Part shown: piece by piece, positions 1 through 64,000 of the stretch | Position numbering within the stretch: position 1 is the first letter of the stretch | Layout of the letters: each line of letters starts with the position of its first letter | Virus record (IMG/VR): IMGVR_UViG_3300003937_000082 | Span: 63-64,062 of that record | Length of the DNA stretch: 64,000 bases | Direction: 5' to 3' (one strand) | Origin: a virus | Taxonomy: Duplodnaviria; Caudoviricetes | Position numbers and translations under genes: made by a program | The notes under the pieces: model-generated | The model's database searches: none | Told to the model about the DNA's origin: nothing | The model's input: only the letters and a program-made list of their open reading frames with translations

Positions 1-4
1 TATC

Positions 5-2578
5 ATGGATAGGAACGTACCTAAGCTCCGTGACATTGATACTACTCTTGCGTCTTTTCTTGTATTCTTTAAGAAGAAGTATCTACAATCATTACCACTT
101 GACACTGTTGTTGATACACGATTCATTATAAAACACATTCAAGACTTATACAAGCGAAAAGGTTCTGAAGAGAGTTTACGCTTATTGTTCCGTATGTTCT
201 TTGATGAAGACATTGAAGTCTTTTATCCTTCGACTGCTATACTCAAGCCCTCGGACTCTATATGGGGTGGGGCAAAATATCTAGAACTCAAGCCAGTTAA
301 CACTGTTGACAATTATCCTATTCAGCGTGGTGATAAACTCACGGGTGACGTATCAAGTGCTACTGCATTTGTAGACGATATTATCTTTGTGAACTTCTCA
401 GGCATTTTAATGCCTGTTGTATATCTCTCTAATCTCACTGGTCTATTCATTGCAGATGATGGTATTGCTGTAACAAGATTAGGTAATACTTCAAGTCACG
501 GTAAACTTATATCGGGTTCTATCAGCGAAGTAAAGGTGACTAAAGGATCCAGAACAGCAGGTCAACAAATTGGTGACACTGTAAAGCTGATATCATCAGG
601 GATTGGTACGAGTGCTACAGGTACTGTCGAATCTATATCAACGACCACTACAGGTAAGATTGACTTCGAACTCGAAGATGGCGGCTTCGGATATTCAGTT
701 ATAACTGATTCTAGTCAAACATCTCAGAACGATACTCTGATTTCAAATCAAGTTGTGATCGTTGCAGGAAATAAAGTCGATGCGATAAAGACTGGCGATC
801 ATATTTTGGCGGAATCTGTCACTGGCTCGGCAAACACTGTTGTGATTGGCGGCGGAAGAATTGTAGCATATAATCATCCTCTCCTATATGTCAAGACAGA
901 AGATCAGACAAGAGCAAATTTTCTGACGTTTGTATCAAACCAAATGTCACTTGCGGCATCTAATAGTTTATCAGTAAACGCTAAGATGCTTGCTGTCTTT
1001 AATCGTGATACAGAAGGACTCTCTACTAACTATAGACTAGGTGACATATCTAACTCTGGCTATAACGTTGTTACGAAACGATACATTAATGCAGAAGACG
1101 TTGCTTTATTTGAAACGTATAGAACTGGTGGTAGTTTAACGACTGCACAGACTAACTGGATTCAAGATCGATTATTGCCTGCTATCTATGCCGCTGGCTT
1201 TGGTCATAAGTTTAATGCTCTTGCTCAAGGTGAAACAGCAAGCATCGAGATTGGTACAACTGCTTCTGTTCCTATTACAACTATTTCTCCTTATAACGCA
1301 TCTGCTACATTTGATGTAACGACTATTGATAACCAAGAGAGTGTACGTGTTATCACTGACTTCATTGGCGACTTTGCTGACAAGCCTCTTGCTGTTATTA
1401 TCAATGCGACTGCTATGCAAAGTCCAGGCATCTATGAAATTGAAACTGTTGGTAATACAACCTTTACGAACTTCGGTGCGGCTAACAATAACATAGGCAC
1501 AAGATTTGTCGCAAGTGGTCCTGCTACAGGCACTGGTACTGTGACAGACGTTGTTGCTACTAACTATGGCATGAGTGGTAATTTAATAAGTCAAGGATTT
1601 AATGCTGAAACACTCAACACAAAAATTAAAGACGCATTCGAATCAAAAGCAATCACAATCGGATCTATAGCTGGCATTAATGTTACGAGTTCAGGATTTA
1701 ATTTTGAGAATGATGTGTTTAGCGAGATCGAATATATTGACGTTGCAAGATTTGACAAGCGAGATGTTATTATTACGTTTGCAAATCCTGACTTTCTATT
1801 AGAAGTAGGTGACATAGTAACGCAAGCAGTGCAAATCGAAGATCCATCATTTGAGACAAACGGTCTTGTATCATATACAGCAAAAGGAAGATTTCTAAAG
1901 AGAGAAGGCAACGACTTCTACTTTCGACAACTATCTTTTTATGACTTCGATGAAGCGTATCAGATAAATATTAAGAATAACTTATATACTATCACAGATG
2001 TACGACCCGATTCTACTTCATTACCTATGGGTAAGAATGCGTTGATCACAGGTGATGCGAGTTATGAGAAAGGACAAATTGAGTCAATTAAGGTTACCAA
2101 TACTGGATATAGATACGGTGATCAAGAAGCAGTCGATGTCCAGAACTTAGCTGGACAGAAAGTAGCGACAGCAACACTTCGAACTCTTGGTCCTGGTACG
2201 ACAGAGGGAAAGTGGAGTTCAAGTACTTCTTTCTTAAGTGATAAGACGAAGGCTCTACATGATAATGATTATTATCAAGAGTACTCTTATGATATCTCTA
2301 CTATTATTGATCCAGAAAGATATAGTACGTTAATTAAAGATACAGTAGGCGTAGCTGGTACGAAAGTCTTTGGCTCCCCTCTCATAAATACTAATAGTAA
2401 TTTAAACAGTACGCTTGACGTTGAGTTTCAAGTCTGGAATCTAAGTGATGAGAATTATGTTACAGAGGGATCGGAAACTATAATGACAGAAGGCGGTAGT
2501 TCAGAAGCGTTGGTCGCACAAATAATTGGACTTGATACCACAGCATCGAATGCTGTAACAACATCGATAGGAACCTAA
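5..2578 (+). CDS. gp7: Baseplate wedge subunit, T4 gp7-like; probably 5'-truncated by the window edge
   Basis: Motifs IKHIQDLYKRKGSEESLRLLFRMFF and C-terminal LHDNDYYQEYSY..GTKVFG are typical of marine T4-like gp7 homologues. It lies directly upstream of gp8, and the frame is open to the window edge. Confidence 0.75.
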   Translation: MDRNVPKLRDIDTTLASFLVFFKKKYLQSLPLDTVVDTRFIIKHIQDLYKRKGSEESLRLLFRMFFDEDIEVFYPSTAILKPSDSIWGGAKYLELKPVNTVDNYPIQRGDKLTGDVSSATAFVDDIIFVNFSGILMPVVYLSNLTGLFIADDGIAVTRLGNTSSHGKLISGSISEVKVTKGSRTAGQQIGDTVKLISSGIGTSATGTVESISTTTTGKIDFELEDGGFGYSVITDSSQTSQNDTLISNQVVIVAGNKVDAIKTGDHILAESVTGSANTVVIGGGRIVAYNHPLLYVKTEDQTRANFLTFVSNQMSLAASNSLSVNAKMLAVFNRDTEGLSTNYRLGDISNSGYNVVTKRYINAEDVALFETYRTGGSLTTAQTNWIQDRLLPAIYAAGFGHKFNALAQGETASIEIGTTASVPITTISPYNASATFDVTTIDNQESVRVITDFIGDFADKPLAVIINATAMQSPGIYEIETVGNTTFTNFGAANNNIGTRFVASGPATGTGTVTDVVATNYGMSGNLISQGFNAETLNTKIKDAFESKAITIGSIAGINVTSSGFNFENDVFSEIEYIDVARFDKRDVIITFANPDFLLEVGDIVTQAVQIEDPSFETNGLVSYTAKGRFLKREGNDFYFRQLSFYDFDEAYQINIKNNLYTITDVRPDSTSLPMGKNALITGDASYEKGQIESIKVTNTGYRYGDQEAVDVQNLAGQKVATATLRTLGPGTTEGKWSSSTSFLSDKTKALHDNDYYQEYSYDISTIIDPERYSTLIKDTVGVAGTKVFGSPLINTNSNLNSTLDVEFQVWNLSDENYVTEGSETIMTEGGSSEALVAQIIGLDTTASNAVTTSIGT

Positions 2579-2587
2579 GGTAATATA

Positions 2588-4402
2588 ATGGCAAAGATCA
2601 TTACAGAAAATTTTAAAGTAGAGACAACGAAAGAGATGTTCTCTACTTTTACTAGTAAGAACGAAACGATTGCGGCAAACTTTCTCACGGGTTTGAATAC
2701 ATATGTTGCCAATGAATCAGGCGTTTCTTTAACTAATGTCCAAAAGACTGAGATACAAGATATCGTAGAGGGTCAACTAGCTACAAATCTTCCTGTCGCA
2801 TCTTATTATATCATGGGTTCTAGCATCGACAAAACAACTGCAATTTCAAACACTCAAGTAGAGAAGCGTGAATTTCAACGAAGAGTTATCTTTGGCAACA
2901 AAGTAACAGAAGATAATATTCGCTACATGTTTTATAAGAACACTTGGACTAGTGGAACAGTCTATGATGACTTTGATGACACCCAAGATATATTAACAAC
3001 TAATAATGTCGTGACTGTTTCGAATAGTGAAGGCGACTACGAGGTGTTCAAGTGTCTTGAAAATAATAATGGTGGTACATCAACTCAACAACCTTCTTTC
3101 ACTGGTATTGATGCTACTTCTTATGAGCAAATCTTTACGGGAGATGGATACGTATGGAAGTATCTGTTTACTGTTGCCGCAGGTGATGATGTTATATTTG
3201 GAACTAGTGACAGCTTACCTCTACCTTATCCATCTTACGGTAATGCTAATGTAATTGCTGCCGCTAAAGAAGATATCTCTCAGATTATTATTGAAAACAC
3301 TCAGACTAATTTGTTCCAAGAATACGTATTTGGACCTACGAATGGTCCTAGTACAGTATCTTTTCAGAGTGTTGAGCAATCGAAAACTTCACCAAATGTT
3401 GGCGAAATTAGAGTCAGAGCAACTCCCAAGTCTGGCTTCTCGTTATATACAGGCAACGATGCTTACAAGAACATGTACTTACTACAGACAAACAGCAATG
3501 GTGACCTGACTATATATGATGTCTTAAGTAGTTCAACTCCTAATAGTCCAAACTTAGACATCGATTTGAAGATCAATACGACTAACGGCAATAATTCTAA
3601 TTACTTTAAGACTGATACATTTCAGCTTGTCCCTAAGATTAATGTGACAAGAAGTACATCGACTGGCACTCCTTGTGTTGCATATGGCGTTATCGATGAA
3701 TTCGGAACATTAAAAAAGGTTGCATTCAAGAATAAGGGAAGTGAATATAAATTTGCTACTGCTACTCTTGCATTACCTACTTCGATAGCTACTAACTATA
3801 CGCCGTCGCAAGCCGCTACTCTAAGATGTGTGGTTTCACCTACAGGCGGTCACGGATCAGATATGATTTCCGAGTTGGGAATGAGTAGACTATCAGTTAT
3901 CACAAACTTTTCGGGAGAAGATGTAGCAATACCAGATGCGAACACATACACTAAAGTCGGACTGATAAAGAATCCTTTTTTTACAGATTCCACTTTCCCG
4001 ACACAATTCGATAACAGAACTTCAATAGTAATTAGTGGCGATCACACAGCAACAGCAACAGCTGGACATTATGTTCAGCAAACAATTGCGTTAGATGACA
4101 TTAATAGTGAAACAATCACAACGAGAATTCATGAAAGTGTTTACTCTGGAGGTAACACAACTATCTATCTGGTAGATTACTATGGAGACTTCAAGAACAC
4201 ATTTCAAACTGGCAATATTTTAGTAAAAGCTAACTTGGCTACGACAACGGCTAGTACGCTTGCTATAAATAATGCTAGTAATGATGTTACGTATGGTAAA
4301 TATTCTCCGTACAGTGGACAAGTTCTACACTTTGTAGACTTCGATCCCATTCAGAGACAGGCTACACGTAAAGAAAAAATTAAATTTATTTTCGATTTCT
4401 AG
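2588..4402 (+). CDS. gp8: Baseplate wedge subunit gp8
   Basis: MAKIITENFK start; WTSGTVYDDFDD, VFKCLENNNG, DGYVWKYLF, SPTGGHG and KYSPYSGQVL..KEKIKFIFDF motifs typical of T4-like gp8. Confidence 0.88.
   Translation: MAKIITENFKVETTKEMFSTFTSKNETIAANFLTGLNTYVANESGVSLTNVQKTEIQDIVEGQLATNLPVASYYIMGSSIDKTTAISNTQVEKREFQRRVIFGNKVTEDNIRYMFYKNTWTSGTVYDDFDDTQDILTTNNVVTVSNSEGDYEVFKCLENNNGGTSTQQPSFTGIDATSYEQIFTGDGYVWKYLFTVAAGDDVIFGTSDSLPLPYPSYGNANVIAAAKEDISQIIIENTQTNLFQEYVFGPTNGPSTVSFQSVEQSKTSPNVGEIRVRATPKSGFSLYTGNDAYKNMYLLQTNSNGDLTIYDVLSSSTPNSPNLDIDLKINTTNGNNSNYFKTDTFQLVPKINVTRSTSTGTPCVAYGVIDEFGTLKKVAFKNKGSEYKFATATLALPTSIATNYTPSQAATLRCVVSPTGGHGSDMISELGMSRLSVITNFSGEDVAIPDANTYTKVGLIKNPFFTDSTFPTQFDNRTSIVISGDHTATATAGHYVQQTIALDDINSETITTRIHESVYSGGNTTIYLVDYYGDFKNTFQTGNILVKANLATTTASTLAINNASNDVTYGKYSPYSGQVLHFVDFDPIQRQATRKEKIKFIFDF
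4264..4271 (+). promoter_or_regulatory. T4-type late promoter
   Basis: Exact TATAAATA inside the gp8 3' end, about 150 nt upstream of the start at 4419. Confidence 0.55.
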
Positions 4403-4418
4403 GAAAAGAGTATAATAC

Positions 4419-7400
4419 ATGGGCATTAATACAGACTTAAATGTTGATCCGTACTATGACGATTTTAGTGAAGCTAAACAGTTTAACCGCATTCTGTTTA
4501 AGCCCGCAAAAGCCGTACAAGCACGTGAGTTAACACAACTTCAAACCATTCTTCAGAAACAGGTCGAACGATTCGGTTCGAATGTTTACAAAGAAGGTAC
4601 AGTTATTAGTGGTATCAACATCACTTCACGTCCAGATATCTCTTATGTGAAGCTAGATGATACAACTAACTTTACTGACCCAAGTGTTTATAATCAAACT
4701 GAATCTGCAATTTTTACTGCAACCGGTAGGTCAACTGGTCTCGTTGCAGAAATCATTTTAGGCGAAAACGGTTTCCAAACTCAAGACCCAGACCTCAAAA
4801 CTTTTTATATTAACTATATTGGCTTTGATGATGTTGCTGTTCCTGGTGCTAGTTTAACAGATGTAAAACAATTCGCACAAGGTGAACAGCTTATAATTAA
4901 AGACGTTAACGGCAATGAGGTTGAGCGTAGTATTACAGTTGCAAGAGTTTCTGGTCATGCTGGCAAGTCTTTTGGCGTTTCATGTGAAGAAGGTGTTGTG
5001 TACCAGAAAGGACACTTTATCTTTGTAGATAATCAGTTTATCATTGTATCAAAGTACTCTAATATTCCTGGCGCATCGTCAGTCGGATTCTCTGTTGCAG
5101 AAAATTTAATCAACTCTAATAAAGATACAACTCTTCTCGATAACGCATCAGGATTTAATAACGAGAACGCACCAGGCGCTGATAGACTTCAGTTAGTGCC
5201 ACAGCTAGTAACAGTTGCTACTGCTTCAGAACCAGAAGAGTTCTTTGCTCTTGTGAGATATGTTGGCGGTGAAGCAGTACGTATTCGTGACAGAACAGAA
5301 TTTAACGTAGTTGGAGACGAACTCGCACGTAGAACTTATGAAGAGTCTGGTAACTATGTTACTAATGGACTTAAGGTTACACTAGAACAAGACGGATCAA
5401 ACTCTTATGCTGTAGTCTCACCAGGTAAGGCTTATGCTTTCGGCAGAGAGACAGTCAATGTCTCGGCTAGAAAATTGCTAATAGATCCTACTACGCTCAC
5501 TCAATCTAAAGATAATCAATACACGGGTGTTCAGTACGGACAGTATTTTACATATAACCATGCAACGTCTCAAAAATTAAATGAATTTGATTTTGATGGT
5601 CAAGTTTATTCACTTAAAGATTCGAATAGTGCTATCATAGGCACATGCTCTGTGTCAAATGTTATTCCAGGTAAAATCTTTGTATATAATATAAAAAAGA
5701 ATAGTGGAAAAGCAAACACTGCTATTGCTAAAATACTAGACACTGTAATTACCAATTCAGGCACTCTTTACGGCGTTAATGCTGGCGGGAAGATTTTTGA
5801 TGCAGGTAAGGGATCTATCAATAGTATATCAAACGTATCGTTTACTAGAAGAATAAGATATTCATTACAAAATAATAGTGGTAATAGCATTACTATTTCC
5901 GCAACTGATAATTTTAAACCTCTTGCGAATAGTAGCGTACTTGGTGTCACTACTAATAATAATGTATGTACTTGTACTGCACAGTATGTCAACACAGATG
6001 ACTTACAGGTTAGTATTACTCCTCCTAGTGGTCAAACACCTGAATATATTTATTTTGATGCTATCATCACTGGTACAGCCCAAGACGGTTTACAGGAATT
6101 AGATGTTTATGTTAACACGACCTATGACTTAAATGGCAATGGCTCTTTTGGTGTCCCAAATATTGCATCACTTGGAATTCCTAATGCTATTAAATTACTT
6201 GAAGTTATGGACACTGGAGTTTCAACTCCAGTAGATATCACATCTAAATTTAAGTTAGTCAATAACCAGAAAGATCATTTCTATGATCACTCATATATTA
6301 CGCTTAAAGCTGGCGAATCAATTGCTCAAAACAGACCACTTAGAGTTAAAGTTAAAGTATTGCGTAGACAGTCTACTTTAGGTAGTGGATATTTAACTGC
6401 TAATAGTTACAGTACATTGACTAATAAAAACTTAGTTAAAAACTTTGAAGGCAAAGACAGCATCTCTTATAATCTAATTAACTGTTTTGATTTCAGACCT
6501 TACAAACAGCCTTTAGCTTCTTACGCTCTGGGTGTTGCAGGCGCATCTACAGTGACATCACTGTCTAATGCTATTGTCGCAGGTGTTTCTCCATCAAATG
6601 AATCAACGATAATTTCGAACCAATCTTATTTCATGTCACGTATTGACAGTGTAGTGTTAGATGAGTTTGGAGATACTATTATCTATAAAGGCGGCGAAGC
6701 AGAGAACCCAAGTATTCCAGAAATTTCAGGAATGTATGCTTTAAGTAACGTTTATGTTCCTGGTAATGTCACTAAGATTACTGGTAACAATCCTATTCGT
6801 GTCGTAGATGTAACAAACAAAAACTACACGATGAAAGAGATTGCTGGTATAGAACAGAAGATCGACAGACTTACTGATTTGGTATCTCTTAGCTTGTTAG
6901 AAACTCAAACAAAGAGTTTGTTTATTCCTGGTGCAGACGGAAATGATAGATTTAAGAATGGAATCTTGGTTGATTCGTTTAAAACGCTTGCAGTAGGTGA
7001 CGTAGCAGACCCAGAGTTTGGTGCCGCTGTCGATAAGTCTAGAACCGTTGCAACTCCTTCAGTCACACAGTTCCCAGTTGATCTTAAGGTAGACTCAAGC
7101 ACGGGAGCAAATGTATATCAAGATGTAGTAACTCTTGCCGATACTGGATCACGTGTTACAGTGATCGATCAGCCTTTTGCTACGAACTTTAGAAACTGTG
7201 TATCTAACTTCTATAACTATGCAGGTAAAGCGGCAATCGATCCTCCGTTTGATGCTGGTTATGATGTTATTCAGAATCCAGCTATCAATTTAGAGATTGA
7301 TATTGCAACTCCTCTTTTAGATTTAGTTGACAATCTTCAAGAAGTTCTTCCTTTAACTAGAGAGCAAGTAAATTCTATTACTGGTGCTATTGTGCAGAAT

Positions 7401-9827
7401 GGAAATTCATTCGCTCAGACTACGACAACTACGACAACTTCTACCAGCTTAGTTGCGGGTGATAGCCAAACTACTACTAGCGCCGTAGGAAACTTTGTGA
7501 CGGATGTTACTATGTCTCCTTATATTCAATCAAGAGAAGTTAAAATACTTGTAACTGGTCTGAGGCCAAACACACGACATTACTTCTTCTTAGATGGCAC
7601 CACAATTAACGATCACGTTTATCCTGGTGAAGTTAATCCAACCATAATTGGATCTACAGCCGAATATAATGTAGGAGAAGTTGAAGTCAAGGGAACATTA
7701 GGCGCATCAGTGCGTACAGATACAGAAGGAACTCTTGCGGCAGTATTTGTGATACCTGAAGCTACATTCTTTGTTGGTGAACGCTCAATCGAAATAGTTG
7801 ACGTTGATCAGTATTCAAGCATCGATAGTGGTAAGACTTCATACAGTAAAGCAATCTATAGGGCTTATAACTTTGAAGTAAATAAATCCGATCTAACTCA
7901 AACCACTCGTACACCTACTTTCGACATACAAAGAAATGTTACAACTAGATCGTTTACTAGACGATGGCAAGAAGGAGGAGATCCTATTGCACAAACTTTC
8001 ATAGTTAGACCCGCACAAGCTTTAGGTGCAAGTATGTCTATGATTAGTAGTGTAGATGTTTATTTCAAATCCAAATCTACAAGCGTCGGCGCAACACTTG
8101 AACTGAGGGAAGTTGTGAATGGATATCCATCTTCGGCCACTCTTCCTTTTGGCAGAAAACATCTTCGCCCAAGTCAAATTAAAATTTCTGATAAAGGAAC
8201 TGAGGCAACTACGTTCGAGTTTAAGAATCCTGTAAAACTCAACGTTAACAAAGAGTATTGCTTTGTTGTTATCCCAGATGCTAACTCACCAGACTTCTTG
8301 ATATACACCTCTAAGGTTGGCAATAGTGATTTAGCGACCGGTGAATCAGTCACTAACGATTGGGGAGATGGAGTACTTTTCACTTCTACGAATGACAGCG
8401 CATGGAAATCTTATCAAGATGAAGACATTAAGTTTACACTGAAGAGATATCAGCACCAAGCAAATGCTGGCTCAGTAGACTTAAGTCCTAATGATGTAGA
8501 GTTTCTTACGGTTGCAGACACGACATCAAACTTTAGAAATGATGAACTTGCTTATGTGAAAAAGAATACCTCTTACGCTTGTGGTGTAACAGATAGAACT
8601 GTCACTATTACAGGAGGAAGTGTGTTCGCAGTTGGAGACTATATTCTTATCGAAGATGGTAATAATAAATTCTTGTCTGAAATTGTTGCCGCTAATGATA
8701 GTGCATCATCACTTACACTTAGAACTCCTTATGATAGCGATACGACAACTTCTGCTACTGCATTTATGACTGTAGCAGGTAAAGTATCATACTTTAACAG
8801 TAGAAAAGGCGATAGAGTGTTCTTGCGAATGAGTTCCGCTAAAGCAGGAAATTTCTTCGCATCAGGAGAAGTTCTAAACGGATACAGAACAGGAGCAACC
8901 ACTACTATTTCGACAGTAGATAACGAACCAATCTCCTACTTTCAGCCACAAGTCTTTGTGAGTAACTCTATTAGAACTTCTACGGACTTAACTCTTTATA
9001 AGGGATCTGCTGTTGATAAAAGTATTCCTGCTAATGGCAATGTATATAGTACAAATGCGCTACGAGTTATCAATAGTACATCTAACATCGTTAACGCATC
9101 TCTTAGTGATGCAAACGACTTCAAGATTAGGGTTGATATGGCTAATAATGGATACCAGTCTGCAACTCCTATAGTTGATCCTGCGTTATCAATGTTAAAT
9201 GTATACAGGTATAAGATTTCAGATTCAGGAACATTAACTTCAAGTTGGGTAACAAGAAAAGTCGTACTTCAGGAACAATTTGATGCAAAAGGATTAAGGG
9301 TTTACTTAAGCGCATATAGACCAGCTGGCACATTTGTTGATGTGTATGCTAGATTTGTTTATCCTACTGACGCTGAAGTTCAGAGCAACTGGATCAAATT
9401 GGTAAACTCAAGTGAAGATATGTATTCTAATACTTCTAACACGTTAGACTATAGAGAGTTTCAATACGATCTCTCAAGCGAGGCTAACGATTATAGTTCT
9501 TTTCAGTTAAAATTTGAAATGCGTCACGCTAATACAACTGAAATTAATGATCTTGATCTCGTATCTGCATTTCCATCAGTCACAAGATCCAAAACTGCTG
9601 GTAGTTTTGTAATCGGAACTACATATAGAATCACTAGTTTAGGTAATACAACTCAAGCGCAATGGAATACAGCCGCAGGCACTTCTGGTGTGACATACGC
9701 AGTAGGTGACACATTCACTGCTGTAGGTGTAGGAGCTGGAAACGGCACTGCTAACTCATCTATTATTAGTCCTGCAGAGAACTTGTTCCCACATATCTAT
9801 GACTACAGAGCGATTGCATTGACATGA
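4419..9827 (+). CDS. Large virion structural protein, VrlC-like / DUF4815 family
   Basis: N-terminal LNVDPYYDDF..RILFKP..VQARELTQLQTILQKQVERFG, then PGADRL, LARRTYEESGNY, RFKNGILVDSF, DPIAQTF and C-terminal RAIAL. Typical position after gp8. Confidence 0.85.
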   Translation: MGINTDLNVDPYYDDFSEAKQFNRILFKPAKAVQARELTQLQTILQKQVERFGSNVYKEGTVISGINITSRPDISYVKLDDTTNFTDPSVYNQTESAIFTATGRSTGLVAEIILGENGFQTQDPDLKTFYINYIGFDDVAVPGASLTDVKQFAQGEQLIIKDVNGNEVERSITVARVSGHAGKSFGVSCEEGVVYQKGHFIFVDNQFIIVSKYSNIPGASSVGFSVAENLINSNKDTTLLDNASGFNNENAPGADRLQLVPQLVTVATASEPEEFFALVRYVGGEAVRIRDRTEFNVVGDELARRTYEESGNYVTNGLKVTLEQDGSNSYAVVSPGKAYAFGRETVNVSARKLLIDPTTLTQSKDNQYTGVQYGQYFTYNHATSQKLNEFDFDGQVYSLKDSNSAIIGTCSVSNVIPGKIFVYNIKKNSGKANTAIAKILDTVITNSGTLYGVNAGGKIFDAGKGSINSISNVSFTRRIRYSLQNNSGNSITISATDNFKPLANSSVLGVTTNNNVCTCTAQYVNTDDLQVSITPPSGQTPEYIYFDAIITGTAQDGLQELDVYVNTTYDLNGNGSFGVPNIASLGIPNAIKLLEVMDTGVSTPVDITSKFKLVNNQKDHFYDHSYITLKAGESIAQNRPLRVKVKVLRRQSTLGSGYLTANSYSTLTNKNLVKNFEGKDSISYNLINCFDFRPYKQPLASYALGVAGASTVTSLSNAIVAGVSPSNESTIISNQSYFMSRIDSVVLDEFGDTIIYKGGEAENPSIPEISGMYALSNVYVPGNVTKITGNNPIRVVDVTNKNYTMKEIAGIEQKIDRLTDLVSLSLLETQTKSLFIPGADGNDRFKNGILVDSFKTLAVGDVADPEFGAAVDKSRTVATPSVTQFPVDLKVDSSTGANVYQDVVTLADTGSRVTVIDQPFATNFRNCVSNFYNYAGKAAIDPPFDAGYDVIQNPAINLEIDIATPLLDLVDNLQEVLPLTREQVNSITGAIVQNGNSFAQTTTTTTTSTSLVAGDSQTTTSAVGNFVTDVTMSPYIQSREVKILVTGLRPNTRHYFFLDGTTINDHVYPGEVNPTIIGSTAEYNVGEVEVKGTLGASVRTDTEGTLAAVFVIPEATFFVGERSIEIVDVDQYSSIDSGKTSYSKAIYRAYNFEVNKSDLTQTTRTPTFDIQRNVTTRSFTRRWQEGGDPIAQTFIVRPAQALGASMSMISSVDVYFKSKSTSVGATLELREVVNGYPSSATLPFGRKHLRPSQIKISDKGTEATTFEFKNPVKLNVNKEYCFVVIPDANSPDFLIYTSKVGNSDLATGESVTNDWGDGVLFTSTNDSAWKSYQDEDIKFTLKRYQHQANAGSVDLSPNDVEFLTVADTTSNFRNDELAYVKKNTSYACGVTDRTVTITGGSVFAVGDYILIEDGNNKFLSEIVAANDSASSLTLRTPYDSDTTTSATAFMTVAGKVSYFNSRKGDRVFLRMSSAKAGNFFASGEVLNGYRTGATTTISTVDNEPISYFQPQVFVSNSIRTSTDLTLYKGSAVDKSIPANGNVYSTNALRVINSTSNIVNASLSDANDFKIRVDMANNGYQSATPIVDPALSMLNVYRYKISDSGTLTSSWVTRKVVLQEQFDAKGLRVYLSAYRPAGTFVDVYARFVYPTDAEVQSNWIKLVNSSEDMYSNTSNTLDYREFQYDLSSEANDYSSFQLKFEMRHANTTEINDLDLVSAFPSVTRSKTAGSFVIGTTYRITSLGNTTQAQWNTAAGTSGVTYAVGDTFTAVGVGAGNGTANSSIISPAENLFPHIYDYRAIALT

Positions 9828-10009
9828 TAACTGAAGGATTCATAAGAAAAGAAGTTGGGGTTGTTAACACGGATGTGTCTGCATTCAAATCAGCTAAAGC
9901 GAGAATTGAGCAAACAAAGAAAATGATAGCTTTGGAAGACAGACTAAATAATTTAGAGTTAGTAGTACAGTCACTACAAAAAACATGTAAAGAGATAAGC
10001 AATGAGTAG
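9824..10009 (+). CDS. Small coiled-coil hypothetical protein
   Basis: 61 aa with ATGA overlap upstream and overlap of the downstream start; heptad-like LEDRLNNLELVVQSL. Such a gene commonly follows DUF4815 genes. Confidence 0.7.
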   Translation: MITEGFIRKEVGVVNTDVSAFKSAKARIEQTKKMIALEDRLNNLELVVQSLQKTCKEISNE

Positions 10010-11195
10010 AACACTAACACAAATAACCAATCAAAACACTTTTGGCGTTTGGAAAACTAGAACGAATGATATCATTGGCGTTCTTGGTGATGTTGTCACT
10101 ATAGGTAACAGCGAAACTAATTCTGGAAACGTTGTCATCACTGGAGACATCAGTGCAAGTGGAAAGATGTTTGTTGATACTATACAAGAGACTACAGGTA
10201 ATAGTTCTAATATTATTACTGTAAATGCAAACTTGGGAGTTGAAGGCAATCTCATATTAGACCAGGCGTCTGCATTAGGCAAAATTGAGTTTCAATTAGC
10301 TAACACTCCCACTTGGTCAATCGAAACTTCGGCTAATCATTCCACTATTGATATTAAGAAAGGCACAAAGTACCTGAGAGTGACCAGTCCCAATGGGAAT
10401 ACTGCCGGGGAGATTACTGGTGCAAACATTAAGCTTGACTTAGATTTACTTCCAGCAACAGGAACGATTGGTCTAGCTACTACAGGTAATGCCGGAACAG
10501 CAACGAAATGGATTGATGGTAGTGACAATGTTACTCTAACTGCAACAGTCGCAGATGACAGTCATACCCATGATGACCGGTATTTTACCGAAACAGAAGC
10601 AGACGCACGTTTTATTCAAGCAGATAGTGCAGTCTTCACTGACGATGTTACAATCCCAATAAGTAAGCACTTATATCTTGGAAAAACATCAAGCGACACG
10701 GATGGATACGCATCAATAGAATACAATGCTAGCCGTGAGTTATCTATTCAGATGGTTGATGGCAGTAACGCCAGTACGCCAACTGCAGGAATAAAAATTG
10801 ACCTGGCTGCCAAAAACCTTATGATCAACGATGGATCTACTGGAAGATTTTCATTCTCAGGTTCAAGTGGAAATTTTGTAGCTGGCGGCGACATCACAGC
10901 ATTCGGTGGTGTATCTGATCGAAACCTTAAAGAGAATATTGTTAAGATCGATAATGCTCTAGAGAAAGTATCAAAAATTTCTGGATACACATTTAACTAT
11001 ATCGGTGATGATACTCCTATGACTGGTGTTATTGCACAAGAGTTAGAAGAAGTTTTACCAGAAGTTGTTTACGAAACAGAATCACCAGATGGTATACAAA
11101 GCAAAGCAGTTCGTCATGGTAATATAGTAGGTCTGCTGATCGAATCTATTAAAGAATTAAAGGCAGAGATAGAAGAACTTAAGAAGGACAAATAG
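10002..11195 (+). CDS. Tail fibre protein with C-terminal intramolecular chaperone (peptidase S74 domain)
   Basis: C-terminal SDRNLKENI...GVIAQELEEVLPEVV...GLLIESIKEL is the S74 signature; N-terminal NTFGVWKTRTN is a T4-like fibre start. Confidence 0.85.
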   Translation: MSRTLTQITNQNTFGVWKTRTNDIIGVLGDVVTIGNSETNSGNVVITGDISASGKMFVDTIQETTGNSSNIITVNANLGVEGNLILDQASALGKIEFQLANTPTWSIETSANHSTIDIKKGTKYLRVTSPNGNTAGEITGANIKLDLDLLPATGTIGLATTGNAGTATKWIDGSDNVTLTATVADDSHTHDDRYFTETEADARFIQADSAVFTDDVTIPISKHLYLGKTSSDTDGYASIEYNASRELSIQMVDGSNASTPTAGIKIDLAAKNLMINDGSTGRFSFSGSSGNFVAGGDITAFGGVSDRNLKENIVKIDNALEKVSKISGYTFNYIGDDTPMTGVIAQELEEVLPEVVYETESPDGIQSKAVRHGNIVGLLIESIKELKAEIEELKKDK

Positions 11196-12545
11196 ATGGC
11201 TATCACGTCCTCAGATCCAGACGACAATCCTGTAACACCCAGTCCTTCATTAAAGTTTGGTACACCCAATGACTCTGGGAACCAAAGCTTGCGTAAAGAG
11301 TTTCCTCATGAGACTAACACCGGACCAGATGGTCAACCTAGACAAGGAGCATCTTTAAGTGAGTATTATCGGGGTGCAGGAGTTGTCCCCTATGGCGCTG
11401 GCGGAGCGACACAAACAGAAGTTGGAGAATGGACAGATGATGAATTGGTTGAGTATAATCCTGACAAGCAACCGCCAAATGCATATGCAGATACAATAGA
11501 ACATCCTTCAATACCCTACACTGGACTTTACTATGTTAGACGAGTTACTGCGGCTGGAGCCACCGCCCTTGGGGCAGGACAGGGCTATAACGAAGGCGAT
11601 TTAATTTTCGCTTGGGGAAGTAGAACAAATGATGATGATCCATTTGCATCTGAATTTATAATTCCTAATGGAGCAACCAATCAGGCATACACTCACGAGG
11701 GATATCAATACTCTACCGGAGCAGATGCTAGTGGAGTACAGGTAGTAATATACCTGAATGTTGTAAACGTGACACAATTCAATTTGCGAGATATTTATAA
11801 TTCGTGGTTCGAGACTTACTACATTAAACGGAGAATATCTAATACGAATTCAACTCCAACTCCAGAAATAAATGAAAACATTCCTATAATAGGATCAGGA
11901 AAATATGGAACAAACCCTCCTATTAAGTTTTCTGATCTATACGGAGCTGTAAACTATGTTAGTCGAAGCAAAACTATAATAGGACATAACGCACAGACTT
12001 ATGGCACAATTGGCGCTGGCTCAAATTATATTTCAAATTCTTACCCAACAACAATAACGACCGATGGTACGGATGTGAGAAGTGGAAATCATTCAGCAAC
12101 GACTGGATCTAATTCTAATCAGTGGAGATCAGCCACAGTTCCTATGGGAACATTTTATGTTGATCCAAATCTCTTTCCGGGAGACGTTAGAATTAAATAT
12201 CCAGTAATTACTTATCGTTCTTCTGGAGACGTAGATCCAGGAGACGGCAGAGTTGATGTTAGAAATGTGGGAGTGAAAGTAAATCATTTAGGCAGTAACA
12301 ACGTCCAAACAGGTGTAATGCTTGCGACTGATATATTTACTTTAAATGGTGCTGATGGACAGAGCCTTAATAGTAGTCATAATCCTAGAACGATTAACAC
12401 TAATGGCACCTTTAATGCAACAACTGATAAGACTGGTAGATTTATAGTACATCTCACATTTCAACATTATCAGACAACAGACTTCGAAGATCCTGATCTT
12501 AACATTAAAGTAAATGACTTTGTTATTGAGTGGGAAACAGCATAG
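11196..12545 (+). CDS. Putative fibre-tip adhesin / receptor-binding partner of the S74 fibre
   Basis: Abuts the S74 fibre. MAITSS..SLSEYYRG..NIP..IKFSDLYGA resembles the N-terminal attachment motif of adhesins that follow S74 fibres. Confidence 0.55.
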   Translation: MAITSSDPDDNPVTPSPSLKFGTPNDSGNQSLRKEFPHETNTGPDGQPRQGASLSEYYRGAGVVPYGAGGATQTEVGEWTDDELVEYNPDKQPPNAYADTIEHPSIPYTGLYYVRRVTAAGATALGAGQGYNEGDLIFAWGSRTNDDDPFASEFIIPNGATNQAYTHEGYQYSTGADASGVQVVIYLNVVNVTQFNLRDIYNSWFETYYIKRRISNTNSTPTPEINENIPIIGSGKYGTNPPIKFSDLYGAVNYVSRSKTIIGHNAQTYGTIGAGSNYISNSYPTTITTDGTDVRSGNHSATTGSNSNQWRSATVPMGTFYVDPNLFPGDVRIKYPVITYRSSGDVDPGDGRVDVRNVGVKVNHLGSNNVQTGVMLATDIFTLNGADGQSLNSSHNPRTINTNGTFNATTDKTGRFIVHLTFQHYQTTDFEDPDLNIKVNDFVIEWETA

Positions 12546-12559
12546 CCGCTGATTGGTGA

Positions 12560-12567
12560 TATAAATA
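12560..12567 (+). promoter_or_regulatory. T4-type late promoter
   Basis: Exact intergenic TATAAATA about 40 nt before ATG 12609. Confidence 0.8.
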
Positions 12568-12608
12568 AAGACAGATAACCTTACATATTTTTTTAAAGGC
12601 AGCAACAG

Positions 12609-15600
12609 ATGACTAAAAAATTTAGCGAACTAAGTTCGATCACAACGCCAGCTAACACTGATCTCTTTGCGCTGTCCGATGTTTCCGAAACTCAGTCCAA
12701 GAAAATTACATTTGCGGACTTAAAGGCTTCTGTGGTTGATGAGTCTAGTTTTAATTTTGCAACTCTTGTATCTCAATTAAATGCACATAACCCAGCTAGT
12801 AATGGTCAAAACGGATTGTTTGCCACAAAGCTGTATACAAATAGTACAGATGGATATCAGCCTGGATCTTATTTCTTAACCTACGCAAATATATCTGGTA
12901 CTCCTGCAATACCAGTGGACCTTAGTGTACAAACTAATAATACTCCAACTATAGGATTCTTAAGATACAACCAAAACACTTCTTTTATAGAGTGGCGTGG
13001 TTCTGCTACACTTCAGATGTCGTCTAGTAACTTGCCAGAAGGCAATAACCTATACTATACAGATGAGAGAGCAAAAGCTAATTTAGTAGCGAACTTCGCT
13101 GAACAGTTCAACATTTACAATAGTACGTTTGATCAAGGAGACGTGAGAGATAGTGTTTATGGACTATCTGGTGCCTTTCAGAACAACCAAGTTTCGGGAG
13201 GACAACAACAGTCTAAGACTTTTCGTATAACTGGAGATTCTAGTTCAGAAGTAAGAGCCCAATTTTCAGTAGGACATACAATTAGGATATATGGCGCTCA
13301 AACAACATATGAGAATCCAACTAATGTAGCAACATTCTCATTAACTCCTCAAGGTTTTACAGAAAATGAAAATCAAAAGAAATCTGGTACTGCTGCCGCA
13401 ACTTATTCATACAAAATTTCAGAGTTCGACCTAGAAAGTGGAGAAATAACTCCTGCGACTGCCGCACAGACAAAAACAATTTATGTTCCAACTTCAGGCG
13501 GAGCTTCTAATGTCGCAGATCAGTTTAACGCTTCACACTTTATTAGATTAAGCTTTGCAAGTGTTCCTTCAGATAATGGCATTGCAGTCTACAGAAGAAT
13601 AGGCACATCTGGAGACTATAAACTTATTGCCGTATTAGGCAGAAAAGAAGTAGAATCTGGATCTTGGATTGACTATCAATCATTTGATTACACGTCATGG
13701 TCTGGTAAAAACGCTACAGATAATTCGTTCACTAGTATCGTTCATTTTCCACTCACAGCAGAGAGTGTGTCAAGACGTGGTTGGGTAGACAAAAAAATTA
13801 CAGCAATCACGCAAAACACAACCAGCTTTGATCTAACAATAGACGATTGGGTATTTGTTAACTCTGTGGATGGATCTGGAAAATTTTCAGCGCAGATTTG
13901 TCACAACGATACATCACTTATTCAGACTGCTATAACAAATAACGCAATAGCAGGAAAGAAAAGTATTGTATTGAATGCAAAGACTTACGTAACTTCACTA
14001 CTTTCTCTACCTGACAATTTCGGCTTAGTCGGAACATCTTACATCACTAAAATTAGAAAACTGCCATGGACTGGCGGAGATACATCTAATAGCAAGCTTA
14101 TTGTCGCAGAAGAAGCACAGGGTGCAAAATCAATGTCTATCGTTGGTGTTGACATAGATGGAGAAGCATCTAATCAGTTTTTATGGCCGGACTCTACGAC
14201 AGTTAATAAAAACTACTTGCTAGATTTTGGTACTAACTGTAGTTCATTGTTACTGGACAGAGTGAGAATTACAAATGCTCCAGCTGGTGGTGTTTACGCA
14301 ACCAGTCCAATCGAACTGAAAGTCAACACTAGTGAAATCACTGATAGTGGCATAACTGACAGATATCAATATAGTCCTTTGGTTGCCGATTCTGGATCAG
14401 ACACTATGATCGTCGGCAATAGATTTCAAAATTACACAGACTATGTAGACGTATCGGTTACCAATAAAGGCATTGTTGCAAACAACGTTATCAATAATTG
14501 TGGTAGTGGATTGTTTGTATATGGCTCAGTGTTCTTTGTATCATCGCCAAACGTTCTTATGGGACCAGCACAAGAGTTCTTGCCAACTCCAGATATTCTC
14601 AACTCTGAGTATGATCTCATTAATATTGATTTGTCGGCGGCGAAGGCTGCTTCAAGTTCTTACACTCCAACAACAGGTGGTTATGTTTACCAGGAGAACG
14701 GATCAGCGTTTGATTTATCTGCAACAGCAGGGTCTATCGTAGATATCACTCACCGTGCATTCTATATTCAGAAGACGGCTCAGGGCGTTGAAGAGATTTA
14801 CGGAACAACAACTCAAGCAGGAAGCTTCCAAGTTACTAATCCTAAGACTAGATATACTATTTTGACTCTAGGTAATACAACACAAGCACAGTGGAATACA
14901 GCCGCAGGAACAAGCGGTGTTGTGTACTCAGTGGGAGATACGTTCACTGCAGCCACCGCAGGAACTGGAACAGGTACTGCAACAAGTGGAGGAGTAGACA
15001 CGATTCAAATGGTTGATGTCGCCAAATCGCCAGCAGACAGAAAAGCTGGATTGTTCTCATTCGAAATTCCTGTCGCTACTGTTAACGCTATTAAAGATGC
15101 TGGTACTATAAAATCTATAGGTAGTTTTGTAGTAGGAAAAAGATATAAGATAACAAGTTTAGGCACTATAACAACTCAGGCTCATTGGAATACAGCCGCA
15201 GGAACTTCTGGAGTTACATATACTGTTGGTATGAGTTTTGTTGCAGCCGCTGTTGGCACATCAGGAGACGGTGCTGCCCTAGAGAATGGAGGTATACATA
15301 GCTATTCAACTTTAAAAGATGCGAATCCTTTACATGAAGGCATAGGATGGGCATCTACATTTAGAAACGAAGTCTCTTGTGGTACCATTTCTAATCAAAC
15401 AGCTCCTGCCTGGGCTGTCGATGAAGTCAACGGTACTGATCCCATATACTCAGTTCGAGTAGATAATCTATTGTATGCAAGTATAGGCAGAAGAGTTAGA
15501 TTCTCAGATCACACTGGTTGGAGTAACGGAGGAAACGTGACAACAGGAATAGTACACAACATTACAGTAAGCGGAACCGAATATACTGTTTACATAAAAT

Positions 15601-15716
15601 TTAGAGGAGCGGGAGGCGGAACAAATCCAAACAGTCCAGTAAACTTGGGGGTTGGTAATGGTGGTACGCTAAATATAATCGATAGCTTTGTGATGGCACA
15701 AGGAAGGATAATCTAA
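12609..15716 (+). CDS. Virion structural / tailspike-like protein with pectate-lyase-like beta-helix
   Basis: MTKKFSELSSIT..DLFAL N-terminus, NLPEGNNLYYTDERA repeat, and HNDTSLIQTAI..SIVLNAKTY beta-helix cap followed by IVGNRF/VANNVINNCGSG coils. Contains two copies of the ~50-aa inserted module. Confidence 0.65.
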   Translation: MTKKFSELSSITTPANTDLFALSDVSETQSKKITFADLKASVVDESSFNFATLVSQLNAHNPASNGQNGLFATKLYTNSTDGYQPGSYFLTYANISGTPAIPVDLSVQTNNTPTIGFLRYNQNTSFIEWRGSATLQMSSSNLPEGNNLYYTDERAKANLVANFAEQFNIYNSTFDQGDVRDSVYGLSGAFQNNQVSGGQQQSKTFRITGDSSSEVRAQFSVGHTIRIYGAQTTYENPTNVATFSLTPQGFTENENQKKSGTAAATYSYKISEFDLESGEITPATAAQTKTIYVPTSGGASNVADQFNASHFIRLSFASVPSDNGIAVYRRIGTSGDYKLIAVLGRKEVESGSWIDYQSFDYTSWSGKNATDNSFTSIVHFPLTAESVSRRGWVDKKITAITQNTTSFDLTIDDWVFVNSVDGSGKFSAQICHNDTSLIQTAITNNAIAGKKSIVLNAKTYVTSLLSLPDNFGLVGTSYITKIRKLPWTGGDTSNSKLIVAEEAQGAKSMSIVGVDIDGEASNQFLWPDSTTVNKNYLLDFGTNCSSLLLDRVRITNAPAGGVYATSPIELKVNTSEITDSGITDRYQYSPLVADSGSDTMIVGNRFQNYTDYVDVSVTNKGIVANNVINNCGSGLFVYGSVFFVSSPNVLMGPAQEFLPTPDILNSEYDLINIDLSAAKAASSSYTPTTGGYVYQENGSAFDLSATAGSIVDITHRAFYIQKTAQGVEEIYGTTTQAGSFQVTNPKTRYTILTLGNTTQAQWNTAAGTSGVVYSVGDTFTAATAGTGTGTATSGGVDTIQMVDVAKSPADRKAGLFSFEIPVATVNAIKDAGTIKSIGSFVVGKRYKITSLGTITTQAHWNTAAGTSGVTYTVGMSFVAAAVGTSGDGAALENGGIHSYSTLKDANPLHEGIGWASTFRNEVSCGTISNQTAPAWAVDEVNGTDPIYSVRVDNLLYASIGRRVRFSDHTGWSNGGNVTTGIVHNITVSGTEYTVYIKFRGAGGGTNPNSPVNLGVGNGGTLNIIDSFVMAQGRII

Positions 15717-15717
15717 T

Positions 15718-18700
15718 ATGTCAAGTATAACAAATGTAAATAATAACGCAAGTGTAGTTAACGTAGGTCGTACTACACCTGTTTCTCCTGGTGCTCAACC
15801 TGCTTCTAAGTCGATTCCAGTTGTAATCGCTACAGATCAGACTGCAATTCCAGTTGAGGAACAAAACAAAGTACAATCAGAAGTAGCACTTTCACTTTTA
15901 GGTATACCACGTGCTGAGGTCGCACTAGGTATTTTCGCAGACGTTAACACTTATGATGTTAACCCAAGTGAGTGGTCATCTTCTCCACAATATCATATCA
16001 CAGGACATGGTATTCAACATTTACCGACAGAAGCTGGCGCACTAGTAGAAGCACCTAGAAACAAAACAGCAGTTCTCACATCGAAGCGTTTCTTCAGATA
16101 TCAGCCTGGTCGTGTATCAGCCGCAACATTTGGTGTAAAATCAACTATCGGACAAAAGTCTTTCTCTCAGAATCCGTCTATTCGAAAATTTGGTATCTAT
16201 GATAACTTCGATGGATACTTCTGGGAAACTAGAGATGACTCACAAGAAGATAACTTTTCAGTAGTTAGACGCTCACAGTCTCTCACAAAAGCACCTAACT
16301 CTCCAACTGGTATTGCAACTCAACCACTTAAAGGTGGTGCACCTGCAGATACTATTGGTCAAACTCAGTTTGATGATTATAGAATTATCGGTAATGGTGC
16401 AAGCGAATCAATAGTGCCTAGTACACTCTTAGTCAAAGATCGTGAACTTATTACGAATAACAGATTTGCTATTATTGATGGAGTTGTTAACGGACTTGAC
16501 GCAAACAACTTCTATCAAAACTTAGCGGCAGCTATCGGATCACCTGAGACTGCGGCTTCTGTAAAAGAGAAGTGTGCAAGAGACCTAGACTACTGGGTAG
16601 ACTTCTATCTGCTAGATATGGAGCATGGTGGTACAAACCACACTAAGATTAATATCACTAACTATGCGACTGCTATTCTTCCTGCAATTGCTACTTACGA
16701 GAAACCAACTCACATTGCATTAGGAACTGCATTAACTGGATATTCAGGATTATCTTCTGCAGGTGTCGCAAAGCTTACTACGCTTACTGGACTTACGAAT
16801 ACAGCTTTCAATAGAAATAATGGACAGTCTGTGTTAGTTCCAAGTATCAGTGATAATGACTATGGCAACAGAAGTAAGACCGACACTATCTTTGCGGCTA
16901 AGTCGCATTACTGGGCATATCACGTAACTGCTAGAAACGGAGATACCACTGCTGGTAGTTTTGTAACTAACACAAAATATAAAATCTCTAGTTTAGGCAA
17001 TACAAATTGGAATGCAATTGGCGCATCAGGAACACCTGCTGTAGGAGACACGTTTACAGCCACCGGTGCTGGTTCAGGAACAGGTACTGCCGACTCAGCC
17101 GCAACATATGTAGTGCCATCTGGATATCCATATACAGTAGAAGAACTCAAGTACAAGTGTCAAAGAGACCTTGGATACATCGCAGGAGGATACGGAAACG
17201 ACATCGCAGGAGGCGGTGACGGAGAAACAAAGTATAATATGTCTATGTACTTTAAAGGTGGTAGACCATCGAGCCTTACTGCAGGCGCTGGCATGTCTAT
17301 CTACTCGCAAGCGGCAAGCGGTAATCCAGTACAAGCAGAGATTAATCGACACACTCACTTAAAAGATACAATCTTAGCAGACTTTACCACTTATTTTGGA
17401 TATACTAATTCAAGTTCAGAATACGTTAAACTGAATGCACTTGCAACAAGAGTTATTCAGAACTTCTCAGAAGAAGACACACAGCAAATTGATGTTGGTG
17501 ATAGAGGGTTTGCTGGCAACTTAGTTGCGATGCGAGACGGAATAATTTTAACGCACTCTGCTGTTTACGATCCACAACTTCTTAAAGATATTGAACAGAT
17601 TAGGGCAGTCTCTGATACTAATGATCAACTTAAACTGACTAAAGGCGTAGTCCAATTTAAGGGTCACGTCAAAGTTAAAACTGCTGTGCCTGTTCCTACT
17701 CCTTCTAGAACTGGAGGCACAGGACTTGCGGCAGGTCAAGTTTATAAAGTAGTTAAGGTAATTGGACCAAAAGGTAACGAGTTTACATTAGAGAGCGAGG
17801 ACGGAGTCGCACAAGTCTTTGATGCGGTAGATATTCCTGCCAACTTTAAAGTAGAAATAGTGGTACCTTTTATCTTCCCTAAAAAGGGTACTACTCTAGC
17901 AATTGGTAATACTAAACTCAAACAGGATCTACCGGGTGGAGCCAACGTATACGTAGCTGACCGGACGAAAGGGTATCACGGATATGATCCTGTAAACTAC
18001 AGACTCGCACATGGTCTTGCGGCAGATGGATCTAACGATACATTCACTAAAGGAATGGTCTTTCCCTATATGTACTCAAGCGATGATAATCTTAGTGCCA
18101 CAGATTCGGCGGTAAGTAGGCGTGTTGGTTATATCAACACTGCAATTGACATCTCAACGAAGGAGGGATTAAATACAGTATGTGACCAAATCGATTACGT
18201 CAACTTTGATCCCAACTTTGTAACTTGGGTAAGATTTAATGTTAAGCCAGAGTTTTGGGGAGTGTATGATTATCGTGTACCTAGATCAAGGTTCAGTCAC
18301 GATACATTAGACGGTAGAACTGCTAGTTCAAATCCGCCAGCAAAGAAAAGAGTGTACAGTGACGTTGCTACAGGAGAAACTGGCACAGCTAGACCTGGTC
18401 AAATCTATAAGCTAAATGGTCTCGGTCAAGATACCGACAGTTTGTATAACTTCGACTTTACCAAAGTTACCATGCTTAAGATCGAATTCTCTTGGTACGG
18501 TGCTGTTGGTGCATTGTTCTTAGCATATGTTCCAGTAGAGAATGGTGAAGCTAGATGGGTAAGAGTACACCACTTACGTGCTTCTAACCAATACAAGAAT
18601 GCCTCTCTGGGTAATGCGACACTTCCTATCACGTATACGACATACGGTGGCGGTGATCAATACTCACTTGGCGATGGAGAAGATACAAACTTCGTGAATA

Positions 18701-19890
18701 GAGGCTATGGATCTGAGTCACACTCAATTGTCAAATACGGTGCTTCGTATTACATCGACGGTGGTGATAGAGGTACTGTTCGACTATACAGTCACAACAA
18801 CGAAGATACTACAAAGGCTTACGGTAAGCAGTGGACTATTGCTAACGGCAGTTATGTATCAAGTGGCAACAAAATCGCAATTAACACTACGTCACTAGCA
18901 TCTGGAAACCCGAACACTAAAGTAGATCCTACGTTCTTTATGGGAGCTAGATTTAAGAGTGCGAACAGAACAGACCAAAATATTAAAGTTATTTGGGCAG
19001 ACAAAACTCACGTATACTTAAGCGGAGTTCCAACTGGAACTCCAACGGGCATGAAACTCTTAGTTGACAGAGCAAACGCAACTTATAATCTTGAAACAAA
19101 GAAGATTATTTTGAGTACACAACAGTCAAATGCTGTTCGTAACAGAGTACAGGTTTATCCTACAAAACTTTCTTCATCGAACTTGGGCAACAATCCAATT
19201 CGTATGAGGTTTAAGAAGACTCCTGTTTTCCAAACTGACACAGTATACAGCGGCACATTTGCATTGAATGCTCCTTATACGTTAAATCCTACTAATGAAG
19301 CTTTAAACACAGTCGGAATCACTGAGAGTAGTTCTCCTTACTTTGACAATAACGAAAGTCTTTTTGGTTGGTTCCAAGCACTTGTAGATGCTGATCCAGT
19401 AACAGTATTCGGTAGACTGTATAAAGAAAGTGATTTGTATTACTTCGAAATTCTTGAATCATACAACGGTACGATCCAGTTAAAAGCTGGTGCATTCTTA
19501 CCCGATGCTAGATTCGAGGCAGACGGAAAATATGCTGGATGGTCAGGCACTAGCCAAGACTATACAACTGGTACTAATCCAGCAAGAGCGATTGTCGCTC
19601 AATCAGTGGCATCTAAAGTAACTTCAGAGAAAGAAGGATTAAGTTCAATTAAAATTGCAAATGATACGGTAGTGCCAATTCCGAATACTGGTATTAACGT
19701 AGCGACTATATACTTACAAGAGGGAACAGAACAACTTGACCTAAGTCCTTACTTTGATTACAATAAAGAGTATCTATCATTCCCCCTTACGGATCAAGCA
19801 GATAGTCTTTATTTTGCGATTGACTCTGATACATCAGCGGGAGACACAGCAGACGAAGTAAGCATAGGTTGTACGTGGGAAGAACAGTAA
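15718..19890 (+). CDS. Large virion structural protein (cyanophage-type), paralog of 19894-23220
   Basis: 1390-aa ORF sharing SLLGIPRAE, SKRFFRYQPGR, VTMLKIEFSWYGAVGA, KYGASYYIDG and the terminal EQ with the next gene. Confidence 0.7.
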   Translation: MSSITNVNNNASVVNVGRTTPVSPGAQPASKSIPVVIATDQTAIPVEEQNKVQSEVALSLLGIPRAEVALGIFADVNTYDVNPSEWSSSPQYHITGHGIQHLPTEAGALVEAPRNKTAVLTSKRFFRYQPGRVSAATFGVKSTIGQKSFSQNPSIRKFGIYDNFDGYFWETRDDSQEDNFSVVRRSQSLTKAPNSPTGIATQPLKGGAPADTIGQTQFDDYRIIGNGASESIVPSTLLVKDRELITNNRFAIIDGVVNGLDANNFYQNLAAAIGSPETAASVKEKCARDLDYWVDFYLLDMEHGGTNHTKINITNYATAILPAIATYEKPTHIALGTALTGYSGLSSAGVAKLTTLTGLTNTAFNRNNGQSVLVPSISDNDYGNRSKTDTIFAAKSHYWAYHVTARNGDTTAGSFVTNTKYKISSLGNTNWNAIGASGTPAVGDTFTATGAGSGTGTADSAATYVVPSGYPYTVEELKYKCQRDLGYIAGGYGNDIAGGGDGETKYNMSMYFKGGRPSSLTAGAGMSIYSQAASGNPVQAEINRHTHLKDTILADFTTYFGYTNSSSEYVKLNALATRVIQNFSEEDTQQIDVGDRGFAGNLVAMRDGIILTHSAVYDPQLLKDIEQIRAVSDTNDQLKLTKGVVQFKGHVKVKTAVPVPTPSRTGGTGLAAGQVYKVVKVIGPKGNEFTLESEDGVAQVFDAVDIPANFKVEIVVPFIFPKKGTTLAIGNTKLKQDLPGGANVYVADRTKGYHGYDPVNYRLAHGLAADGSNDTFTKGMVFPYMYSSDDNLSATDSAVSRRVGYINTAIDISTKEGLNTVCDQIDYVNFDPNFVTWVRFNVKPEFWGVYDYRVPRSRFSHDTLDGRTASSNPPAKKRVYSDVATGETGTARPGQIYKLNGLGQDTDSLYNFDFTKVTMLKIEFSWYGAVGALFLAYVPVENGEARWVRVHHLRASNQYKNASLGNATLPITYTTYGGGDQYSLGDGEDTNFVNRGYGSESHSIVKYGASYYIDGGDRGTVRLYSHNNEDTTKAYGKQWTIANGSYVSSGNKIAINTTSLASGNPNTKVDPTFFMGARFKSANRTDQNIKVIWADKTHVYLSGVPTGTPTGMKLLVDRANATYNLETKKIILSTQQSNAVRNRVQVYPTKLSSSNLGNNPIRMRFKKTPVFQTDTVYSGTFALNAPYTLNPTNEALNTVGITESSSPYFDNNESLFGWFQALVDADPVTVFGRLYKESDLYYFEILESYNGTIQLKAGAFLPDARFEADGKYAGWSGTSQDYTTGTNPARAIVAQSVASKVTSEKEGLSSIKIANDTVVPIPNTGINVATIYLQEGTEQLDLSPYFDYNKEYLSFPLTDQADSLYFAIDSDTSAGDTADEVSIGCTWEEQ

Positions 19891-19893
19891 CTC

Positions 19894-22800
19894 ATGCCAA
19901 AGCAGATAAAACTTGGACTGGATAAAGTACCCGCTCCAGTTACTAAGCAGTTTACACAGCTTATCGATATTGAAGGTAATCTTCTATACGATGCGGCTGG
20001 TAATCCTGTGGTCACTGAAGATGAAGCGGTATTAGGATCTTTTGCAAGGTCTGCTTCTGCGACCCCTATATTCTCTAACAACTACGACAACACTCCTGTT
20101 CTATCAGTACCTGTTGCTGAACAATTCTCAAATGAGTCAGAAGTAAGTAATTCTTTGTTGGGTGTTCCTCGTGCAGAAGAACAAATAAGTCTTTTCTCAG
20201 ACGTTTCTACTTACGGACTAGACGAAGAGAATTGGAACTATTACACGTTCTCAACTGGGACTTATCCTGGTGAATGGTATAGAAAAGAAAATCCTATTTT
20301 TGGTAGAAGATTTAATCCCAAGTTTGATGAAGAGAGTAGTGAGCAAGCATTAGCGATTTCAACCTTTCCGAGTCAGTATACTTTTCCAGGAAGCACTATA
20401 GCAAGAAGAGAAGATTCAGCAGGCGATCAGATGGTGCGCTACATGAACTTCATTGCTATGGGTAAATACTTGTATAATATATTTATTTCCATAAATGAAG
20501 TGTTTGCAAAAAGAAACTTTCTCGATGATACAATTAAAATTGTAACTAGTGGAGAAGTAGAGATAGATGTAAAATATGAAAGCGCATTTGATACAATCGG
20601 AAGAGTTTTTGGGCAGGAAAATATTTTCTATGATGTGGAGTATGGGTCGAACTTACAAGACGCTTTCGATCAAATCGAAAGATGGACTACAATATTTAAT
20701 AGAATAATAGCGGGCGGTGCAAGTTTTCCAGAAATGCCTCCTCCCGCTAATCCCGATTTTACAGTAGGTCTCAAATATAACGCTATTAGGAATTTTCTAG
20801 GTAATAAGGCTCAGCCTGGCGGTAGTTCAAAAGCAACTAAATTTGCTATTCTTGAGAGTAAGAAGACTTTCAGGTATCAGCCTGGTCGGGCAAGTGGATT
20901 TACTTTTGGTGTCAGACAAGAAACTGATCCAGCATCAAATGTAAATACGATTGAATGGGGATGCTCAAACGACACAGACGAATATATGTTTCAGTTGATA
21001 GGATCTAGATTTAACATTGTTAGAAGAAGTATCATCAAAATGCCAGATAGCTTATTATTAAGACAGGGTCTCGATACTACTGATCAGTCTTCTAGTCCTG
21101 TCAAGCCTAAAGGTACAACTGTGCGAGAGGCGATGTGGGAAACTGTAATACCACGTACTAAGTTTAACGGAGACAGTTTACTCGGTAATGGACCATCTGG
21201 ATATATTCTATCGTTTGAAGACGTTACTATGTACAAGATTGAATTTTCTTGGTATGGTGCAATCGGCGCTAAGTTCTACGCATACGTTCCTTCTGGTAAC
21301 GGTGAGGCACGTTGGGTATTGATGCATAGATTTGTAATTGAGAATGGTCTTGGCGACCCAGTTCTTAAGAATCCAGATTTTAAATTTAAGTACCTAGTTT
21401 ACACTGAAGATAACGCTACTATGCAGAAGCCTATTGCCCTATATAAATACGGCAGTAGTTATTATGTTGACGGTGCGGATGAGGGTACTATAAGACTTGC
21501 AACTACAACAGTTGACAGTAAGCAGGTAGATAAAGCACGAACTCCTATACTAGGCATTCTTCCAAAACAAAAGATTTTCAATTCAGATGGAGAAGGTATA
21601 ACTAACTTCAAAAAGGCTTATCCATCTACGATGTCTATATCAAGTGATATTGATCTGAGAATAGATGTTGAAGAGGTTAAAGGTTCTCCAGACGGTATAC
21701 ACTTTAACTTTGCTCCTTCTCTACACAATGGAATACACGCACTATCTAGAACTTTAAACTTTAAGTTTATAGGCACCACTGGGTCTCAGATAGATATATT
21801 AAACGGACAATCACTCAACGTAGAAGATGATAACGCACACATAATTGCCGATGGAATATACAACGCTTACGTAGATTACGACTTTGCTTCTGATCATAAA
21901 TCTACTAACATTAGAAGACGTAATAGCAGTCAAATTTTAACAGCAGATACTATTAGAAAAGGCCGTAAACTAGACGGTACTGTAATAGATACTTTAACAT
22001 CTCCAACATTTACTGGTAGACTTTCTAACTATCATACTATTGCGGCATCTACTGTTCCTATCTATAGTAATAACTTTAAAATACATTTCTTGAATCCAAG
22101 TGCAAAGGACAGTAGTTATGGACACTTTGCTGATTTTGCGATATCAGTTACGTCAAAACTGCCTTTCATCGACTCTACCGATGGCAATAAGCTGAAGTTT
22201 ACTAATGATGCAGGAGAATCTGCGGCGTACTCTTTAAATGACGAACTCTTTCAAGAGTATTCATCTGAAGGCACTGCAATAGATTATACAACTAAAGCAG
22301 ATCGGTATGAATGGGATCCTGGCTACTCAGATATGTTTATGGTTGACAGTCGATTAGATAATCCAGATGGCGTTGACAGTGGCTTTATTTCAGCGGTAAA
22401 AGGAGAAGTTAGAGTAGTAGATTACCCAGTATCTGCGATTGAAGCTGGAACAGGACCACGTAATGGTCAGTGGAAAATAACCTTTAATGGTACTGGACCT
22501 TCGTCTTCGCTGTTTACTCTTGACTCCGGCGGTGCAGTGGTATCGGAAAGCACAGAGATTGGAGTAGCAGGTGTAGGTCTAGACATATACTATACGACAG
22601 TTCCTGCTCTCGACCAGAATACGAACAAATACTTTGCTTATGTGGATGGAGATCCTACTAATAGCGGCAACAGAACCGTTACAGCAGTTCAAACCAAGAC
22701 AATAACTATCACTCACGATTGGCAACTTGATCCTGATTTAAACGGAGATAATTTCTCTAACTCTAGAGCAGTTAAGTTTAACTCTCAGCCGCTATACTTA

Positions 22801-23220
22801 GTCGTGGCATTAAAAGATAATGCTAAAGTAAACAATGTTATAGTTGAAGAATTTACACCAGATAACATTAAAACTCATACACCAGTGTTTATCAAAGATG
22901 CTCCTAACTTAACTATTACTAACTCTGGCTCATCGAGTAATATTCTTTCTCCCTCAGCATTTCAAAGCGGAGATAGATTATCAAGCATTAGATTTGATGA
23001 TCAATGTTTGAATCCTCTAAGACCTGGAACCAAAATATATTCTTTATTTGTTGAAGGAGGTACACCAGAAAAGTTTGATCTGTCAAACATTTTTGGCAGA
23101 GACCGAAAAGGATTAGCGAGAGGACTGCTAAATAATAAAGCAATGTATCTTACAGCGTCAGCAGTAGACGGCACGTCTATTGGTAACGTAGAAGTAACTC
23201 TCACGGTGAAGGAACAGTAA
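19894..23220 (+). CDS. Large virion structural protein (cyanophage-type), paralog of 15718-19890
   Basis: 1108-aa ORF with SLLGVPRAE, SKKTFRYQPGR, VTMYKIEFSWYGAIGA, KYGSSYYVDG and terminal KEQ. Confidence 0.7.
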   Translation: MPKQIKLGLDKVPAPVTKQFTQLIDIEGNLLYDAAGNPVVTEDEAVLGSFARSASATPIFSNNYDNTPVLSVPVAEQFSNESEVSNSLLGVPRAEEQISLFSDVSTYGLDEENWNYYTFSTGTYPGEWYRKENPIFGRRFNPKFDEESSEQALAISTFPSQYTFPGSTIARREDSAGDQMVRYMNFIAMGKYLYNIFISINEVFAKRNFLDDTIKIVTSGEVEIDVKYESAFDTIGRVFGQENIFYDVEYGSNLQDAFDQIERWTTIFNRIIAGGASFPEMPPPANPDFTVGLKYNAIRNFLGNKAQPGGSSKATKFAILESKKTFRYQPGRASGFTFGVRQETDPASNVNTIEWGCSNDTDEYMFQLIGSRFNIVRRSIIKMPDSLLLRQGLDTTDQSSSPVKPKGTTVREAMWETVIPRTKFNGDSLLGNGPSGYILSFEDVTMYKIEFSWYGAIGAKFYAYVPSGNGEARWVLMHRFVIENGLGDPVLKNPDFKFKYLVYTEDNATMQKPIALYKYGSSYYVDGADEGTIRLATTTVDSKQVDKARTPILGILPKQKIFNSDGEGITNFKKAYPSTMSISSDIDLRIDVEEVKGSPDGIHFNFAPSLHNGIHALSRTLNFKFIGTTGSQIDILNGQSLNVEDDNAHIIADGIYNAYVDYDFASDHKSTNIRRRNSSQILTADTIRKGRKLDGTVIDTLTSPTFTGRLSNYHTIAASTVPIYSNNFKIHFLNPSAKDSSYGHFADFAISVTSKLPFIDSTDGNKLKFTNDAGESAAYSLNDELFQEYSSEGTAIDYTTKADRYEWDPGYSDMFMVDSRLDNPDGVDSGFISAVKGEVRVVDYPVSAIEAGTGPRNGQWKITFNGTGPSSSLFTLDSGGAVVSESTEIGVAGVGLDIYYTTVPALDQNTNKYFAYVDGDPTNSGNRTVTAVQTKTITITHDWQLDPDLNGDNFSNSRAVKFNSQPLYLVVALKDNAKVNNVIVEEFTPDNIKTHTPVFIKDAPNLTITNSGSSSNILSPSAFQSGDRLSSIRFDDQCLNPLRPGTKIYSLFVEGGTPEKFDLSNIFGRDRKGLARGLLNNKAMYLTASAVDGTSIGNVEVTLTVKEQ

Positions 23221-25685
23221 TGCTATTTCGAGGTCTAAACGTACAACTAGCGATGAACGATGTCGATAATGCGGCGCAGTCTCTCATTAATTTGGGTTTA
23301 GATCAAAGAGATTTGGCGCTCATTTCTGGACTATCTAGCAGTGCGAGTATCGAGTCACAAGAGATTCATACGGTGTCTGGTCTTGTCGTAGATCAAAAAA
23401 AGGAATTAGCCGCTCTCGCTAGATCATCTACGACCGTAGGAGGACTTCTTAACAGTTTAAAAGATATAGGTCAGCCTCTAGATTTCAACTTAGAGATTGA
23501 TAATCAGATAAATGCGGCAGCAATCAAATACAACTATTTGGACTATTCTAATAATGTTAATAAAACAGCAGATATATCAACATCAAGAGTTTCATCTTGG
23601 TCCTCAATAGGATCTTCCATTTTATATGGAGGAGAAGTCGAGGTATCAGGCGGTACTGTAACGCTTAGTTCATTGGCAACAAGTTCTGCTCCAATTCAAA
23701 AAGTTTTTAGAGCAGAAGTTGCGACACACGAAATAACCATAAAGGTTAATGGAACTAATAAAAAGTTTTTAGCTATGAAGGGAATTCCATTAGAGTGGAA
23801 TGGATTTTTTAGAAACGTTGATTTATACCATGCTGTAGATTCTGTTAGCGATGATATTGGAGTTGTACCACCAGTTTGGAGAATAACAAACTACGCTGGA
23901 GGACAATCTTATAATTCTGGCAGTCTCGGACCAGGTGTAGTCGATACTCCTATGAAATATCCATTTAAAGATAGTTCATCAAAGGCACGTAAGATTGAGT
24001 TTTTTTATAATCCTTTAAAAATTAGAGAGTTACGTCTTCCTAATTGTAACTTAACCGAATGGACAAACGTTGGCTTAGATAACATTCAACGAATTGATAT
24101 TAACAATAATGACTTCTATGAATTGCCCAAGTTTGGTCCTTCAAGTAGAGGCGGTAACGGACTTGCAGAAGACCTGAAAAAGATTACGATTAGTGCGAAT
24201 GATATGTCGAGAGCAGAAGACTCAAGCGGCGCACAGATTCCTGCAAACACGCAATTAAATACTCTTCCTACTACACTAACACACTTAACAATGAATGGAG
24301 TATTCTCTGATAGTACTGCAATCGATTTAACTGATTATGAGAACCTACAGTTTTTACAGTTTGAGACTTACTATAGTCGAAACGCACAAAGACGTATGAG
24401 TGGAGGAACTATATCTCCTAAAACATTTATTGACTCTGCTAATCCTAAAGTAAAGGGTATAGGTCAATATAGAGTATATCATCAACCATATAGTCAGTTA
24501 GATGCTGGAGTATGTGCTAGTCCAAATTTGACATATCTATACTTCCCATGGTGTGGAATTAGCACCGCTGAAAATAGATCAGGCGGTACGCAAGCCATTA
24601 CTATTGCGAGTAATAATATAGGAGAGATAATCTCTTACGGCAATCCACACAACGTTATAGACATGAGCAATAAGACCTCGCTGACCAATTACGTGCAAGC
24701 TTACTCTGGTCCAGATAGCAGTAAAGATAGGAATCTAGGTGGTAAATTTACTGGTTGTACAGGTCTAACACAAATATATTGCTATGGTTCAAGTACGATT
24801 CAGGCAGATTTACAAACTGCATTTAAGAACAGAAACCTTAGTTCTCTGCGAACTCTAGACTTGAGATGGACTTCGGCATCGAACGAAATGCGAGATGATA
24901 GTTTTGATGGAGCGGAAGCACTTCAGCATATTAGATTTGCAGGCTCTGCTCATAGTGGTAGCGATTTTTATGGCACTCTAGCTTCTCGATCAAATGGCAA
25001 TAATGGAGAAGTGTTCTCTAATATGTCAACCTTGCAGTGGTTGTATGTTTATAGTAACGGTAGCATTGCTGGACCATTACCAGACTTTTCAAAAAATACG
25101 CAGATGAGTGGAATATATATTCGAAATACGAATACCAACGGCCCTCTGCCTAATCTAGTTTCAAATCCAAGTTTATATTATTTGAGACTTGATAGTAATG
25201 CTATGACTGGCACTGTTCCTGCTTGGTCAACTAATTCACTGAGATATGTGTTCTGTTATAACAATCAGATTGCAGGATCTTTACCTGCTCTTAATACTCC
25301 GTATCTATACTATTTGTATCTTCAGAACAATAACATAAGTGGTAATCTACCTCTTATGGGCGGAGCTATAAGACTTCAAAGATTATATCTTAACAGTAAC
25401 TCGATAACTGGATATACAACAAACGCTCTCAAGTATAATACAAGTTTAAGTATTATAGACTTGAGCAACAATCAACTACCGGCATCTGTAAGTGCACCCA
25501 TCATTAACGATTTGTATGATAACTATGCGGGTAATCCTAGAAATGGCGTTAGTGTTAACTTATTAGGTAACGCAGGTTTGAGTAGAAAGGTTATTAATAG
25601 AGATAACGAAGGCGAAAATAGTCTAGCAAATAAACTTGCTTTTCTCGAATCTCGTTGGACTATTCTACTAGATGCTGGAGCGTAA
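23220..25685 (+). CDS. Leucine-rich-repeat protein, probably virion-associated
   Basis: Repeated LxxLxLxxNxxxGxLP units (LYYLRLDSNAMTGTVP, LYYLYLQNNNISGNLP, LQRLYLNSNSITG); TAATG coupling to the upstream gene. Confidence 0.8.
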   Translation: MLFRGLNVQLAMNDVDNAAQSLINLGLDQRDLALISGLSSSASIESQEIHTVSGLVVDQKKELAALARSSTTVGGLLNSLKDIGQPLDFNLEIDNQINAAAIKYNYLDYSNNVNKTADISTSRVSSWSSIGSSILYGGEVEVSGGTVTLSSLATSSAPIQKVFRAEVATHEITIKVNGTNKKFLAMKGIPLEWNGFFRNVDLYHAVDSVSDDIGVVPPVWRITNYAGGQSYNSGSLGPGVVDTPMKYPFKDSSSKARKIEFFYNPLKIRELRLPNCNLTEWTNVGLDNIQRIDINNNDFYELPKFGPSSRGGNGLAEDLKKITISANDMSRAEDSSGAQIPANTQLNTLPTTLTHLTMNGVFSDSTAIDLTDYENLQFLQFETYYSRNAQRRMSGGTISPKTFIDSANPKVKGIGQYRVYHQPYSQLDAGVCASPNLTYLYFPWCGISTAENRSGGTQAITIASNNIGEIISYGNPHNVIDMSNKTSLTNYVQAYSGPDSSKDRNLGGKFTGCTGLTQIYCYGSSTIQADLQTAFKNRNLSSLRTLDLRWTSASNEMRDDSFDGAEALQHIRFAGSAHSGSDFYGTLASRSNGNNGEVFSNMSTLQWLYVYSNGSIAGPLPDFSKNTQMSGIYIRNTNTNGPLPNLVSNPSLYYLRLDSNAMTGTVPAWSTNSLRYVFCYNNQIAGSLPALNTPYLYYLYLQNNNISGNLPLMGGAIRLQRLYLNSNSITGYTTNALKYNTSLSIIDLSNNQLPASVSAPIINDLYDNYAGNPRNGVSVNLLGNAGLSRKVINRDNEGENSLANKLAFLESRWTILLDAGA

Positions 25686-25694
25686 GGAAAAGAT

Positions 25695-26681
25695 ATGGCA
25701 CAGGGATTTGTAATAGATTTAAACCTCATTGAAAGTGACACAGGTGATTTAGATAGAGGTATCTTAGATAACTTAGGTGGTACTAATATTACCACAGACC
25801 TTCTCTTGTTCGATGGAAACTTTAGGTTTATATCTAAACTATCTCCTAGTGACTACACATATGATGCAACTTCTGGAGTAATAACTGTTACTGGAGAAGG
25901 TAAAGTTGCCTTTTCAGATGGCACTAAAATATCTTTAAGCGATGCTCCTACTGTATTTGAGACTGAAGTTTTTGATTCAAATGGAATAGATAAATTTAAA
26001 CTTAGAAATTTAAGTGGTCAAGCTGTATCTCCGTTAGACTCTTCGAATGCTAAGAAAATTCTAAGAAGAAATGATGGAGTCAGCGCAGAAAATATATCGA
26101 ATTTAAGCTCAAAAAGATTAGAAACTAATCCAGGAGCTTCGACCGGTATAAGTGATGATGACGGTGCTTCCGACTTATTCAATCAATATTCCGCATCAGA
26201 ACAAATAGACTATATCAACACTCAACTAGCTTTATATTATTATAAAAGAGATAGAGTTCCATTAACATTTGAAGACTCATCTTTTGATCAGAGAGTTAAC
26301 TTTAGAGGCTCTGTGATGATTGTCGATAACGATGCGACATCTACTACACAGCCAAGCAATAGCACTCCGGGGCTTTTTATTGTAGATGCGTCAAATCCTG
26401 GCGGAGGTGCTACTAGAGCATTTAGTGATGCATCAAATCCGTGGAGTGAAGTTGGCTCTGGAAATACAGCCGCTTTGGTTACGACAGAAGCAAACACCCA
26501 ACCAAACACTTTAAGTATTAAGCCGAATACTACTGGAACGAATCCTGCAAGTAGCAGTACTCCTAATCTACAAACTACCTCAACGCTTATCGTCTCACAA
26601 GCTAATGCCTTATCTGGCTTTAATTACAAACTTCCAGTTGAAATAAACGGCGAAAGGTTTTTCTTATTGCTTAAAGCTTAA
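25695..26681 (+). CDS. Hypothetical virion protein
   Basis: 328-aa ORF with AAGGA RBS; N- and C-terminal motifs resemble those of its neighbours. Confidence 0.7.
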   Translation: MAQGFVIDLNLIESDTGDLDRGILDNLGGTNITTDLLLFDGNFRFISKLSPSDYTYDATSGVITVTGEGKVAFSDGTKISLSDAPTVFETEVFDSNGIDKFKLRNLSGQAVSPLDSSNAKKILRRNDGVSAENISNLSSKRLETNPGASTGISDDDGASDLFNQYSASEQIDYINTQLALYYYKRDRVPLTFEDSSFDQRVNFRGSVMIVDNDATSTTQPSNSTPGLFIVDASNPGGGATRAFSDASNPWSEVGSGNTAALVTTEANTQPNTLSIKPNTTGTNPASSSTPNLQTTSTLIVSQANALSGFNYKLPVEINGERFFLLLKA

Positions 26682-29158
26682 GTATTAAGTAAAATTTTAT
26701 AAGTTGTACTACCATAAGTTATTGGAAAGTACTCAGGCGAACTTGCCGGTACATTTGAAAGCGCCGTAATATTATTATTTGGAAGCTGAATCTTCAGACT
26801 ATTAAAGGTTAACTTAGCAACAGTCAAGTTTCTATTAGATTCAGGCGTAAGCAGTCCTACAGTCGTACCTTCAAATGGAGGAGCAGTGTTTAGGGGAATG
26901 ACGCAGAATTCTTTATTAGCACTTCCTGGATTATTTGAATTACCACCTATTGTTGATTTTATGAAAACTATAGTGCGAGCCTTAGGTATGGCGGCTGTAA
27001 GAGGTGCGGTTAATGTTATCCTTTTAGTACTGTTGTTTATAGATTGCACTGTTGTGGTAGTACCAACTTTATTGTTGTTGAAGTCTGGTGATCCAGGTAC
27101 AGCTCCCGTACCTCCTGCACTACCGCTACCGTAAAAGTGTACGTAATCTCCTACAGTCACTCCATCTGTTGTAGTTAACTCTATTTGGTTTTGACCGCTT
27201 CCCGCAGTAGCGTTCACTTCTCTTCCGTAAACTCCATTACATTGAAGATATGATGACTTATCGTCTAGTCCTCTAGACGCATATACTGCACCAATCTGAA
27301 CATTTCCGGTTTTGAAATTGCTACCTCCAGCATTGCTTAGATGGTCTTGAATAATGACGTTTCTAGGTCCAGTACCCGTTGCATCGAATACTCTTTTGAC
27401 CTGTAGTCCGTCAGTTCCATCTGCTTTGATAGTCATTATAAGCTGATCTGCAAACACTTTAGATGTCGGGTTAATGTTATATGGAGGTAAAGAGTATAGT
27501 GCTCCCTGACTACTGTTTCCAGAAGAATCGAGTCTGAATAGACCAATAAGTCCAGTATTCTTGAAGAATACTGCTTCTGCTGTATTTGATATAGCCATAG
27601 AAGCATCTGAGTTAAGACTATCTTTAACATACGCAAATTCATTACCATCTTCATCTGATCCACTGATCTCTAAAATCTGAAAGGCATACATGTTATTATT
27701 GCTCTTTTTGAATACCATCCAATCTCCCACACTTACTCCACTGAAGCTAGTGGCAGAAATCTTGCCAAAGTTATCTCGTACTTTTATAGTCTTTGTAGAT
27801 ACTGTTGTTGATGTAGAACTCGACATTCCTACAACTTTATCGTTCAATAGTTCTGGAGGATCTATTATAAGAGATATTGTATCAAGAACAGTTAACTTAG
27901 ATGTAGATTTCTGATTCAAGGCACTTGCTTTATTGTCTTCGAAATACTTGTACGTGTATGGGCCGAATACTTGACTTCTGTTATACGTCTTGTAATAATC
28001 TGAAAATGGTGCACGTTCACTATTATCATTAGTTTCTCTAAATGTTTTTTCTCTGTAAGCACTACCATTGCCTGGATCTGGATACCAAAGCGTGTAACGC
28101 ACCCTTAATCTATTGCCCCTTTTCTGAGCAGTAAATTTTATTGGAGATGTGACTTCATCTTCACCAGGTTTGAACTTAAGCGTTTGAGTTGCGGGGTTTC
28201 CAGATATGGCACTTGACGTTTGAACTGTCATTGTTTCTGCTTCTGGATCCACTGATGCGATTTGATATGTAGTGGAATTCGATACAAATGACATTCCTTC
28301 GCAAACAGATTTTTTATTAACAGAAGATCCACTATAGTCTATCGTTACTACTCCAGCCGTCGGACCAGAGTATGTAAGACCGTTTAGTGGGAAGCTACTT
28401 TTGTATTGATCATTAGAAGCTGGAGTGGCATACACAGACTTGATCGTTGTCCAATTGTTTTCACTACCATCATCTACCGTATCTTCCTCTATGATAAATA
28501 ACCCTGTAGAGCCCCAATCTTGTTCGAAATTACTCGCAAGATAACCAGTCCATTGTATAAGACCGTATGTGTTTCTCATCTCTGGATGGAGCTTTGAATT
28601 AAAGGCGAAGACTCCGTTATTCCAAAAGTCCAATGGACCAATGATAGGAGTGAAGTCTCCGTCTGCATATGATGTCCACAGTTGACTTGATGACAAGCCA
28701 CCTGTCGTTGAAGCAGTACCTGAATTACCCGTGATGGCGCCAGTAGGATTTGGTTTAATTCTATCGCTACCGACAAAGAAACAATTTAATCCGTCACCGC
28801 CATTAATCCAAGGAGGATTACCTAAAACAGATTTAAAATTGCTTATATTATCTTGAATAGTCACAAGAGGCTCAACAACTGTGTTTTGTCCTTGTGTATT
28901 AGTGAACGATACTACAGTGCCGTTTAAGTTTGCGAGATCAGTTGATTGTCCATCTTCGTTTGTGAAGTCAGACAGTCCAGTGTTTCTTAATCCAATAAGT
29001 GGACTAATATCTCGGACAGTAAATCCAGAGAATTGATTGTTTTCGTCTAGGGCAGTAGAGTTATCGTCCAGTACGTTGGCTAAAGATTGAACTGGACTAT
29101 CTAGGTCTGCTAGATTCTTGTCAGCACGAAGTCCGAATTTGATGTACTTTGATGTCAT
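26678..29158 (-). CDS. Virion structural protein with possible PA14-like domain; the only minus-strand gene
   Basis: 826-aa ORF. KFGLRADKNLADL N-terminus; GGDGL..GLIQWTGYL resembles a PA14-like start. A minus-strand late promoter lies about 35 nt upstream. Confidence 0.75.
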   Translation of the reverse strand: MTSKYIKFGLRADKNLADLDSPVQSLANVLDDNSTALDENNQFSGFTVRDISPLIGLRNTGLSDFTNEDGQSTDLANLNGTVVSFTNTQGQNTVVEPLVTIQDNISNFKSVLGNPPWINGGDGLNCFFVGSDRIKPNPTGAITGNSGTASTTGGLSSSQLWTSYADGDFTPIIGPLDFWNNGVFAFNSKLHPEMRNTYGLIQWTGYLASNFEQDWGSTGLFIIEEDTVDDGSENNWTTIKSVYATPASNDQYKSSFPLNGLTYSGPTAGVVTIDYSGSSVNKKSVCEGMSFVSNSTTYQIASVDPEAETMTVQTSSAISGNPATQTLKFKPGEDEVTSPIKFTAQKRGNRLRVRYTLWYPDPGNGSAYREKTFRETNDNSERAPFSDYYKTYNRSQVFGPYTYKYFEDNKASALNQKSTSKLTVLDTISLIIDPPELLNDKVVGMSSSTSTTVSTKTIKVRDNFGKISATSFSGVSVGDWMVFKKSNNNMYAFQILEISGSDEDGNEFAYVKDSLNSDASMAISNTAEAVFFKNTGLIGLFRLDSSGNSSQGALYSLPPYNINPTSKVFADQLIMTIKADGTDGLQVKRVFDATGTGPRNVIIQDHLSNAGGSNFKTGNVQIGAVYASRGLDDKSSYLQCNGVYGREVNATAGSGQNQIELTTTDGVTVGDYVHFYGSGSAGGTGAVPGSPDFNNNKVGTTTTVQSINNSTKRITLTAPLTAAIPKARTIVFIKSTIGGNSNNPGSANKEFCVIPLNTAPPFEGTTVGLLTPESNRNLTVAKLTFNSLKIQLPNNNITALSNVPASSPEYFPITYGSTTYKILLNT

Positions 29159-29192
29159 TTTAAATCCAATAGGTTGAGGGTTCTGTTCTTAT

Positions 29193-29204
29193 TATTTATA
29201 AATA
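29193..29204. promoter_or_regulatory. Bidirectional overlapping late promoters, TATTTATAAATA
   Basis: Perfect 12-bp palindrome with TATAAATA on + (29197-29204) and on - (29200-29193), between divergent starts at 29158 and 29231. Confidence 0.85.
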
Positions 29205-29230
29205 CATGTAGCATAGATTAGGGAAAAAAC

Positions 29231-29563
29231 ATGGCAGTTAAAGCAAATATTGTAATAGACCAAGGTACAGATTTCTCAGCGTTGATTGATGTAGAAACGG
29301 CTACAGATGCCGTATTCAATCTTACTGGATTTACTGTTGCCGCTCAAATGAGAAAAACGTATGCTTCGGCAACTGCAACGGACTTTGGCTGTTCGCATAA
29401 CGGAGCACTCGGTCAAATTTCTATCACTCTAAGTAGTAGTATAACCAATAACTTATCTCCTGGTAGATACTTATATGATATAGAAATTACCTCACCTGGC
29501 GGCTCTAAATCACGTGTTGTACAAGGAACAGCGACAGTAACAGCCGGCATAACAAGGACATAA
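29231..29563 (+). CDS. Small virion structural protein (BppU-like Ig fold, common in T4-like marine phages)
   Basis: NIVIDQGTDF..NLTGFTVAAQMRK..PGRYLYDIEI..RVVQGTATV motif pattern. Confidence 0.75.
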   Translation: MAVKANIVIDQGTDFSALIDVETATDAVFNLTGFTVAAQMRKTYASATATDFGCSHNGALGQISITLSSSITNNLSPGRYLYDIEITSPGGSKSRVVQGTATVTAGITRT

Positions 29564-29565
29564 AG

Positions 29566-29784
29566 ATGGCAAACATCAAGGCAAAACTTACACCAAATCA
29601 AAACTTTATGGTAACTAATTACCAGATTAATGCTGCCTCTATCAGGCTTGGCGACCTCTTTGACGTTGACGCTAGTAATCAAACAGACGGAGCAGTTATT
29701 CTCTATAACAGTACGTCAGCAAAGTGGGAATCGACCACTCAAATGGATAATATAAATACAATTATAAACGGAGGCAATTTCTAA
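29566..29784 (+). CDS. Small fibre-associated protein
   Basis: LGDLFDVD..DGAVILYNSTSAKW fibre repeat; ends INGGNF; tightly coupled to both neighbours. Confidence 0.7.
   Translation: MANIKAKLTPNQNFMVTNYQINAASIRLGDLFDVDASNQTDGAVILYNSTSAKWESTTQMDNINTIINGGNF
29751..29758 (+). promoter_or_regulatory. T4-type late promoter
   Basis: Exact TATAAATA 26 nt before ATG 29785. Confidence 0.7.
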
Positions 29785-31857
29785 ATGTCTATTATTAAGA
29801 TCAAAAGATCCAGTGGTACTAGTGCGCCATCTGCACTCGCATTAGGCGAGTTTGGCTACGCATATGGCACTGGTACACAAGCGAACGGCGGAGATAGATT
29901 ATACTTAGGTACTAGCGGAGAAAGTGGCGGTGTCGCAAACGCAATTGACGTAGTTGGCGGTAAATATTTTACTAACCTGCTAGATCACGCACACGGTACA
30001 CTTACTGCATCATCTGCACTTATCGTAGATGCGAGTTCGAAGATCGATGTACTTAATGTCGATAATCTTACCCTTAACGCTAATACAATATCTTCTACAA
30101 ATACGAATGGTAACATTATACTTGATCCCAACGGAACAGGTACTATTGATTTAAATGCACCAGTCAACTTCTCTACGTCAAGTACGTTTACCGGATTGCT
30201 TAACGCAAACGGTGGTATTGCAGTAGACACAAATAAATTTACTGTAGCAGACGGAACTGGTAACACTTTAATCGCAGGCACTTTAGGCGTTACAGGCGAA
30301 TCAACACTTGCATCTGCAACAGTAAGTGACCTAACAAACAATCGTATTGTCATCGCAGGTACTGCTGGTGCAATTGAAGATGATGCCAACCTAACATTTG
30401 ACGGTACGACATTTACAGTTGTTGCTGCCACGCAACTTACTGGTGTAGCTACTGTAACAGGACAATTGAATGTAGATAACATTCGTGCTGACGGTAACAC
30501 TATATCAACACTAGGCACAAATACTAATCTAGTCTTAGATCCAATTGGTACTGGATATGTGTCTATTACTGGGACAAATGGATTTGTTATTCCAGTGGGC
30601 ACAAACGCTCAACAGGGACCAAATGTAGCAGGTGCTATTAGATATAACAGTGAGAACACTCAATTCGAAGGATACTCAGGATCTAATTGGTCATCTCTAG
30701 GTGGAGTAAGATCAGTTGACGGTCTCACATTCATTATTGCAGAATCTTCTCCAGCTAACTCAGATGACACATTACACTTCCACGTAGCAACTGGTAATAC
30801 GACAAACAAAGAAGCGATGACACTTGACGAGGATAGACTTGCTGTCCTCAACACAACAACTTCTACAAGTGCTACTACAGGCGCAGTAACAGTTGCCGGC
30901 GGTGTTGGTATCGCTGAAAACTTGCATGTTGGTGGAAACGGAGCAATTACGCTCGATCTTGCAGTTAATGGCGGAGACATTACCACTACTGCAACTACAT
31001 TTAACCTACTTAACAATACTGCAACTACAGTTAACGCATTCGGTGCTGGTACAGCGATTAGTATAGGTGCTGCCACTGGTAAGACAACTATTAATAACCC
31101 GACTGACGTAACTGGTAATTTCAGAGTAGGTGCAACTAACTTTACTGTAGACGCATCAAACGGTAACACTGAAACTGCTGGCAATATGATTGTTGGCGGA
31201 GACTTAACAGTCAATGGTACTACAACCTCAGTTAACGTTGATGTACTTGATGTTGAAGATGCTCTGATTAGATTAGCATCTGGCAATACTGCCGATTCAG
31301 TTGACATTGGTGTTGTTGGTAGATACAGTGATGGAACCAACGATCAGTTTACTGGTATCTTTAGAGACGCAACTGCTGGTGAATGGCATATATTCGATGA
31401 GTATATCGATACTGACTTAACTGATAATGTTGTTAATATGTCAGATGGTTCGTTTAGTCTAGCTAAGTTGAATGTTGATACTGTTAAGTTTGCTTCAAAG
31501 ACATTCAGTCTTACTGGTGATGTTGCTGGTCAAATCACAATCTCAGACTTCGGCACTACTGCACATAGTATAGCAACTACAATTCAACCGAACTCGGTCG
31601 CTTTAGGTACTGATACAACTGGTAACTATGTAGCTACTATTGCACAAGGTACAGGAGGCCAGACAGACGCTAACAGCACAACTTCAAACGGTATCGTAGT
31701 AACGGGATCAGGATCTGAGACTGCGGCAGTAACAGTTAAGGCTAATATTGCAGATGCCGCAGGCGCAATTGGTACAAGTACATATAACGCAACAAACTTT
31801 GATGTATCATCCGGAGGCTTAGTCACTATCGATACTATTGATGGTGGAACGTTCTAG
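29785..31857 (+). CDS. Tail fibre protein (IKIKRS..GE N-terminal domain, Mtd_N-like)
   Basis: MSIIKIKRSSGTSAP..LGEFGY start; G/T/A-rich fibre repeats (GAIRYNSENTQFEGY, GAVTVAGGVGIAENLHVGG); ends IDGGTF. Confidence 0.8.
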   Translation: MSIIKIKRSSGTSAPSALALGEFGYAYGTGTQANGGDRLYLGTSGESGGVANAIDVVGGKYFTNLLDHAHGTLTASSALIVDASSKIDVLNVDNLTLNANTISSTNTNGNIILDPNGTGTIDLNAPVNFSTSSTFTGLLNANGGIAVDTNKFTVADGTGNTLIAGTLGVTGESTLASATVSDLTNNRIVIAGTAGAIEDDANLTFDGTTFTVVAATQLTGVATVTGQLNVDNIRADGNTISTLGTNTNLVLDPIGTGYVSITGTNGFVIPVGTNAQQGPNVAGAIRYNSENTQFEGYSGSNWSSLGGVRSVDGLTFIIAESSPANSDDTLHFHVATGNTTNKEAMTLDEDRLAVLNTTTSTSATTGAVTVAGGVGIAENLHVGGNGAITLDLAVNGGDITTTATTFNLLNNTATTVNAFGAGTAISIGAATGKTTINNPTDVTGNFRVGATNFTVDASNGNTETAGNMIVGGDLTVNGTTTSVNVDVLDVEDALIRLASGNTADSVDIGVVGRYSDGTNDQFTGIFRDATAGEWHIFDEYIDTDLTDNVVNMSDGSFSLAKLNVDTVKFASKTFSLTGDVAGQITISDFGTTAHSIATTIQPNSVALGTDTTGNYVATIAQGTGGQTDANSTTSNGIVVTGSGSETAAVTVKANIADAAGAIGTSTYNATNFDVSSGGLVTIDTIDGGTF

Positions 31858-31872
31858 AATACAGTTAGATTT

Positions 31873-31929
31873 AGATGTTAGGTATATACCATTAGACATC
31901 TTTATTTTAAATTAGAAGCTATATAGCTT
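31873..31929 (+). promoter_or_regulatory. Intergenic double palindrome / hairpin element
   Basis: AGATGT..GGTATATACC..ACATCT stem (31873-31901) and perfect 14-mer AAGCTATATAGCTT (31916-31929) before ATG 31952. Confidence 0.5.
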
Positions 31930-31951
31930 ATTATATCAGGTGTGAGGACAG

Positions 31952-32908
31952 ATGTCAACAATTAAATTAAAAAGAAGTGCTGTTCCGGGTAAGGTTCCGA
32001 CCACTTCAGGTCTAGAGCTAGGCGAATTAGCATTCAATACCCATGATGGAAGGATGTACGCAAAGAAGTCTTCTGGCGGCACAGACTCTATAGTATCTTT
32101 CATCGGACAAAGTGCAACTCAGAACAACGTTCATGTAGTAGCATATACTGGGGATAATAGTAAAACCGCCTATGCAATACCAGCTATTCCTAGAGGCGAT
32201 CAATACATCTCAGTATATCTTAATGGTGTTCTTCAACATATTACAGAATATAGCTATAGTGGACAAACTCTAACATTCAATGATGCGCCACTAACAACTG
32301 ATGAAATAGAAATTAGAATATACGACTCTTTATCGTCTAATATTCATTTAAGAGACTATAAAACATTTGTATATACATTCAACTCGTCAAAGACCACGTT
32401 CAGTGGTGCTGATGATAACAATCAAACACTAGCATATGATCCTACAAAAATATCTGTTTTTGCTAACGGTGTTAAGTTAGTTGACGGAGATGACTTCACA
32501 GCTACCAATGGAACTTCTATTGTTCTAGACCAAGCAATTGCTTCTGGTCATGTAGAAATCACATCAATGGCTCTTGCATCATTTGTAGATCATGATGTAC
32601 TGAAGCCGGTTTACACGCCTCTTACAGCAAGCACAGCAAATCAAGTTGTAGATACTTTTTCGGGAGCAAGATATCGCACAGCTAAATATCTCGTCCAGAT
32701 GACACAGGGCAGCAATTATCATGCCACCGAAGTATTACTAATTCACGATGGAACAACAGTTTATATGACAGAATACGGAACAATATTTTCTAATGCTAGT
32801 TTAGGTACTATTGGTGGCGATATTAACGCAGGTAATGTAAGATTACTAGTTTCTCCCGCTAGTACAAACACGACAATCAAAGCACAACGTTTACAGGTAG
32901 GGGTATAA
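31952..32908 (+). CDS. Tail fibre-associated structural protein
   Basis: MSTIKLKRSAVPGKVP..GELAFNTHDG N-terminus; VYLNGVLQ/VFANGVKL repeats; C-terminal YRTAKYLVQ..EVLLIHDGTTVYMTEYG domain. Confidence 0.75.
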   Translation: MSTIKLKRSAVPGKVPTTSGLELGELAFNTHDGRMYAKKSSGGTDSIVSFIGQSATQNNVHVVAYTGDNSKTAYAIPAIPRGDQYISVYLNGVLQHITEYSYSGQTLTFNDAPLTTDEIEIRIYDSLSSNIHLRDYKTFVYTFNSSKTTFSGADDNNQTLAYDPTKISVFANGVKLVDGDDFTATNGTSIVLDQAIASGHVEITSMALASFVDHDVLKPVYTPLTASTANQVVDTFSGARYRTAKYLVQMTQGSNYHATEVLLIHDGTTVYMTEYGTIFSNASLGTIGGDINAGNVRLLVSPASTNTTIKAQRLQVGV

Positions 32909-32909
32909 C

Positions 32910-35900
32910 ATGACAACTAGAATAAAATCATCCCAGATACTTGACGGTTCAATCGTAGCTTCAGATTTTCACTCAGCTATTCAAATAAACACAACCGCAT
33001 CAGGAACGTTCGGCTCGGTAATCGTAGGCAATTACACTTTAGGAAATAATAGAATATCGACAAGTCAAGCTAGTGGCTATAATGGCGACATAATGTTTGA
33101 TGCATCTGGAGATATCATCTTAGATGCTGATGGAAGTACAGTTAGTTTAAAAGACAACGGTCTCAATTTCGGTCAGTTTTATAATACTTCTTCTGGCGAC
33201 TTTAATATTTATGCACCCCAAGCCGATAAACACATAAAAGTTTTAGGAAATGATGGCGGCTCAACAGTCACAGCCCTAGATTTTGATATGGAACATGCTG
33301 GTCGTGCAACTTTTAACGAGAACATTGTTTTAGGCGGTGATATAGTACACGCAGGCAATCTAACTATAGATGCAGACGGTGATATTACACTAGACGCAAA
33401 TGGCGCAGACATCATCTTAGCAGATAATGCAGTCCCATTCGGTAGATTCAAACGAGAAACTAGTAATCTTGTAATCAAAGCTGAAACCGTAGACAAAGAC
33501 ATCATATTCAGAGGCATTAAATCTGGTAGCCCTAATGTAACCATTGATGCGCTTGTACTCGATATGTCTAACGCTGGTGACGCAACATTTAGCTCCCATG
33601 TGAAAATGGATTCAGGATCCTCTACAGGCAAGTTTGCTGTAATGTCTACGGCTGTACACGGCTCATATGACTTCTACAATAACGGCACGTCATACTTCAA
33701 CGATACTGTCACAGTAGATGGTATTCTTGAAGTTTCTGGTAGTTCAGGAGTTCTTAGAGGTCCATCGACCTTTACGATTGATCCAGCCGTTCACGGTGCT
33801 AACTCAGGCACAGTCGTAATCGCAGGCGATCTTCAAGTAGATGGTACGACAACAACAATTAATTCTACAACCTTAACAGTAGATGATAAGAATATCACAT
33901 TAGCCTCTGGCTCTAATAATAAGGCGGCTGCTACAGGCGCAGGTCTTACAGCAGATTTAGGTAGTGACGGAACTGCAACCTTTGCGTATGATCATACTCA
34001 AGATAGATGGCAGATGAATAAGGGTCTAGAACTACTTAGTGGTGCGGCACTTACAGTCGGCACAGGTACTACTGATGTCGGTAGATTAGAAAGTGTGTCA
34101 GGCGTTTTAGAATTAAACGCATACACTGGTAGACAAATCGCTTTTGGTAATGATACTAACGGAGAGCATGTCCGCATTGATGCTGATGGTCAAGTAGGTA
34201 TCGGTAATAATGACCCGCAAGCTATGCTTCACGTATCTGGTACTGGAGCTCCTGCTATTAGAATACAAGATGATGATGGAACAAATAATTATGCTGACAT
34301 GGGACACAATGGAGGAATTACGACCTTCGTATCAAGAAACAACACAAGTAACGGTAGTTATATTTTCTATGGTTATAATGGTACAACTTTTGATCCTCTG
34401 ATGACATTAGATCCCGCAGGACGTTTAGGCATTAATCAAACTCCTTTATCAAATAATTTTGCGCTTCAAGTTACAGGTATGCAACCAAATGGAAGTGATG
34501 CAAGAGTTATGTATCTTAAAGGCGCTGGAACATCCACGTCAATTGGAAGCACTGGTCCAACACTAGTTTTACAGAATACAGACACTACAGCAAATAATAT
34601 AGTTAAATTAAGTTTTGAATCGGCAAGTGCTGGAGAAACAGTTTCTATAAATGCTATTAATACAAATCATAGCTCACACTATGGTGATATGGCATTCAAT
34701 ACGAGAGGCTCTGCTGGATACTCTGAAAAGATGCGTATTATGGCTAACGGTGAAGTTGGTATCGGAACAAATGATCCAGATGCTAGATTAGGTATTAAAA
34801 GTTCAGGAGCATCTTCATATCCATTACTAATTAAGTCTTCTGACAATCAACAATTATTTAGATTCAGAGAAGAATCTGATACACGTGGTACATTTTACAT
34901 TAACGATGCTAGTGAAAATTCAAAAGTAACCTTAGCAAGTAGTGGACCTTCATCCTTTATGGGTGGCAACGTTGGTATTGGAACAGATTCTCCAGGTGAT
35001 ATCACGTTAAAAGTACACTCTAATGATTCAGACGATTACATTGCAATCTTTAAACAAACCCACGCAAGTAACTTAGGCACAATACAGATTGATACACCTT
35101 CAGATAGTAATGCCCGTCCTTCACGATTAGACTTTGCTAGAGGCGGAGTTAACAAGTGGAAAACCGGTATGGTTTATGGAGATTCCTTAAATGGTTGGGG
35201 ATTGTCTGATGCCACAGGTTCTGGTACTGCATTACAACAAACAAGATTCTTAGTAACGCCAACTGGCAAGGTTAGTATTGGTACGTCAGATCCAGGTACC
35301 AGCAGATTAAAAGTTTACAATAGTACAGTATCAGGCAATACTAGACTTCACGTACATAACGATAAAAATGGTGATGCGGCTGAACTTAGACTTGAAGGTA
35401 AAAGAACATCTAATAACGACACTGGTCAATTATTATACGTTAACTCTGGAAATGTAGTTGCAAGAATTTCCGCAAACTCTTCAGCAGACGATGGAGACTT
35501 AAGATTTTATACAAGTGCAACAGGAACTGGTCAGAACATAGTAGAAGCTATGCGAATTGCCACTACTGGACAAGTTAATATTGGACAGACTCCCGCACTA
35601 GTATCTGGTAACAACCCTAGACACGTACTGCATATAGGAGGAACTACAGTAAATCCTTCATATGAGCAATTGTCTATGTCACCAGGGTCTGTTTCGGGAG
35701 GTGAAAATGCTACTAGAATTAGAATGGCTAATGTGGGTAATGATTTTTACTTAACAAACAACTATTACAATTGGGGCACTCATCGCTTTGATGAGACGAA
35801 TGAGGGTCAAGCGTTCTTCAAGATGTTAGAAGACGGAAGATTCTCCTTTGGTGGGCGATCTTCTGCAAGTACTAGTACTCCTAGCTACAATGCGGCTATT

Positions 35901-36629
35901 AACGGTAATGATGGTAGTATATCTGCTGGTAGCAGTATGACTATGGTCAACGGTATGTCTAAAATGAACGTTGTAGGTAATAGTGATACTAGTGATGAAG
36001 ATGTCGAACTTCGAATGGTCGATTATGATGATACTACAGGTAGTGCTATTCCTACAATATCATTCTATAAAGGCTCTAGTGGTGGACCAGTAAAATTTGC
36101 GTCTCTTAGGGCAAACGATGTACTTGGATTTCAGTTTAGAGATGGATCAAATAATATTGGTGGCTCTAAAGTAGAGATGGGAGCGTTGGACAACAGAGGA
36201 GTTAGACGCCAGACAGCCAGTAACAATTCAAATGTAGGTGTTTACGAGACTTCTATGCAGGTAAATTTTGCTCCGTCAGCCGCAAAATATTTTAGAATTC
36301 AAATGGACGGCAACATTGCGGCAGGACTGAGTTTACATGTTTCAGGAGATTATGGTAATGTAAACGCTATAGGTAGTTTTGAGAAGCGTTATGTTATTGG
36401 CACAAACGCTGTCAACACAGGCAACTATGGTACTGCAAGCACTACTATATGCGATATTGGTCCTACGTCTAGCAAAATTTCGTTAGGCAATACTTCAAAG
36501 CCGAATGCAACAACTTTGTATATTCCTGTGGTAAACCTTGACAGCAACTATAGTATTAATTTTCACTTCGTAGCTACGCTCAGAGGGGAAGTAGGTGGAA
36601 TTACAAGCATAGATATGATAGCACAATAA
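32910..36629 (+). CDS. Long tail fibre protein (array member 1)
   Basis: 1239 aa; DIILDADG repeats, shared RGPSTFTIDPA module, about 6 G.VGIG units and a unique C-terminal tip. Confidence 0.8.
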   Translation: MTTRIKSSQILDGSIVASDFHSAIQINTTASGTFGSVIVGNYTLGNNRISTSQASGYNGDIMFDASGDIILDADGSTVSLKDNGLNFGQFYNTSSGDFNIYAPQADKHIKVLGNDGGSTVTALDFDMEHAGRATFNENIVLGGDIVHAGNLTIDADGDITLDANGADIILADNAVPFGRFKRETSNLVIKAETVDKDIIFRGIKSGSPNVTIDALVLDMSNAGDATFSSHVKMDSGSSTGKFAVMSTAVHGSYDFYNNGTSYFNDTVTVDGILEVSGSSGVLRGPSTFTIDPAVHGANSGTVVIAGDLQVDGTTTTINSTTLTVDDKNITLASGSNNKAAATGAGLTADLGSDGTATFAYDHTQDRWQMNKGLELLSGAALTVGTGTTDVGRLESVSGVLELNAYTGRQIAFGNDTNGEHVRIDADGQVGIGNNDPQAMLHVSGTGAPAIRIQDDDGTNNYADMGHNGGITTFVSRNNTSNGSYIFYGYNGTTFDPLMTLDPAGRLGINQTPLSNNFALQVTGMQPNGSDARVMYLKGAGTSTSIGSTGPTLVLQNTDTTANNIVKLSFESASAGETVSINAINTNHSSHYGDMAFNTRGSAGYSEKMRIMANGEVGIGTNDPDARLGIKSSGASSYPLLIKSSDNQQLFRFREESDTRGTFYINDASENSKVTLASSGPSSFMGGNVGIGTDSPGDITLKVHSNDSDDYIAIFKQTHASNLGTIQIDTPSDSNARPSRLDFARGGVNKWKTGMVYGDSLNGWGLSDATGSGTALQQTRFLVTPTGKVSIGTSDPGTSRLKVYNSTVSGNTRLHVHNDKNGDAAELRLEGKRTSNNDTGQLLYVNSGNVVARISANSSADDGDLRFYTSATGTGQNIVEAMRIATTGQVNIGQTPALVSGNNPRHVLHIGGTTVNPSYEQLSMSPGSVSGGENATRIRMANVGNDFYLTNNYYNWGTHRFDETNEGQAFFKMLEDGRFSFGGRSSASTSTPSYNAAINGNDGSISAGSSMTMVNGMSKMNVVGNSDTSDEDVELRMVDYDDTTGSAIPTISFYKGSSGGPVKFASLRANDVLGFQFRDGSNNIGGSKVEMGALDNRGVRRQTASNNSNVGVYETSMQVNFAPSAAKYFRIQMDGNIAAGLSLHVSGDYGNVNAIGSFEKRYVIGTNAVNTGNYGTASTTICDIGPTSSKISLGNTSKPNATTLYIPVVNLDSNYSINFHFVATLRGEVGGITSIDMIAQ

Positions 36630-36653
36630 TAGAATGGTTAACAAGACCCTTAA

Positions 36654-36714
36654 TATAAATAAGAATGAGAAACGAACAAAATAAACGCTATTGGAGAGTA
36701 ACAAGTGGCAACGA
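36654..36714 (+). promoter_or_regulatory. Late promoter plus conserved leader, type A copy 1
   Basis: TATAAATAAGAAT..ATAAACGCTATTGG.AGAGT..GTGGCAACGA; repeated at 54816-54868. Confidence 0.8.
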
Positions 36715-37328
36715 CTAAAGCATTAGAACTAGCACAATTTGGTACGGGTTTAGTAGTAGATCCTGCCACTGGTTCACAGCAATCGATTGGTGATACGATA
36801 CTGACCGGCGAATTGCATGGTCCATCGACATTCGTTATTGATCCTGCTGTTGTTGGAAATAACACTGGTACAGTTCAGATTAAAGGTGATCTGCAAGTAT
36901 TAGGTACTACTGTAACACTGTCCTCAACGACAATGACTGTTGCAGACCTAAATATTACAGTTGCTCAAGGGGCAGCAAGTGCTGGCGCAGCCGATGGAGC
37001 AGGAATAACAGTAGATGGAGCTGGTGCTACATTTACTTACTCATCTTCTGGCGACAAATGGAATATGAATAAGTCACTCGACACTGACCTAATAGGTAAC
37101 GTGACAGGCACAGTTTCAGACATATCGAACTTTACTACAGCAAATTTGACTGAGCATAGTAGTAGACTATATTATACAAACGCACGTGCAAATAGTGCGA
37201 TAGACACAAGAGTAAATAAAAGTTTTGTAGATAACCTAAATGTAGATGCAGATACATTAGACGGAGTTGATTCTACAGGATTTGACGCCGCTGGGACTGC
37301 ACTAGCACTAGCCATAGCTTTGGGATAA
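36705..37328 (+). CDS. Short fibre protein (array member 2), GTG start
   Basis: 207 aa; consists mostly of the shared GPSTFVIDPA module plus NLTE..LYYTNARA; ends ALALAIALG. Confidence 0.75.
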   Translation: MATTKALELAQFGTGLVVDPATGSQQSIGDTILTGELHGPSTFVIDPAVVGNNTGTVQIKGDLQVLGTTVTLSSTTMTVADLNITVAQGAASAGAADGAGITVDGAGATFTYSSSGDKWNMNKSLDTDLIGNVTGTVSDISNFTTANLTEHSSRLYYTNARANSAIDTRVNKSFVDNLNVDADTLDGVDSTGFDAAGTALALAIALG

Positions 37329-37332
37329 AAAC

Positions 37333-37641
37333 ATGCCGAATACATTTAAAAATTACACGAGTACATCAGTAGGAACAAGTGCAACAACTGTCTACACAGT
37401 TCCTAGTTCAACAGTGGCAGTGACAGTGGGATTAAACATTGCTAACGTTACTGCAAATCAAATCACAGTTGACGTTCAAGCCGCAGGAGCATATGTAGTT
37501 AAAGATACTCCTATACCTGCTGGAGCTGGACTATCTGTACTAGACGGAAAAATAATACTGGAGACCTCTGACACGCTTGTTGTTAAGACAGACACGGCTT
37601 CAAGTGCCGATGTCATACTTAGTGTTCTGGAGCAGAGCTAA
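37333..37641 (+). CDS. Small beta-rich virion protein (M[PA]NTFK family)
   Basis: MPNTFKNY..VYTVP..NIANVT..KIILETSD..DVILSVLE; this family typically follows genes ending in AIALG in marine phages. Confidence 0.7.
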   Translation: MPNTFKNYTSTSVGTSATTVYTVPSSTVAVTVGLNIANVTANQITVDVQAAGAYVVKDTPIPAGAGLSVLDGKIILETSDTLVVKTDTASSADVILSVLEQS

Positions 37642-40600
37642 TGAGTAAGCAAAGTGATTTAGTCGATCTTACACAGATAGGCGAAGGAAACTTATCTGGA
37701 GTTAATGCAACTCTTACTGGATATCTAAGAGGACCAGCTACGTTTGTTATTGATCCTGCTGTACACGGCAACGATTCTGGCACAGTTCAAATTGCTGGCA
37801 ATCTACAGGTTGATGGCACTCAGACCATTATTAACTCGACAACTTTAACCGTAAATGATAAAAACATCGTTCTTGCAAGTGGCGCAGGCAATGCGTCTGC
37901 CGCAACTGGCGCTGGTATTACAGTTGATGGCGCATCAGCAAATATAACTTATACAAGCGCAACAGACCAATGGGACTTTAATAAGAATATTCACATAAGT
38001 AGTTCCTCGAATAAAACATTAATTCTAGATTCCACAATTACAGGATCTTCTTTAACAAGCTTGGCCTTTCAACGGTCAGGAGCAGATAAGTGGAGAATAC
38101 TACAGCAAGCAAATGATAGTCATCTATTATTCTATAATGACATTAGTAACATAGATCAATTTTCTTTAAAATCAAACGGCAACGTTGGTATCGGAACAAT
38201 ATCTCCAGCCGCAACCTTGGAAGTTAAAGCTACAAATTCTGCTTCAACAGATTGGTCTAATAGAGGTATAATGTCGAGTGTCCAAATTAATGCGGCAAAT
38301 AGAACTTTTGGTGGTTTAACGATGGTTGACCACGGAAGTGGATCTGGCCATGCAGGTCTTGGATTTAGATATGACGGATCAGGCTATAAATTAGAACTAG
38401 GTACAGCATCAAGCACAAGTTCAGGAATTAGCACACACTTAACAATAGACCGACTTGGAGCAATAACAACTTCAGGCCATTTAGATGTTGGTAATGAATT
38501 AACTGTACTAGGAACAACTATTCTAAAAAATTCTGGAGTAGTAACAATTAAAGCCGCACCTCTTGGAAGTACTTACGGCGCTGGCTTCAATGTTATGACC
38601 GTAACAGGCACAAGTAGTGCTCCGTATACAAGTACGATTGGGTTTAGTAACTATAGTGAAACAGATGCTATGGTCATAAAAGGCGACAAAGTTGGTATTG
38701 GTGTAGCTCTACCGTCCGCAAAATTTAATGTTGTGGGAGATTCAGGAACGGCCGTTGTAGAAAGCATAAGAAACCCAAATACAGGTTGGAGTCAATACGC
38801 ATTGACTAGATATGGCTCGGAAGGTGCTGATGTCAGGTACATGGATTTTGGTTATTACCGTGGGTCAACTGAAGCAACAAGAGGTTTAGTTGTCAAATCG
38901 CAAGCAAATGCCACTTTAGCTACTTTCTTGGATAATGGCAACGTTGGTATTGGTTTTCCCTCTCCAAACGAAAAACTTCATGTAAATGGCTACATAGAAG
39001 CGGCGTCTGGATATAAACTTGCTAGTCACCCAGTAGTAACTTATGACGGATTTGATGGCGGATACGCTACTCAATTAGGATCAACGGGAACCAGTACACT
39101 CAACGCTACTCGAATATTTGCTGGTGGAAGTGTTCAAGCAACCTTTAAAGGTGGAGTTCTAGGATTAGGAGTTACTCCTGGATCTTGGTCTGCTAACTAT
39201 CCTGCATTACAAATTGGCGGCGGCGCAACCTTTACTGGACATGCAGGTAATACTCAAACACAACTAGGACAAAACTGGTGGATAGGAACAGGAAATCAAT
39301 ATGTCGTAAATGGTGCCGCTTCACGTTTGGTAATGAATCCAGATTCAACGATTATATTTTCACAGGCACCTAGCGGAACTGCAGGTGCGGCTATAAGTAG
39401 TAGTACTGATGTTTTTGTTATCGATACGTCAGGTAGAGTTGGTATTGGCACAGGTGCAGGTGTAGCAACTAATGCACACGCTAATGCCGATGATCTTGTT
39501 ATAGGTAATACATCAACACGTACAGGTATGACTATTGTAAGTGATCCTGCTCAAAGTGGTGCTATACACTTTAGCGATGGTACTTCAACTGGTAATGCTA
39601 ATATCAAAGGTCAAGTTTCATACGAACACGGCGACAACAGTTTTAGGTTTTATATTAACTCTAGTACAGAAGCTCTTAGATTGGGTACTTCTGGAGGTAC
39701 AGTATTTAACAATGGCCAAGATATAAATCAAAACTTCGTTGTTAAAGCTAGTGGTAATGCTAGTGCTTTGGTTATCGATGGTAATGGCGGTGCTGTTGGT
39801 ATCGGTTGTTCTCCAGCGGCTTGGTGGAGTAATTCTACTGCATTACAGGTATCTCCGGTTGGCGCATTGTATAACACAAGTAACTATGAAGATTTCAATA
39901 TAGCCAATAACTCTTACTTTAATAGCACTGGAACTGAGAGGTATATACAAAATGATGCGGCTTGTAAAATAAGATTAACAGATGCGGGTCTAATGGACTT
40001 TAGAGTAGCTGGTGCAGGTACGGCAGGCAATGCAATAACTTGGGACACTGCTATGTCTATCACTGCACTTGGTAGAGTTGGTGTTGGAGTTACACAAACC
40101 GATCCAGTAAAATTTGAAGTAAGCAGTGGAACTGATGAAGATAAAGTCATGAGAATCCGCCTTATAGATGATAACAATAGTAACGCTACTGCTAATCCTT
40201 TCTCTTATGAATATAAAAACTTAGAAATTGAAAATACGTATAGTGGTGCGGCACCAAGTGCTAATGGCACTAAAGTTGCTAAACTACAATTTACGACAGT
40301 AACGGCTTCTGGTTATGCCGCTAGTGCTTCGATTATGGGATTGGCAGAGAGTAATGGTCATGAAGCAGGTGCAATGGTATTTGCAACTGGACCTAATTCA
40401 TCTGGTAATGAAGTTGAACGTATGCGGATTAGTAGAACTGGCGAAGTGACCGTTGAAGGTCCTTTTAATAACAAATCTAATTATATGATGGTTGACTCTA
40501 ATTGGGGTCAATGGTCAGGAAAGTATCAGCATCTAGTATGTCACAACACGATCACGCAAAGTCAAGCTTGGACAGACGTTGCATATGTATCTTATTCTCC

Positions 40601-40892
40601 CTCACTGACGATACAAGGAAACGCTCAACGAGGTAATGATGGCGGATTTGGGCAGTCAAATTACTTTGGCACAGTAATGGGTGGATATGGAAATGTTAGT
40701 GCTGCCGCAGAAAGAACTATGAATGGGGCCATGAATGGCGCCGGCTTTGGCACATTAGAGTATCGATACTTGAATAGTGGGGCGCCAAGCGGTTCCTACA
40801 GACTACAAGTTAGACTGCCAATTAGTAGCGGCACAATATATGTAACAACAACACTTACTGGGCAAGCATGGGCACAGATATCAGAGGATTAA
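37641..40892 (+). CDS. Long tail fibre protein (array member 3)
   Basis: 1083 aa; shared stem module, about 7 G.VGIG units and a unique tip; TAATG coupling. Confidence 0.8.
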   Translation: MSKQSDLVDLTQIGEGNLSGVNATLTGYLRGPATFVIDPAVHGNDSGTVQIAGNLQVDGTQTIINSTTLTVNDKNIVLASGAGNASAATGAGITVDGASANITYTSATDQWDFNKNIHISSSSNKTLILDSTITGSSLTSLAFQRSGADKWRILQQANDSHLLFYNDISNIDQFSLKSNGNVGIGTISPAATLEVKATNSASTDWSNRGIMSSVQINAANRTFGGLTMVDHGSGSGHAGLGFRYDGSGYKLELGTASSTSSGISTHLTIDRLGAITTSGHLDVGNELTVLGTTILKNSGVVTIKAAPLGSTYGAGFNVMTVTGTSSAPYTSTIGFSNYSETDAMVIKGDKVGIGVALPSAKFNVVGDSGTAVVESIRNPNTGWSQYALTRYGSEGADVRYMDFGYYRGSTEATRGLVVKSQANATLATFLDNGNVGIGFPSPNEKLHVNGYIEAASGYKLASHPVVTYDGFDGGYATQLGSTGTSTLNATRIFAGGSVQATFKGGVLGLGVTPGSWSANYPALQIGGGATFTGHAGNTQTQLGQNWWIGTGNQYVVNGAASRLVMNPDSTIIFSQAPSGTAGAAISSSTDVFVIDTSGRVGIGTGAGVATNAHANADDLVIGNTSTRTGMTIVSDPAQSGAIHFSDGTSTGNANIKGQVSYEHGDNSFRFYINSSTEALRLGTSGGTVFNNGQDINQNFVVKASGNASALVIDGNGGAVGIGCSPAAWWSNSTALQVSPVGALYNTSNYEDFNIANNSYFNSTGTERYIQNDAACKIRLTDAGLMDFRVAGAGTAGNAITWDTAMSITALGRVGVGVTQTDPVKFEVSSGTDEDKVMRIRLIDDNNSNATANPFSYEYKNLEIENTYSGAAPSANGTKVAKLQFTTVTASGYAASASIMGLAESNGHEAGAMVFATGPNSSGNEVERMRISRTGEVTVEGPFNNKSNYMMVDSNWGQWSGKYQHLVCHNTITQSQAWTDVAYVSYSPSLTIQGNAQRGNDGGFGQSNYFGTVMGGYGNVSAAAERTMNGAMNGAGFGTLEYRYLNSGAPSGSYRLQVRLPISSGTIYVTTTLTGQAWAQISED

Positions 40893-40896
40893 TATA

Positions 40897-41181
40897 ATGA
40901 AGAAAGTATACTTAAAGTTTGAACACTACAGTGCGTGTATATCTCCTATAGCCGAAGCAAACTTAGATGTGAATGATACTAAAGTATTTCAACATCATCC
41001 AGGTTTGGCTAAAGAAACTGGAGAAACGGCTACGGACTCTAACGGAAACGAATATCCTGTTATGGTGCCTGTTCCTGGACATCATATTGATATGTACATT
41101 GAAGATGATGATGAAGTTCCAGAATCATTAAAAGATTTTGTAGTGCCAACACCAGACAATCCAGTACACAGGCTTAGATAA
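40897..41181 (+). CDS. Small acidic protein, putative fibre assembly partner
   Basis: 94 aa, 4 nt after the fibre stop, with an AGAGG RBS; ends FVVPTPDNPVHR. Confidence 0.65.
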   Translation: MKKVYLKFEHYSACISPIAEANLDVNDTKVFQHHPGLAKETGETATDSNGNEYPVMVPVPGHHIDMYIEDDDEVPESLKDFVVPTPDNPVHRLR

Positions 41182-41194
41182 GTGTGTGTCCTAA

Positions 41195-41259
41195 TATAAA
41201 TATAATGATAATAGAATTATTACATAAACTAGGAGCCTAAGAATGGCAGGTTACATCGG
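41195..41259 (+). promoter_or_regulatory. Late promoter plus RBS/start repeat, type B copy 1
   Basis: TATAAATA at 41195-41202; 41202-41259 matches 45242-45299 at 55 of 58 nt and includes AGGAG and ATGGCAGGTTACATCGG. Confidence 0.85.
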
Positions 41260-44200
41260 AAGCAAAGCCTCTGTCGTATCATCAGGTGCGGAACGTAAAA
41301 AGACGTTTGCTATCACTACATCGACAACAAATTTAACTGGCTTAAGCTATACTCCTACGTATGTCCATGTATACCACAACGGTGTTCGACTTGTTGACGG
41401 CAGTGATTATACTGCGACTAACGGAACATCTATCACGTTGTCTAATACCGCCATAAGTGGTGATGAAGTTGTTGTGATCTCGTATGCAACGTTTCAACAA
41501 GCAGATCATTATAATAAGACTGAAAGCGATGTCCGATTTATAAACACTGCTGGAGACACGCTAACAGGAACTCTAGCTGGTACAGCAATAAATTTATCAG
41601 GCGATCTTTCGGCTGTCAATACGACTCTTACTGGACATCTAAGAGGACCATCTTCTTTTACCATTGATCCTGCAACACATGGAAACGATTCAGGTACAGT
41701 GGTCATTGCTGGAAACTTAACCGTAAACGGTACTACGACAGCAGTTAACTCTACAACACTAGATGTAGCAGATAAGAATATAACACTTAACAAAGGCTCA
41801 GGAGATACTTCTGCTGCCGCAGACGGTGCAGGCATTACGATACAAGATGCTGTCAATGCTAGTACAGATGCAACTATACTATGGGGCGCATCAAACGATA
41901 CATTTAACTTTTCACATCCTGTTTCAGTTACTGGAGACATTATCGGATCAAGTTCTTTGCAGATTCTTAGAGCGGCAGCTGGTGCGGCAAGTGTTTTACT
42001 TCAGAGAAACGGAGCGGCAGCATCTTGGTCATTAGCGCAAGGTCACACTGCAACCAATTACTTTGAAATTCTCGAAGGCTCTAATCCACGCTTAACAATA
42101 AAAAACGGCGGAAACGTTGGTATAGGCGAAACTAATCCTTCAGCACCACTTGTTGTAAATGCTACTGCATCTAGCGAGGGTCTTAGGGTTCAGCGAAATG
42201 GTGTAAGTAGTCAATACATTTCTATCCACCAGGCAACTGGTGGTGATCACGTAATTGAAACTTTTGGAAACAAAGCATTAAACTTTGGTGTACGTGATTC
42301 TCAACCAATAACTTTTAAAACAGCCAACCAGACTCGTCTAACCATTACCTCTGTCGGTAAAGTTGGTATTGATGTATTAGCGCCAGATGATATGCTAGAA
42401 GTAGGAGGCACAATAACATCTCGGAATTCTATTGTTTCTAACACTAGTTATCCTCTATTCTCTGCAAGAAGCAGTAGAAGCTTAAATGATTATGGTGGCT
42501 TAAATAAGCAGTATATGAAAATGCATTTAGCTACTCCAGGATCAAGCACCACAGGAGAAAGTTCAGCCCACGCATATGGAGATTTAAGATTTGCGTTTAC
42601 AGATGCTAGTGATTCTACCTTAGACGATCTATACACTTTCAGATATAATGGCAATATGGGTATTGGAACTGTTGTTCCGACTGATCGTTTACACATAAAA
42701 AGAACATCAGGAACGACACTCGTCAAAGCAGAAGTCGGAGGTAACTCTACTGTAGGTTTCGAAATTAAAAAGACTGGATCCACTACTTCTAATTGGAGAA
42801 TTGCAGACGGACAGACAGTAAACGGCATGTTGCAAATTTATGATGTAACAGACAGTAGACTTTCTATGTCGTTTGACGGAGCAGGTAAAACTTTAATAGG
42901 AAATATTCACAATGCGTATTCAGGAGCAACACTGTCTGTTGCTGGTAGCACTGTTCTAGCAAACGGCAATCAATTCGTTATAGGAACATTTGGAACAAGT
43001 GGGTTACAGCTTATAGGTAATGCAGGTGGTGATAATCTAGTAGGAACGATGGGCAGTTCAGAGCCTTTACTGTTTAGAACAGCTTCAGCCGAACGTATGC
43101 GGATTACTGCAACTGGAGATGTGAAAGTAGGACTGCAAGCTGGTGCTTCAGCGACATCTGCACCTTTACATGTAGCAAAAGCAAGCACAAATGTTCAAGC
43201 AATTTTTGGAGATAACAGTAGTAGTATAGATGATCCTTCAATTCAAGTTATTGGAAGAAATACAGCAAATAACGCAATACGTTATACGTTTTTAGGATTA
43301 GACGCAGATGCCAATCTTGGTCATCTAGGTTATAATGCCGGTGCAGGTGGATTTGTTAACGCACTTCATTTCAACACTGCCGGTAATGTGGGAATTGGTA
43401 CGTCAACGGGCGTGAGTGATCCAGTCTCTAGACTAAACGTGAGAGCCGCAACTAATCATACAACTGGATCTGACAGAGAAGACTTAGTAACTTTACATCA
43501 AGGTATCTCAGCCTGGCAAGTAGGCAGAGGTGCAGGTATTCGTTGGGTCGGTGATGTTAGTAGAACAATGGCGGGTATCAGTTCGTATGTATTTGGTAAT
43601 GAACAGACTGGATTAGCATTTGAAACTGGTGGAGCAACTTCTACAGGTAATTTAAAACCCACAACACGTATGGTTATTGATCATACCGGCAAAGTTGGTA
43701 TGGGAACAACTGATCCAGAAAAATACTTACATATGCAACATGGGTCAACTAATGCATTTACTCCTTCAAATGATTCTTGGCACTCTGTTATTGTTCATAA
43801 TAATGCGGCAGCCACATCAAACACTGCAGGTATTGCTTTTGAAGTAAGTGGTTCTGCTTATCATCAAAATGCCGCAACTGGTATTGCCGCAGTTAAAAGT
43901 GGAAATAGTACTGATTATGGTTCTCATTTAGCATTCATCACTCGGCCACATGCTGCCGTTGCTGAAGAACGTATGCGGATCACCGATGACGGTAATGTAG
44001 GTATAGGAATAGATGAACCTCTAAATAAGCTTCACATCGGAGGCGCAGATGGATATTCCTACGTCAAATTCACTTCAGATGCAACAGGTCACACTGGTTC
44101 AGACGGAGCAAGAATAGGGTTAAACGGTAACAATTTACGTATTATTAATGCTGAATCAAACGGAAGTCTAATATTACAAACCAATAATTCAAATCATTTA

Positions 44201-44443
44201 GTTATTAGTCATGACGGTACTGTTACTCCAGGATTCGATGGCAGTCAAGATTTAGGCTCAAACTCAATGAGATGGGCAAACGTTTACACAGGTGACTTAC
44301 ATCTTTCTAATGAATCAAAAGGCGGAAACGATGTAGATGGCACTACAGGAAATTGGACAGTACAAGAAGGAGAAGAAAATCTCTACTTAATAAACAACAG
44401 AACAGGCAAAAAGTATAAATTTGCTCTAGAGGAGATAGAATAA
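41243..44443 (+). CDS. Long tail fibre protein (array member 4)
   Basis: MAGYIG start; NGVRLVDGSDYTATNG; shared stem; about 8 G.VGIG units; cyanophage-type C-terminus RWANVYTGDLHLSNE..GNWTVQEGEENLYLINNRTGKKYKF. Confidence 0.82.
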   Translation: MAGYIGSKASVVSSGAERKKTFAITTSTTNLTGLSYTPTYVHVYHNGVRLVDGSDYTATNGTSITLSNTAISGDEVVVISYATFQQADHYNKTESDVRFINTAGDTLTGTLAGTAINLSGDLSAVNTTLTGHLRGPSSFTIDPATHGNDSGTVVIAGNLTVNGTTTAVNSTTLDVADKNITLNKGSGDTSAAADGAGITIQDAVNASTDATILWGASNDTFNFSHPVSVTGDIIGSSSLQILRAAAGAASVLLQRNGAAASWSLAQGHTATNYFEILEGSNPRLTIKNGGNVGIGETNPSAPLVVNATASSEGLRVQRNGVSSQYISIHQATGGDHVIETFGNKALNFGVRDSQPITFKTANQTRLTITSVGKVGIDVLAPDDMLEVGGTITSRNSIVSNTSYPLFSARSSRSLNDYGGLNKQYMKMHLATPGSSTTGESSAHAYGDLRFAFTDASDSTLDDLYTFRYNGNMGIGTVVPTDRLHIKRTSGTTLVKAEVGGNSTVGFEIKKTGSTTSNWRIADGQTVNGMLQIYDVTDSRLSMSFDGAGKTLIGNIHNAYSGATLSVAGSTVLANGNQFVIGTFGTSGLQLIGNAGGDNLVGTMGSSEPLLFRTASAERMRITATGDVKVGLQAGASATSAPLHVAKASTNVQAIFGDNSSSIDDPSIQVIGRNTANNAIRYTFLGLDADANLGHLGYNAGAGGFVNALHFNTAGNVGIGTSTGVSDPVSRLNVRAATNHTTGSDREDLVTLHQGISAWQVGRGAGIRWVGDVSRTMAGISSYVFGNEQTGLAFETGGATSTGNLKPTTRMVIDHTGKVGMGTTDPEKYLHMQHGSTNAFTPSNDSWHSVIVHNNAAATSNTAGIAFEVSGSAYHQNAATGIAAVKSGNSTDYGSHLAFITRPHAAVAEERMRITDDGNVGIGIDEPLNKLHIGGADGYSYVKFTSDATGHTGSDGARIGLNGNNLRIINAESNGSLILQTNNSNHLVISHDGTVTPGFDGSQDLGSNSMRWANVYTGDLHLSNESKGGNDVDGTTGNWTVQEGEENLYLINNRTGKKYKFALEEIE

Positions 44444-45018
44444 TGACTTGGAGCAATAGCTTAGATTGGGATCAACTTCAACCTATTTGGACCCATGGAT
44501 CTGGTGGCAGCGGTGATAATATACAATATATTTACAATTATGGCACAAAAATATACGCTAATAATGGTAACAATGGTCCCGCTATGAGTGGTTTCGTTAA
44601 AGGTATAGCTAGAGGTCGGTTTAAGATTCAATTTAAACTAGGATACGCATGGGGATGGTCAATGTTCTTTATGGCTGATCAATCTCTTGTCGACCCAGCG
44701 TCACCATCTACTAGCCCGGCAGTGGCAGCCAATACCAATGGTGTACGTTTTATGAACAATAGTTCAAATAATAAGCTTGATATAGACAAAAATGTGAATG
44801 GAACAGTCACTCGAATCCGTACAGGTACAGGTGTATCAGATAGTACTTTGATTACTTTGCGTAGAGATTCAAGCAATGTTGTTCATATCAAGGTAGGATC
44901 TGAAACCTCGTTAACAGTAGGAACCTTTACCAACACTTTTGCATTTGGTTGTACACTACAATCTCCGTCTTCAGTCGAACTTATTACGGCTATAAACATC
45001 AGCGACGGACCTAGTTAA
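44443..45018 (+). CDS. Putative beta-sandwich (lectin/SPRY-like) fibre-tip protein
   Basis: 191 aa, TAATG-coupled to the fibre; aromatic and beta-rich. The fold is a guess. Confidence 0.55.
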   Translation: MTWSNSLDWDQLQPIWTHGSGGSGDNIQYIYNYGTKIYANNGNNGPAMSGFVKGIARGRFKIQFKLGYAWGWSMFFMADQSLVDPASPSTSPAVAANTNGVRFMNNSSNNKLDIDKNVNGTVTRIRTGTGVSDSTLITLRRDSSNVVHIKVGSETSLTVGTFTNTFAFGCTLQSPSSVELITAINISDGPS

Positions 45019-45029
45019 AGGAGAAGATT

Positions 45030-45227
45030 ATGGATTTTTCAGAACACAACCCTGCAGTAATAGCAATAGCCGCACACTTATGTGGTTATACAAAATCTGT
45101 AGCTATAAATGAAGATGGAAGTCTTGAGTGGTTTGGAGAAGAAACTCATCCAAGTGACTCAGAGATGACCGCAAAACTATCAGCAAGCCAAACCGAGTAT
45201 GATACTAATGGCGCAAGAACTGACTGA
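45030..45227 (+). CDS. Small acidic protein, putative fibre partner
   Basis: 65 aa, strong AAGGAG RBS; LEW..HPSDSEM resembles XkdW-like small tail proteins. Confidence 0.65.
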   Translation: MDFSEHNPAVIAIAAHLCGYTKSVAINEDGSLEWFGEETHPSDSEMTAKLSASQTEYDTNGARTD

Positions 45228-45236
45228 GTAGATAAG

Positions 45237-45299
45237 CATAAATAATGACAATGGAATTATTATATAAACTAGGAGCCTAAGAATGGCAGGTTACATCGG
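45237..45299 (+). promoter_or_regulatory. Late promoter variant (CATAAATA) plus RBS/start repeat, type B copy 2
   Basis: Near-identical to 41202-41259 at an offset of 4040 nt. Confidence 0.8.
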
Positions 45300-48200
45300 C
45301 ATACAGCCAACACCACAGGCTACACAGACTAGAGATACTTTTACAGCTACGAGCAACCAGGCATCATTTCCTACCTCAGGCTATACACCAGAATTTCTAG
45401 ATGTGTTCATGAATGGTGTGCATCTACTAAACGGAGTTGATTACACAGCCAGTAATGGATCTGATGTGGTGCTTACTGTAGGCGCAACTGCTGGCGATAT
45501 AATTGAAGTCGTTGCTTATAGTACTTTCACACTCACTGATCAAACATTTACTGGCACTACTACGTTAGGTTCAACGCTACGAGCGCCATCTACGTTCACT
45601 ATCGATCCAGCAGTTCACGGAGCCAACTCGGGCACAGTAGTTATTGCTGGAGACTTAACCGTAAACGGTACTACGACTACAATTAATTCTACGAGTATAT
45701 CTTCAGCAGACAAAAATATTACATTGGGCGCTGGCGGTACTGCTTCAGGAAATGACGGTGCTGGAATAACGATAGACGGAGCAAGTGCTTCGTTGACATA
45801 TGTTCACAGTGGCACGAAGTTCTTATTCAATAAAGATTTACATATTACAGGTGGACTTCATCCAACACAGAACTTAGAGTTGAACACAAACTATCGTGTA
45901 AGATGGAACGACTCTAATAATTACTCTATAATGAGCGATGCGAATAACTATATAAGAACTTATATAGGTGGCGCTCAGATCCTAAGTGCTGAGTCAACAG
46001 GCATAACAGTAACAGGCGAAATAGATGCATCCACACTATTAAAAGTTGGTGTGAATGATACTGAGTACGCTAACAACTACATTCGCTTCAAGCCTACAGG
46101 TGCCGCATACATTGATCACAATACAGCTGGTCAAGTAATTAACTTTAGAGTTACAGCATCTAGTGCTTTAGACACTACACCTTTAGTGGTTAAGGCTGCC
46201 GGTATAGCCGTTGCTGGTACTGTTGAAGCTACAGGAATTAGTACAAGCGGTACTTTCTTAAAAACTGGAACTAACGGAAATTACACAATAGCCGCAAATG
46301 GTAATGACTTTTACTATGGTCGCAATGGAACTAACTACCACATAGCAGGAACTGCCAATGGAGGCTTTCAGTTTTTAACAGGTTCTAGTTCTCTCGAAGC
46401 TCTTAGAATTACCTCTGCACAAAATGTCAATATTGCCCGAGGCAAACTTAGCATCGGGACGACGGGTACGCCTACATCACATCTCGACATTAGAGGCAGT
46501 GGCGATGTGGATATGATGTCTAAGATTATCAATACACAGCAAACTACAAATGGCCGCAAGACAGAATTTCTTTTTGGTAAGGATAATGGAGCTAATTTAA
46601 GTGGCGTACTAAAGTATGTTTATGAGGGAACTCAAGCCGATAGAAGAATTGATTTAGTTCATTACGGAACATCGAATGGGTTGAGTATTCTTGATGGCGG
46701 CAACGTTGGTATTAATGAAATTGCTCCAGCTACTAAACTTCACGTTGTTGGTGGTACCTCAAACAGCACTATGTATGAAACGGCTGTATTTGCGGGAGGT
46801 GCAAACTCAACTAGTGGTTCAGGTGCTCGAATTCGGATTACTGGTTGTGAGAATGATCCACTTTCTCGTGGTACAATTATTGAAGGTAAGATGGTTGATA
46901 ACCAAAATTCACACGAATTGAATTTTTACACGAGTGCGGCAGCCTCAGCACCCGCAAAACGACTTACTGTCGACCAGAACGGCAATGTATATGTAAAAGG
47001 TGCCGTAAACTTATCTACAACTGCTGGTAACACTAACTTTCAAGTGCTTACTACTAATTCTCAAGCCGCAAATTTAGGAGGAAGCATTGGTATGGGTGGT
47101 GTGTATAATGCTACCAATCAAATAACCTTCGCTGAGATTCACGGAAAGAAAGAGAATAGCACGGCTGCGAATCTAAAAGGCTACATGGCATTTGTTACTA
47201 GAGATGACGGTGGTTCTTCGGAAAAGATGAGAATTACCAGCACAGGCAACGTGGGTATTGCAAAAACCTCTCTTGCCACATGGAGTTCAGGTTATAAAGC
47301 ACTGCAAATTGGTGGCAGAGGTTTTGTCGGAGCGCATACTGGTAGTGACCTTTATCTTGGACAAAACTCTTCCTTCAATGGCGGTTGGAAATATGAAGCT
47401 TCAGTAGCCGCATCACTGACACAACACTCTGGTGGTAAAATAACTCACTTTGTTGCTCCAGCAGGAACAGCAGGTAATGCAATAACCTGGAATAGAGCAA
47501 TAGATATAAACCCAACCGGCGAAGTTGCAATGGGTTTAACACCATCTAATGGAATTGCTTTGAAGATAGGTAATAGTGCAAATAATTCAGCCATAACACG
47601 AATTACAAATGGTACTGTTCATGTTGATTTAACTGCATCTTCAAGTGGTAAGGCCTTCTTAGAAGTTGGTACAAATCATCCTTTGATTCTTGCAACAAAT
47701 GCTCAAGAACGTATGAACATAACTACGTCTGGCTACATCCACATGGCAGGGGCATCCGATGTTCGTTTAACCCTTGGTTCTCAAGGCACAGCAGGGAACA
47801 ATGATGCTAACTGGATTAGAGGTAATGCATCTACTTTAAGTTATAACTCAGCATCTGGCGATCATTATTGGGAAGTAGGTGGTGCTGAAAAGATGCGCTT
47901 GTTGGCTGACGGTCAGTTACGAGTAAATCGTAGCACTACAGCCGAATATGCTACCTCCTTTAGAAACACAGCAGATAATTTACAACTGCTAATAGGAACT
48001 ACAACTGGCGGTCTTCTTAATATACAAGGTAAAACAATTAATAACGGTACGGCTTATGGAATTGCATTACAAGGAGAAGGCGGTAATGTCGGTATCGGAG
48101 ATTTAGCTCCAGACAGAAAAGTGAGTATAGTTGGGGAAAACAATACTACTAATAGTCAATATCCATTATCTCTTGACGCTGTAAATACGGACTATACTCT

Positions 48201-49002
48201 AGAGTTCAGAAGAAATGGAACGTCTGAATGGTGGATCAGACAATCGTCAAGCGGTTTTCACATACATGAGAATGGAGATGGTGACCATTTAACGGTAAAG
48301 TCGGGCGGTAGTATTGGTATTGCTACAACAGATCCCAAAGCTGTGTTAGAGATTCGTGGAAAGAATGAAGCAGAAGATGCTACTGATTCAGATGATGCTA
48401 CTGGAGCAGAAATACCTATTACAATGATTAGAGGCGCCAACGGTGGATCTGCTCAAGAGTGGGTGCATTCAACTAAAGCTGTTGCGCCAGGTGTAGGAAC
48501 ACAAACTGCTATGATCTCATGGTACCGATTTGATCTGCCAGGAGGTTGGTCAGGAACAGGTACTCCCGGACTCTTAGAAGTGACTAACCAGATAAGCGGT
48601 ATGCACTCTTCTGGTAACGCTGTTGATAGATTTATGATTATTCCTTCGAACAGTCATAGTAGTATTCAGCTTTATGGTGGCCTACAAAATACTCAAGTAT
48701 ATAGAACTTTTGCCGCAAGAAATAATTCAGGTTCATACACAACTTCACTAAGCACAGTGTTCTATTACGGTAATCACTCTAGCCATGGTTACGCACAAGG
48801 ATCTATATTCATGAAAGTTACTCACGCTTCAAGAGAACCTATATTCACAATGTACGCTAAGTATATTGGTGGTACTGGAAGCAATAGAAACTATCTACAA
48901 AAACTACACTTCTTAGGAACAGAAGCAACGAATAATCACGTACCAAGTACTATTCATAGTTCGCCTATATCGATAACTGATTCAGCAGGAGGAACAGTAT
49001 AA
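45283..49002 (+). CDS. Long tail fibre protein (array member 5)
   Basis: MAGYIG start; LDVFMNGVHLLNGVDYTASNG; shared stem; about 6 G.VGI units; unique tip. Confidence 0.8.
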   Translation: MAGYIGIQPTPQATQTRDTFTATSNQASFPTSGYTPEFLDVFMNGVHLLNGVDYTASNGSDVVLTVGATAGDIIEVVAYSTFTLTDQTFTGTTTLGSTLRAPSTFTIDPAVHGANSGTVVIAGDLTVNGTTTTINSTSISSADKNITLGAGGTASGNDGAGITIDGASASLTYVHSGTKFLFNKDLHITGGLHPTQNLELNTNYRVRWNDSNNYSIMSDANNYIRTYIGGAQILSAESTGITVTGEIDASTLLKVGVNDTEYANNYIRFKPTGAAYIDHNTAGQVINFRVTASSALDTTPLVVKAAGIAVAGTVEATGISTSGTFLKTGTNGNYTIAANGNDFYYGRNGTNYHIAGTANGGFQFLTGSSSLEALRITSAQNVNIARGKLSIGTTGTPTSHLDIRGSGDVDMMSKIINTQQTTNGRKTEFLFGKDNGANLSGVLKYVYEGTQADRRIDLVHYGTSNGLSILDGGNVGINEIAPATKLHVVGGTSNSTMYETAVFAGGANSTSGSGARIRITGCENDPLSRGTIIEGKMVDNQNSHELNFYTSAAASAPAKRLTVDQNGNVYVKGAVNLSTTAGNTNFQVLTTNSQAANLGGSIGMGGVYNATNQITFAEIHGKKENSTAANLKGYMAFVTRDDGGSSEKMRITSTGNVGIAKTSLATWSSGYKALQIGGRGFVGAHTGSDLYLGQNSSFNGGWKYEASVAASLTQHSGGKITHFVAPAGTAGNAITWNRAIDINPTGEVAMGLTPSNGIALKIGNSANNSAITRITNGTVHVDLTASSSGKAFLEVGTNHPLILATNAQERMNITTSGYIHMAGASDVRLTLGSQGTAGNNDANWIRGNASTLSYNSASGDHYWEVGGAEKMRLLADGQLRVNRSTTAEYATSFRNTADNLQLLIGTTTGGLLNIQGKTINNGTAYGIALQGEGGNVGIGDLAPDRKVSIVGENNTTNSQYPLSLDAVNTDYTLEFRRNGTSEWWIRQSSSGFHIHENGDGDHLTVKSGGSIGIATTDPKAVLEIRGKNEAEDATDSDDATGAEIPITMIRGANGGSAQEWVHSTKAVAPGVGTQTAMISWYRFDLPGGWSGTGTPGLLEVTNQISGMHSSGNAVDRFMIIPSNSHSSIQLYGGLQNTQVYRTFAARNNSGSYTTSLSTVFYYGNHSSHGYAQGSIFMKVTHASREPIFTMYAKYIGGTGSNRNYLQKLHFLGTEATNNHVPSTIHSSPISITDSAGGTV

Positions 49003-49235
49003 TGGAAGTGTTTTTTATATATCAGAAATCAGATCGAGTGATAACTGGACTACTTGCAGGCACTACAGATGGTTTTATAGAAACAGATACACACGCTGTA
49101 TCTACGAACAAATTAGCTTGGACAGAAGTCGTTACTGTCAGCGGTGAAGAAATGAGTGCCACATTTGAAGATGTAGAAAGCACTATAAACGAAGATTATA
49201 GCGTAGATTCAAACGGATTGGCAAGCGCCGAATAA
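49002..49235 (+). CDS. Small acidic protein, putative fibre partner
   Basis: 77 aa; TAATG coupling and AGGAGG RBS. Confidence 0.65.
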   Translation: MEVFFIYQKSDRVITGLLAGTTDGFIETDTHAVSTNKLAWTEVVTVSGEEMSATFEDVESTINEDYSVDSNGLASAE

Positions 49236-49248
49236 AGGATAAACAAAT

Positions 49249-52200
49249 ATGAGTAAAGCCAGAGATTTAGCAGATAGCGCCGATAAGGATATCGCTGGTA
49301 CTATTGTACTTGACGATATAACGCTATCTAATGACATGAGTGTTGCCGATAACGGCAAGGTAATATTTGGTAATGATGCCGACCTTGAGATTTTGTACGA
49401 TACCACTAACAGTATTATCAAAACTACTAACACTCATAGTTTTAAACTTATGAATGGAAGTAGCGACTATATTGTAGCTACTCCTGCTAACGCAGTAACT
49501 TTATATCATAATGGTTCACCAAAACTGGCTACGGCTGCTGGTGGCGCTAATGTAACAGGAACACTTACAGCAGGAAGTGGTATAGCCGTAACCAACGGAA
49601 CTTCTGATTTTTCTAGAACACACTCTACAACTGTTAACACGCTTCAAATTTTAGATTTAAAGGCTACAAGTGCGGGAAATATGGCTGACGGTTTTGGGCC
49701 ATCTATACACTTTTCCGCATCTGATACAGGAACAACTAGTAACCAAGTTGCAGAAATTAATGCAGTGAGAGCAGGGTCTGATACGACATTTAATCTCGAA
49801 TTGCAAACTGCTGATGCTACTAGAATGACTATAGGTAATGGTTTTGTCGATATAACAGGTACTTTAAATCTTTCCAACAACAATACTAACAATACTAATA
49901 AAGAAGGACATTTATTAGCCCGTCAATACGCCTCTGGAACAGAGACAGAAGGTTTTCAGGTATTACAATACTTTTCAAACTCATCCGTTAATAGAATAGA
50001 TGTGGGCGGTGCGGCTTCAACATACAATGCCGCTACTGCAATCAATTTTTATACTGCCGCAAATACAACAACACGAACAGGTACAAATAGATTAGCTATT
50101 GATTCAACTGGTGCTACCTTCACCGATGATGTGTTTGTCGGTGCGGGTGACTATGGAGATAAACTTAATGTAACTGGTACAGGACATTTTACTGGAAATG
50201 TAACTATATCTCGCCAAACTAATGATTCAGGCTCTACAGGTTTGACTTTTGAAAAAACAAGAAGCACTTCTGTAAACGGTAATACAATTGTGAATTCTGG
50301 TGATCAGTTAGGTTATATAGCATTTCGTGGAAATGATGGAGATCAGTTTTTAGACGGTGCTTATATTCTTGCTTTTGTGGACTCTAGCCCAGCCAATAAT
50401 GATATGCCAACTAACTTACAGTTTTGGACAACTGAAGATGGCAATAGTTCTCCTACGGAACGCATGAGAATAGCCCAAGACGGGCGTGTTGGCATTGGTC
50501 TTGGCGGATCTAACCCTTCGTACATGCTTCACGTAGATGGCGGATCTAACCCAGCCGCAAGATTTGAGCAAAACTCTTCCTCTGTACAAATTGGTGAGTT
50601 TAGCAGTGGAGCTGTCATATGGATGGACGGATCTAACGGAGACCTTTCTGGGTCTGACTACTTTGGTATTCATGCCCTAAACACTACTGATTTATCTTTC
50701 AGTGCTGATGGTGGTGTAATACGCATGACTATGAAGAATGATGGTAAACTTGGTATTGGAACAGCGAATCCAAGTGAAAAACTTGAAGTAGCTGGTACAG
50801 CTTTAGTAGAAAACGCTAAATTAAAAGCAATCTCTGAAAACAAGACAGACACAGCAGTTGACGTATTCGTATACGATACACGCAAAGATAGCGATGGTGG
50901 TGCATGGAGAAAGCGTACACAGAACACAAGCTGGTACAACGAAACACTCAACACATCTACTCGTGGAGCAAGAAAAGAATTTCCTTGTGTTGCTGTGATT
51001 GTTGTAAAAACAGACTCCACAGTTGTTATCTATGACGGTGATGATCCTGATATGCCAATGTGGATGGTGTTTAATGTAGCAAATAACACTTGGTTAAAAC
51101 ATTCGGGAAGCGGAGGATGTAAAGCAGTTGTAGCAAGAGATGGTATCATGGTTACAGGTGGAGATATACGAGGATCAATCGTTCGATTTATTGCTGACGA
51201 TGGCAATGTTTTTGAATCCAGTCATAACTACGAACACGATGGCATAGTCACTCGAAATACTTCTGGTGTAGGTCCATCCATTGGTCCTATTAGAATTGTA
51301 CACAACACAGTTAATGATGTAGCGATTACAGTTCTTCCAAATGCTCCTATAGATGCCGACACTGGACTACCTGTACCAACCATTGCAGTAGCTACAAGCG
51401 GTGGTGTGACTGTTATCAAAGACGATGGCAATTGTGTTGATATTACTTATACCACTATTTACAAAATTATTATGTTTATTGACTTCACTAAAGACAATAA
51501 TATTATTTTTGGTAATGACGGTTACACAAGTTTACAGCGATGGGTTAAAGTTTATGAGATTCCATTAACAGATCAAACCGGGAGCAATGGATCAGATAGG
51601 TCAGGCGCACTGTTCCATTATATTCCTTACACAAACACAGGTGCATATGGAGCAAATCCAGAACATATGTTTCCTGAAAACGTAAAGTTACTTGACGTTA
51701 TAAGTAATGCAGTTGCGACAGATGATATTGGAGCTGTTAGAATATCAGATGATGGTAAATTATTAGCTTACATCGCATCAGATTACAATACTGGTTACAT
51801 GAACGCTGATACTAAGTTAGCTACACTTGCAAGCACGGATGATGCTAATATATCTGCATCAGGCAACACAAATCTTTTAGTTGGAGGGTGGACAAACAAC
51901 GGAAGTTTCCCTTACGAAACATTCACACAATCTGGATTAGATATAACTTCAGCTATTAACACGACAGCATATGGCGCTCTCAATAAAACATGGACAGCAG
52001 TACCTGGTAGGACGTATACAGCTAAGTTTAATCTTACACTCAACAGTGGAGTAGCGCCAAGATTGTTTGTGCAAACAACTTCAAGCTTTGGTAACGGACT
52101 AGAGTATCAAACTGTTAACGGAGTGAATTGTTTCACATTTAGAGCAACAATGAGTTCGAGTAGTTACTTTACATTCGCTACAAGCAATGGTGATGCAACA

Positions 52201-53028
52201 AACTTCTCGGTAGCAAATCTAGAGTTATATGAAGGTGGAGTAGCTGATCGTAGTGCAAATCCTATAGGATTATCAGTATTTGGCGGAATTACGAAGACGG
52301 CTGTGGCAACGGGTGCTGACCTTGTGGGGTATTCTTTTGGTAGCAATTCAAACTACTTAGAGCAATCGTATAATAGTGGTCTAGACTTTGGAACAGGTGA
52401 TTTTAGTGTCGTTTGTTGGGTAAAACCCGACTCGTCTATGTCAGCTTATCCTTCTATTGTAAATCGGTATGTAAGTAACAATCAAGAAAGTACTGCTTGG
52501 CTACTAAAGATTGCGGAAGGAACCTCTAGTTACTATTTCTTCAGTAATCAAACACAAATACTTAGTGCAACGGGTACAGTTATTTTTGGTGCCTGGCAAC
52601 AAGTTGCGGCAGTTAGACGTAATGGAATTCTATATCTTTATGTAGATGGAAAGCTAGAAGAAACTGGGGCAATGACTCACACCGTAACTCAAAGTGGAGC
52701 TAAACTTAGCCTATCAAAAGATGCAACGCACCACTTAGGAAATTCTAATTTAGCCTTACTTCGAGTATCAGCTACAGCACCAAGTCCAGAACAAATTGCC
52801 TATATGTACAACCAGGAAAAGCACCTCTTTCGACCAAATGCAAAAGCCTCTCTTTACGGATCTTCAAGTCGGGTAGTAGCACTCGCATATGATGATGGCA
52901 CAGAGCTACTTCATGCCGGTACAAATGCAGGACGTAGCGTGTTTCAAGGACTAACACGTATAGATAATACAACAGATGCAGTGACGCCCGCTATTAGTGC
53001 ATCAAACGGAATGGTAGCAGAGGAATAA
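49249..53028 (+). CDS. Tail fibre / adhesin with C-terminal LamG (ConA-like) domain
   Basis: MSKARDLAD start; AVDVFVYDTRKDSDGGAWRKR domain; LDFGTGDFSVVCWVK..WQQVAAVRRNGILYLYVDG is a LamG-like signature. Confidence 0.8.
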   Translation: MSKARDLADSADKDIAGTIVLDDITLSNDMSVADNGKVIFGNDADLEILYDTTNSIIKTTNTHSFKLMNGSSDYIVATPANAVTLYHNGSPKLATAAGGANVTGTLTAGSGIAVTNGTSDFSRTHSTTVNTLQILDLKATSAGNMADGFGPSIHFSASDTGTTSNQVAEINAVRAGSDTTFNLELQTADATRMTIGNGFVDITGTLNLSNNNTNNTNKEGHLLARQYASGTETEGFQVLQYFSNSSVNRIDVGGAASTYNAATAINFYTAANTTTRTGTNRLAIDSTGATFTDDVFVGAGDYGDKLNVTGTGHFTGNVTISRQTNDSGSTGLTFEKTRSTSVNGNTIVNSGDQLGYIAFRGNDGDQFLDGAYILAFVDSSPANNDMPTNLQFWTTEDGNSSPTERMRIAQDGRVGIGLGGSNPSYMLHVDGGSNPAARFEQNSSSVQIGEFSSGAVIWMDGSNGDLSGSDYFGIHALNTTDLSFSADGGVIRMTMKNDGKLGIGTANPSEKLEVAGTALVENAKLKAISENKTDTAVDVFVYDTRKDSDGGAWRKRTQNTSWYNETLNTSTRGARKEFPCVAVIVVKTDSTVVIYDGDDPDMPMWMVFNVANNTWLKHSGSGGCKAVVARDGIMVTGGDIRGSIVRFIADDGNVFESSHNYEHDGIVTRNTSGVGPSIGPIRIVHNTVNDVAITVLPNAPIDADTGLPVPTIAVATSGGVTVIKDDGNCVDITYTTIYKIIMFIDFTKDNNIIFGNDGYTSLQRWVKVYEIPLTDQTGSNGSDRSGALFHYIPYTNTGAYGANPEHMFPENVKLLDVISNAVATDDIGAVRISDDGKLLAYIASDYNTGYMNADTKLATLASTDDANISASGNTNLLVGGWTNNGSFPYETFTQSGLDITSAINTTAYGALNKTWTAVPGRTYTAKFNLTLNSGVAPRLFVQTTSSFGNGLEYQTVNGVNCFTFRATMSSSSYFTFATSNGDATNFSVANLELYEGGVADRSANPIGLSVFGGITKTAVATGADLVGYSFGSNSNYLEQSYNSGLDFGTGDFSVVCWVKPDSSMSAYPSIVNRYVSNNQESTAWLLKIAEGTSSYYFFSNQTQILSATGTVIFGAWQQVAAVRRNGILYLYVDGKLEETGAMTHTVTQSGAKLSLSKDATHHLGNSNLALLRVSATAPSPEQIAYMYNQEKHLFRPNAKASLYGSSSRVVALAYDDGTELLHAGTNAGRSVFQGLTRIDNTTDAVTPAISASNGMVAEE

Positions 53029-53030
53029 AC

Positions 53031-54134
53031 ATGACAGTAAGAATTACAAAACCAGAGATAAATGTACGTGATAAGCTTGCTGAACTTGACAAGCCAAGTG
53101 GTATTGCTGGTGAAGCAATGCTTCGTGCAGAGACACCGCAAGAACAGTTTGATTTAATTAGTGCTGGACGTAGAAACCTTTTTATAAATGGAGATTTTCG
53201 AATAGCCCAAAGAGGAACTTCACACACATATTCAAATGGTCAATCTGGTTATGATAGTCTAGATAGAATGTATAGTGCAAATTTCTCTAGCGGAACATTA
53301 GCATTGAGTCAGCAACACGCTGGACATGATGGTGTAGATGCGCTAAAATTTTTAAGAGCTACTACAGCTAGTACTGTAGGCGCTAGTGCTACAGCCTATT
53401 CGCAACAAAAAATAGAAGGCATAGAACAGTTTAATAATAAACATGTAACTATATCTTTTATGGTTAAGTCTAATGTCGATACAACCTTTCAATTAAGAAG
53501 AGAGTATAATTATGGTAGTAGTGGTTCAACCACTGAATATGATACCTTTGTAGATGTTCCTGTTACTACTTCATGGACAAAATTTACACATACTTATGAT
53601 GCTATAGATTTCAGTAATAAAACAATAGGATCAAATAACTACTATTCTATTATGTTTTATTGGTCAACCAACCAGGGTTCAAATAAAGTTAGAGATGGTA
53701 ATATTGATATTACAAACGTCCAAATAGACCTCGGTAAAGTAGCCACTCCGTTTGAGTATCGTTCATATGGTGAAGAACTGGCGTTGTGTCAGAGATATTA
53801 TTACAAATGGGCAGGCTCAGTATACGATTTCTGTACTGAAGTTCAAAAACATGGCAGTAATGAGTATAGAGCGGTGATCGATGTACCAGTAGCCTTACGA
53901 CTACGACCAACAATTACCTGGGCTGGTTTAGCGGTATGGTATGCTACAGGAAGTCTGAGCGCAGGTATCACTGCGATAGGAAACGGTTATCAAAGTTCTA
54001 CTAGAACTAATATCACTAGAGTTTCTTTAAATTTAACTCCTAGTAGTATGGCTCTTGCCGCCTATCAAGTAGGAATGTTGAGTGCCGATAGTACAGCTAA
54101 CGAACAATACATTGCATTCGATTCGGAGTTATAA
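53031..54134 (+). CDS. Tail fibre-associated carbohydrate-binding-like protein
   Basis: RRNLFINGDFRIAQRGTS and VQIDLGKVATPFEYRSYGEELALCQRYY motifs, widespread in phage tail proteins. Confidence 0.75.
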   Translation: MTVRITKPEINVRDKLAELDKPSGIAGEAMLRAETPQEQFDLISAGRRNLFINGDFRIAQRGTSHTYSNGQSGYDSLDRMYSANFSSGTLALSQQHAGHDGVDALKFLRATTASTVGASATAYSQQKIEGIEQFNNKHVTISFMVKSNVDTTFQLRREYNYGSSGSTTEYDTFVDVPVTTSWTKFTHTYDAIDFSNKTIGSNNYYSIMFYWSTNQGSNKVRDGNIDITNVQIDLGKVATPFEYRSYGEELALCQRYYYKWAGSVYDFCTEVQKHGSNEYRAVIDVPVALRLRPTITWAGLAVWYATGSLSAGITAIGNGYQSSTRTNITRVSLNLTPSSMALAAYQVGMLSADSTANEQYIAFDSEL

Positions 54135-54136
54135 TA

Positions 54137-54820
54137 ATGAATATACAAACAGTAAAAGTAAAACAACACGACTACTTAGTCAACGGAAACATGTCTGTGC
54201 CCAAATCTCCAGACAATCGACATTATCAAGAGATACTTGATTGGATCAATGCAGGCAATACACCTACTGGACCAGATGTTGTCGAACCAGACTATATTGC
54301 ACTACGCACAGGTCCCGAAGGCTATGCTCCAGTACATGAACAGCTTGCTATGCAAACAGACGGAACTTGGGAAGCCCATATAACAGACGTTAAAACACGT
54401 TTTCCTAAGACTAACAAGGGTAGTACTACTATAGGTGATGTACCTCAGGACTTGCTAGATGCCGCTGCCGATAAACTTGCCGCAAAACAACTCGCAGACT
54501 ACACTACAGCAAAATCTAGATTAGCACAATATATCGTTGCAGATGGTCGTGAAGAAGTTACTGAAAGTCAACGTACACATGAACAAGTTTGGGACGAAGA
54601 TACAGAAGAAATGGTATACGTGATGGCTGATGTCATTACCGTCACTGCTATCGAGCCTGTTGATGCTACAATAACAAGACTGGCATATCTTGATGGGGAT
54701 CCTACAGAAGAAACTATTGAGAACCCTCTCATCACAAAAGATAAAGCAGAGAGAGCCGATGCTCAAGCTATTGTAGACGCAACTCCTTCAAAAGTAGTGG
54801 ACGCATACAACGCTTTATAA
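54137..54820 (+). CDS. Putative tail-fibre assembly chaperone-like protein
   Basis: VPKSPDNRHYQEILDWINAGNTP motif, typically found downstream of ELALCQRYY genes; acidic helical C-terminus. Confidence 0.6.
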   Translation: MNIQTVKVKQHDYLVNGNMSVPKSPDNRHYQEILDWINAGNTPTGPDVVEPDYIALRTGPEGYAPVHEQLAMQTDGTWEAHITDVKTRFPKTNKGSTTIGDVPQDLLDAAADKLAAKQLADYTTAKSRLAQYIVADGREEVTESQRTHEQVWDEDTEEMVYVMADVITVTAIEPVDATITRLAYLDGDPTEETIENPLITKDKAERADAQAIVDATPSKVVDAYNAL

Positions 54821-54868
54821 ATAAGAATATACATAAACGCTATTGGGGAGAGTGAACCTTGGCAACGA
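54816..54868 (+). promoter_or_regulatory. Late promoter plus conserved leader, type A copy 2
   Basis: TATAAATAAGAAT..ATAAACGCTATTGGGGAGAGTGAACC-TTG-GCAACGA; the promoter overlaps the upstream TAA. Confidence 0.8.
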
Positions 54869-57800
54869 ATAGAGATTTCATAGTAAAGAATGGACTATCA
54901 GTGGGTGGCGATATCGCTGTAACTGGTAATGTCACATCAGACTTACACTTAAACGATAATGCCAAAATTAAAATTGGTAGTGCCTCTAATGGCGATCTTC
55001 AGATTTATCACACAACATCAGGTTCAGACGCAAACAACTCTTTCATCGAAGATATCGGTACAGGTAGCTTATATCTGAGAGCAGACACATCAGTAAGAAT
55101 TCAGTCGTACGGTGACAATAACGACATGATTAGGGCTGATAAAGCTGGCGCAGTAACTCTATACCACAATAACGGAGCTCGCCTTGCTACAACAGCAAGC
55201 GGCATAAGCGTGCCAGGAACTGCTTCGATTGGTGAGGTAAGCGTACAAAGTGAATTGTTCTTAGGTTCTTCTTCAAATGGTAAACTAACGCAAAGTGGTT
55301 CAAGTTGGTTATTTCATACTTATGCCAGTGGAGCATTCGGAGAAAGATTTAGAATACTCGATACGGGTGCAAACGTCACTGGTAACTTAGATACAACTAC
55401 ACTAAGTTCAGGCAATATAACAACAACTGGATATCTACGTGGTCCATCGACCTTTACGATTGATCCCGCAACTCACGCTGATAATACTGGAACTGTAGTC
55501 ATTGCTGGTAACTTAACAGTAGACGGTACTCAAACAACAATTAATTCCACAACCTTAACAGTAGATGATAAAAATATTGTATTGGCTTCTGGTGCTGCCG
55601 ATTCGGCTGCCGCAAATGGTGCTGGTATTACTGTAGATGGTGCAAGTGCAACACTCTTATATGCCTCATCTGGTGATAAGTTTGCCTTTAATAAATCTTT
55701 AGATATTACTGGAAATGCAACTGTCAGTGGAGAAGTTAGAACGACAAACGTTAATACGGCTTCTTCCACAGGCGTTCTTGCGCTGTATGGAGGAGCTACA
55801 AATCCTGGAGGTAAGATAGTATTATCAGGTGGTAATAATACTGGTGCTACGGGTTCTGGAATTGCGTTTCACGCTGGTGCTTCTACAGCCAATCCTGCCG
55901 AGCGTATGCGTATTCTCAGTGGTGGTAACGTTGGTATCGGAACAGATGCTCCAGGAACAAAACTTCATGTATCTGCAGGAAGTACAAATGCAAATACTAT
56001 AGTTCGTTTACAGCAAGGAACAACCGCTGGAAACTATAGTGGAATAGAATTAGGAAGAACTGACGGTTCAGGAAATGTTCAGACAACCCCTGCCATATTT
56101 GGAGGAGTTCCTATATCTGGAATAGCAGGTGTAGTAATGGGTTCGACAAATACCGCAATTCCCGCTGTAGCGATTCAATCAGCAAACTCTTCAAATGGAC
56201 ACATCGTATTTAATCCAAAAGGCCAAGAAAAAGTTAGAATTAGTGCGGATGGTAAAGTTGGTATAGGTAATAACGATCCCCAAGGTCGCTTACATCTTAA
56301 TGACTCTGGTACTGCTATACCTACATCGGGCTATGGCACAGGGTTGATGGTTTCACGCACAGACGGTTTGATGGGTACGATGTTTGGTTTTTTAAATAGT
56401 CCACAATCTGGATATTTACAAGGAGCAAACTTTACTAACACAGATACGAAACCTTTTCTCATAAATCCTCGTGGTGGTAACGTTGGTATCGGAACAACTA
56501 ATCCAAGTACTCTTTTAACTGTAAGTGAAACTGCATCAGACCACACAAGTGCCGCTATTTCGATAGAAAACACACAAAATGGTGGTTACGGAGGTATACT
56601 AAATTTTGTAAGCACAAGAGCTGGTACTCAAGTTACCGCCGCTACCATCGGAACTGACGGGATGGAAAATTGGAGTGATGTCGCAAGCACCAGTTCAAAT
56701 TTAAAATTTTCTACAGTCAACGATGGCACTCTTGCGGAAAGAATGCGGATCCACTCATCGGGTAAAGTTGGTATCGGAACGGGAACAAGTATTCCAAGTT
56801 CTTTACTAGAATTAAGAAAAACAACAGCAGGTCTTATCACCGGTGGATCAGGTAACACGGGTCCAGTTCTTACACTTCATCACGAAGCTCAATGGGAAAA
56901 TGGTTATAGCGGAGGAGATTGGTTAGGAGCTATAGATTTCTCTACAGGTGATGCTTCAGTTGGAGAAGGTGTAAGAGCCTCGATAAGAACAACTGTAAAT
57001 AATTATTATAATACACATGCCTTAGCTTTTTATACAGCAAATCAAGGAGATACTACCCTTGATGAGAGAATGCGGATCAAAGAAAACGGCTTAGTTGGTA
57101 TAGGAACACAAAGTCCACTTGCAAAATTACATGTTCGAGGGGATTCAACAGATACTAGACTTTTACTAGAAATGGACGGAGATGATGTAGGCGGAGAAGC
57201 GAAACTTCAATTTAAAGTTGATAGTCAAGATGCTGATACTCGAATTAAAGCCGCAATTATATTTCAAAGAGAGGATCCTGGAACGAGAGGAACAGGTAAT
57301 TTACATTTTGCTGTTGAAGGAAGCAATAACGATACTAATGCTACGACTGCTCATAGCAGAATCATGATTCAATCAGACGGTAATGTTGGTATAGGAAATA
57401 CTAATCCTAAAAGACCCTTACAAATAGGGGAAACAGGTTCTTTCCCTATTTCATTCAACGGCAACTATCCTGATATCCACATGAACACTTACTATGAAAG
57501 TGGCTGGAGAATACACACAGCAGGGTTTGGCGCCAAAACTACTTTCAATGGAGCAACTGGTGCATTTGGATTCTCTAACGTAGCTTCTTCTCAAAGTGCT
57601 GGCGCTAACTTTACTCCTGAAGAAAGACTTACTATTCTAGCTAATGGTAATGTTGGTATAGGAAATACCAACCCAAGTGACAGACTAGTCGTACAAAAAG
57701 ATAGTGCAAATATAGAACCTATACTTGTTATTAAAAATGATAATACCACAGACGATAATGGTACTTCAATAGATTTTTCAGGTAAAGACACTGGCGGCAA

Positions 57801-59037
57801 TAATATAACATATGGTCGTATAGCAGCCATGTATTCTAATCATGCTACTGAAAAATCTCATATGATATTCTCACATAGAAATAACACTGGTAATTTTGCA
57901 CAATGGATGAGAGTAACGCATGATGGTCGTGTTGCTATAGGCGCACATAGTCCTTCAGCCCCATTACATATTCAAACTGCTGACGGCACAACTAATAGTG
58001 CGGTTAATAGTTTAACGATTACAAATTTATCTAGTGGCACTACTACTACAGGGTTTGGTGGAGAGATTAGATTCCAAGCACAAAGAAATAATGGTGTTAA
58101 TCAAAACACTGGTGGCATAAGATCGATTGCAGAAGTTAATGCTGGAACTAATATATCTTCTGGTCTGGCTTTTGATACAGGCACAGCTGGTGTGACCAGT
58201 GAAAAAATGCGTATTACCAATACAGGTATTGTTGATATTGGTAAAGCGGCATTTAGCAATGCTCCTACTGGCTCTAAATTCAATGTATATGGAGATGGCG
58301 AAGTATTTAGACTAGATGGTACTGGCGGCACTTCAAGAACATTCCGATTTAGAAATGTCAGTACAGGTAATCCTGGTATTATTACCGCTGATGGGTCATT
58401 AGAGATTGGCACTGAAGACGCAAATACTTCAATCGGTTTATTGTCCATGAGGGACATAACATATAAAACCACAAAAACAAACAGTACCGCAGGCCATCAT
58501 AAATTCTACAGCCATAACACTGAAATCGTCAGAATTGATGGTCAACACAATAGAGTTGGTATCATGCAATCAAATCCAACTATTCCTCTTGATATAGAGC
58601 CTGATAGTTCTAAGAGAATATTTGGATCTCAACAAAATAATACTCAACATGGTTTCTGTGAATATTTAATTTCTGGTACAATTGGTGCTGGTGCTGTCAC
58701 GATTACGATGCAATGCTCTAGCTATTGGCAAGCTGAAGTTACTGCAACATTCCAGCAATCAAATGGCGGCAGTGATAATAACGTATACTTTAATGGTATT
58801 TGGTCAAATAACCATACAACCCATCTATTTAAAAATAAAACTAATGGCGGAACAGTTCCTCAAATTGGATCTATGGGTGTTACCCCAACATATAGCGTAG
58901 GTGTTGGAGATGCGGCATCCAATAGTGGTAAACTAGTATTCACAAAACCAGCACTTGCAAATAGTTCGGGTACTTATACTGTGAGGGTAGTTGCATATGG
59001 TTATGGTAGTAAAGATATGACATACGTTGTTTCATAA
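54859..59037 (+). CDS. Long tail fibre protein (array member 6), TTG start
   Basis: MATNRDFIVKNGL start; shared stem; about 10 ERMRI..G.VGIG units; unique tip. Confidence 0.82.
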   Translation: MATNRDFIVKNGLSVGGDIAVTGNVTSDLHLNDNAKIKIGSASNGDLQIYHTTSGSDANNSFIEDIGTGSLYLRADTSVRIQSYGDNNDMIRADKAGAVTLYHNNGARLATTASGISVPGTASIGEVSVQSELFLGSSSNGKLTQSGSSWLFHTYASGAFGERFRILDTGANVTGNLDTTTLSSGNITTTGYLRGPSTFTIDPATHADNTGTVVIAGNLTVDGTQTTINSTTLTVDDKNIVLASGAADSAAANGAGITVDGASATLLYASSGDKFAFNKSLDITGNATVSGEVRTTNVNTASSTGVLALYGGATNPGGKIVLSGGNNTGATGSGIAFHAGASTANPAERMRILSGGNVGIGTDAPGTKLHVSAGSTNANTIVRLQQGTTAGNYSGIELGRTDGSGNVQTTPAIFGGVPISGIAGVVMGSTNTAIPAVAIQSANSSNGHIVFNPKGQEKVRISADGKVGIGNNDPQGRLHLNDSGTAIPTSGYGTGLMVSRTDGLMGTMFGFLNSPQSGYLQGANFTNTDTKPFLINPRGGNVGIGTTNPSTLLTVSETASDHTSAAISIENTQNGGYGGILNFVSTRAGTQVTAATIGTDGMENWSDVASTSSNLKFSTVNDGTLAERMRIHSSGKVGIGTGTSIPSSLLELRKTTAGLITGGSGNTGPVLTLHHEAQWENGYSGGDWLGAIDFSTGDASVGEGVRASIRTTVNNYYNTHALAFYTANQGDTTLDERMRIKENGLVGIGTQSPLAKLHVRGDSTDTRLLLEMDGDDVGGEAKLQFKVDSQDADTRIKAAIIFQREDPGTRGTGNLHFAVEGSNNDTNATTAHSRIMIQSDGNVGIGNTNPKRPLQIGETGSFPISFNGNYPDIHMNTYYESGWRIHTAGFGAKTTFNGATGAFGFSNVASSQSAGANFTPEERLTILANGNVGIGNTNPSDRLVVQKDSANIEPILVIKNDNTTDDNGTSIDFSGKDTGGNNITYGRIAAMYSNHATEKSHMIFSHRNNTGNFAQWMRVTHDGRVAIGAHSPSAPLHIQTADGTTNSAVNSLTITNLSSGTTTTGFGGEIRFQAQRNNGVNQNTGGIRSIAEVNAGTNISSGLAFDTGTAGVTSEKMRITNTGIVDIGKAAFSNAPTGSKFNVYGDGEVFRLDGTGGTSRTFRFRNVSTGNPGIITADGSLEIGTEDANTSIGLLSMRDITYKTTKTNSTAGHHKFYSHNTEIVRIDGQHNRVGIMQSNPTIPLDIEPDSSKRIFGSQQNNTQHGFCEYLISGTIGAGAVTITMQCSSYWQAEVTATFQQSNGGSDNNVYFNGIWSNNHTTHLFKNKTNGGTVPQIGSMGVTPTYSVGVGDAASNSGKLVFTKPALANSSGTYTVRVVAYGYGSKDMTYVVS

Positions 59038-59049
59038 GGAGAAATATAA

Positions 59050-59250
59050 ATGAAAATGGTATTTAAAATAGATACAGGTGAAATGATTGCTTACGGGACG
59101 GGAGATGTATCACAATGGTCTGACACTACTGTTTATTACACGCACGTAGCAGAAGATGAAGTATATCCTGGCAATATCACATACACATATGATGGCGAGA
59201 ACGTAATAGAGGGTGATCCTATTGCATTACACGATTTAACGGGCAGCTAA
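59050..59250 (+). CDS. Small acidic protein, putative fibre partner
   Basis: 66 aa with AAGGAG RBS directly after the fibre stop; YTYDGENVI motif. Confidence 0.65.
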   Translation: MKMVFKIDTGEMIAYGTGDVSQWSDTTVYYTHVAEDEVYPGNITYTYDGENVIEGDPIALHDLTGS

Positions 59251-59258
59251 TGCTCACA

Positions 59259-59266
59259 TATAAATA
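59259..59266 (+). promoter_or_regulatory. T4-type late promoter
   Basis: Exact intergenic TATAAATA 33 nt before the gp13 ATG. Confidence 0.85.
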
Positions 59267-59299
59267 GTTATAGCAATCTACTAACTATGGGAAATAGAT

Positions 59300-60043
59300 A
59301 TGGCACAGCCAACGACAAGACAGGAATTTGCAGAATGGTGCCTAAGAAAATTAGGTAAACCAGTAATAGAGATTAACATTGATGAAGATCAGGCACAAGA
59401 TCGTATTGATGAAGCTCTATCGTATTACTGGGACTACCATTTCGATGGCAGTGAGAGAACATTCTTCAAGCACAAAGTAACAGAAACAGATAAAACTAAT
59501 CAGTACATTACTGTACCAGAAAATATTATAGGTGTGATTAATTTATTTCCAGTGGGATCAAGTATCACTGCAAGTACCGGAATGTTCAATGTCCAGTATC
59601 AATTTGTATTGAATAACATACATGATATGATCAATTATAACTTAACTAATTACTTCATGTCAATGCAAAATTTGCAATTTATGGAAGAAATATTAGTTGG
59701 TATGCAACCGATCAGATATAATAGACATATTAACAGACTTTTTATTGACGTAGACTGGGATAGATTAGTCGTAGGAGAATATATTGTAGCAGAGTGTTAT
59801 AGAGTTGTTGATCCTACAGTATACGCTGATGTCTACAAAGACCGTTGGTTACAAAACTATGCCACAGCTAAAATTAAATATCAATGGGGCAGTAATTTGA
59901 CCAAATTTAATGGCATGACATTGCCAGGCAACATCCAGTTTAGCGGAGAACAGATTTTAAATGACGCACGTGATGAGATAGCGAAGTTAGAAGAAGAAAT
60001 GATATCTTCGTACTCTCTTCCTGTCGTTGACATGATAGGGTAG
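59300..60043 (+). CDS. gp13: Neck protein gp13
   Basis: WCLRKLGKPVIEINIDEDQ..DRIDEAL..YHFDG and KYQWGSNLTKF.GMTLPG motifs; synteny. Confidence 0.93.
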   Translation: MAQPTTRQEFAEWCLRKLGKPVIEINIDEDQAQDRIDEALSYYWDYHFDGSERTFFKHKVTETDKTNQYITVPENIIGVINLFPVGSSITASTGMFNVQYQFVLNNIHDMINYNLTNYFMSMQNLQFMEEILVGMQPIRYNRHINRLFIDVDWDRLVVGEYIVAECYRVVDPTVYADVYKDRWLQNYATAKIKYQWGSNLTKFNGMTLPGNIQFSGEQILNDARDEIAKLEEEMISSYSLPVVDMIG

Positions 60044-60048
60044 ACACT

Positions 60049-61047
60049 GTGGCTAAGAATTACTATTTCGAAAACTACGAGAATTCGATGGAGCAAACTC
60101 TTATCGATGATTTGGTAGTGGAGTCGATTAAGATATACGGAATAGACACTATGTATATGCCTAGAACTATGGGCGCAAAAGATGATATTTTAAACGAAGA
60201 CGATCTTCCTGAATATAATGATGCACACCAAGTTGAGATGTATGTCAAGAATGTAGATGGTTTTGAGGGAGAAGGAGACTTCTTATCTAAATTCGGTTTA
60301 CAGATTCGTGACTCGATAACATTAACTATAGCGATGCGTACATACGAGTTAGAAGTTGGAATTAACAGTGAAATTAACAGACCTCGTGAAGGCGATGTCA
60401 TCTATCTGCCTCTTAATCAAAAGATGTTTGTAGTTCAGCACGTAGAGCATGAATCAATTTTTTACCAAATGGGATCTTTGCAGACATATGATCTTAGATG
60501 TGAATTATATGAGTATAGTGGAGAACGATTTAACACTGGACTTCCGTATATCGATGATAGGTTCGAATCTGATAATCTCTTCATTGATAGTGATGGTACA
60601 ACGTTTACTGTAGAAGTTCGAAGCAATGTGTTTCACATGCAGGCAACAGATGAAAGAGGCGATCTTATAAGCACTCCTAAACTTGAAGCGAGAGTTGATG
60701 AGAAAATTATATTCGACCAATCACACACTTCTAACACTAATAAGCCGTTAAGGATATATACAACTACATCTCCAAATAGCGGTAATCCTGTTACTGCGGG
60801 TCTTGAAGTCACTGGCACACCAGGCTCAGATGGAGCTAAAGTCACTTGGACTCCAGCTACAACTGGTACATATTACTATATTAATACAACCACAATTGGA
60901 ATGGGCGAAACAATTACAGTAGAAGCATCTAAGCTACAGAGTGTGGAAAGTTATGACGATATTGCGGATAACACAACTATAGAATCATTTGCCGACAACA
61001 TTGTAGATTTTAGTCAGAGCAATCCGTTTGGGGAGGATAACTTCTAA
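60049..61047 (+). CDS. gp14: Neck protein gp14 (GTG start) with inserted cupredoxin-like domain
   Basis: EQTLIDDLVVESIKIYGID.MYMPR, GFEGEGDFLSKFGL, RPREGDVIYLP, FYQMG and DFSQSNPFG motifs. Confidence 0.92.
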   Translation: MAKNYYFENYENSMEQTLIDDLVVESIKIYGIDTMYMPRTMGAKDDILNEDDLPEYNDAHQVEMYVKNVDGFEGEGDFLSKFGLQIRDSITLTIAMRTYELEVGINSEINRPREGDVIYLPLNQKMFVVQHVEHESIFYQMGSLQTYDLRCELYEYSGERFNTGLPYIDDRFESDNLFIDSDGTTFTVEVRSNVFHMQATDERGDLISTPKLEARVDEKIIFDQSHTSNTNKPLRIYTTTSPNSGNPVTAGLEVTGTPGSDGAKVTWTPATTGTYYYINTTTIGMGETITVEASKLQSVESYDDIADNTTIESFADNIVDFSQSNPFGEDNF

Positions 61048-61844
61048 TGTTTGGTCAACACTTTTACAACGAATCGACACGAAGATATGTTGCTGTATTT
61101 GGCACATTGTTTAATGATATTCAGATAGGTCGCAGTAATAACGCAGGTAAAGAGATACAGCGAATGACTGTGCCAATCAACTATGCGCCTGCTCAGAAGT
61201 TACTTGCAAGACTAGAAGGCGATCCAAATCTCGACAAGCCTGCCATTACTCTACCTCGCATGTCATTTGAAATTATGGGCATGAACTATAATCCAGCTCG
61301 TAAAGTTGGTTCGCTTGTAAGACAAACAAAATCTATATCAACAGATGACAGCAATGTGCTAAACTTGTATAGTCCCGCACCTTATGACATCGATTTTCAG
61401 TTAAACATAATGACGAAATACACTGAAGACGGCACAAAGATTTTAGAACAAATCTTACCCTTCTTCAAGCCAGACGTAACAGTTAGTGTTAAAATGATTG
61501 ATAGCATGGATTTCTATGTAGATATTCCTGTAGTGTTACAGAGCGTAACTACAGAAGATTCATATGAAGGAGACTTCGAATCAAGAAGAGTATTAATGTG
61601 GACTCTGAACTTTCAGATGAAGGCATTCTACTTTGGTCCAACTACAAATAAACGAGTAATTAAGTTCGTTGACAATAACATATATAGTAATACAACTGCT
61701 ACAAAAGCAGAAGAACAAGTGAACGTACAACCAGGATTGACCAGTGGAGGTCAGCCTACTACGAAAATTGCGGATTCTGTCGCATACGCAAATATTAATA
61801 TTGATGATAATTGGGCAGAGATCGTACAAATATTGGATGCTTGA
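61047..61844 (+). CDS. gp15: Tail sheath stabiliser / tail completion protein gp15
   Basis: MFGQHFYN..VFGTLFNDI, VPINYAPAQK, ITLPRMSFE, QILPFFKP and YEGDFESRR motifs. Confidence 0.93.
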   Translation: MFGQHFYNESTRRYVAVFGTLFNDIQIGRSNNAGKEIQRMTVPINYAPAQKLLARLEGDPNLDKPAITLPRMSFEIMGMNYNPARKVGSLVRQTKSISTDDSNVLNLYSPAPYDIDFQLNIMTKYTEDGTKILEQILPFFKPDVTVSVKMIDSMDFYVDIPVVLQSVTTEDSYEGDFESRRVLMWTLNFQMKAFYFGPTTNKRVIKFVDNNIYSNTTATKAEEQVNVQPGLTSGGQPTTKIADSVAYANINIDDNWAEIVQILDA

Positions 61845-61845
61845 C

Positions 61846-62277
61846 ATGATTAAAGATGAAATTAGTAATAGCTTAGGTCTTGAGCCTTTGCAAAATTTGA
61901 ATGAAGGAGAAGGCGAATTGGTAGTTCCTAAGAAGACTGAATTAGCAGAACTAAACCCTGTTGACGATAAGGTTGACAGAGATTATGACTATGCTAGGAC
62001 TAACTTCTATAACATCATTGAAACCGGCACGGAAGCACTTGAGCAAATGCTAGATGTTGCGAAGGCATCAGAGCATCCTCGTGCATATGAAGTCGTATCA
62101 ACTATCATGAAAACTCTTGTAGACGCAAACAAAGATTTAGTCTCAATGTCTGCTAAGAAACAAGAGAGCGAAGATGAAAAAAGCCCATCCGAAAAGACGG
62201 TGAGCAACAATAATCTTTTCGTGGGATCTACTGCTGAACTTCAGCAACTCTTAAAGGACATGAGAAACGGTGAGTAG
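61846..62277 (+). CDS. gp16: Terminase small subunit gp16
   Basis: DYDYARTN, ASEHPRAYEV and NNNLFVGSTAELQQLLK motifs. Start reassigned to ATG 61846, just after the gp15 stop. Confidence 0.92.
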   Translation: MIKDEISNSLGLEPLQNLNEGEGELVVPKKTELAELNPVDDKVDRDYDYARTNFYNIIETGTEALEQMLDVAKASEHPRAYEVVSTIMKTLVDANKDLVSMSAKKQESEDEKSPSEKTVSNNNLFVGSTAELQQLLKDMRNGE

Positions 62278-63886
62278 TATACAGGCAAAAGGTTACAATG
62301 GTAACATAAATCTAAAACGAAAAGGCACAGATGTAGAATTTTCGCAGGAAATGATATCTGAATTTCTTAAGTGTGCCAAAGATCCTATATACTTCTCAGA
62401 GAAATACATTCAAATCGTACATGTTGATCATGGTCTTATACCTATTAAAATGTACGATTATCAGAAAGAAATTTGTACTGCTATCACAGAGAACAGGCGT
62501 GTCACAGTTAATACGTCAAGGCAGGCAGGTAAAACTACTACAGCCGTAGCGGTAATCCTACACTATATCATATTTAACGACTTCAAAACAGTAGCATTGC
62601 TTGCTAATAAGGGCGATGCCGCACGTGAGATATTAGATAGAATTAAGATTGCATATGAAGCACTCCCAAGTTGGCTACAGCAAGGAGTTATCGAGTGGAA
62701 CAAAGGCTCAGTTGAATTTGAGAACGGGTGTAAGATTATAGCTGGTTCAACATCATCAAGTGCTATTCGTGGTAAATCTATATCATTCTTGTACATCGAT
62801 GAGACTGCATTCGTAGAGAACTGGGATGAGTTCTTCGCTTCAGTTTTTCCTACAATCTCATCTGGTGACACCACAAAAATTCTATTTACTTCCACACCTA
62901 ATGGTCTCAATCACTTCTATAAGACATGTATTGGCGCACAAGAAAATAGAAATGGTTACATATACATCGAAGTGCCATGGAACAGAGTTCCTCGCCGTGA
63001 TGATAAGTGGAAGAAAGAAACTCTTGCGGCAATGGATTTTGATCAGCAAAAATTCTCTCAAGAATTTGAGTGTGCTTTCTTAGGTTCATCTGGAACGTTG
63101 ATAGAAGGCTCAAAACTTAAAACTATGGTAGACCTACAGCCTATTGCTCAGACTGACAAGATGAAGGTATATGAGCAACCTCAACAGGACCACGTTTACG
63201 TGTGTGTTGTTGATGTATCAAGAGGAAAGGGTCTAGATTATTCTGCATTCCAGATAATTGATGTGACTCAAATGCCATATAAACAAGTTTGTGTGTATAA
63301 AGACAACACTATTACCCCTATTGACTACGCTGAAATCATATATAGAAGTATAGAGAGATATAACGAGGCTTATACTCTAATAGAGGTAAACGACATTGGC
63401 GAACAAGTATCGGAAGTACTGCATTATGAATTTGAAGTTGAAACGCTAATGTACACTGAATCAGCAGGAAGAGCAGGTAAAAGATTATCAACAGGCTTCT
63501 CTAAAAGCGCAGATAAAGGAATCAGAACCACAAAAAATGTGAAGTCCATTGGCTGTAATATGCTCAAAATGTTGATTGAGCAAGATCAGCTAATTATTAA
63601 CGACTTCGGAACAATAAATGAACTTTCGACATTCTCCAGACGTGGCAACTCTTATGAAGCAGAATCTGGAACACACGATGATTTGGTTATGTGTCTAGTG
63701 TTATTCGGATGGATGACCGATCAAACGTTTTTCAAAGAAGTCACAGACATAAATACTATCGATAAACTCAGATCAAGGAACGAAGAAGAACTTATGGAAA
63801 GCCTTCTACCAATTGGTTTCAACACTTATGACGAGGATATCCTTGACGATGAGCAGATAGGAACAGCCCAGTGGCTAAACTACTAA
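62270..63886 (+). CDS. gp17: Terminase large subunit gp17 (GTG start)
   Basis: Walker A SRQAGKTT, Walker B FLYIDETAF, coupling motif TSTPNG, and nuclease motifs VDVSRGKG.DYSA and HDDLVM. Confidence 0.97.
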   Translation: MSSIQAKGYNGNINLKRKGTDVEFSQEMISEFLKCAKDPIYFSEKYIQIVHVDHGLIPIKMYDYQKEICTAITENRRVTVNTSRQAGKTTTAVAVILHYIIFNDFKTVALLANKGDAAREILDRIKIAYEALPSWLQQGVIEWNKGSVEFENGCKIIAGSTSSSAIRGKSISFLYIDETAFVENWDEFFASVFPTISSGDTTKILFTSTPNGLNHFYKTCIGAQENRNGYIYIEVPWNRVPRRDDKWKKETLAAMDFDQQKFSQEFECAFLGSSGTLIEGSKLKTMVDLQPIAQTDKMKVYEQPQQDHVYVCVVDVSRGKGLDYSAFQIIDVTQMPYKQVCVYKDNTITPIDYAEIIYRSIERYNEAYTLIEVNDIGEQVSEVLHYEFEVETLMYTESAGRAGKRLSTGFSKSADKGIRTTKNVKSIGCNMLKMLIEQDQLIINDFGTINELSTFSRRGNSYEAESGTHDDLVMCLVLFGWMTDQTFFKEVTDINTIDKLRSRNEEELMESLLPIGFNTYDEDILDDEQIGTAQWLNY

Positions 63887-63897
63887 ATTGCTGTTTT

Positions 63898-63905
63898 TAT
63901 AAATA
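63898..63905 (+). promoter_or_regulatory. T4-type late promoter
   Basis: Exact TATAAATA between gp17 and gp18. Confidence 0.85.
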
Positions 63906-63955
63906 TAGAAATAAAGAAGTTTATAACTTACAAAATAAACAAGGAGAAATGAGAA

Positions 63956-64000
63956 ATGGCTTTTCAAACAAGTCCAGGCGTTAATATCAGCGAAATCGAC
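63956..64000 (+). CDS. gp18: Tail sheath protein gp18, first 15 codons only
   Basis: ATG at 63956 translates to MAFQTSPGVNISEID, matching the SPGV..EID sheath N-terminus. AAGGAG RBS upstream; follows gp17. Not in the ORF track. Confidence 0.88.
   Translation, partial: MAFQTSPGVNISEID

Follow-up and report, generated by a model that had tools for sequence, protein, structure and literature searches.

The window, that is the whole stretch of 64,000 nucleotides analysed here, belongs to a 64,062-nt IMG/VR fragment that is 35% complete. Judged by the protein encoded at 29785-31857, its nearest named relatives are Pelagibacter phage Mosig, Methylophilales phage Melnitz and cyanomyoviruses. PHROG families identify a tail fibre array that is preceded by baseplate wedge genes and followed by genes for neck proteins. 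Six ORFs of this array on the + strand (A, B, C, D, E and G) carry a common module of about 91 amino acids (LRGPSTFTIDPA...), which starts at nt 33753, 36813, 37725, 41639, 45577 and 55435, and their N-termini read MTTRIK (A), MATTKA (B, GTG start), MSKQSD (C), MAGYIG (D and E) and MATNRD (G, TTG start). The original prediction of six genes with different N-termini and one stem module is confirmed, and a seventh, divergent copy within 29785-31857 had been missed. The features of the locus are as follows.

29785-31857, + strand: pre, a 690-aa fibre-like structural protein, placed by PHROG in structural and short-tail-fibre families, with the divergent module copy around 31129-31386
31952-32908, + strand: X, a 318-aa fibre-related protein with DUF4183
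32910-36629, + strand: fibre gene A, 1239 aa, with a 281-aa anchor, the module (33753-34031), a GxVGIG-repeat shaft and a tip
36705-37328, + strand: gene B, 207 aa, GTG start, a short anchor plus the module (36813-37082)
37333-37641, + strand: s1, a 102-aa ORF separating B from C, 92% identical in relative G001 and 71% in relative G004
37641-40892, + strand: fibre gene C, 1083 aa, with a 28-aa N-terminus, the module (37725-37997), shaft and tip
40897-41181, + strand: c2, a small ORF directly after gene C
41243-44443, + strand: fibre gene D, 1066 aa, with the MAGYIG anchor and the module (41639-41929)
44443-45018 and 45030-45227: two ORFs after gene D
45283-49002, + strand: fibre gene E, 1239 aa, with the MAGYIG anchor and the module (45577-45846), followed by a small ORF at 49002-49235
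49249-53028, + strand: F, 1259 aa, lacking the module, with a Laminin_G_3 domain at aa 1045-1184
53031-54134, + strand: F2, fibre-like
54137-54820, + strand: F3
54859-59037, + strand: fibre gene G, 1392 aa, TTG start, with the module (55435-55707) and seven GxVGIG repeats
59050-59250, + strand: g2, a small ORF after gene G
59300-61047, + strand: neck genes at the end of the array, assigned by PHROG to head-tail adaptor Ad2 and head closure Hc2, which we take to be the equivalents of T4 gp13 and gp14

F, F2 and F3 (49249..54820) form a conserved block that is present in relatives too. The cluster represents the receptor-binding genes of an abundant marine T4-like myovirus with at least seven paralogous fibre genes, and the small ORFs trailing most of these genes may encode tip-specific chaperones. 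Outside the module, proteins aligned via their repeated shaft motifs are 18-28% identical, except in alignments with the short protein B, which is mostly module and gives higher identity, and between the homologous anchors of D and E. The earlier description of the flanking sequence as unrelated is thus roughly right.

A search of the record itself recovered the six module copies at E values of 5e-24 to 8e-62 and the seventh at 4.8e-9 (35% identity; 6.6e-7 with a module HMM). Matches at E <= 1e-5 were found in at least 6,931 proteins of the 7,999 candidates scored, many of which also carry PF13884, and several copies can sit in one protein (five full copies in P0004, two in P0016). Neither a Pfam search nor a sequence search against solved structures returned a family or structure matching the module. 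An AF2 monomer of the module reaches a pLDDT of 92 and is nevertheless an extended chain, whereas a three-copy model scores 0.74 against 0.00 for the best of three controls, with at least 82% contact agreement and a pLDDT of at least 78 in its runs. Among 30 proteins solved as same-chain pairs, 20 attained the 0.74 mark, as did one of 23 solved as single chains; these counts apply only roughly to the module model, which used its own alignment and three copies. The module is therefore predicted to be an intertwined homotrimer. It is a widespread structural fibre domain kept by purifying selection on the protein. Each of the seven or more paralogues would encode a separate homotrimeric fibre, composed of an N-terminal anchor, the intertwined-trimer module, repeated GxVGIG-type shaft units and a distinct tip.

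The six copies are old, because their synonymous divergence is high and their use of the same codons is near expectation. Identity between copies is 49-69% for amino acids and 54-67% for nucleotides, and NG86 dS ranges from 1.08 to 3.48 in 12 of the 15 pairs, being not computable in the other three. At identical degenerate residues the same codon is used in 349 of 815 cases (0.43, 0.39 expected). Synonymous identity above codon expectation had been set beforehand as a test of the original prediction, and the saturated synonymous sites of the copies fail it. Copies within the window are no closer to each other (mean amino acid identity 0.61) than to foreign copies (0.59) or than foreign copies are among themselves (0.60), and five of the six have foreign copies closer than their best own-genome copy. 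In a tree, the six copies need five changes (shuffled mean 5.9), with B pairing with L121 (98) and D with L132 (95), and an AU test rejects a single clade for them (lnL difference 127.9, p 0.004). The six copies are polyphyletic and are not homogenised by recombination.

Within these divergent copies, the four DNA tracts described earlier all exist, although the D/E tract begins at 41715, one base later than given. C and D match at 26 of 27 nt (37710-37736 and 41624-41650). A and G share 26 nt exactly (33759-33784 and 55441-55466), the longest exact homology between copies, and a further 45 nt with two mismatches (33851-33895 and 55533-55577). D and E share an exact 25-mer (41715-41739 and 45653-45677), which extends to 35 nt with one mismatch (41705-41739 and 45643-45677) and encodes IAG(N/D)LTVNGTTT. 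In 2,000 simulations that redrew codons for the 15 pairs according to the codon usage of the fibre genes, exact runs went beyond expectation in A/G (p 0.002) and D/E (p 0.001) alone (p >= 0.06 in the other 13 pairs), with family-wise p of 0.0085 for exact runs and 0.001 when one or two mismatches were allowed. The GENECONV-style permutation proposed in the original prediction (232 of 309 sites polymorphic, 5,000 permutations) likewise singled out A/G and D/E at a global p of 0.0024; the C/D tract, with a pairwise p of 0.012 and a global p of 0.11, is not beyond chance. Tracts of at least 25 nt occur in 4 of 36 same-genome pairs versus 13 of 3,156 different-contig pairs (Fisher p 2.9e-5), two of the four (L116 and L138) being repeats within one ORF, unlike the separate genes here. 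None of the 474 window-to-foreign pairs has a tract longer than 20 nt, and neither the A/G 26-mer nor the D/E 25-mer has another occurrence among 2.9 million IMG/VR contigs. This same-genome excess fits rare short-patch gene conversion, which would be its cause.

Paralogous pairs also have 5' regulatory cassettes in common (D/E and B/G). For instance, a 58-nt cassette before D (41202..41259, + strand), comprising the leader, ribosome-binding site and first six codons, is 95% identical to 45242-45299 before E, and is not conserved upstream of the D-type gene in relative G004. The 8-nt sequence TATAAATA, presumably the T4 late-promoter consensus, stands before pre (29751-29758), B (36654-36661) and D (41195-41202), and late expression of the fibre genes is predicted from this motif. 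Direct copies of it at 54816-54823 and 59259-59266 also bound a cassette of G and g2 (54816..59266, + strand). In six relatives (L001, L002, L003, L005, L008 and L011) this cassette is missing with the junction exactly at TATAAATA, so that a single copy links the end of F3/F2 straight to the neck-gene leader, and the indel unit (54824-59266) is set between two copies. Around the single copy in L003, a manual count gives 28 matching nt of 30 to its left and 45 of 47 to its right. A scan of 40000-59800 revealed no terminator-like stem-loop beside TATAAATA at 54800-54860 or 59240-59300.

The reassorted anchor and tip combinations that had been expected in relatives were found, the mosaic relatives being G001, G002, G003 and G005. 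The order in G001 is pre (74%), X (74%), a chimeric gene, F2, B (79%), s1 (92%) and a C-like gene, the chimera joining an A-type anchor to a D-type half module and the F body. Read by eye, its anchor-module joint falls inside the module at the GNLTV motif, where the D/E tract also lies; this agrees with an occasional role of the module as a crossover site. After F3, G002 carries a fibre whose 5' cassette and first 28 aa are of the G type. Its module resembles that of G and its shaft that of A (35-40%), similarity to the A shaft beginning 34 aa past the module, and the neck gene (80%) comes next. In G004, likeness to the D and E anchors stops 13-17 aa short of the module position. These three joints lie in the module or no more than about 35 aa away. 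Others are far from it, as with the tip of C in G005 (from aa 902), the tip of G in L159 (from aa 1233) and the body of F in L001-L011 and G003 (from aa 519), G003 carrying this body alone (808 aa). The G005 fibre has an X-like domain as its N-terminus, followed by the module, the C tip (56%) and then c2 (60%), the C tip and c2 having been inherited together. The relatives thus carry reassorted combinations of anchor, module, shaft and tip, with junctions at several domain boundaries and promoters and not only in the module. Their amino acid identity of 34-79% is too divergent for mapping DNA-level breakpoints.

Every fibre gene, and with it each of the six module copies, is on the + strand. 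Since the copies are direct repeats, a crossover between them deletes or duplicates the intervening genes, and no reversible shuffling results. The 16 inverted pairs detected (18-31 nt, 71-90% complementary) are scattered and none is of note. The direct-repeat families consist of module or motif copies of 60-85% identity, the D/E 5' cassette being the only near-identical pair, and no near-identical template/variable repeat pair occurs among the direct repeats of the window. The predicted absence of an invertase and a reverse transcriptase agrees, for resolvase-type invertases and for reverse transcriptase, with zero matches to PF00239 (Resolvase) and PF00078 in the 64,062-nt record; the record covers only 35% of the genome, and a recombinase or reverse transcriptase may lie elsewhere.

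The locus is genetically stable over years, its arrangement being found nearly unaltered in seawater metagenomes dated 2015 to 2025. Between 0.79 and 0.99 of the 31-mers of 41000-49200 were present in 20 of the 24 runs listed, which come from 17 studies between 2015 and 2025, four of these runs possibly being the source sample. Contigs of three runs (2015, 2018 and 2025) cover 30 of 30 bins of 33000-52999, and their collinear pieces, which span gene junctions and modules, differ at 0-9 positions (including 36044-39920 with the end of A, B, s1 and C; 40212-41630; 41230-41994; 45270-47505; and 48143-50174). Among 48 flagged joints in contigs, the 15 listed have a shorter side of at most 38 nt. 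The contigs they stem from differ in depth, as would be the case if modules of foreign origin mapped in pieces. The Logan contigs, which drop rare variants, showed no well-supported chimera, and the single raw-read run examined did not contain the phage (four reads); rare chimeric genomes are possible.

Taken together, the cluster is very probably the product of ordinary, slow tail-fibre mosaicism, stable and neither a programmed nor a high-rate generator of diversity. It would have been built over a long time as phages exchanged sequence at domain boundaries, as whole gene cassettes came and went at late-promoter repeats, and as module copies in one genome now and then underwent short-patch gene conversion. 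As the identity tracts and the reassorted relatives demonstrate, recombination does act on these genes, and a denial of any diversification role would be too strong. The original prediction went further, to a working enzyme-free intragenomic system, similar to a shufflon or a diversity-generating retroelement (DGR), that continually makes virions with new combinations of anchor, shaft and tip. One module at a single locus, two pairs with tracts beyond chance and the efficient recombination described for T4-like phages (PMC2993671) speak for it. Old and polyphyletic copies with dS of at least 1.08 in all computable pairs and 54-67% background identity, direct repeats only, a near-identical locus from 2015 to 2025 and the short flagged joints make such a system highly improbable. 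Even less credible, to the point of being negligible, is a chimeric or collapsed assembly caused by the repeated module: repeats can break or mis-join short-read assemblies and some contigs stop at module borders (40212-41630), whereas independent contigs of three runs and years are collinear and 20 runs hold the D-E stretch. The array is accordingly not the misassembly that the original prediction had allowed for.

Two other accounts concern the tracts and the module. The tracts could reflect chance together with local codon or nucleotide constraints, imposed for example by mRNA structure or by signals for translation speed, or they could be what an old duplication left when it decayed unevenly; they are just 25-45 nt long and lie within the most conserved protein stretches, the codon-redraw null ignores codon context, and 13 unrelated pairs reach 25 nt as well. 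Against this, two independent tests agree on an excess (global p about 0.002) that is specific to same-genome pairs, the longest tracts are absent from foreign copies and other contigs, and D and E also have in common their 5' cassette, which is not conserved in G004; this account is improbable. Somewhat less doubtful, and still unlikely, is the view, following the Tetart/Krisch model within one genome, that the module and the 5' promoter/leader cassettes are the main joining place, an evolutionary recombination linker acting at a low rate that is enough for host-range evolution, with the co-resident genes as a cassette bank. The A/G and D/E tracts, their same-genome enrichment, the GNLTV joint of G001 and the near-module joints of G002 and G004 agree with it, but the other joints lie far from the module (G005, L159, G003, L001-L011), no DNA breakpoint is mappable, the copies match exactly over no more than 26 nt, crossing over between direct repeats removes whatever genes lie between, and no well-supported chimeric contig was seen. 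Slow mosaicism at several kinds of boundary remains the preferred reading.

Several known systems resemble the locus in part. Shufflons and invertible fibre segments of the Gin/Cin/Min type have a site-specific recombinase gene (serine invertase or tyrosine Rci type) next to the segments, short inverted crossover repeats around them and alternative C-termini on opposite strands. Like them, the array contains several alternative receptor-binding C-termini in one locus behind common sequence. Unlike them, its genes are complete, lie on one strand and have their own starts, and the 64 kb contain neither a resolvase-type recombinase nor inverted crossover sites. DGR variation consists of adenine-specific point changes and needs a reverse transcriptase and near-identical template and variable repeats. 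A phage receptor-binding protein would be the target here too, whereas no reverse transcriptase lies in the 64 kb, no template/variable pair is present and the variation is of whole domains. A closer parallel is offered by mosaic fibre loci of T-even and T4-type phages, which are described as recombining at conserved motifs (Tetart et al., 1998, cited in PMC1079782 and PMC3157838). As in those loci, divergent fibre genes have a conserved motif in common, relatives are chimeric with some joints apparently at or near the module, and there are short patches of DNA identity. In contrast to the His-boxes and glycine-rich motifs of gp37/gp38, the common element is a whole putative trimer domain of about 91 aa in at least seven co-resident genes, many joints lie elsewhere, and the locus is known from metagenomic sequence of an uncultured phage.

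PeSL cassette shuffling, the subject of PMC2839356 and of Comeau et al. (2014, PMC4122927), involves an early sigma-70-like promoter with a stem-loop terminator and excised mini-circles, and PeSLs are placed in hyperplastic regions of non-essential genes (PMC2839356). Similarly, G-g2 is present or absent between close relatives with ends exactly at a repeated promoter sequence, and paralogues have 5' regulatory cassettes in common (D/E, B/G); the repeat here is instead the late-promoter-like TATAAATA in a structural region, without an adjoining stem-loop over the 40000-59800 scanned. In other phages, such as T5-like DT57C (PMC4728585) and phiKp24 (PMC9700779), the receptor-binding proteins are several or branched. 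The window likewise encodes a row of fibre proteins that differ in their N-terminal anchors, and this gene content suggests that the virion may carry more than one receptor-binding protein.

A tentative extension, which we regard as rather unlikely, is that the cluster serves as a standing cassette bank based on two portable homologies, the trimer module within genes and the late-promoter/leader cassettes between them. Short-homology recombination of co-resident or co-infecting copies would then occasionally swap anchors, shafts or tips, or insert and delete fibre genes. If so, this bank would have left the identity tracts and the G cassette with its TATAAATA borders as footprints, and abundant marine T4-like phages would be able to reach new host ranges at a low rate by an enzyme-independent route.

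The record, 64,062 nt long and judged 35% complete, is nearly all covered by the window. The best named matches of the protein encoded at 29785-31857 (gene pre) come from Pelagibacter phage Mosig, Methylophilales phage Melnitz and marine cyanomyoviruses. Genes upstream matched PHROG families of baseplate wedge subunits and large structural proteins, those from 29785 to 59037 matched PHROG tail-fibre families, and the two genes past the array matched 'head-tail adaptor Ad2' and 'head closure Hc2', which we take to be the equivalents of T4 gp13 and gp14. The phage is thus a marine T4-like myovirus, with the array placed after its baseplate genes and before its neck genes. Among 50,697 phage records, megablast detected no relative of 32910-45000 at the DNA level; protein A, used alone as query against IMG/VR, returned one weak locus (L081, 37% over aa 419-802), and no close relative of A was found in that database. 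Very large ORFs (1,802, 1,035, 1,390, 1,108 and 821 aa) are present upstream within 4419-9827 and 12609-25685, and those with any PHROG match fall into families termed 'virion structural protein' or of unknown function. Together with the gene at 10002-11195 (397 aa), which matches distal long-tail-fibre families, they indicate that the phage may encode still more fibre-like proteins. In addition, a single ORF of 826 aa on the minus strand (26678-29158), just upstream of the array, breaks the plus-strand run of structural genes.

The original observation that six plus-strand genes (A, B, C, D, E and G) with differing N-termini carry one common module of about 91 aa, starting LRGPSTFTIDPA, proved to be real. 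A search of the window's own record recovered the six copies at E 5e-24 to 8e-62 and a seventh, divergent copy in pre, and gene F, which lies within the array, has none. Outside the module, the proteins have only 18-28% identity, in alignments that run through repeated shaft motifs (e.g., GNVGIGT); only the short protein B departs from this, its alignments being mostly the module itself. The tip of F contains a Laminin_G_3/concanavalin-A-like lectin domain (window 52381-52800, aa 1045-1184, E 3.3e-14), and this lectin-like end suggests a carbohydrate-binding tip. Downstream of each large fibre gene comes a small ORF, 65-102 aa long. Except for s1, which matches two PHROGs of unknown function, these small ORFs belong to no known family, and they are candidate tip-specific assembly chaperones.

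Module starts and small ORFs of the array
33753, plus strand, module start
36813, plus strand, module start
37725, plus strand, module start
41639, plus strand, module start
45577, plus strand, module start
55435, plus strand, module start
37333-37641, small ORF s1, after B
40897-41181, small ORF c2, after C
45030-45227, small ORF
49002-49235, small ORF
59050-59250, small ORF g2, after G

The module is widespread. A profile built from the six copies matched at least 6,931 proteins at E <= 1e-5 (7,999 candidates scored), many of which also carry the PF13884 chaperone domain; the fetched examples, read by eye, have one, two or five copies each, and one of them has the first half of the module in many tandem repeats. 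Only divergent matches were obtained with the module HMM on 80 loci found via the neck gene. No Pfam family was found for the module, a profile search of PDB sequences gave no match (best E 0.11), and its ESM Atlas matches are unnamed viral clusters only. AlphaFold2 with 79 sequences modeled an extended chain with a small sheet at the end (pLDDT 92). Foldseek of this model against PDB found no fold match at E <= 0.001, which is expected because the model is an extended single chain of a trimer. When three copies were folded together, the score was 0.74 against 0.00 for the best of three controls, with contacts agreeing by at least 82% between runs and pLDDT of at least 78; among proteins of known structure, that mark was attained for 20 of 30 pairs of one chain and 1 of 23 single chains, counts that are only a rough guide since our own alignment and three copies were used. 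The module is best read as a generic intertwined-trimer segment of phage fibres, kept for structural reasons. It is a very common, uncurated fibre domain, predicted to form a homotrimer, that marks the border between anchor (the N-terminal part) and shaft, and a candidate for a new curated family.

Mean protein identity of the module is 0.61 among window copies, 0.59 between window and foreign copies and 0.60 among foreign copies. For five of the six window copies, 4 to 33 of 91 foreign copies are closer than the nearest copy from their own genome, E being the only one for which none is. In the maximum-likelihood tree, the six window copies require 5 label changes (shuffled mean 5.9), B grouping with a copy from locus L121 (support 98) and D with one from L132 (support 95), and a single clade of window copies was rejected by the AU test (lnL difference 127.9, p 0.004). 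The equal identity to foreign copies and the polyphyly show that there is no concerted evolution, and the module copies are old and separately derived.

Four tracts of near-identical DNA between copies, originally reported as partner switching, are all present in the window, one position being a base off. Synonymous sites between module copies are saturated overall. Identical degenerate residues share their codon in 349 of 815 cases (0.43 vs 0.39 expected from the codon usage of the fibre genes), and Nei-Gojobori dS ranges from 1.08 to 3.48 in 12 pairs and could not be computed in the other 3, so this check went against the original prediction. The GENECONV-style permutation (232 polymorphic sites) divided the tracts: A/G and D/E were retained at a global p of 0.0024, whereas the 26-of-27 tract of C/D was rejected as evidence of recombination (global p 0.11). 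In 2,000 codon redraws, the A/G 26-mer had p 0.002 and the D/E 25-mer p 0.001 (family-wise p 0.0085 to 0.001), with p of at least 0.06 in the 13 remaining pairs. As an empirical null, 91 foreign module copies (79 distinct) were taken from 80 IMG/VR loci. Exact in-register identity above 20 nt occurred in none of the 474 window-to-foreign pairs, and neither the A/G 26-mer nor the D/E 25-mer has any other occurrence in IMG/VR. With all genomes pooled, runs of at least 25 nt were found in 4 of 36 same-genome pairs vs 13 of 3,156 pairs from different contigs whose protein identity is comparable (Fisher p 2.9e-5); two of these four pairs are from the window and the other two, from other phages, are repeats within single ORFs. 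In each of the latter, two modules lie in one long ORF, with an exact tract of 58 nt in L116 (1804-2076 and 4528-4803) and of 27 nt in L138 (6004-6276 and 8365-8640), indicating that intragenic module repeats have the same patchy identity. The simplest explanation for the A/G and D/E tracts is short-patch gene conversion between co-resident copies, and the tracts provide statistical evidence that module copies in the same genome exchange short patches.

The original prediction also expected reassorted relatives, and these do exist, related phages (among them G001, G002 and G005) carrying different combinations of anchor, module, shaft and tip. For the upstream part, no relative is closer than G001 (pre 74%; X, the gene directly before A, 74%; B 79%; s1 92%). 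There, X is followed by a gene of 1,463 aa in which an A-type anchor precedes the latter half of a D-type module and a body of F type; next come F2, B, s1 and a C-like gene. G002 carries, after F3 and before its neck gene (80%), a fibre with the 5' cassette and first 28 residues of G, a G-like module and then an A-like shaft (35-40%). In G005, an X-like N-terminus is joined to a C-type tip (56%) and followed by a c2 homologue (60%), indicating that this tip and its small ORF move as a unit. The F body stands alone in G003, and the D- and E-type anchor proteins of G004 are short and carry no module. In G001, G002 and G004, the module is at the junction or some 35 residues away at most; the junctions of the tips in G005 and L159 and of the F body are far from it. 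Such reassortment is the classical mosaicism of T4-type fibre genes described in earlier reports (PMC2993671, PMC1079782, PMC3157838).

Seven loci (L001, L002, L003, L005, L008, L010 and L011) with a neck protein 77-91% identical have homologues of F, F2 or F3 directly before the neck gene and no G. The junction was read in six of them, L010 being left out, and is exact in all six: the sequence left of a single TATAAATA matches the end of the window's F3, and that right of it matches the window's neck-gene leader. In the window, the G-g2 cassette of about 4.4 kb occupies the interval between TATAAATA at 54816-54823 and at 59259-59266. Its boundaries are a precise indel footprint at a late-promoter-like repeat. 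Copies of TATAAATA, presumably the T4 late-promoter consensus, also precede pre, B, D, G and the neck gene at a distance of 34-51 nt. The overall count of TATAAATA is not significantly enriched (12 vs 7.0 expected, 7 of 100 shuffles reaching 12), and only the positions of the matches are informative; scans for sigma-70 promoters (53 vs 58 promoter-like sites) and terminators (10 vs 11.9 terminator-like sites) were no better than shuffles.

Leaders are also shared. D and E have a 58-nt 5' cassette that is 95% identical (41202-41259 vs 45242-45299) and comprises leader, ribosome-binding site and first six codons, even though the anchors themselves have only about 24-40% identity; the cassette is not conserved in G004, where the D-type gene is preceded by another leader. 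The non-ATG genes B (GTG) and G (TTG) have a promoter/leader cassette in common, at 36654-36720 and 54816-54875. Its leader and start region recur before the fibre that G002 has in the G position, and its ribosome-binding and start region recur at the B orthologue of G001. The positions concerned outside the window are in L103 (about 800-880) and L162 (near 1854, minus strand).

The interval 41000-49200 was represented by 0.79-0.99 of sampled 31-mers in 20 of 24 runs among those listed, from 17 seawater or marine studies of 2015-2025, four of these runs possibly stemming from the source sample itself. All 30 bins of 33000-52999 were covered by contigs of three runs (2015, 2018 and 2025), in collinear pieces with 0-9 differences that span gene junctions and modules (e.g., 36044-39920, 41230-41994, 45270-47505 and 48143-50174). 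Misassembly of the array is ruled out by these collinear contigs from independent runs. Near-identical collinear contigs over years argue against fast turnover, stability being judged here from assembled contigs, which cannot show rare variants. The one raw-read run mapped, X23, gave just 4 reads of low likeness and did not contain the phage. At a likeness threshold of 85%, 48 joints were flagged in mapped contigs, with a shorter side of 20-38 nt in the 15 listed. They were rejected as chimeras, given the short sides and, for several, contigs at a depth unlike that of the phage; in one joint, the module register is restored by 22 unmatched letters that separate the two sides. The joints fit foreign fibre genes mapping piecewise, and joints of this kind are known to arise from repeats or from other organisms.

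The array had been proposed as an enzyme-free intragenomic diversification system, functionally like a shufflon or a DGR. The recombination traces and reassorted relatives support part of this idea, but the locus is stable and its paralogues are ancient. Unlike a shufflon, it has no resolvase anywhere in the 64 kb and no meaningful inverted repeats in the window; unlike a DGR, it has no reverse transcriptase in the 64 kb and no template/variable repeat pair in the window. It is therefore neither, and with repeats in direct orientation a crossover would delete the genes in between rather than toggle them. The locus is a stable cluster of ancient paralogous fibre genes with one common structural domain, and reveals no new diversity generator. 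The G-g2 indel resembles PeSL-mediated shuffling, a known system (PMC2839356), and differs from it in that the repeat is the late-promoter-like TATAAATA without a stem-loop. It is a clean example of a whole fibre gene being gained or lost exactly at a late-promoter repeat and, should this turn out to be general, the PeSL idea would apply to late promoters as well as early ones.

Host range is set by tail fibres, and to our knowledge its change in marine T4-like phages of streamlined hosts is poorly known. Since this phage is found in 17 studies over ten years, these ideas can be tested on population data.
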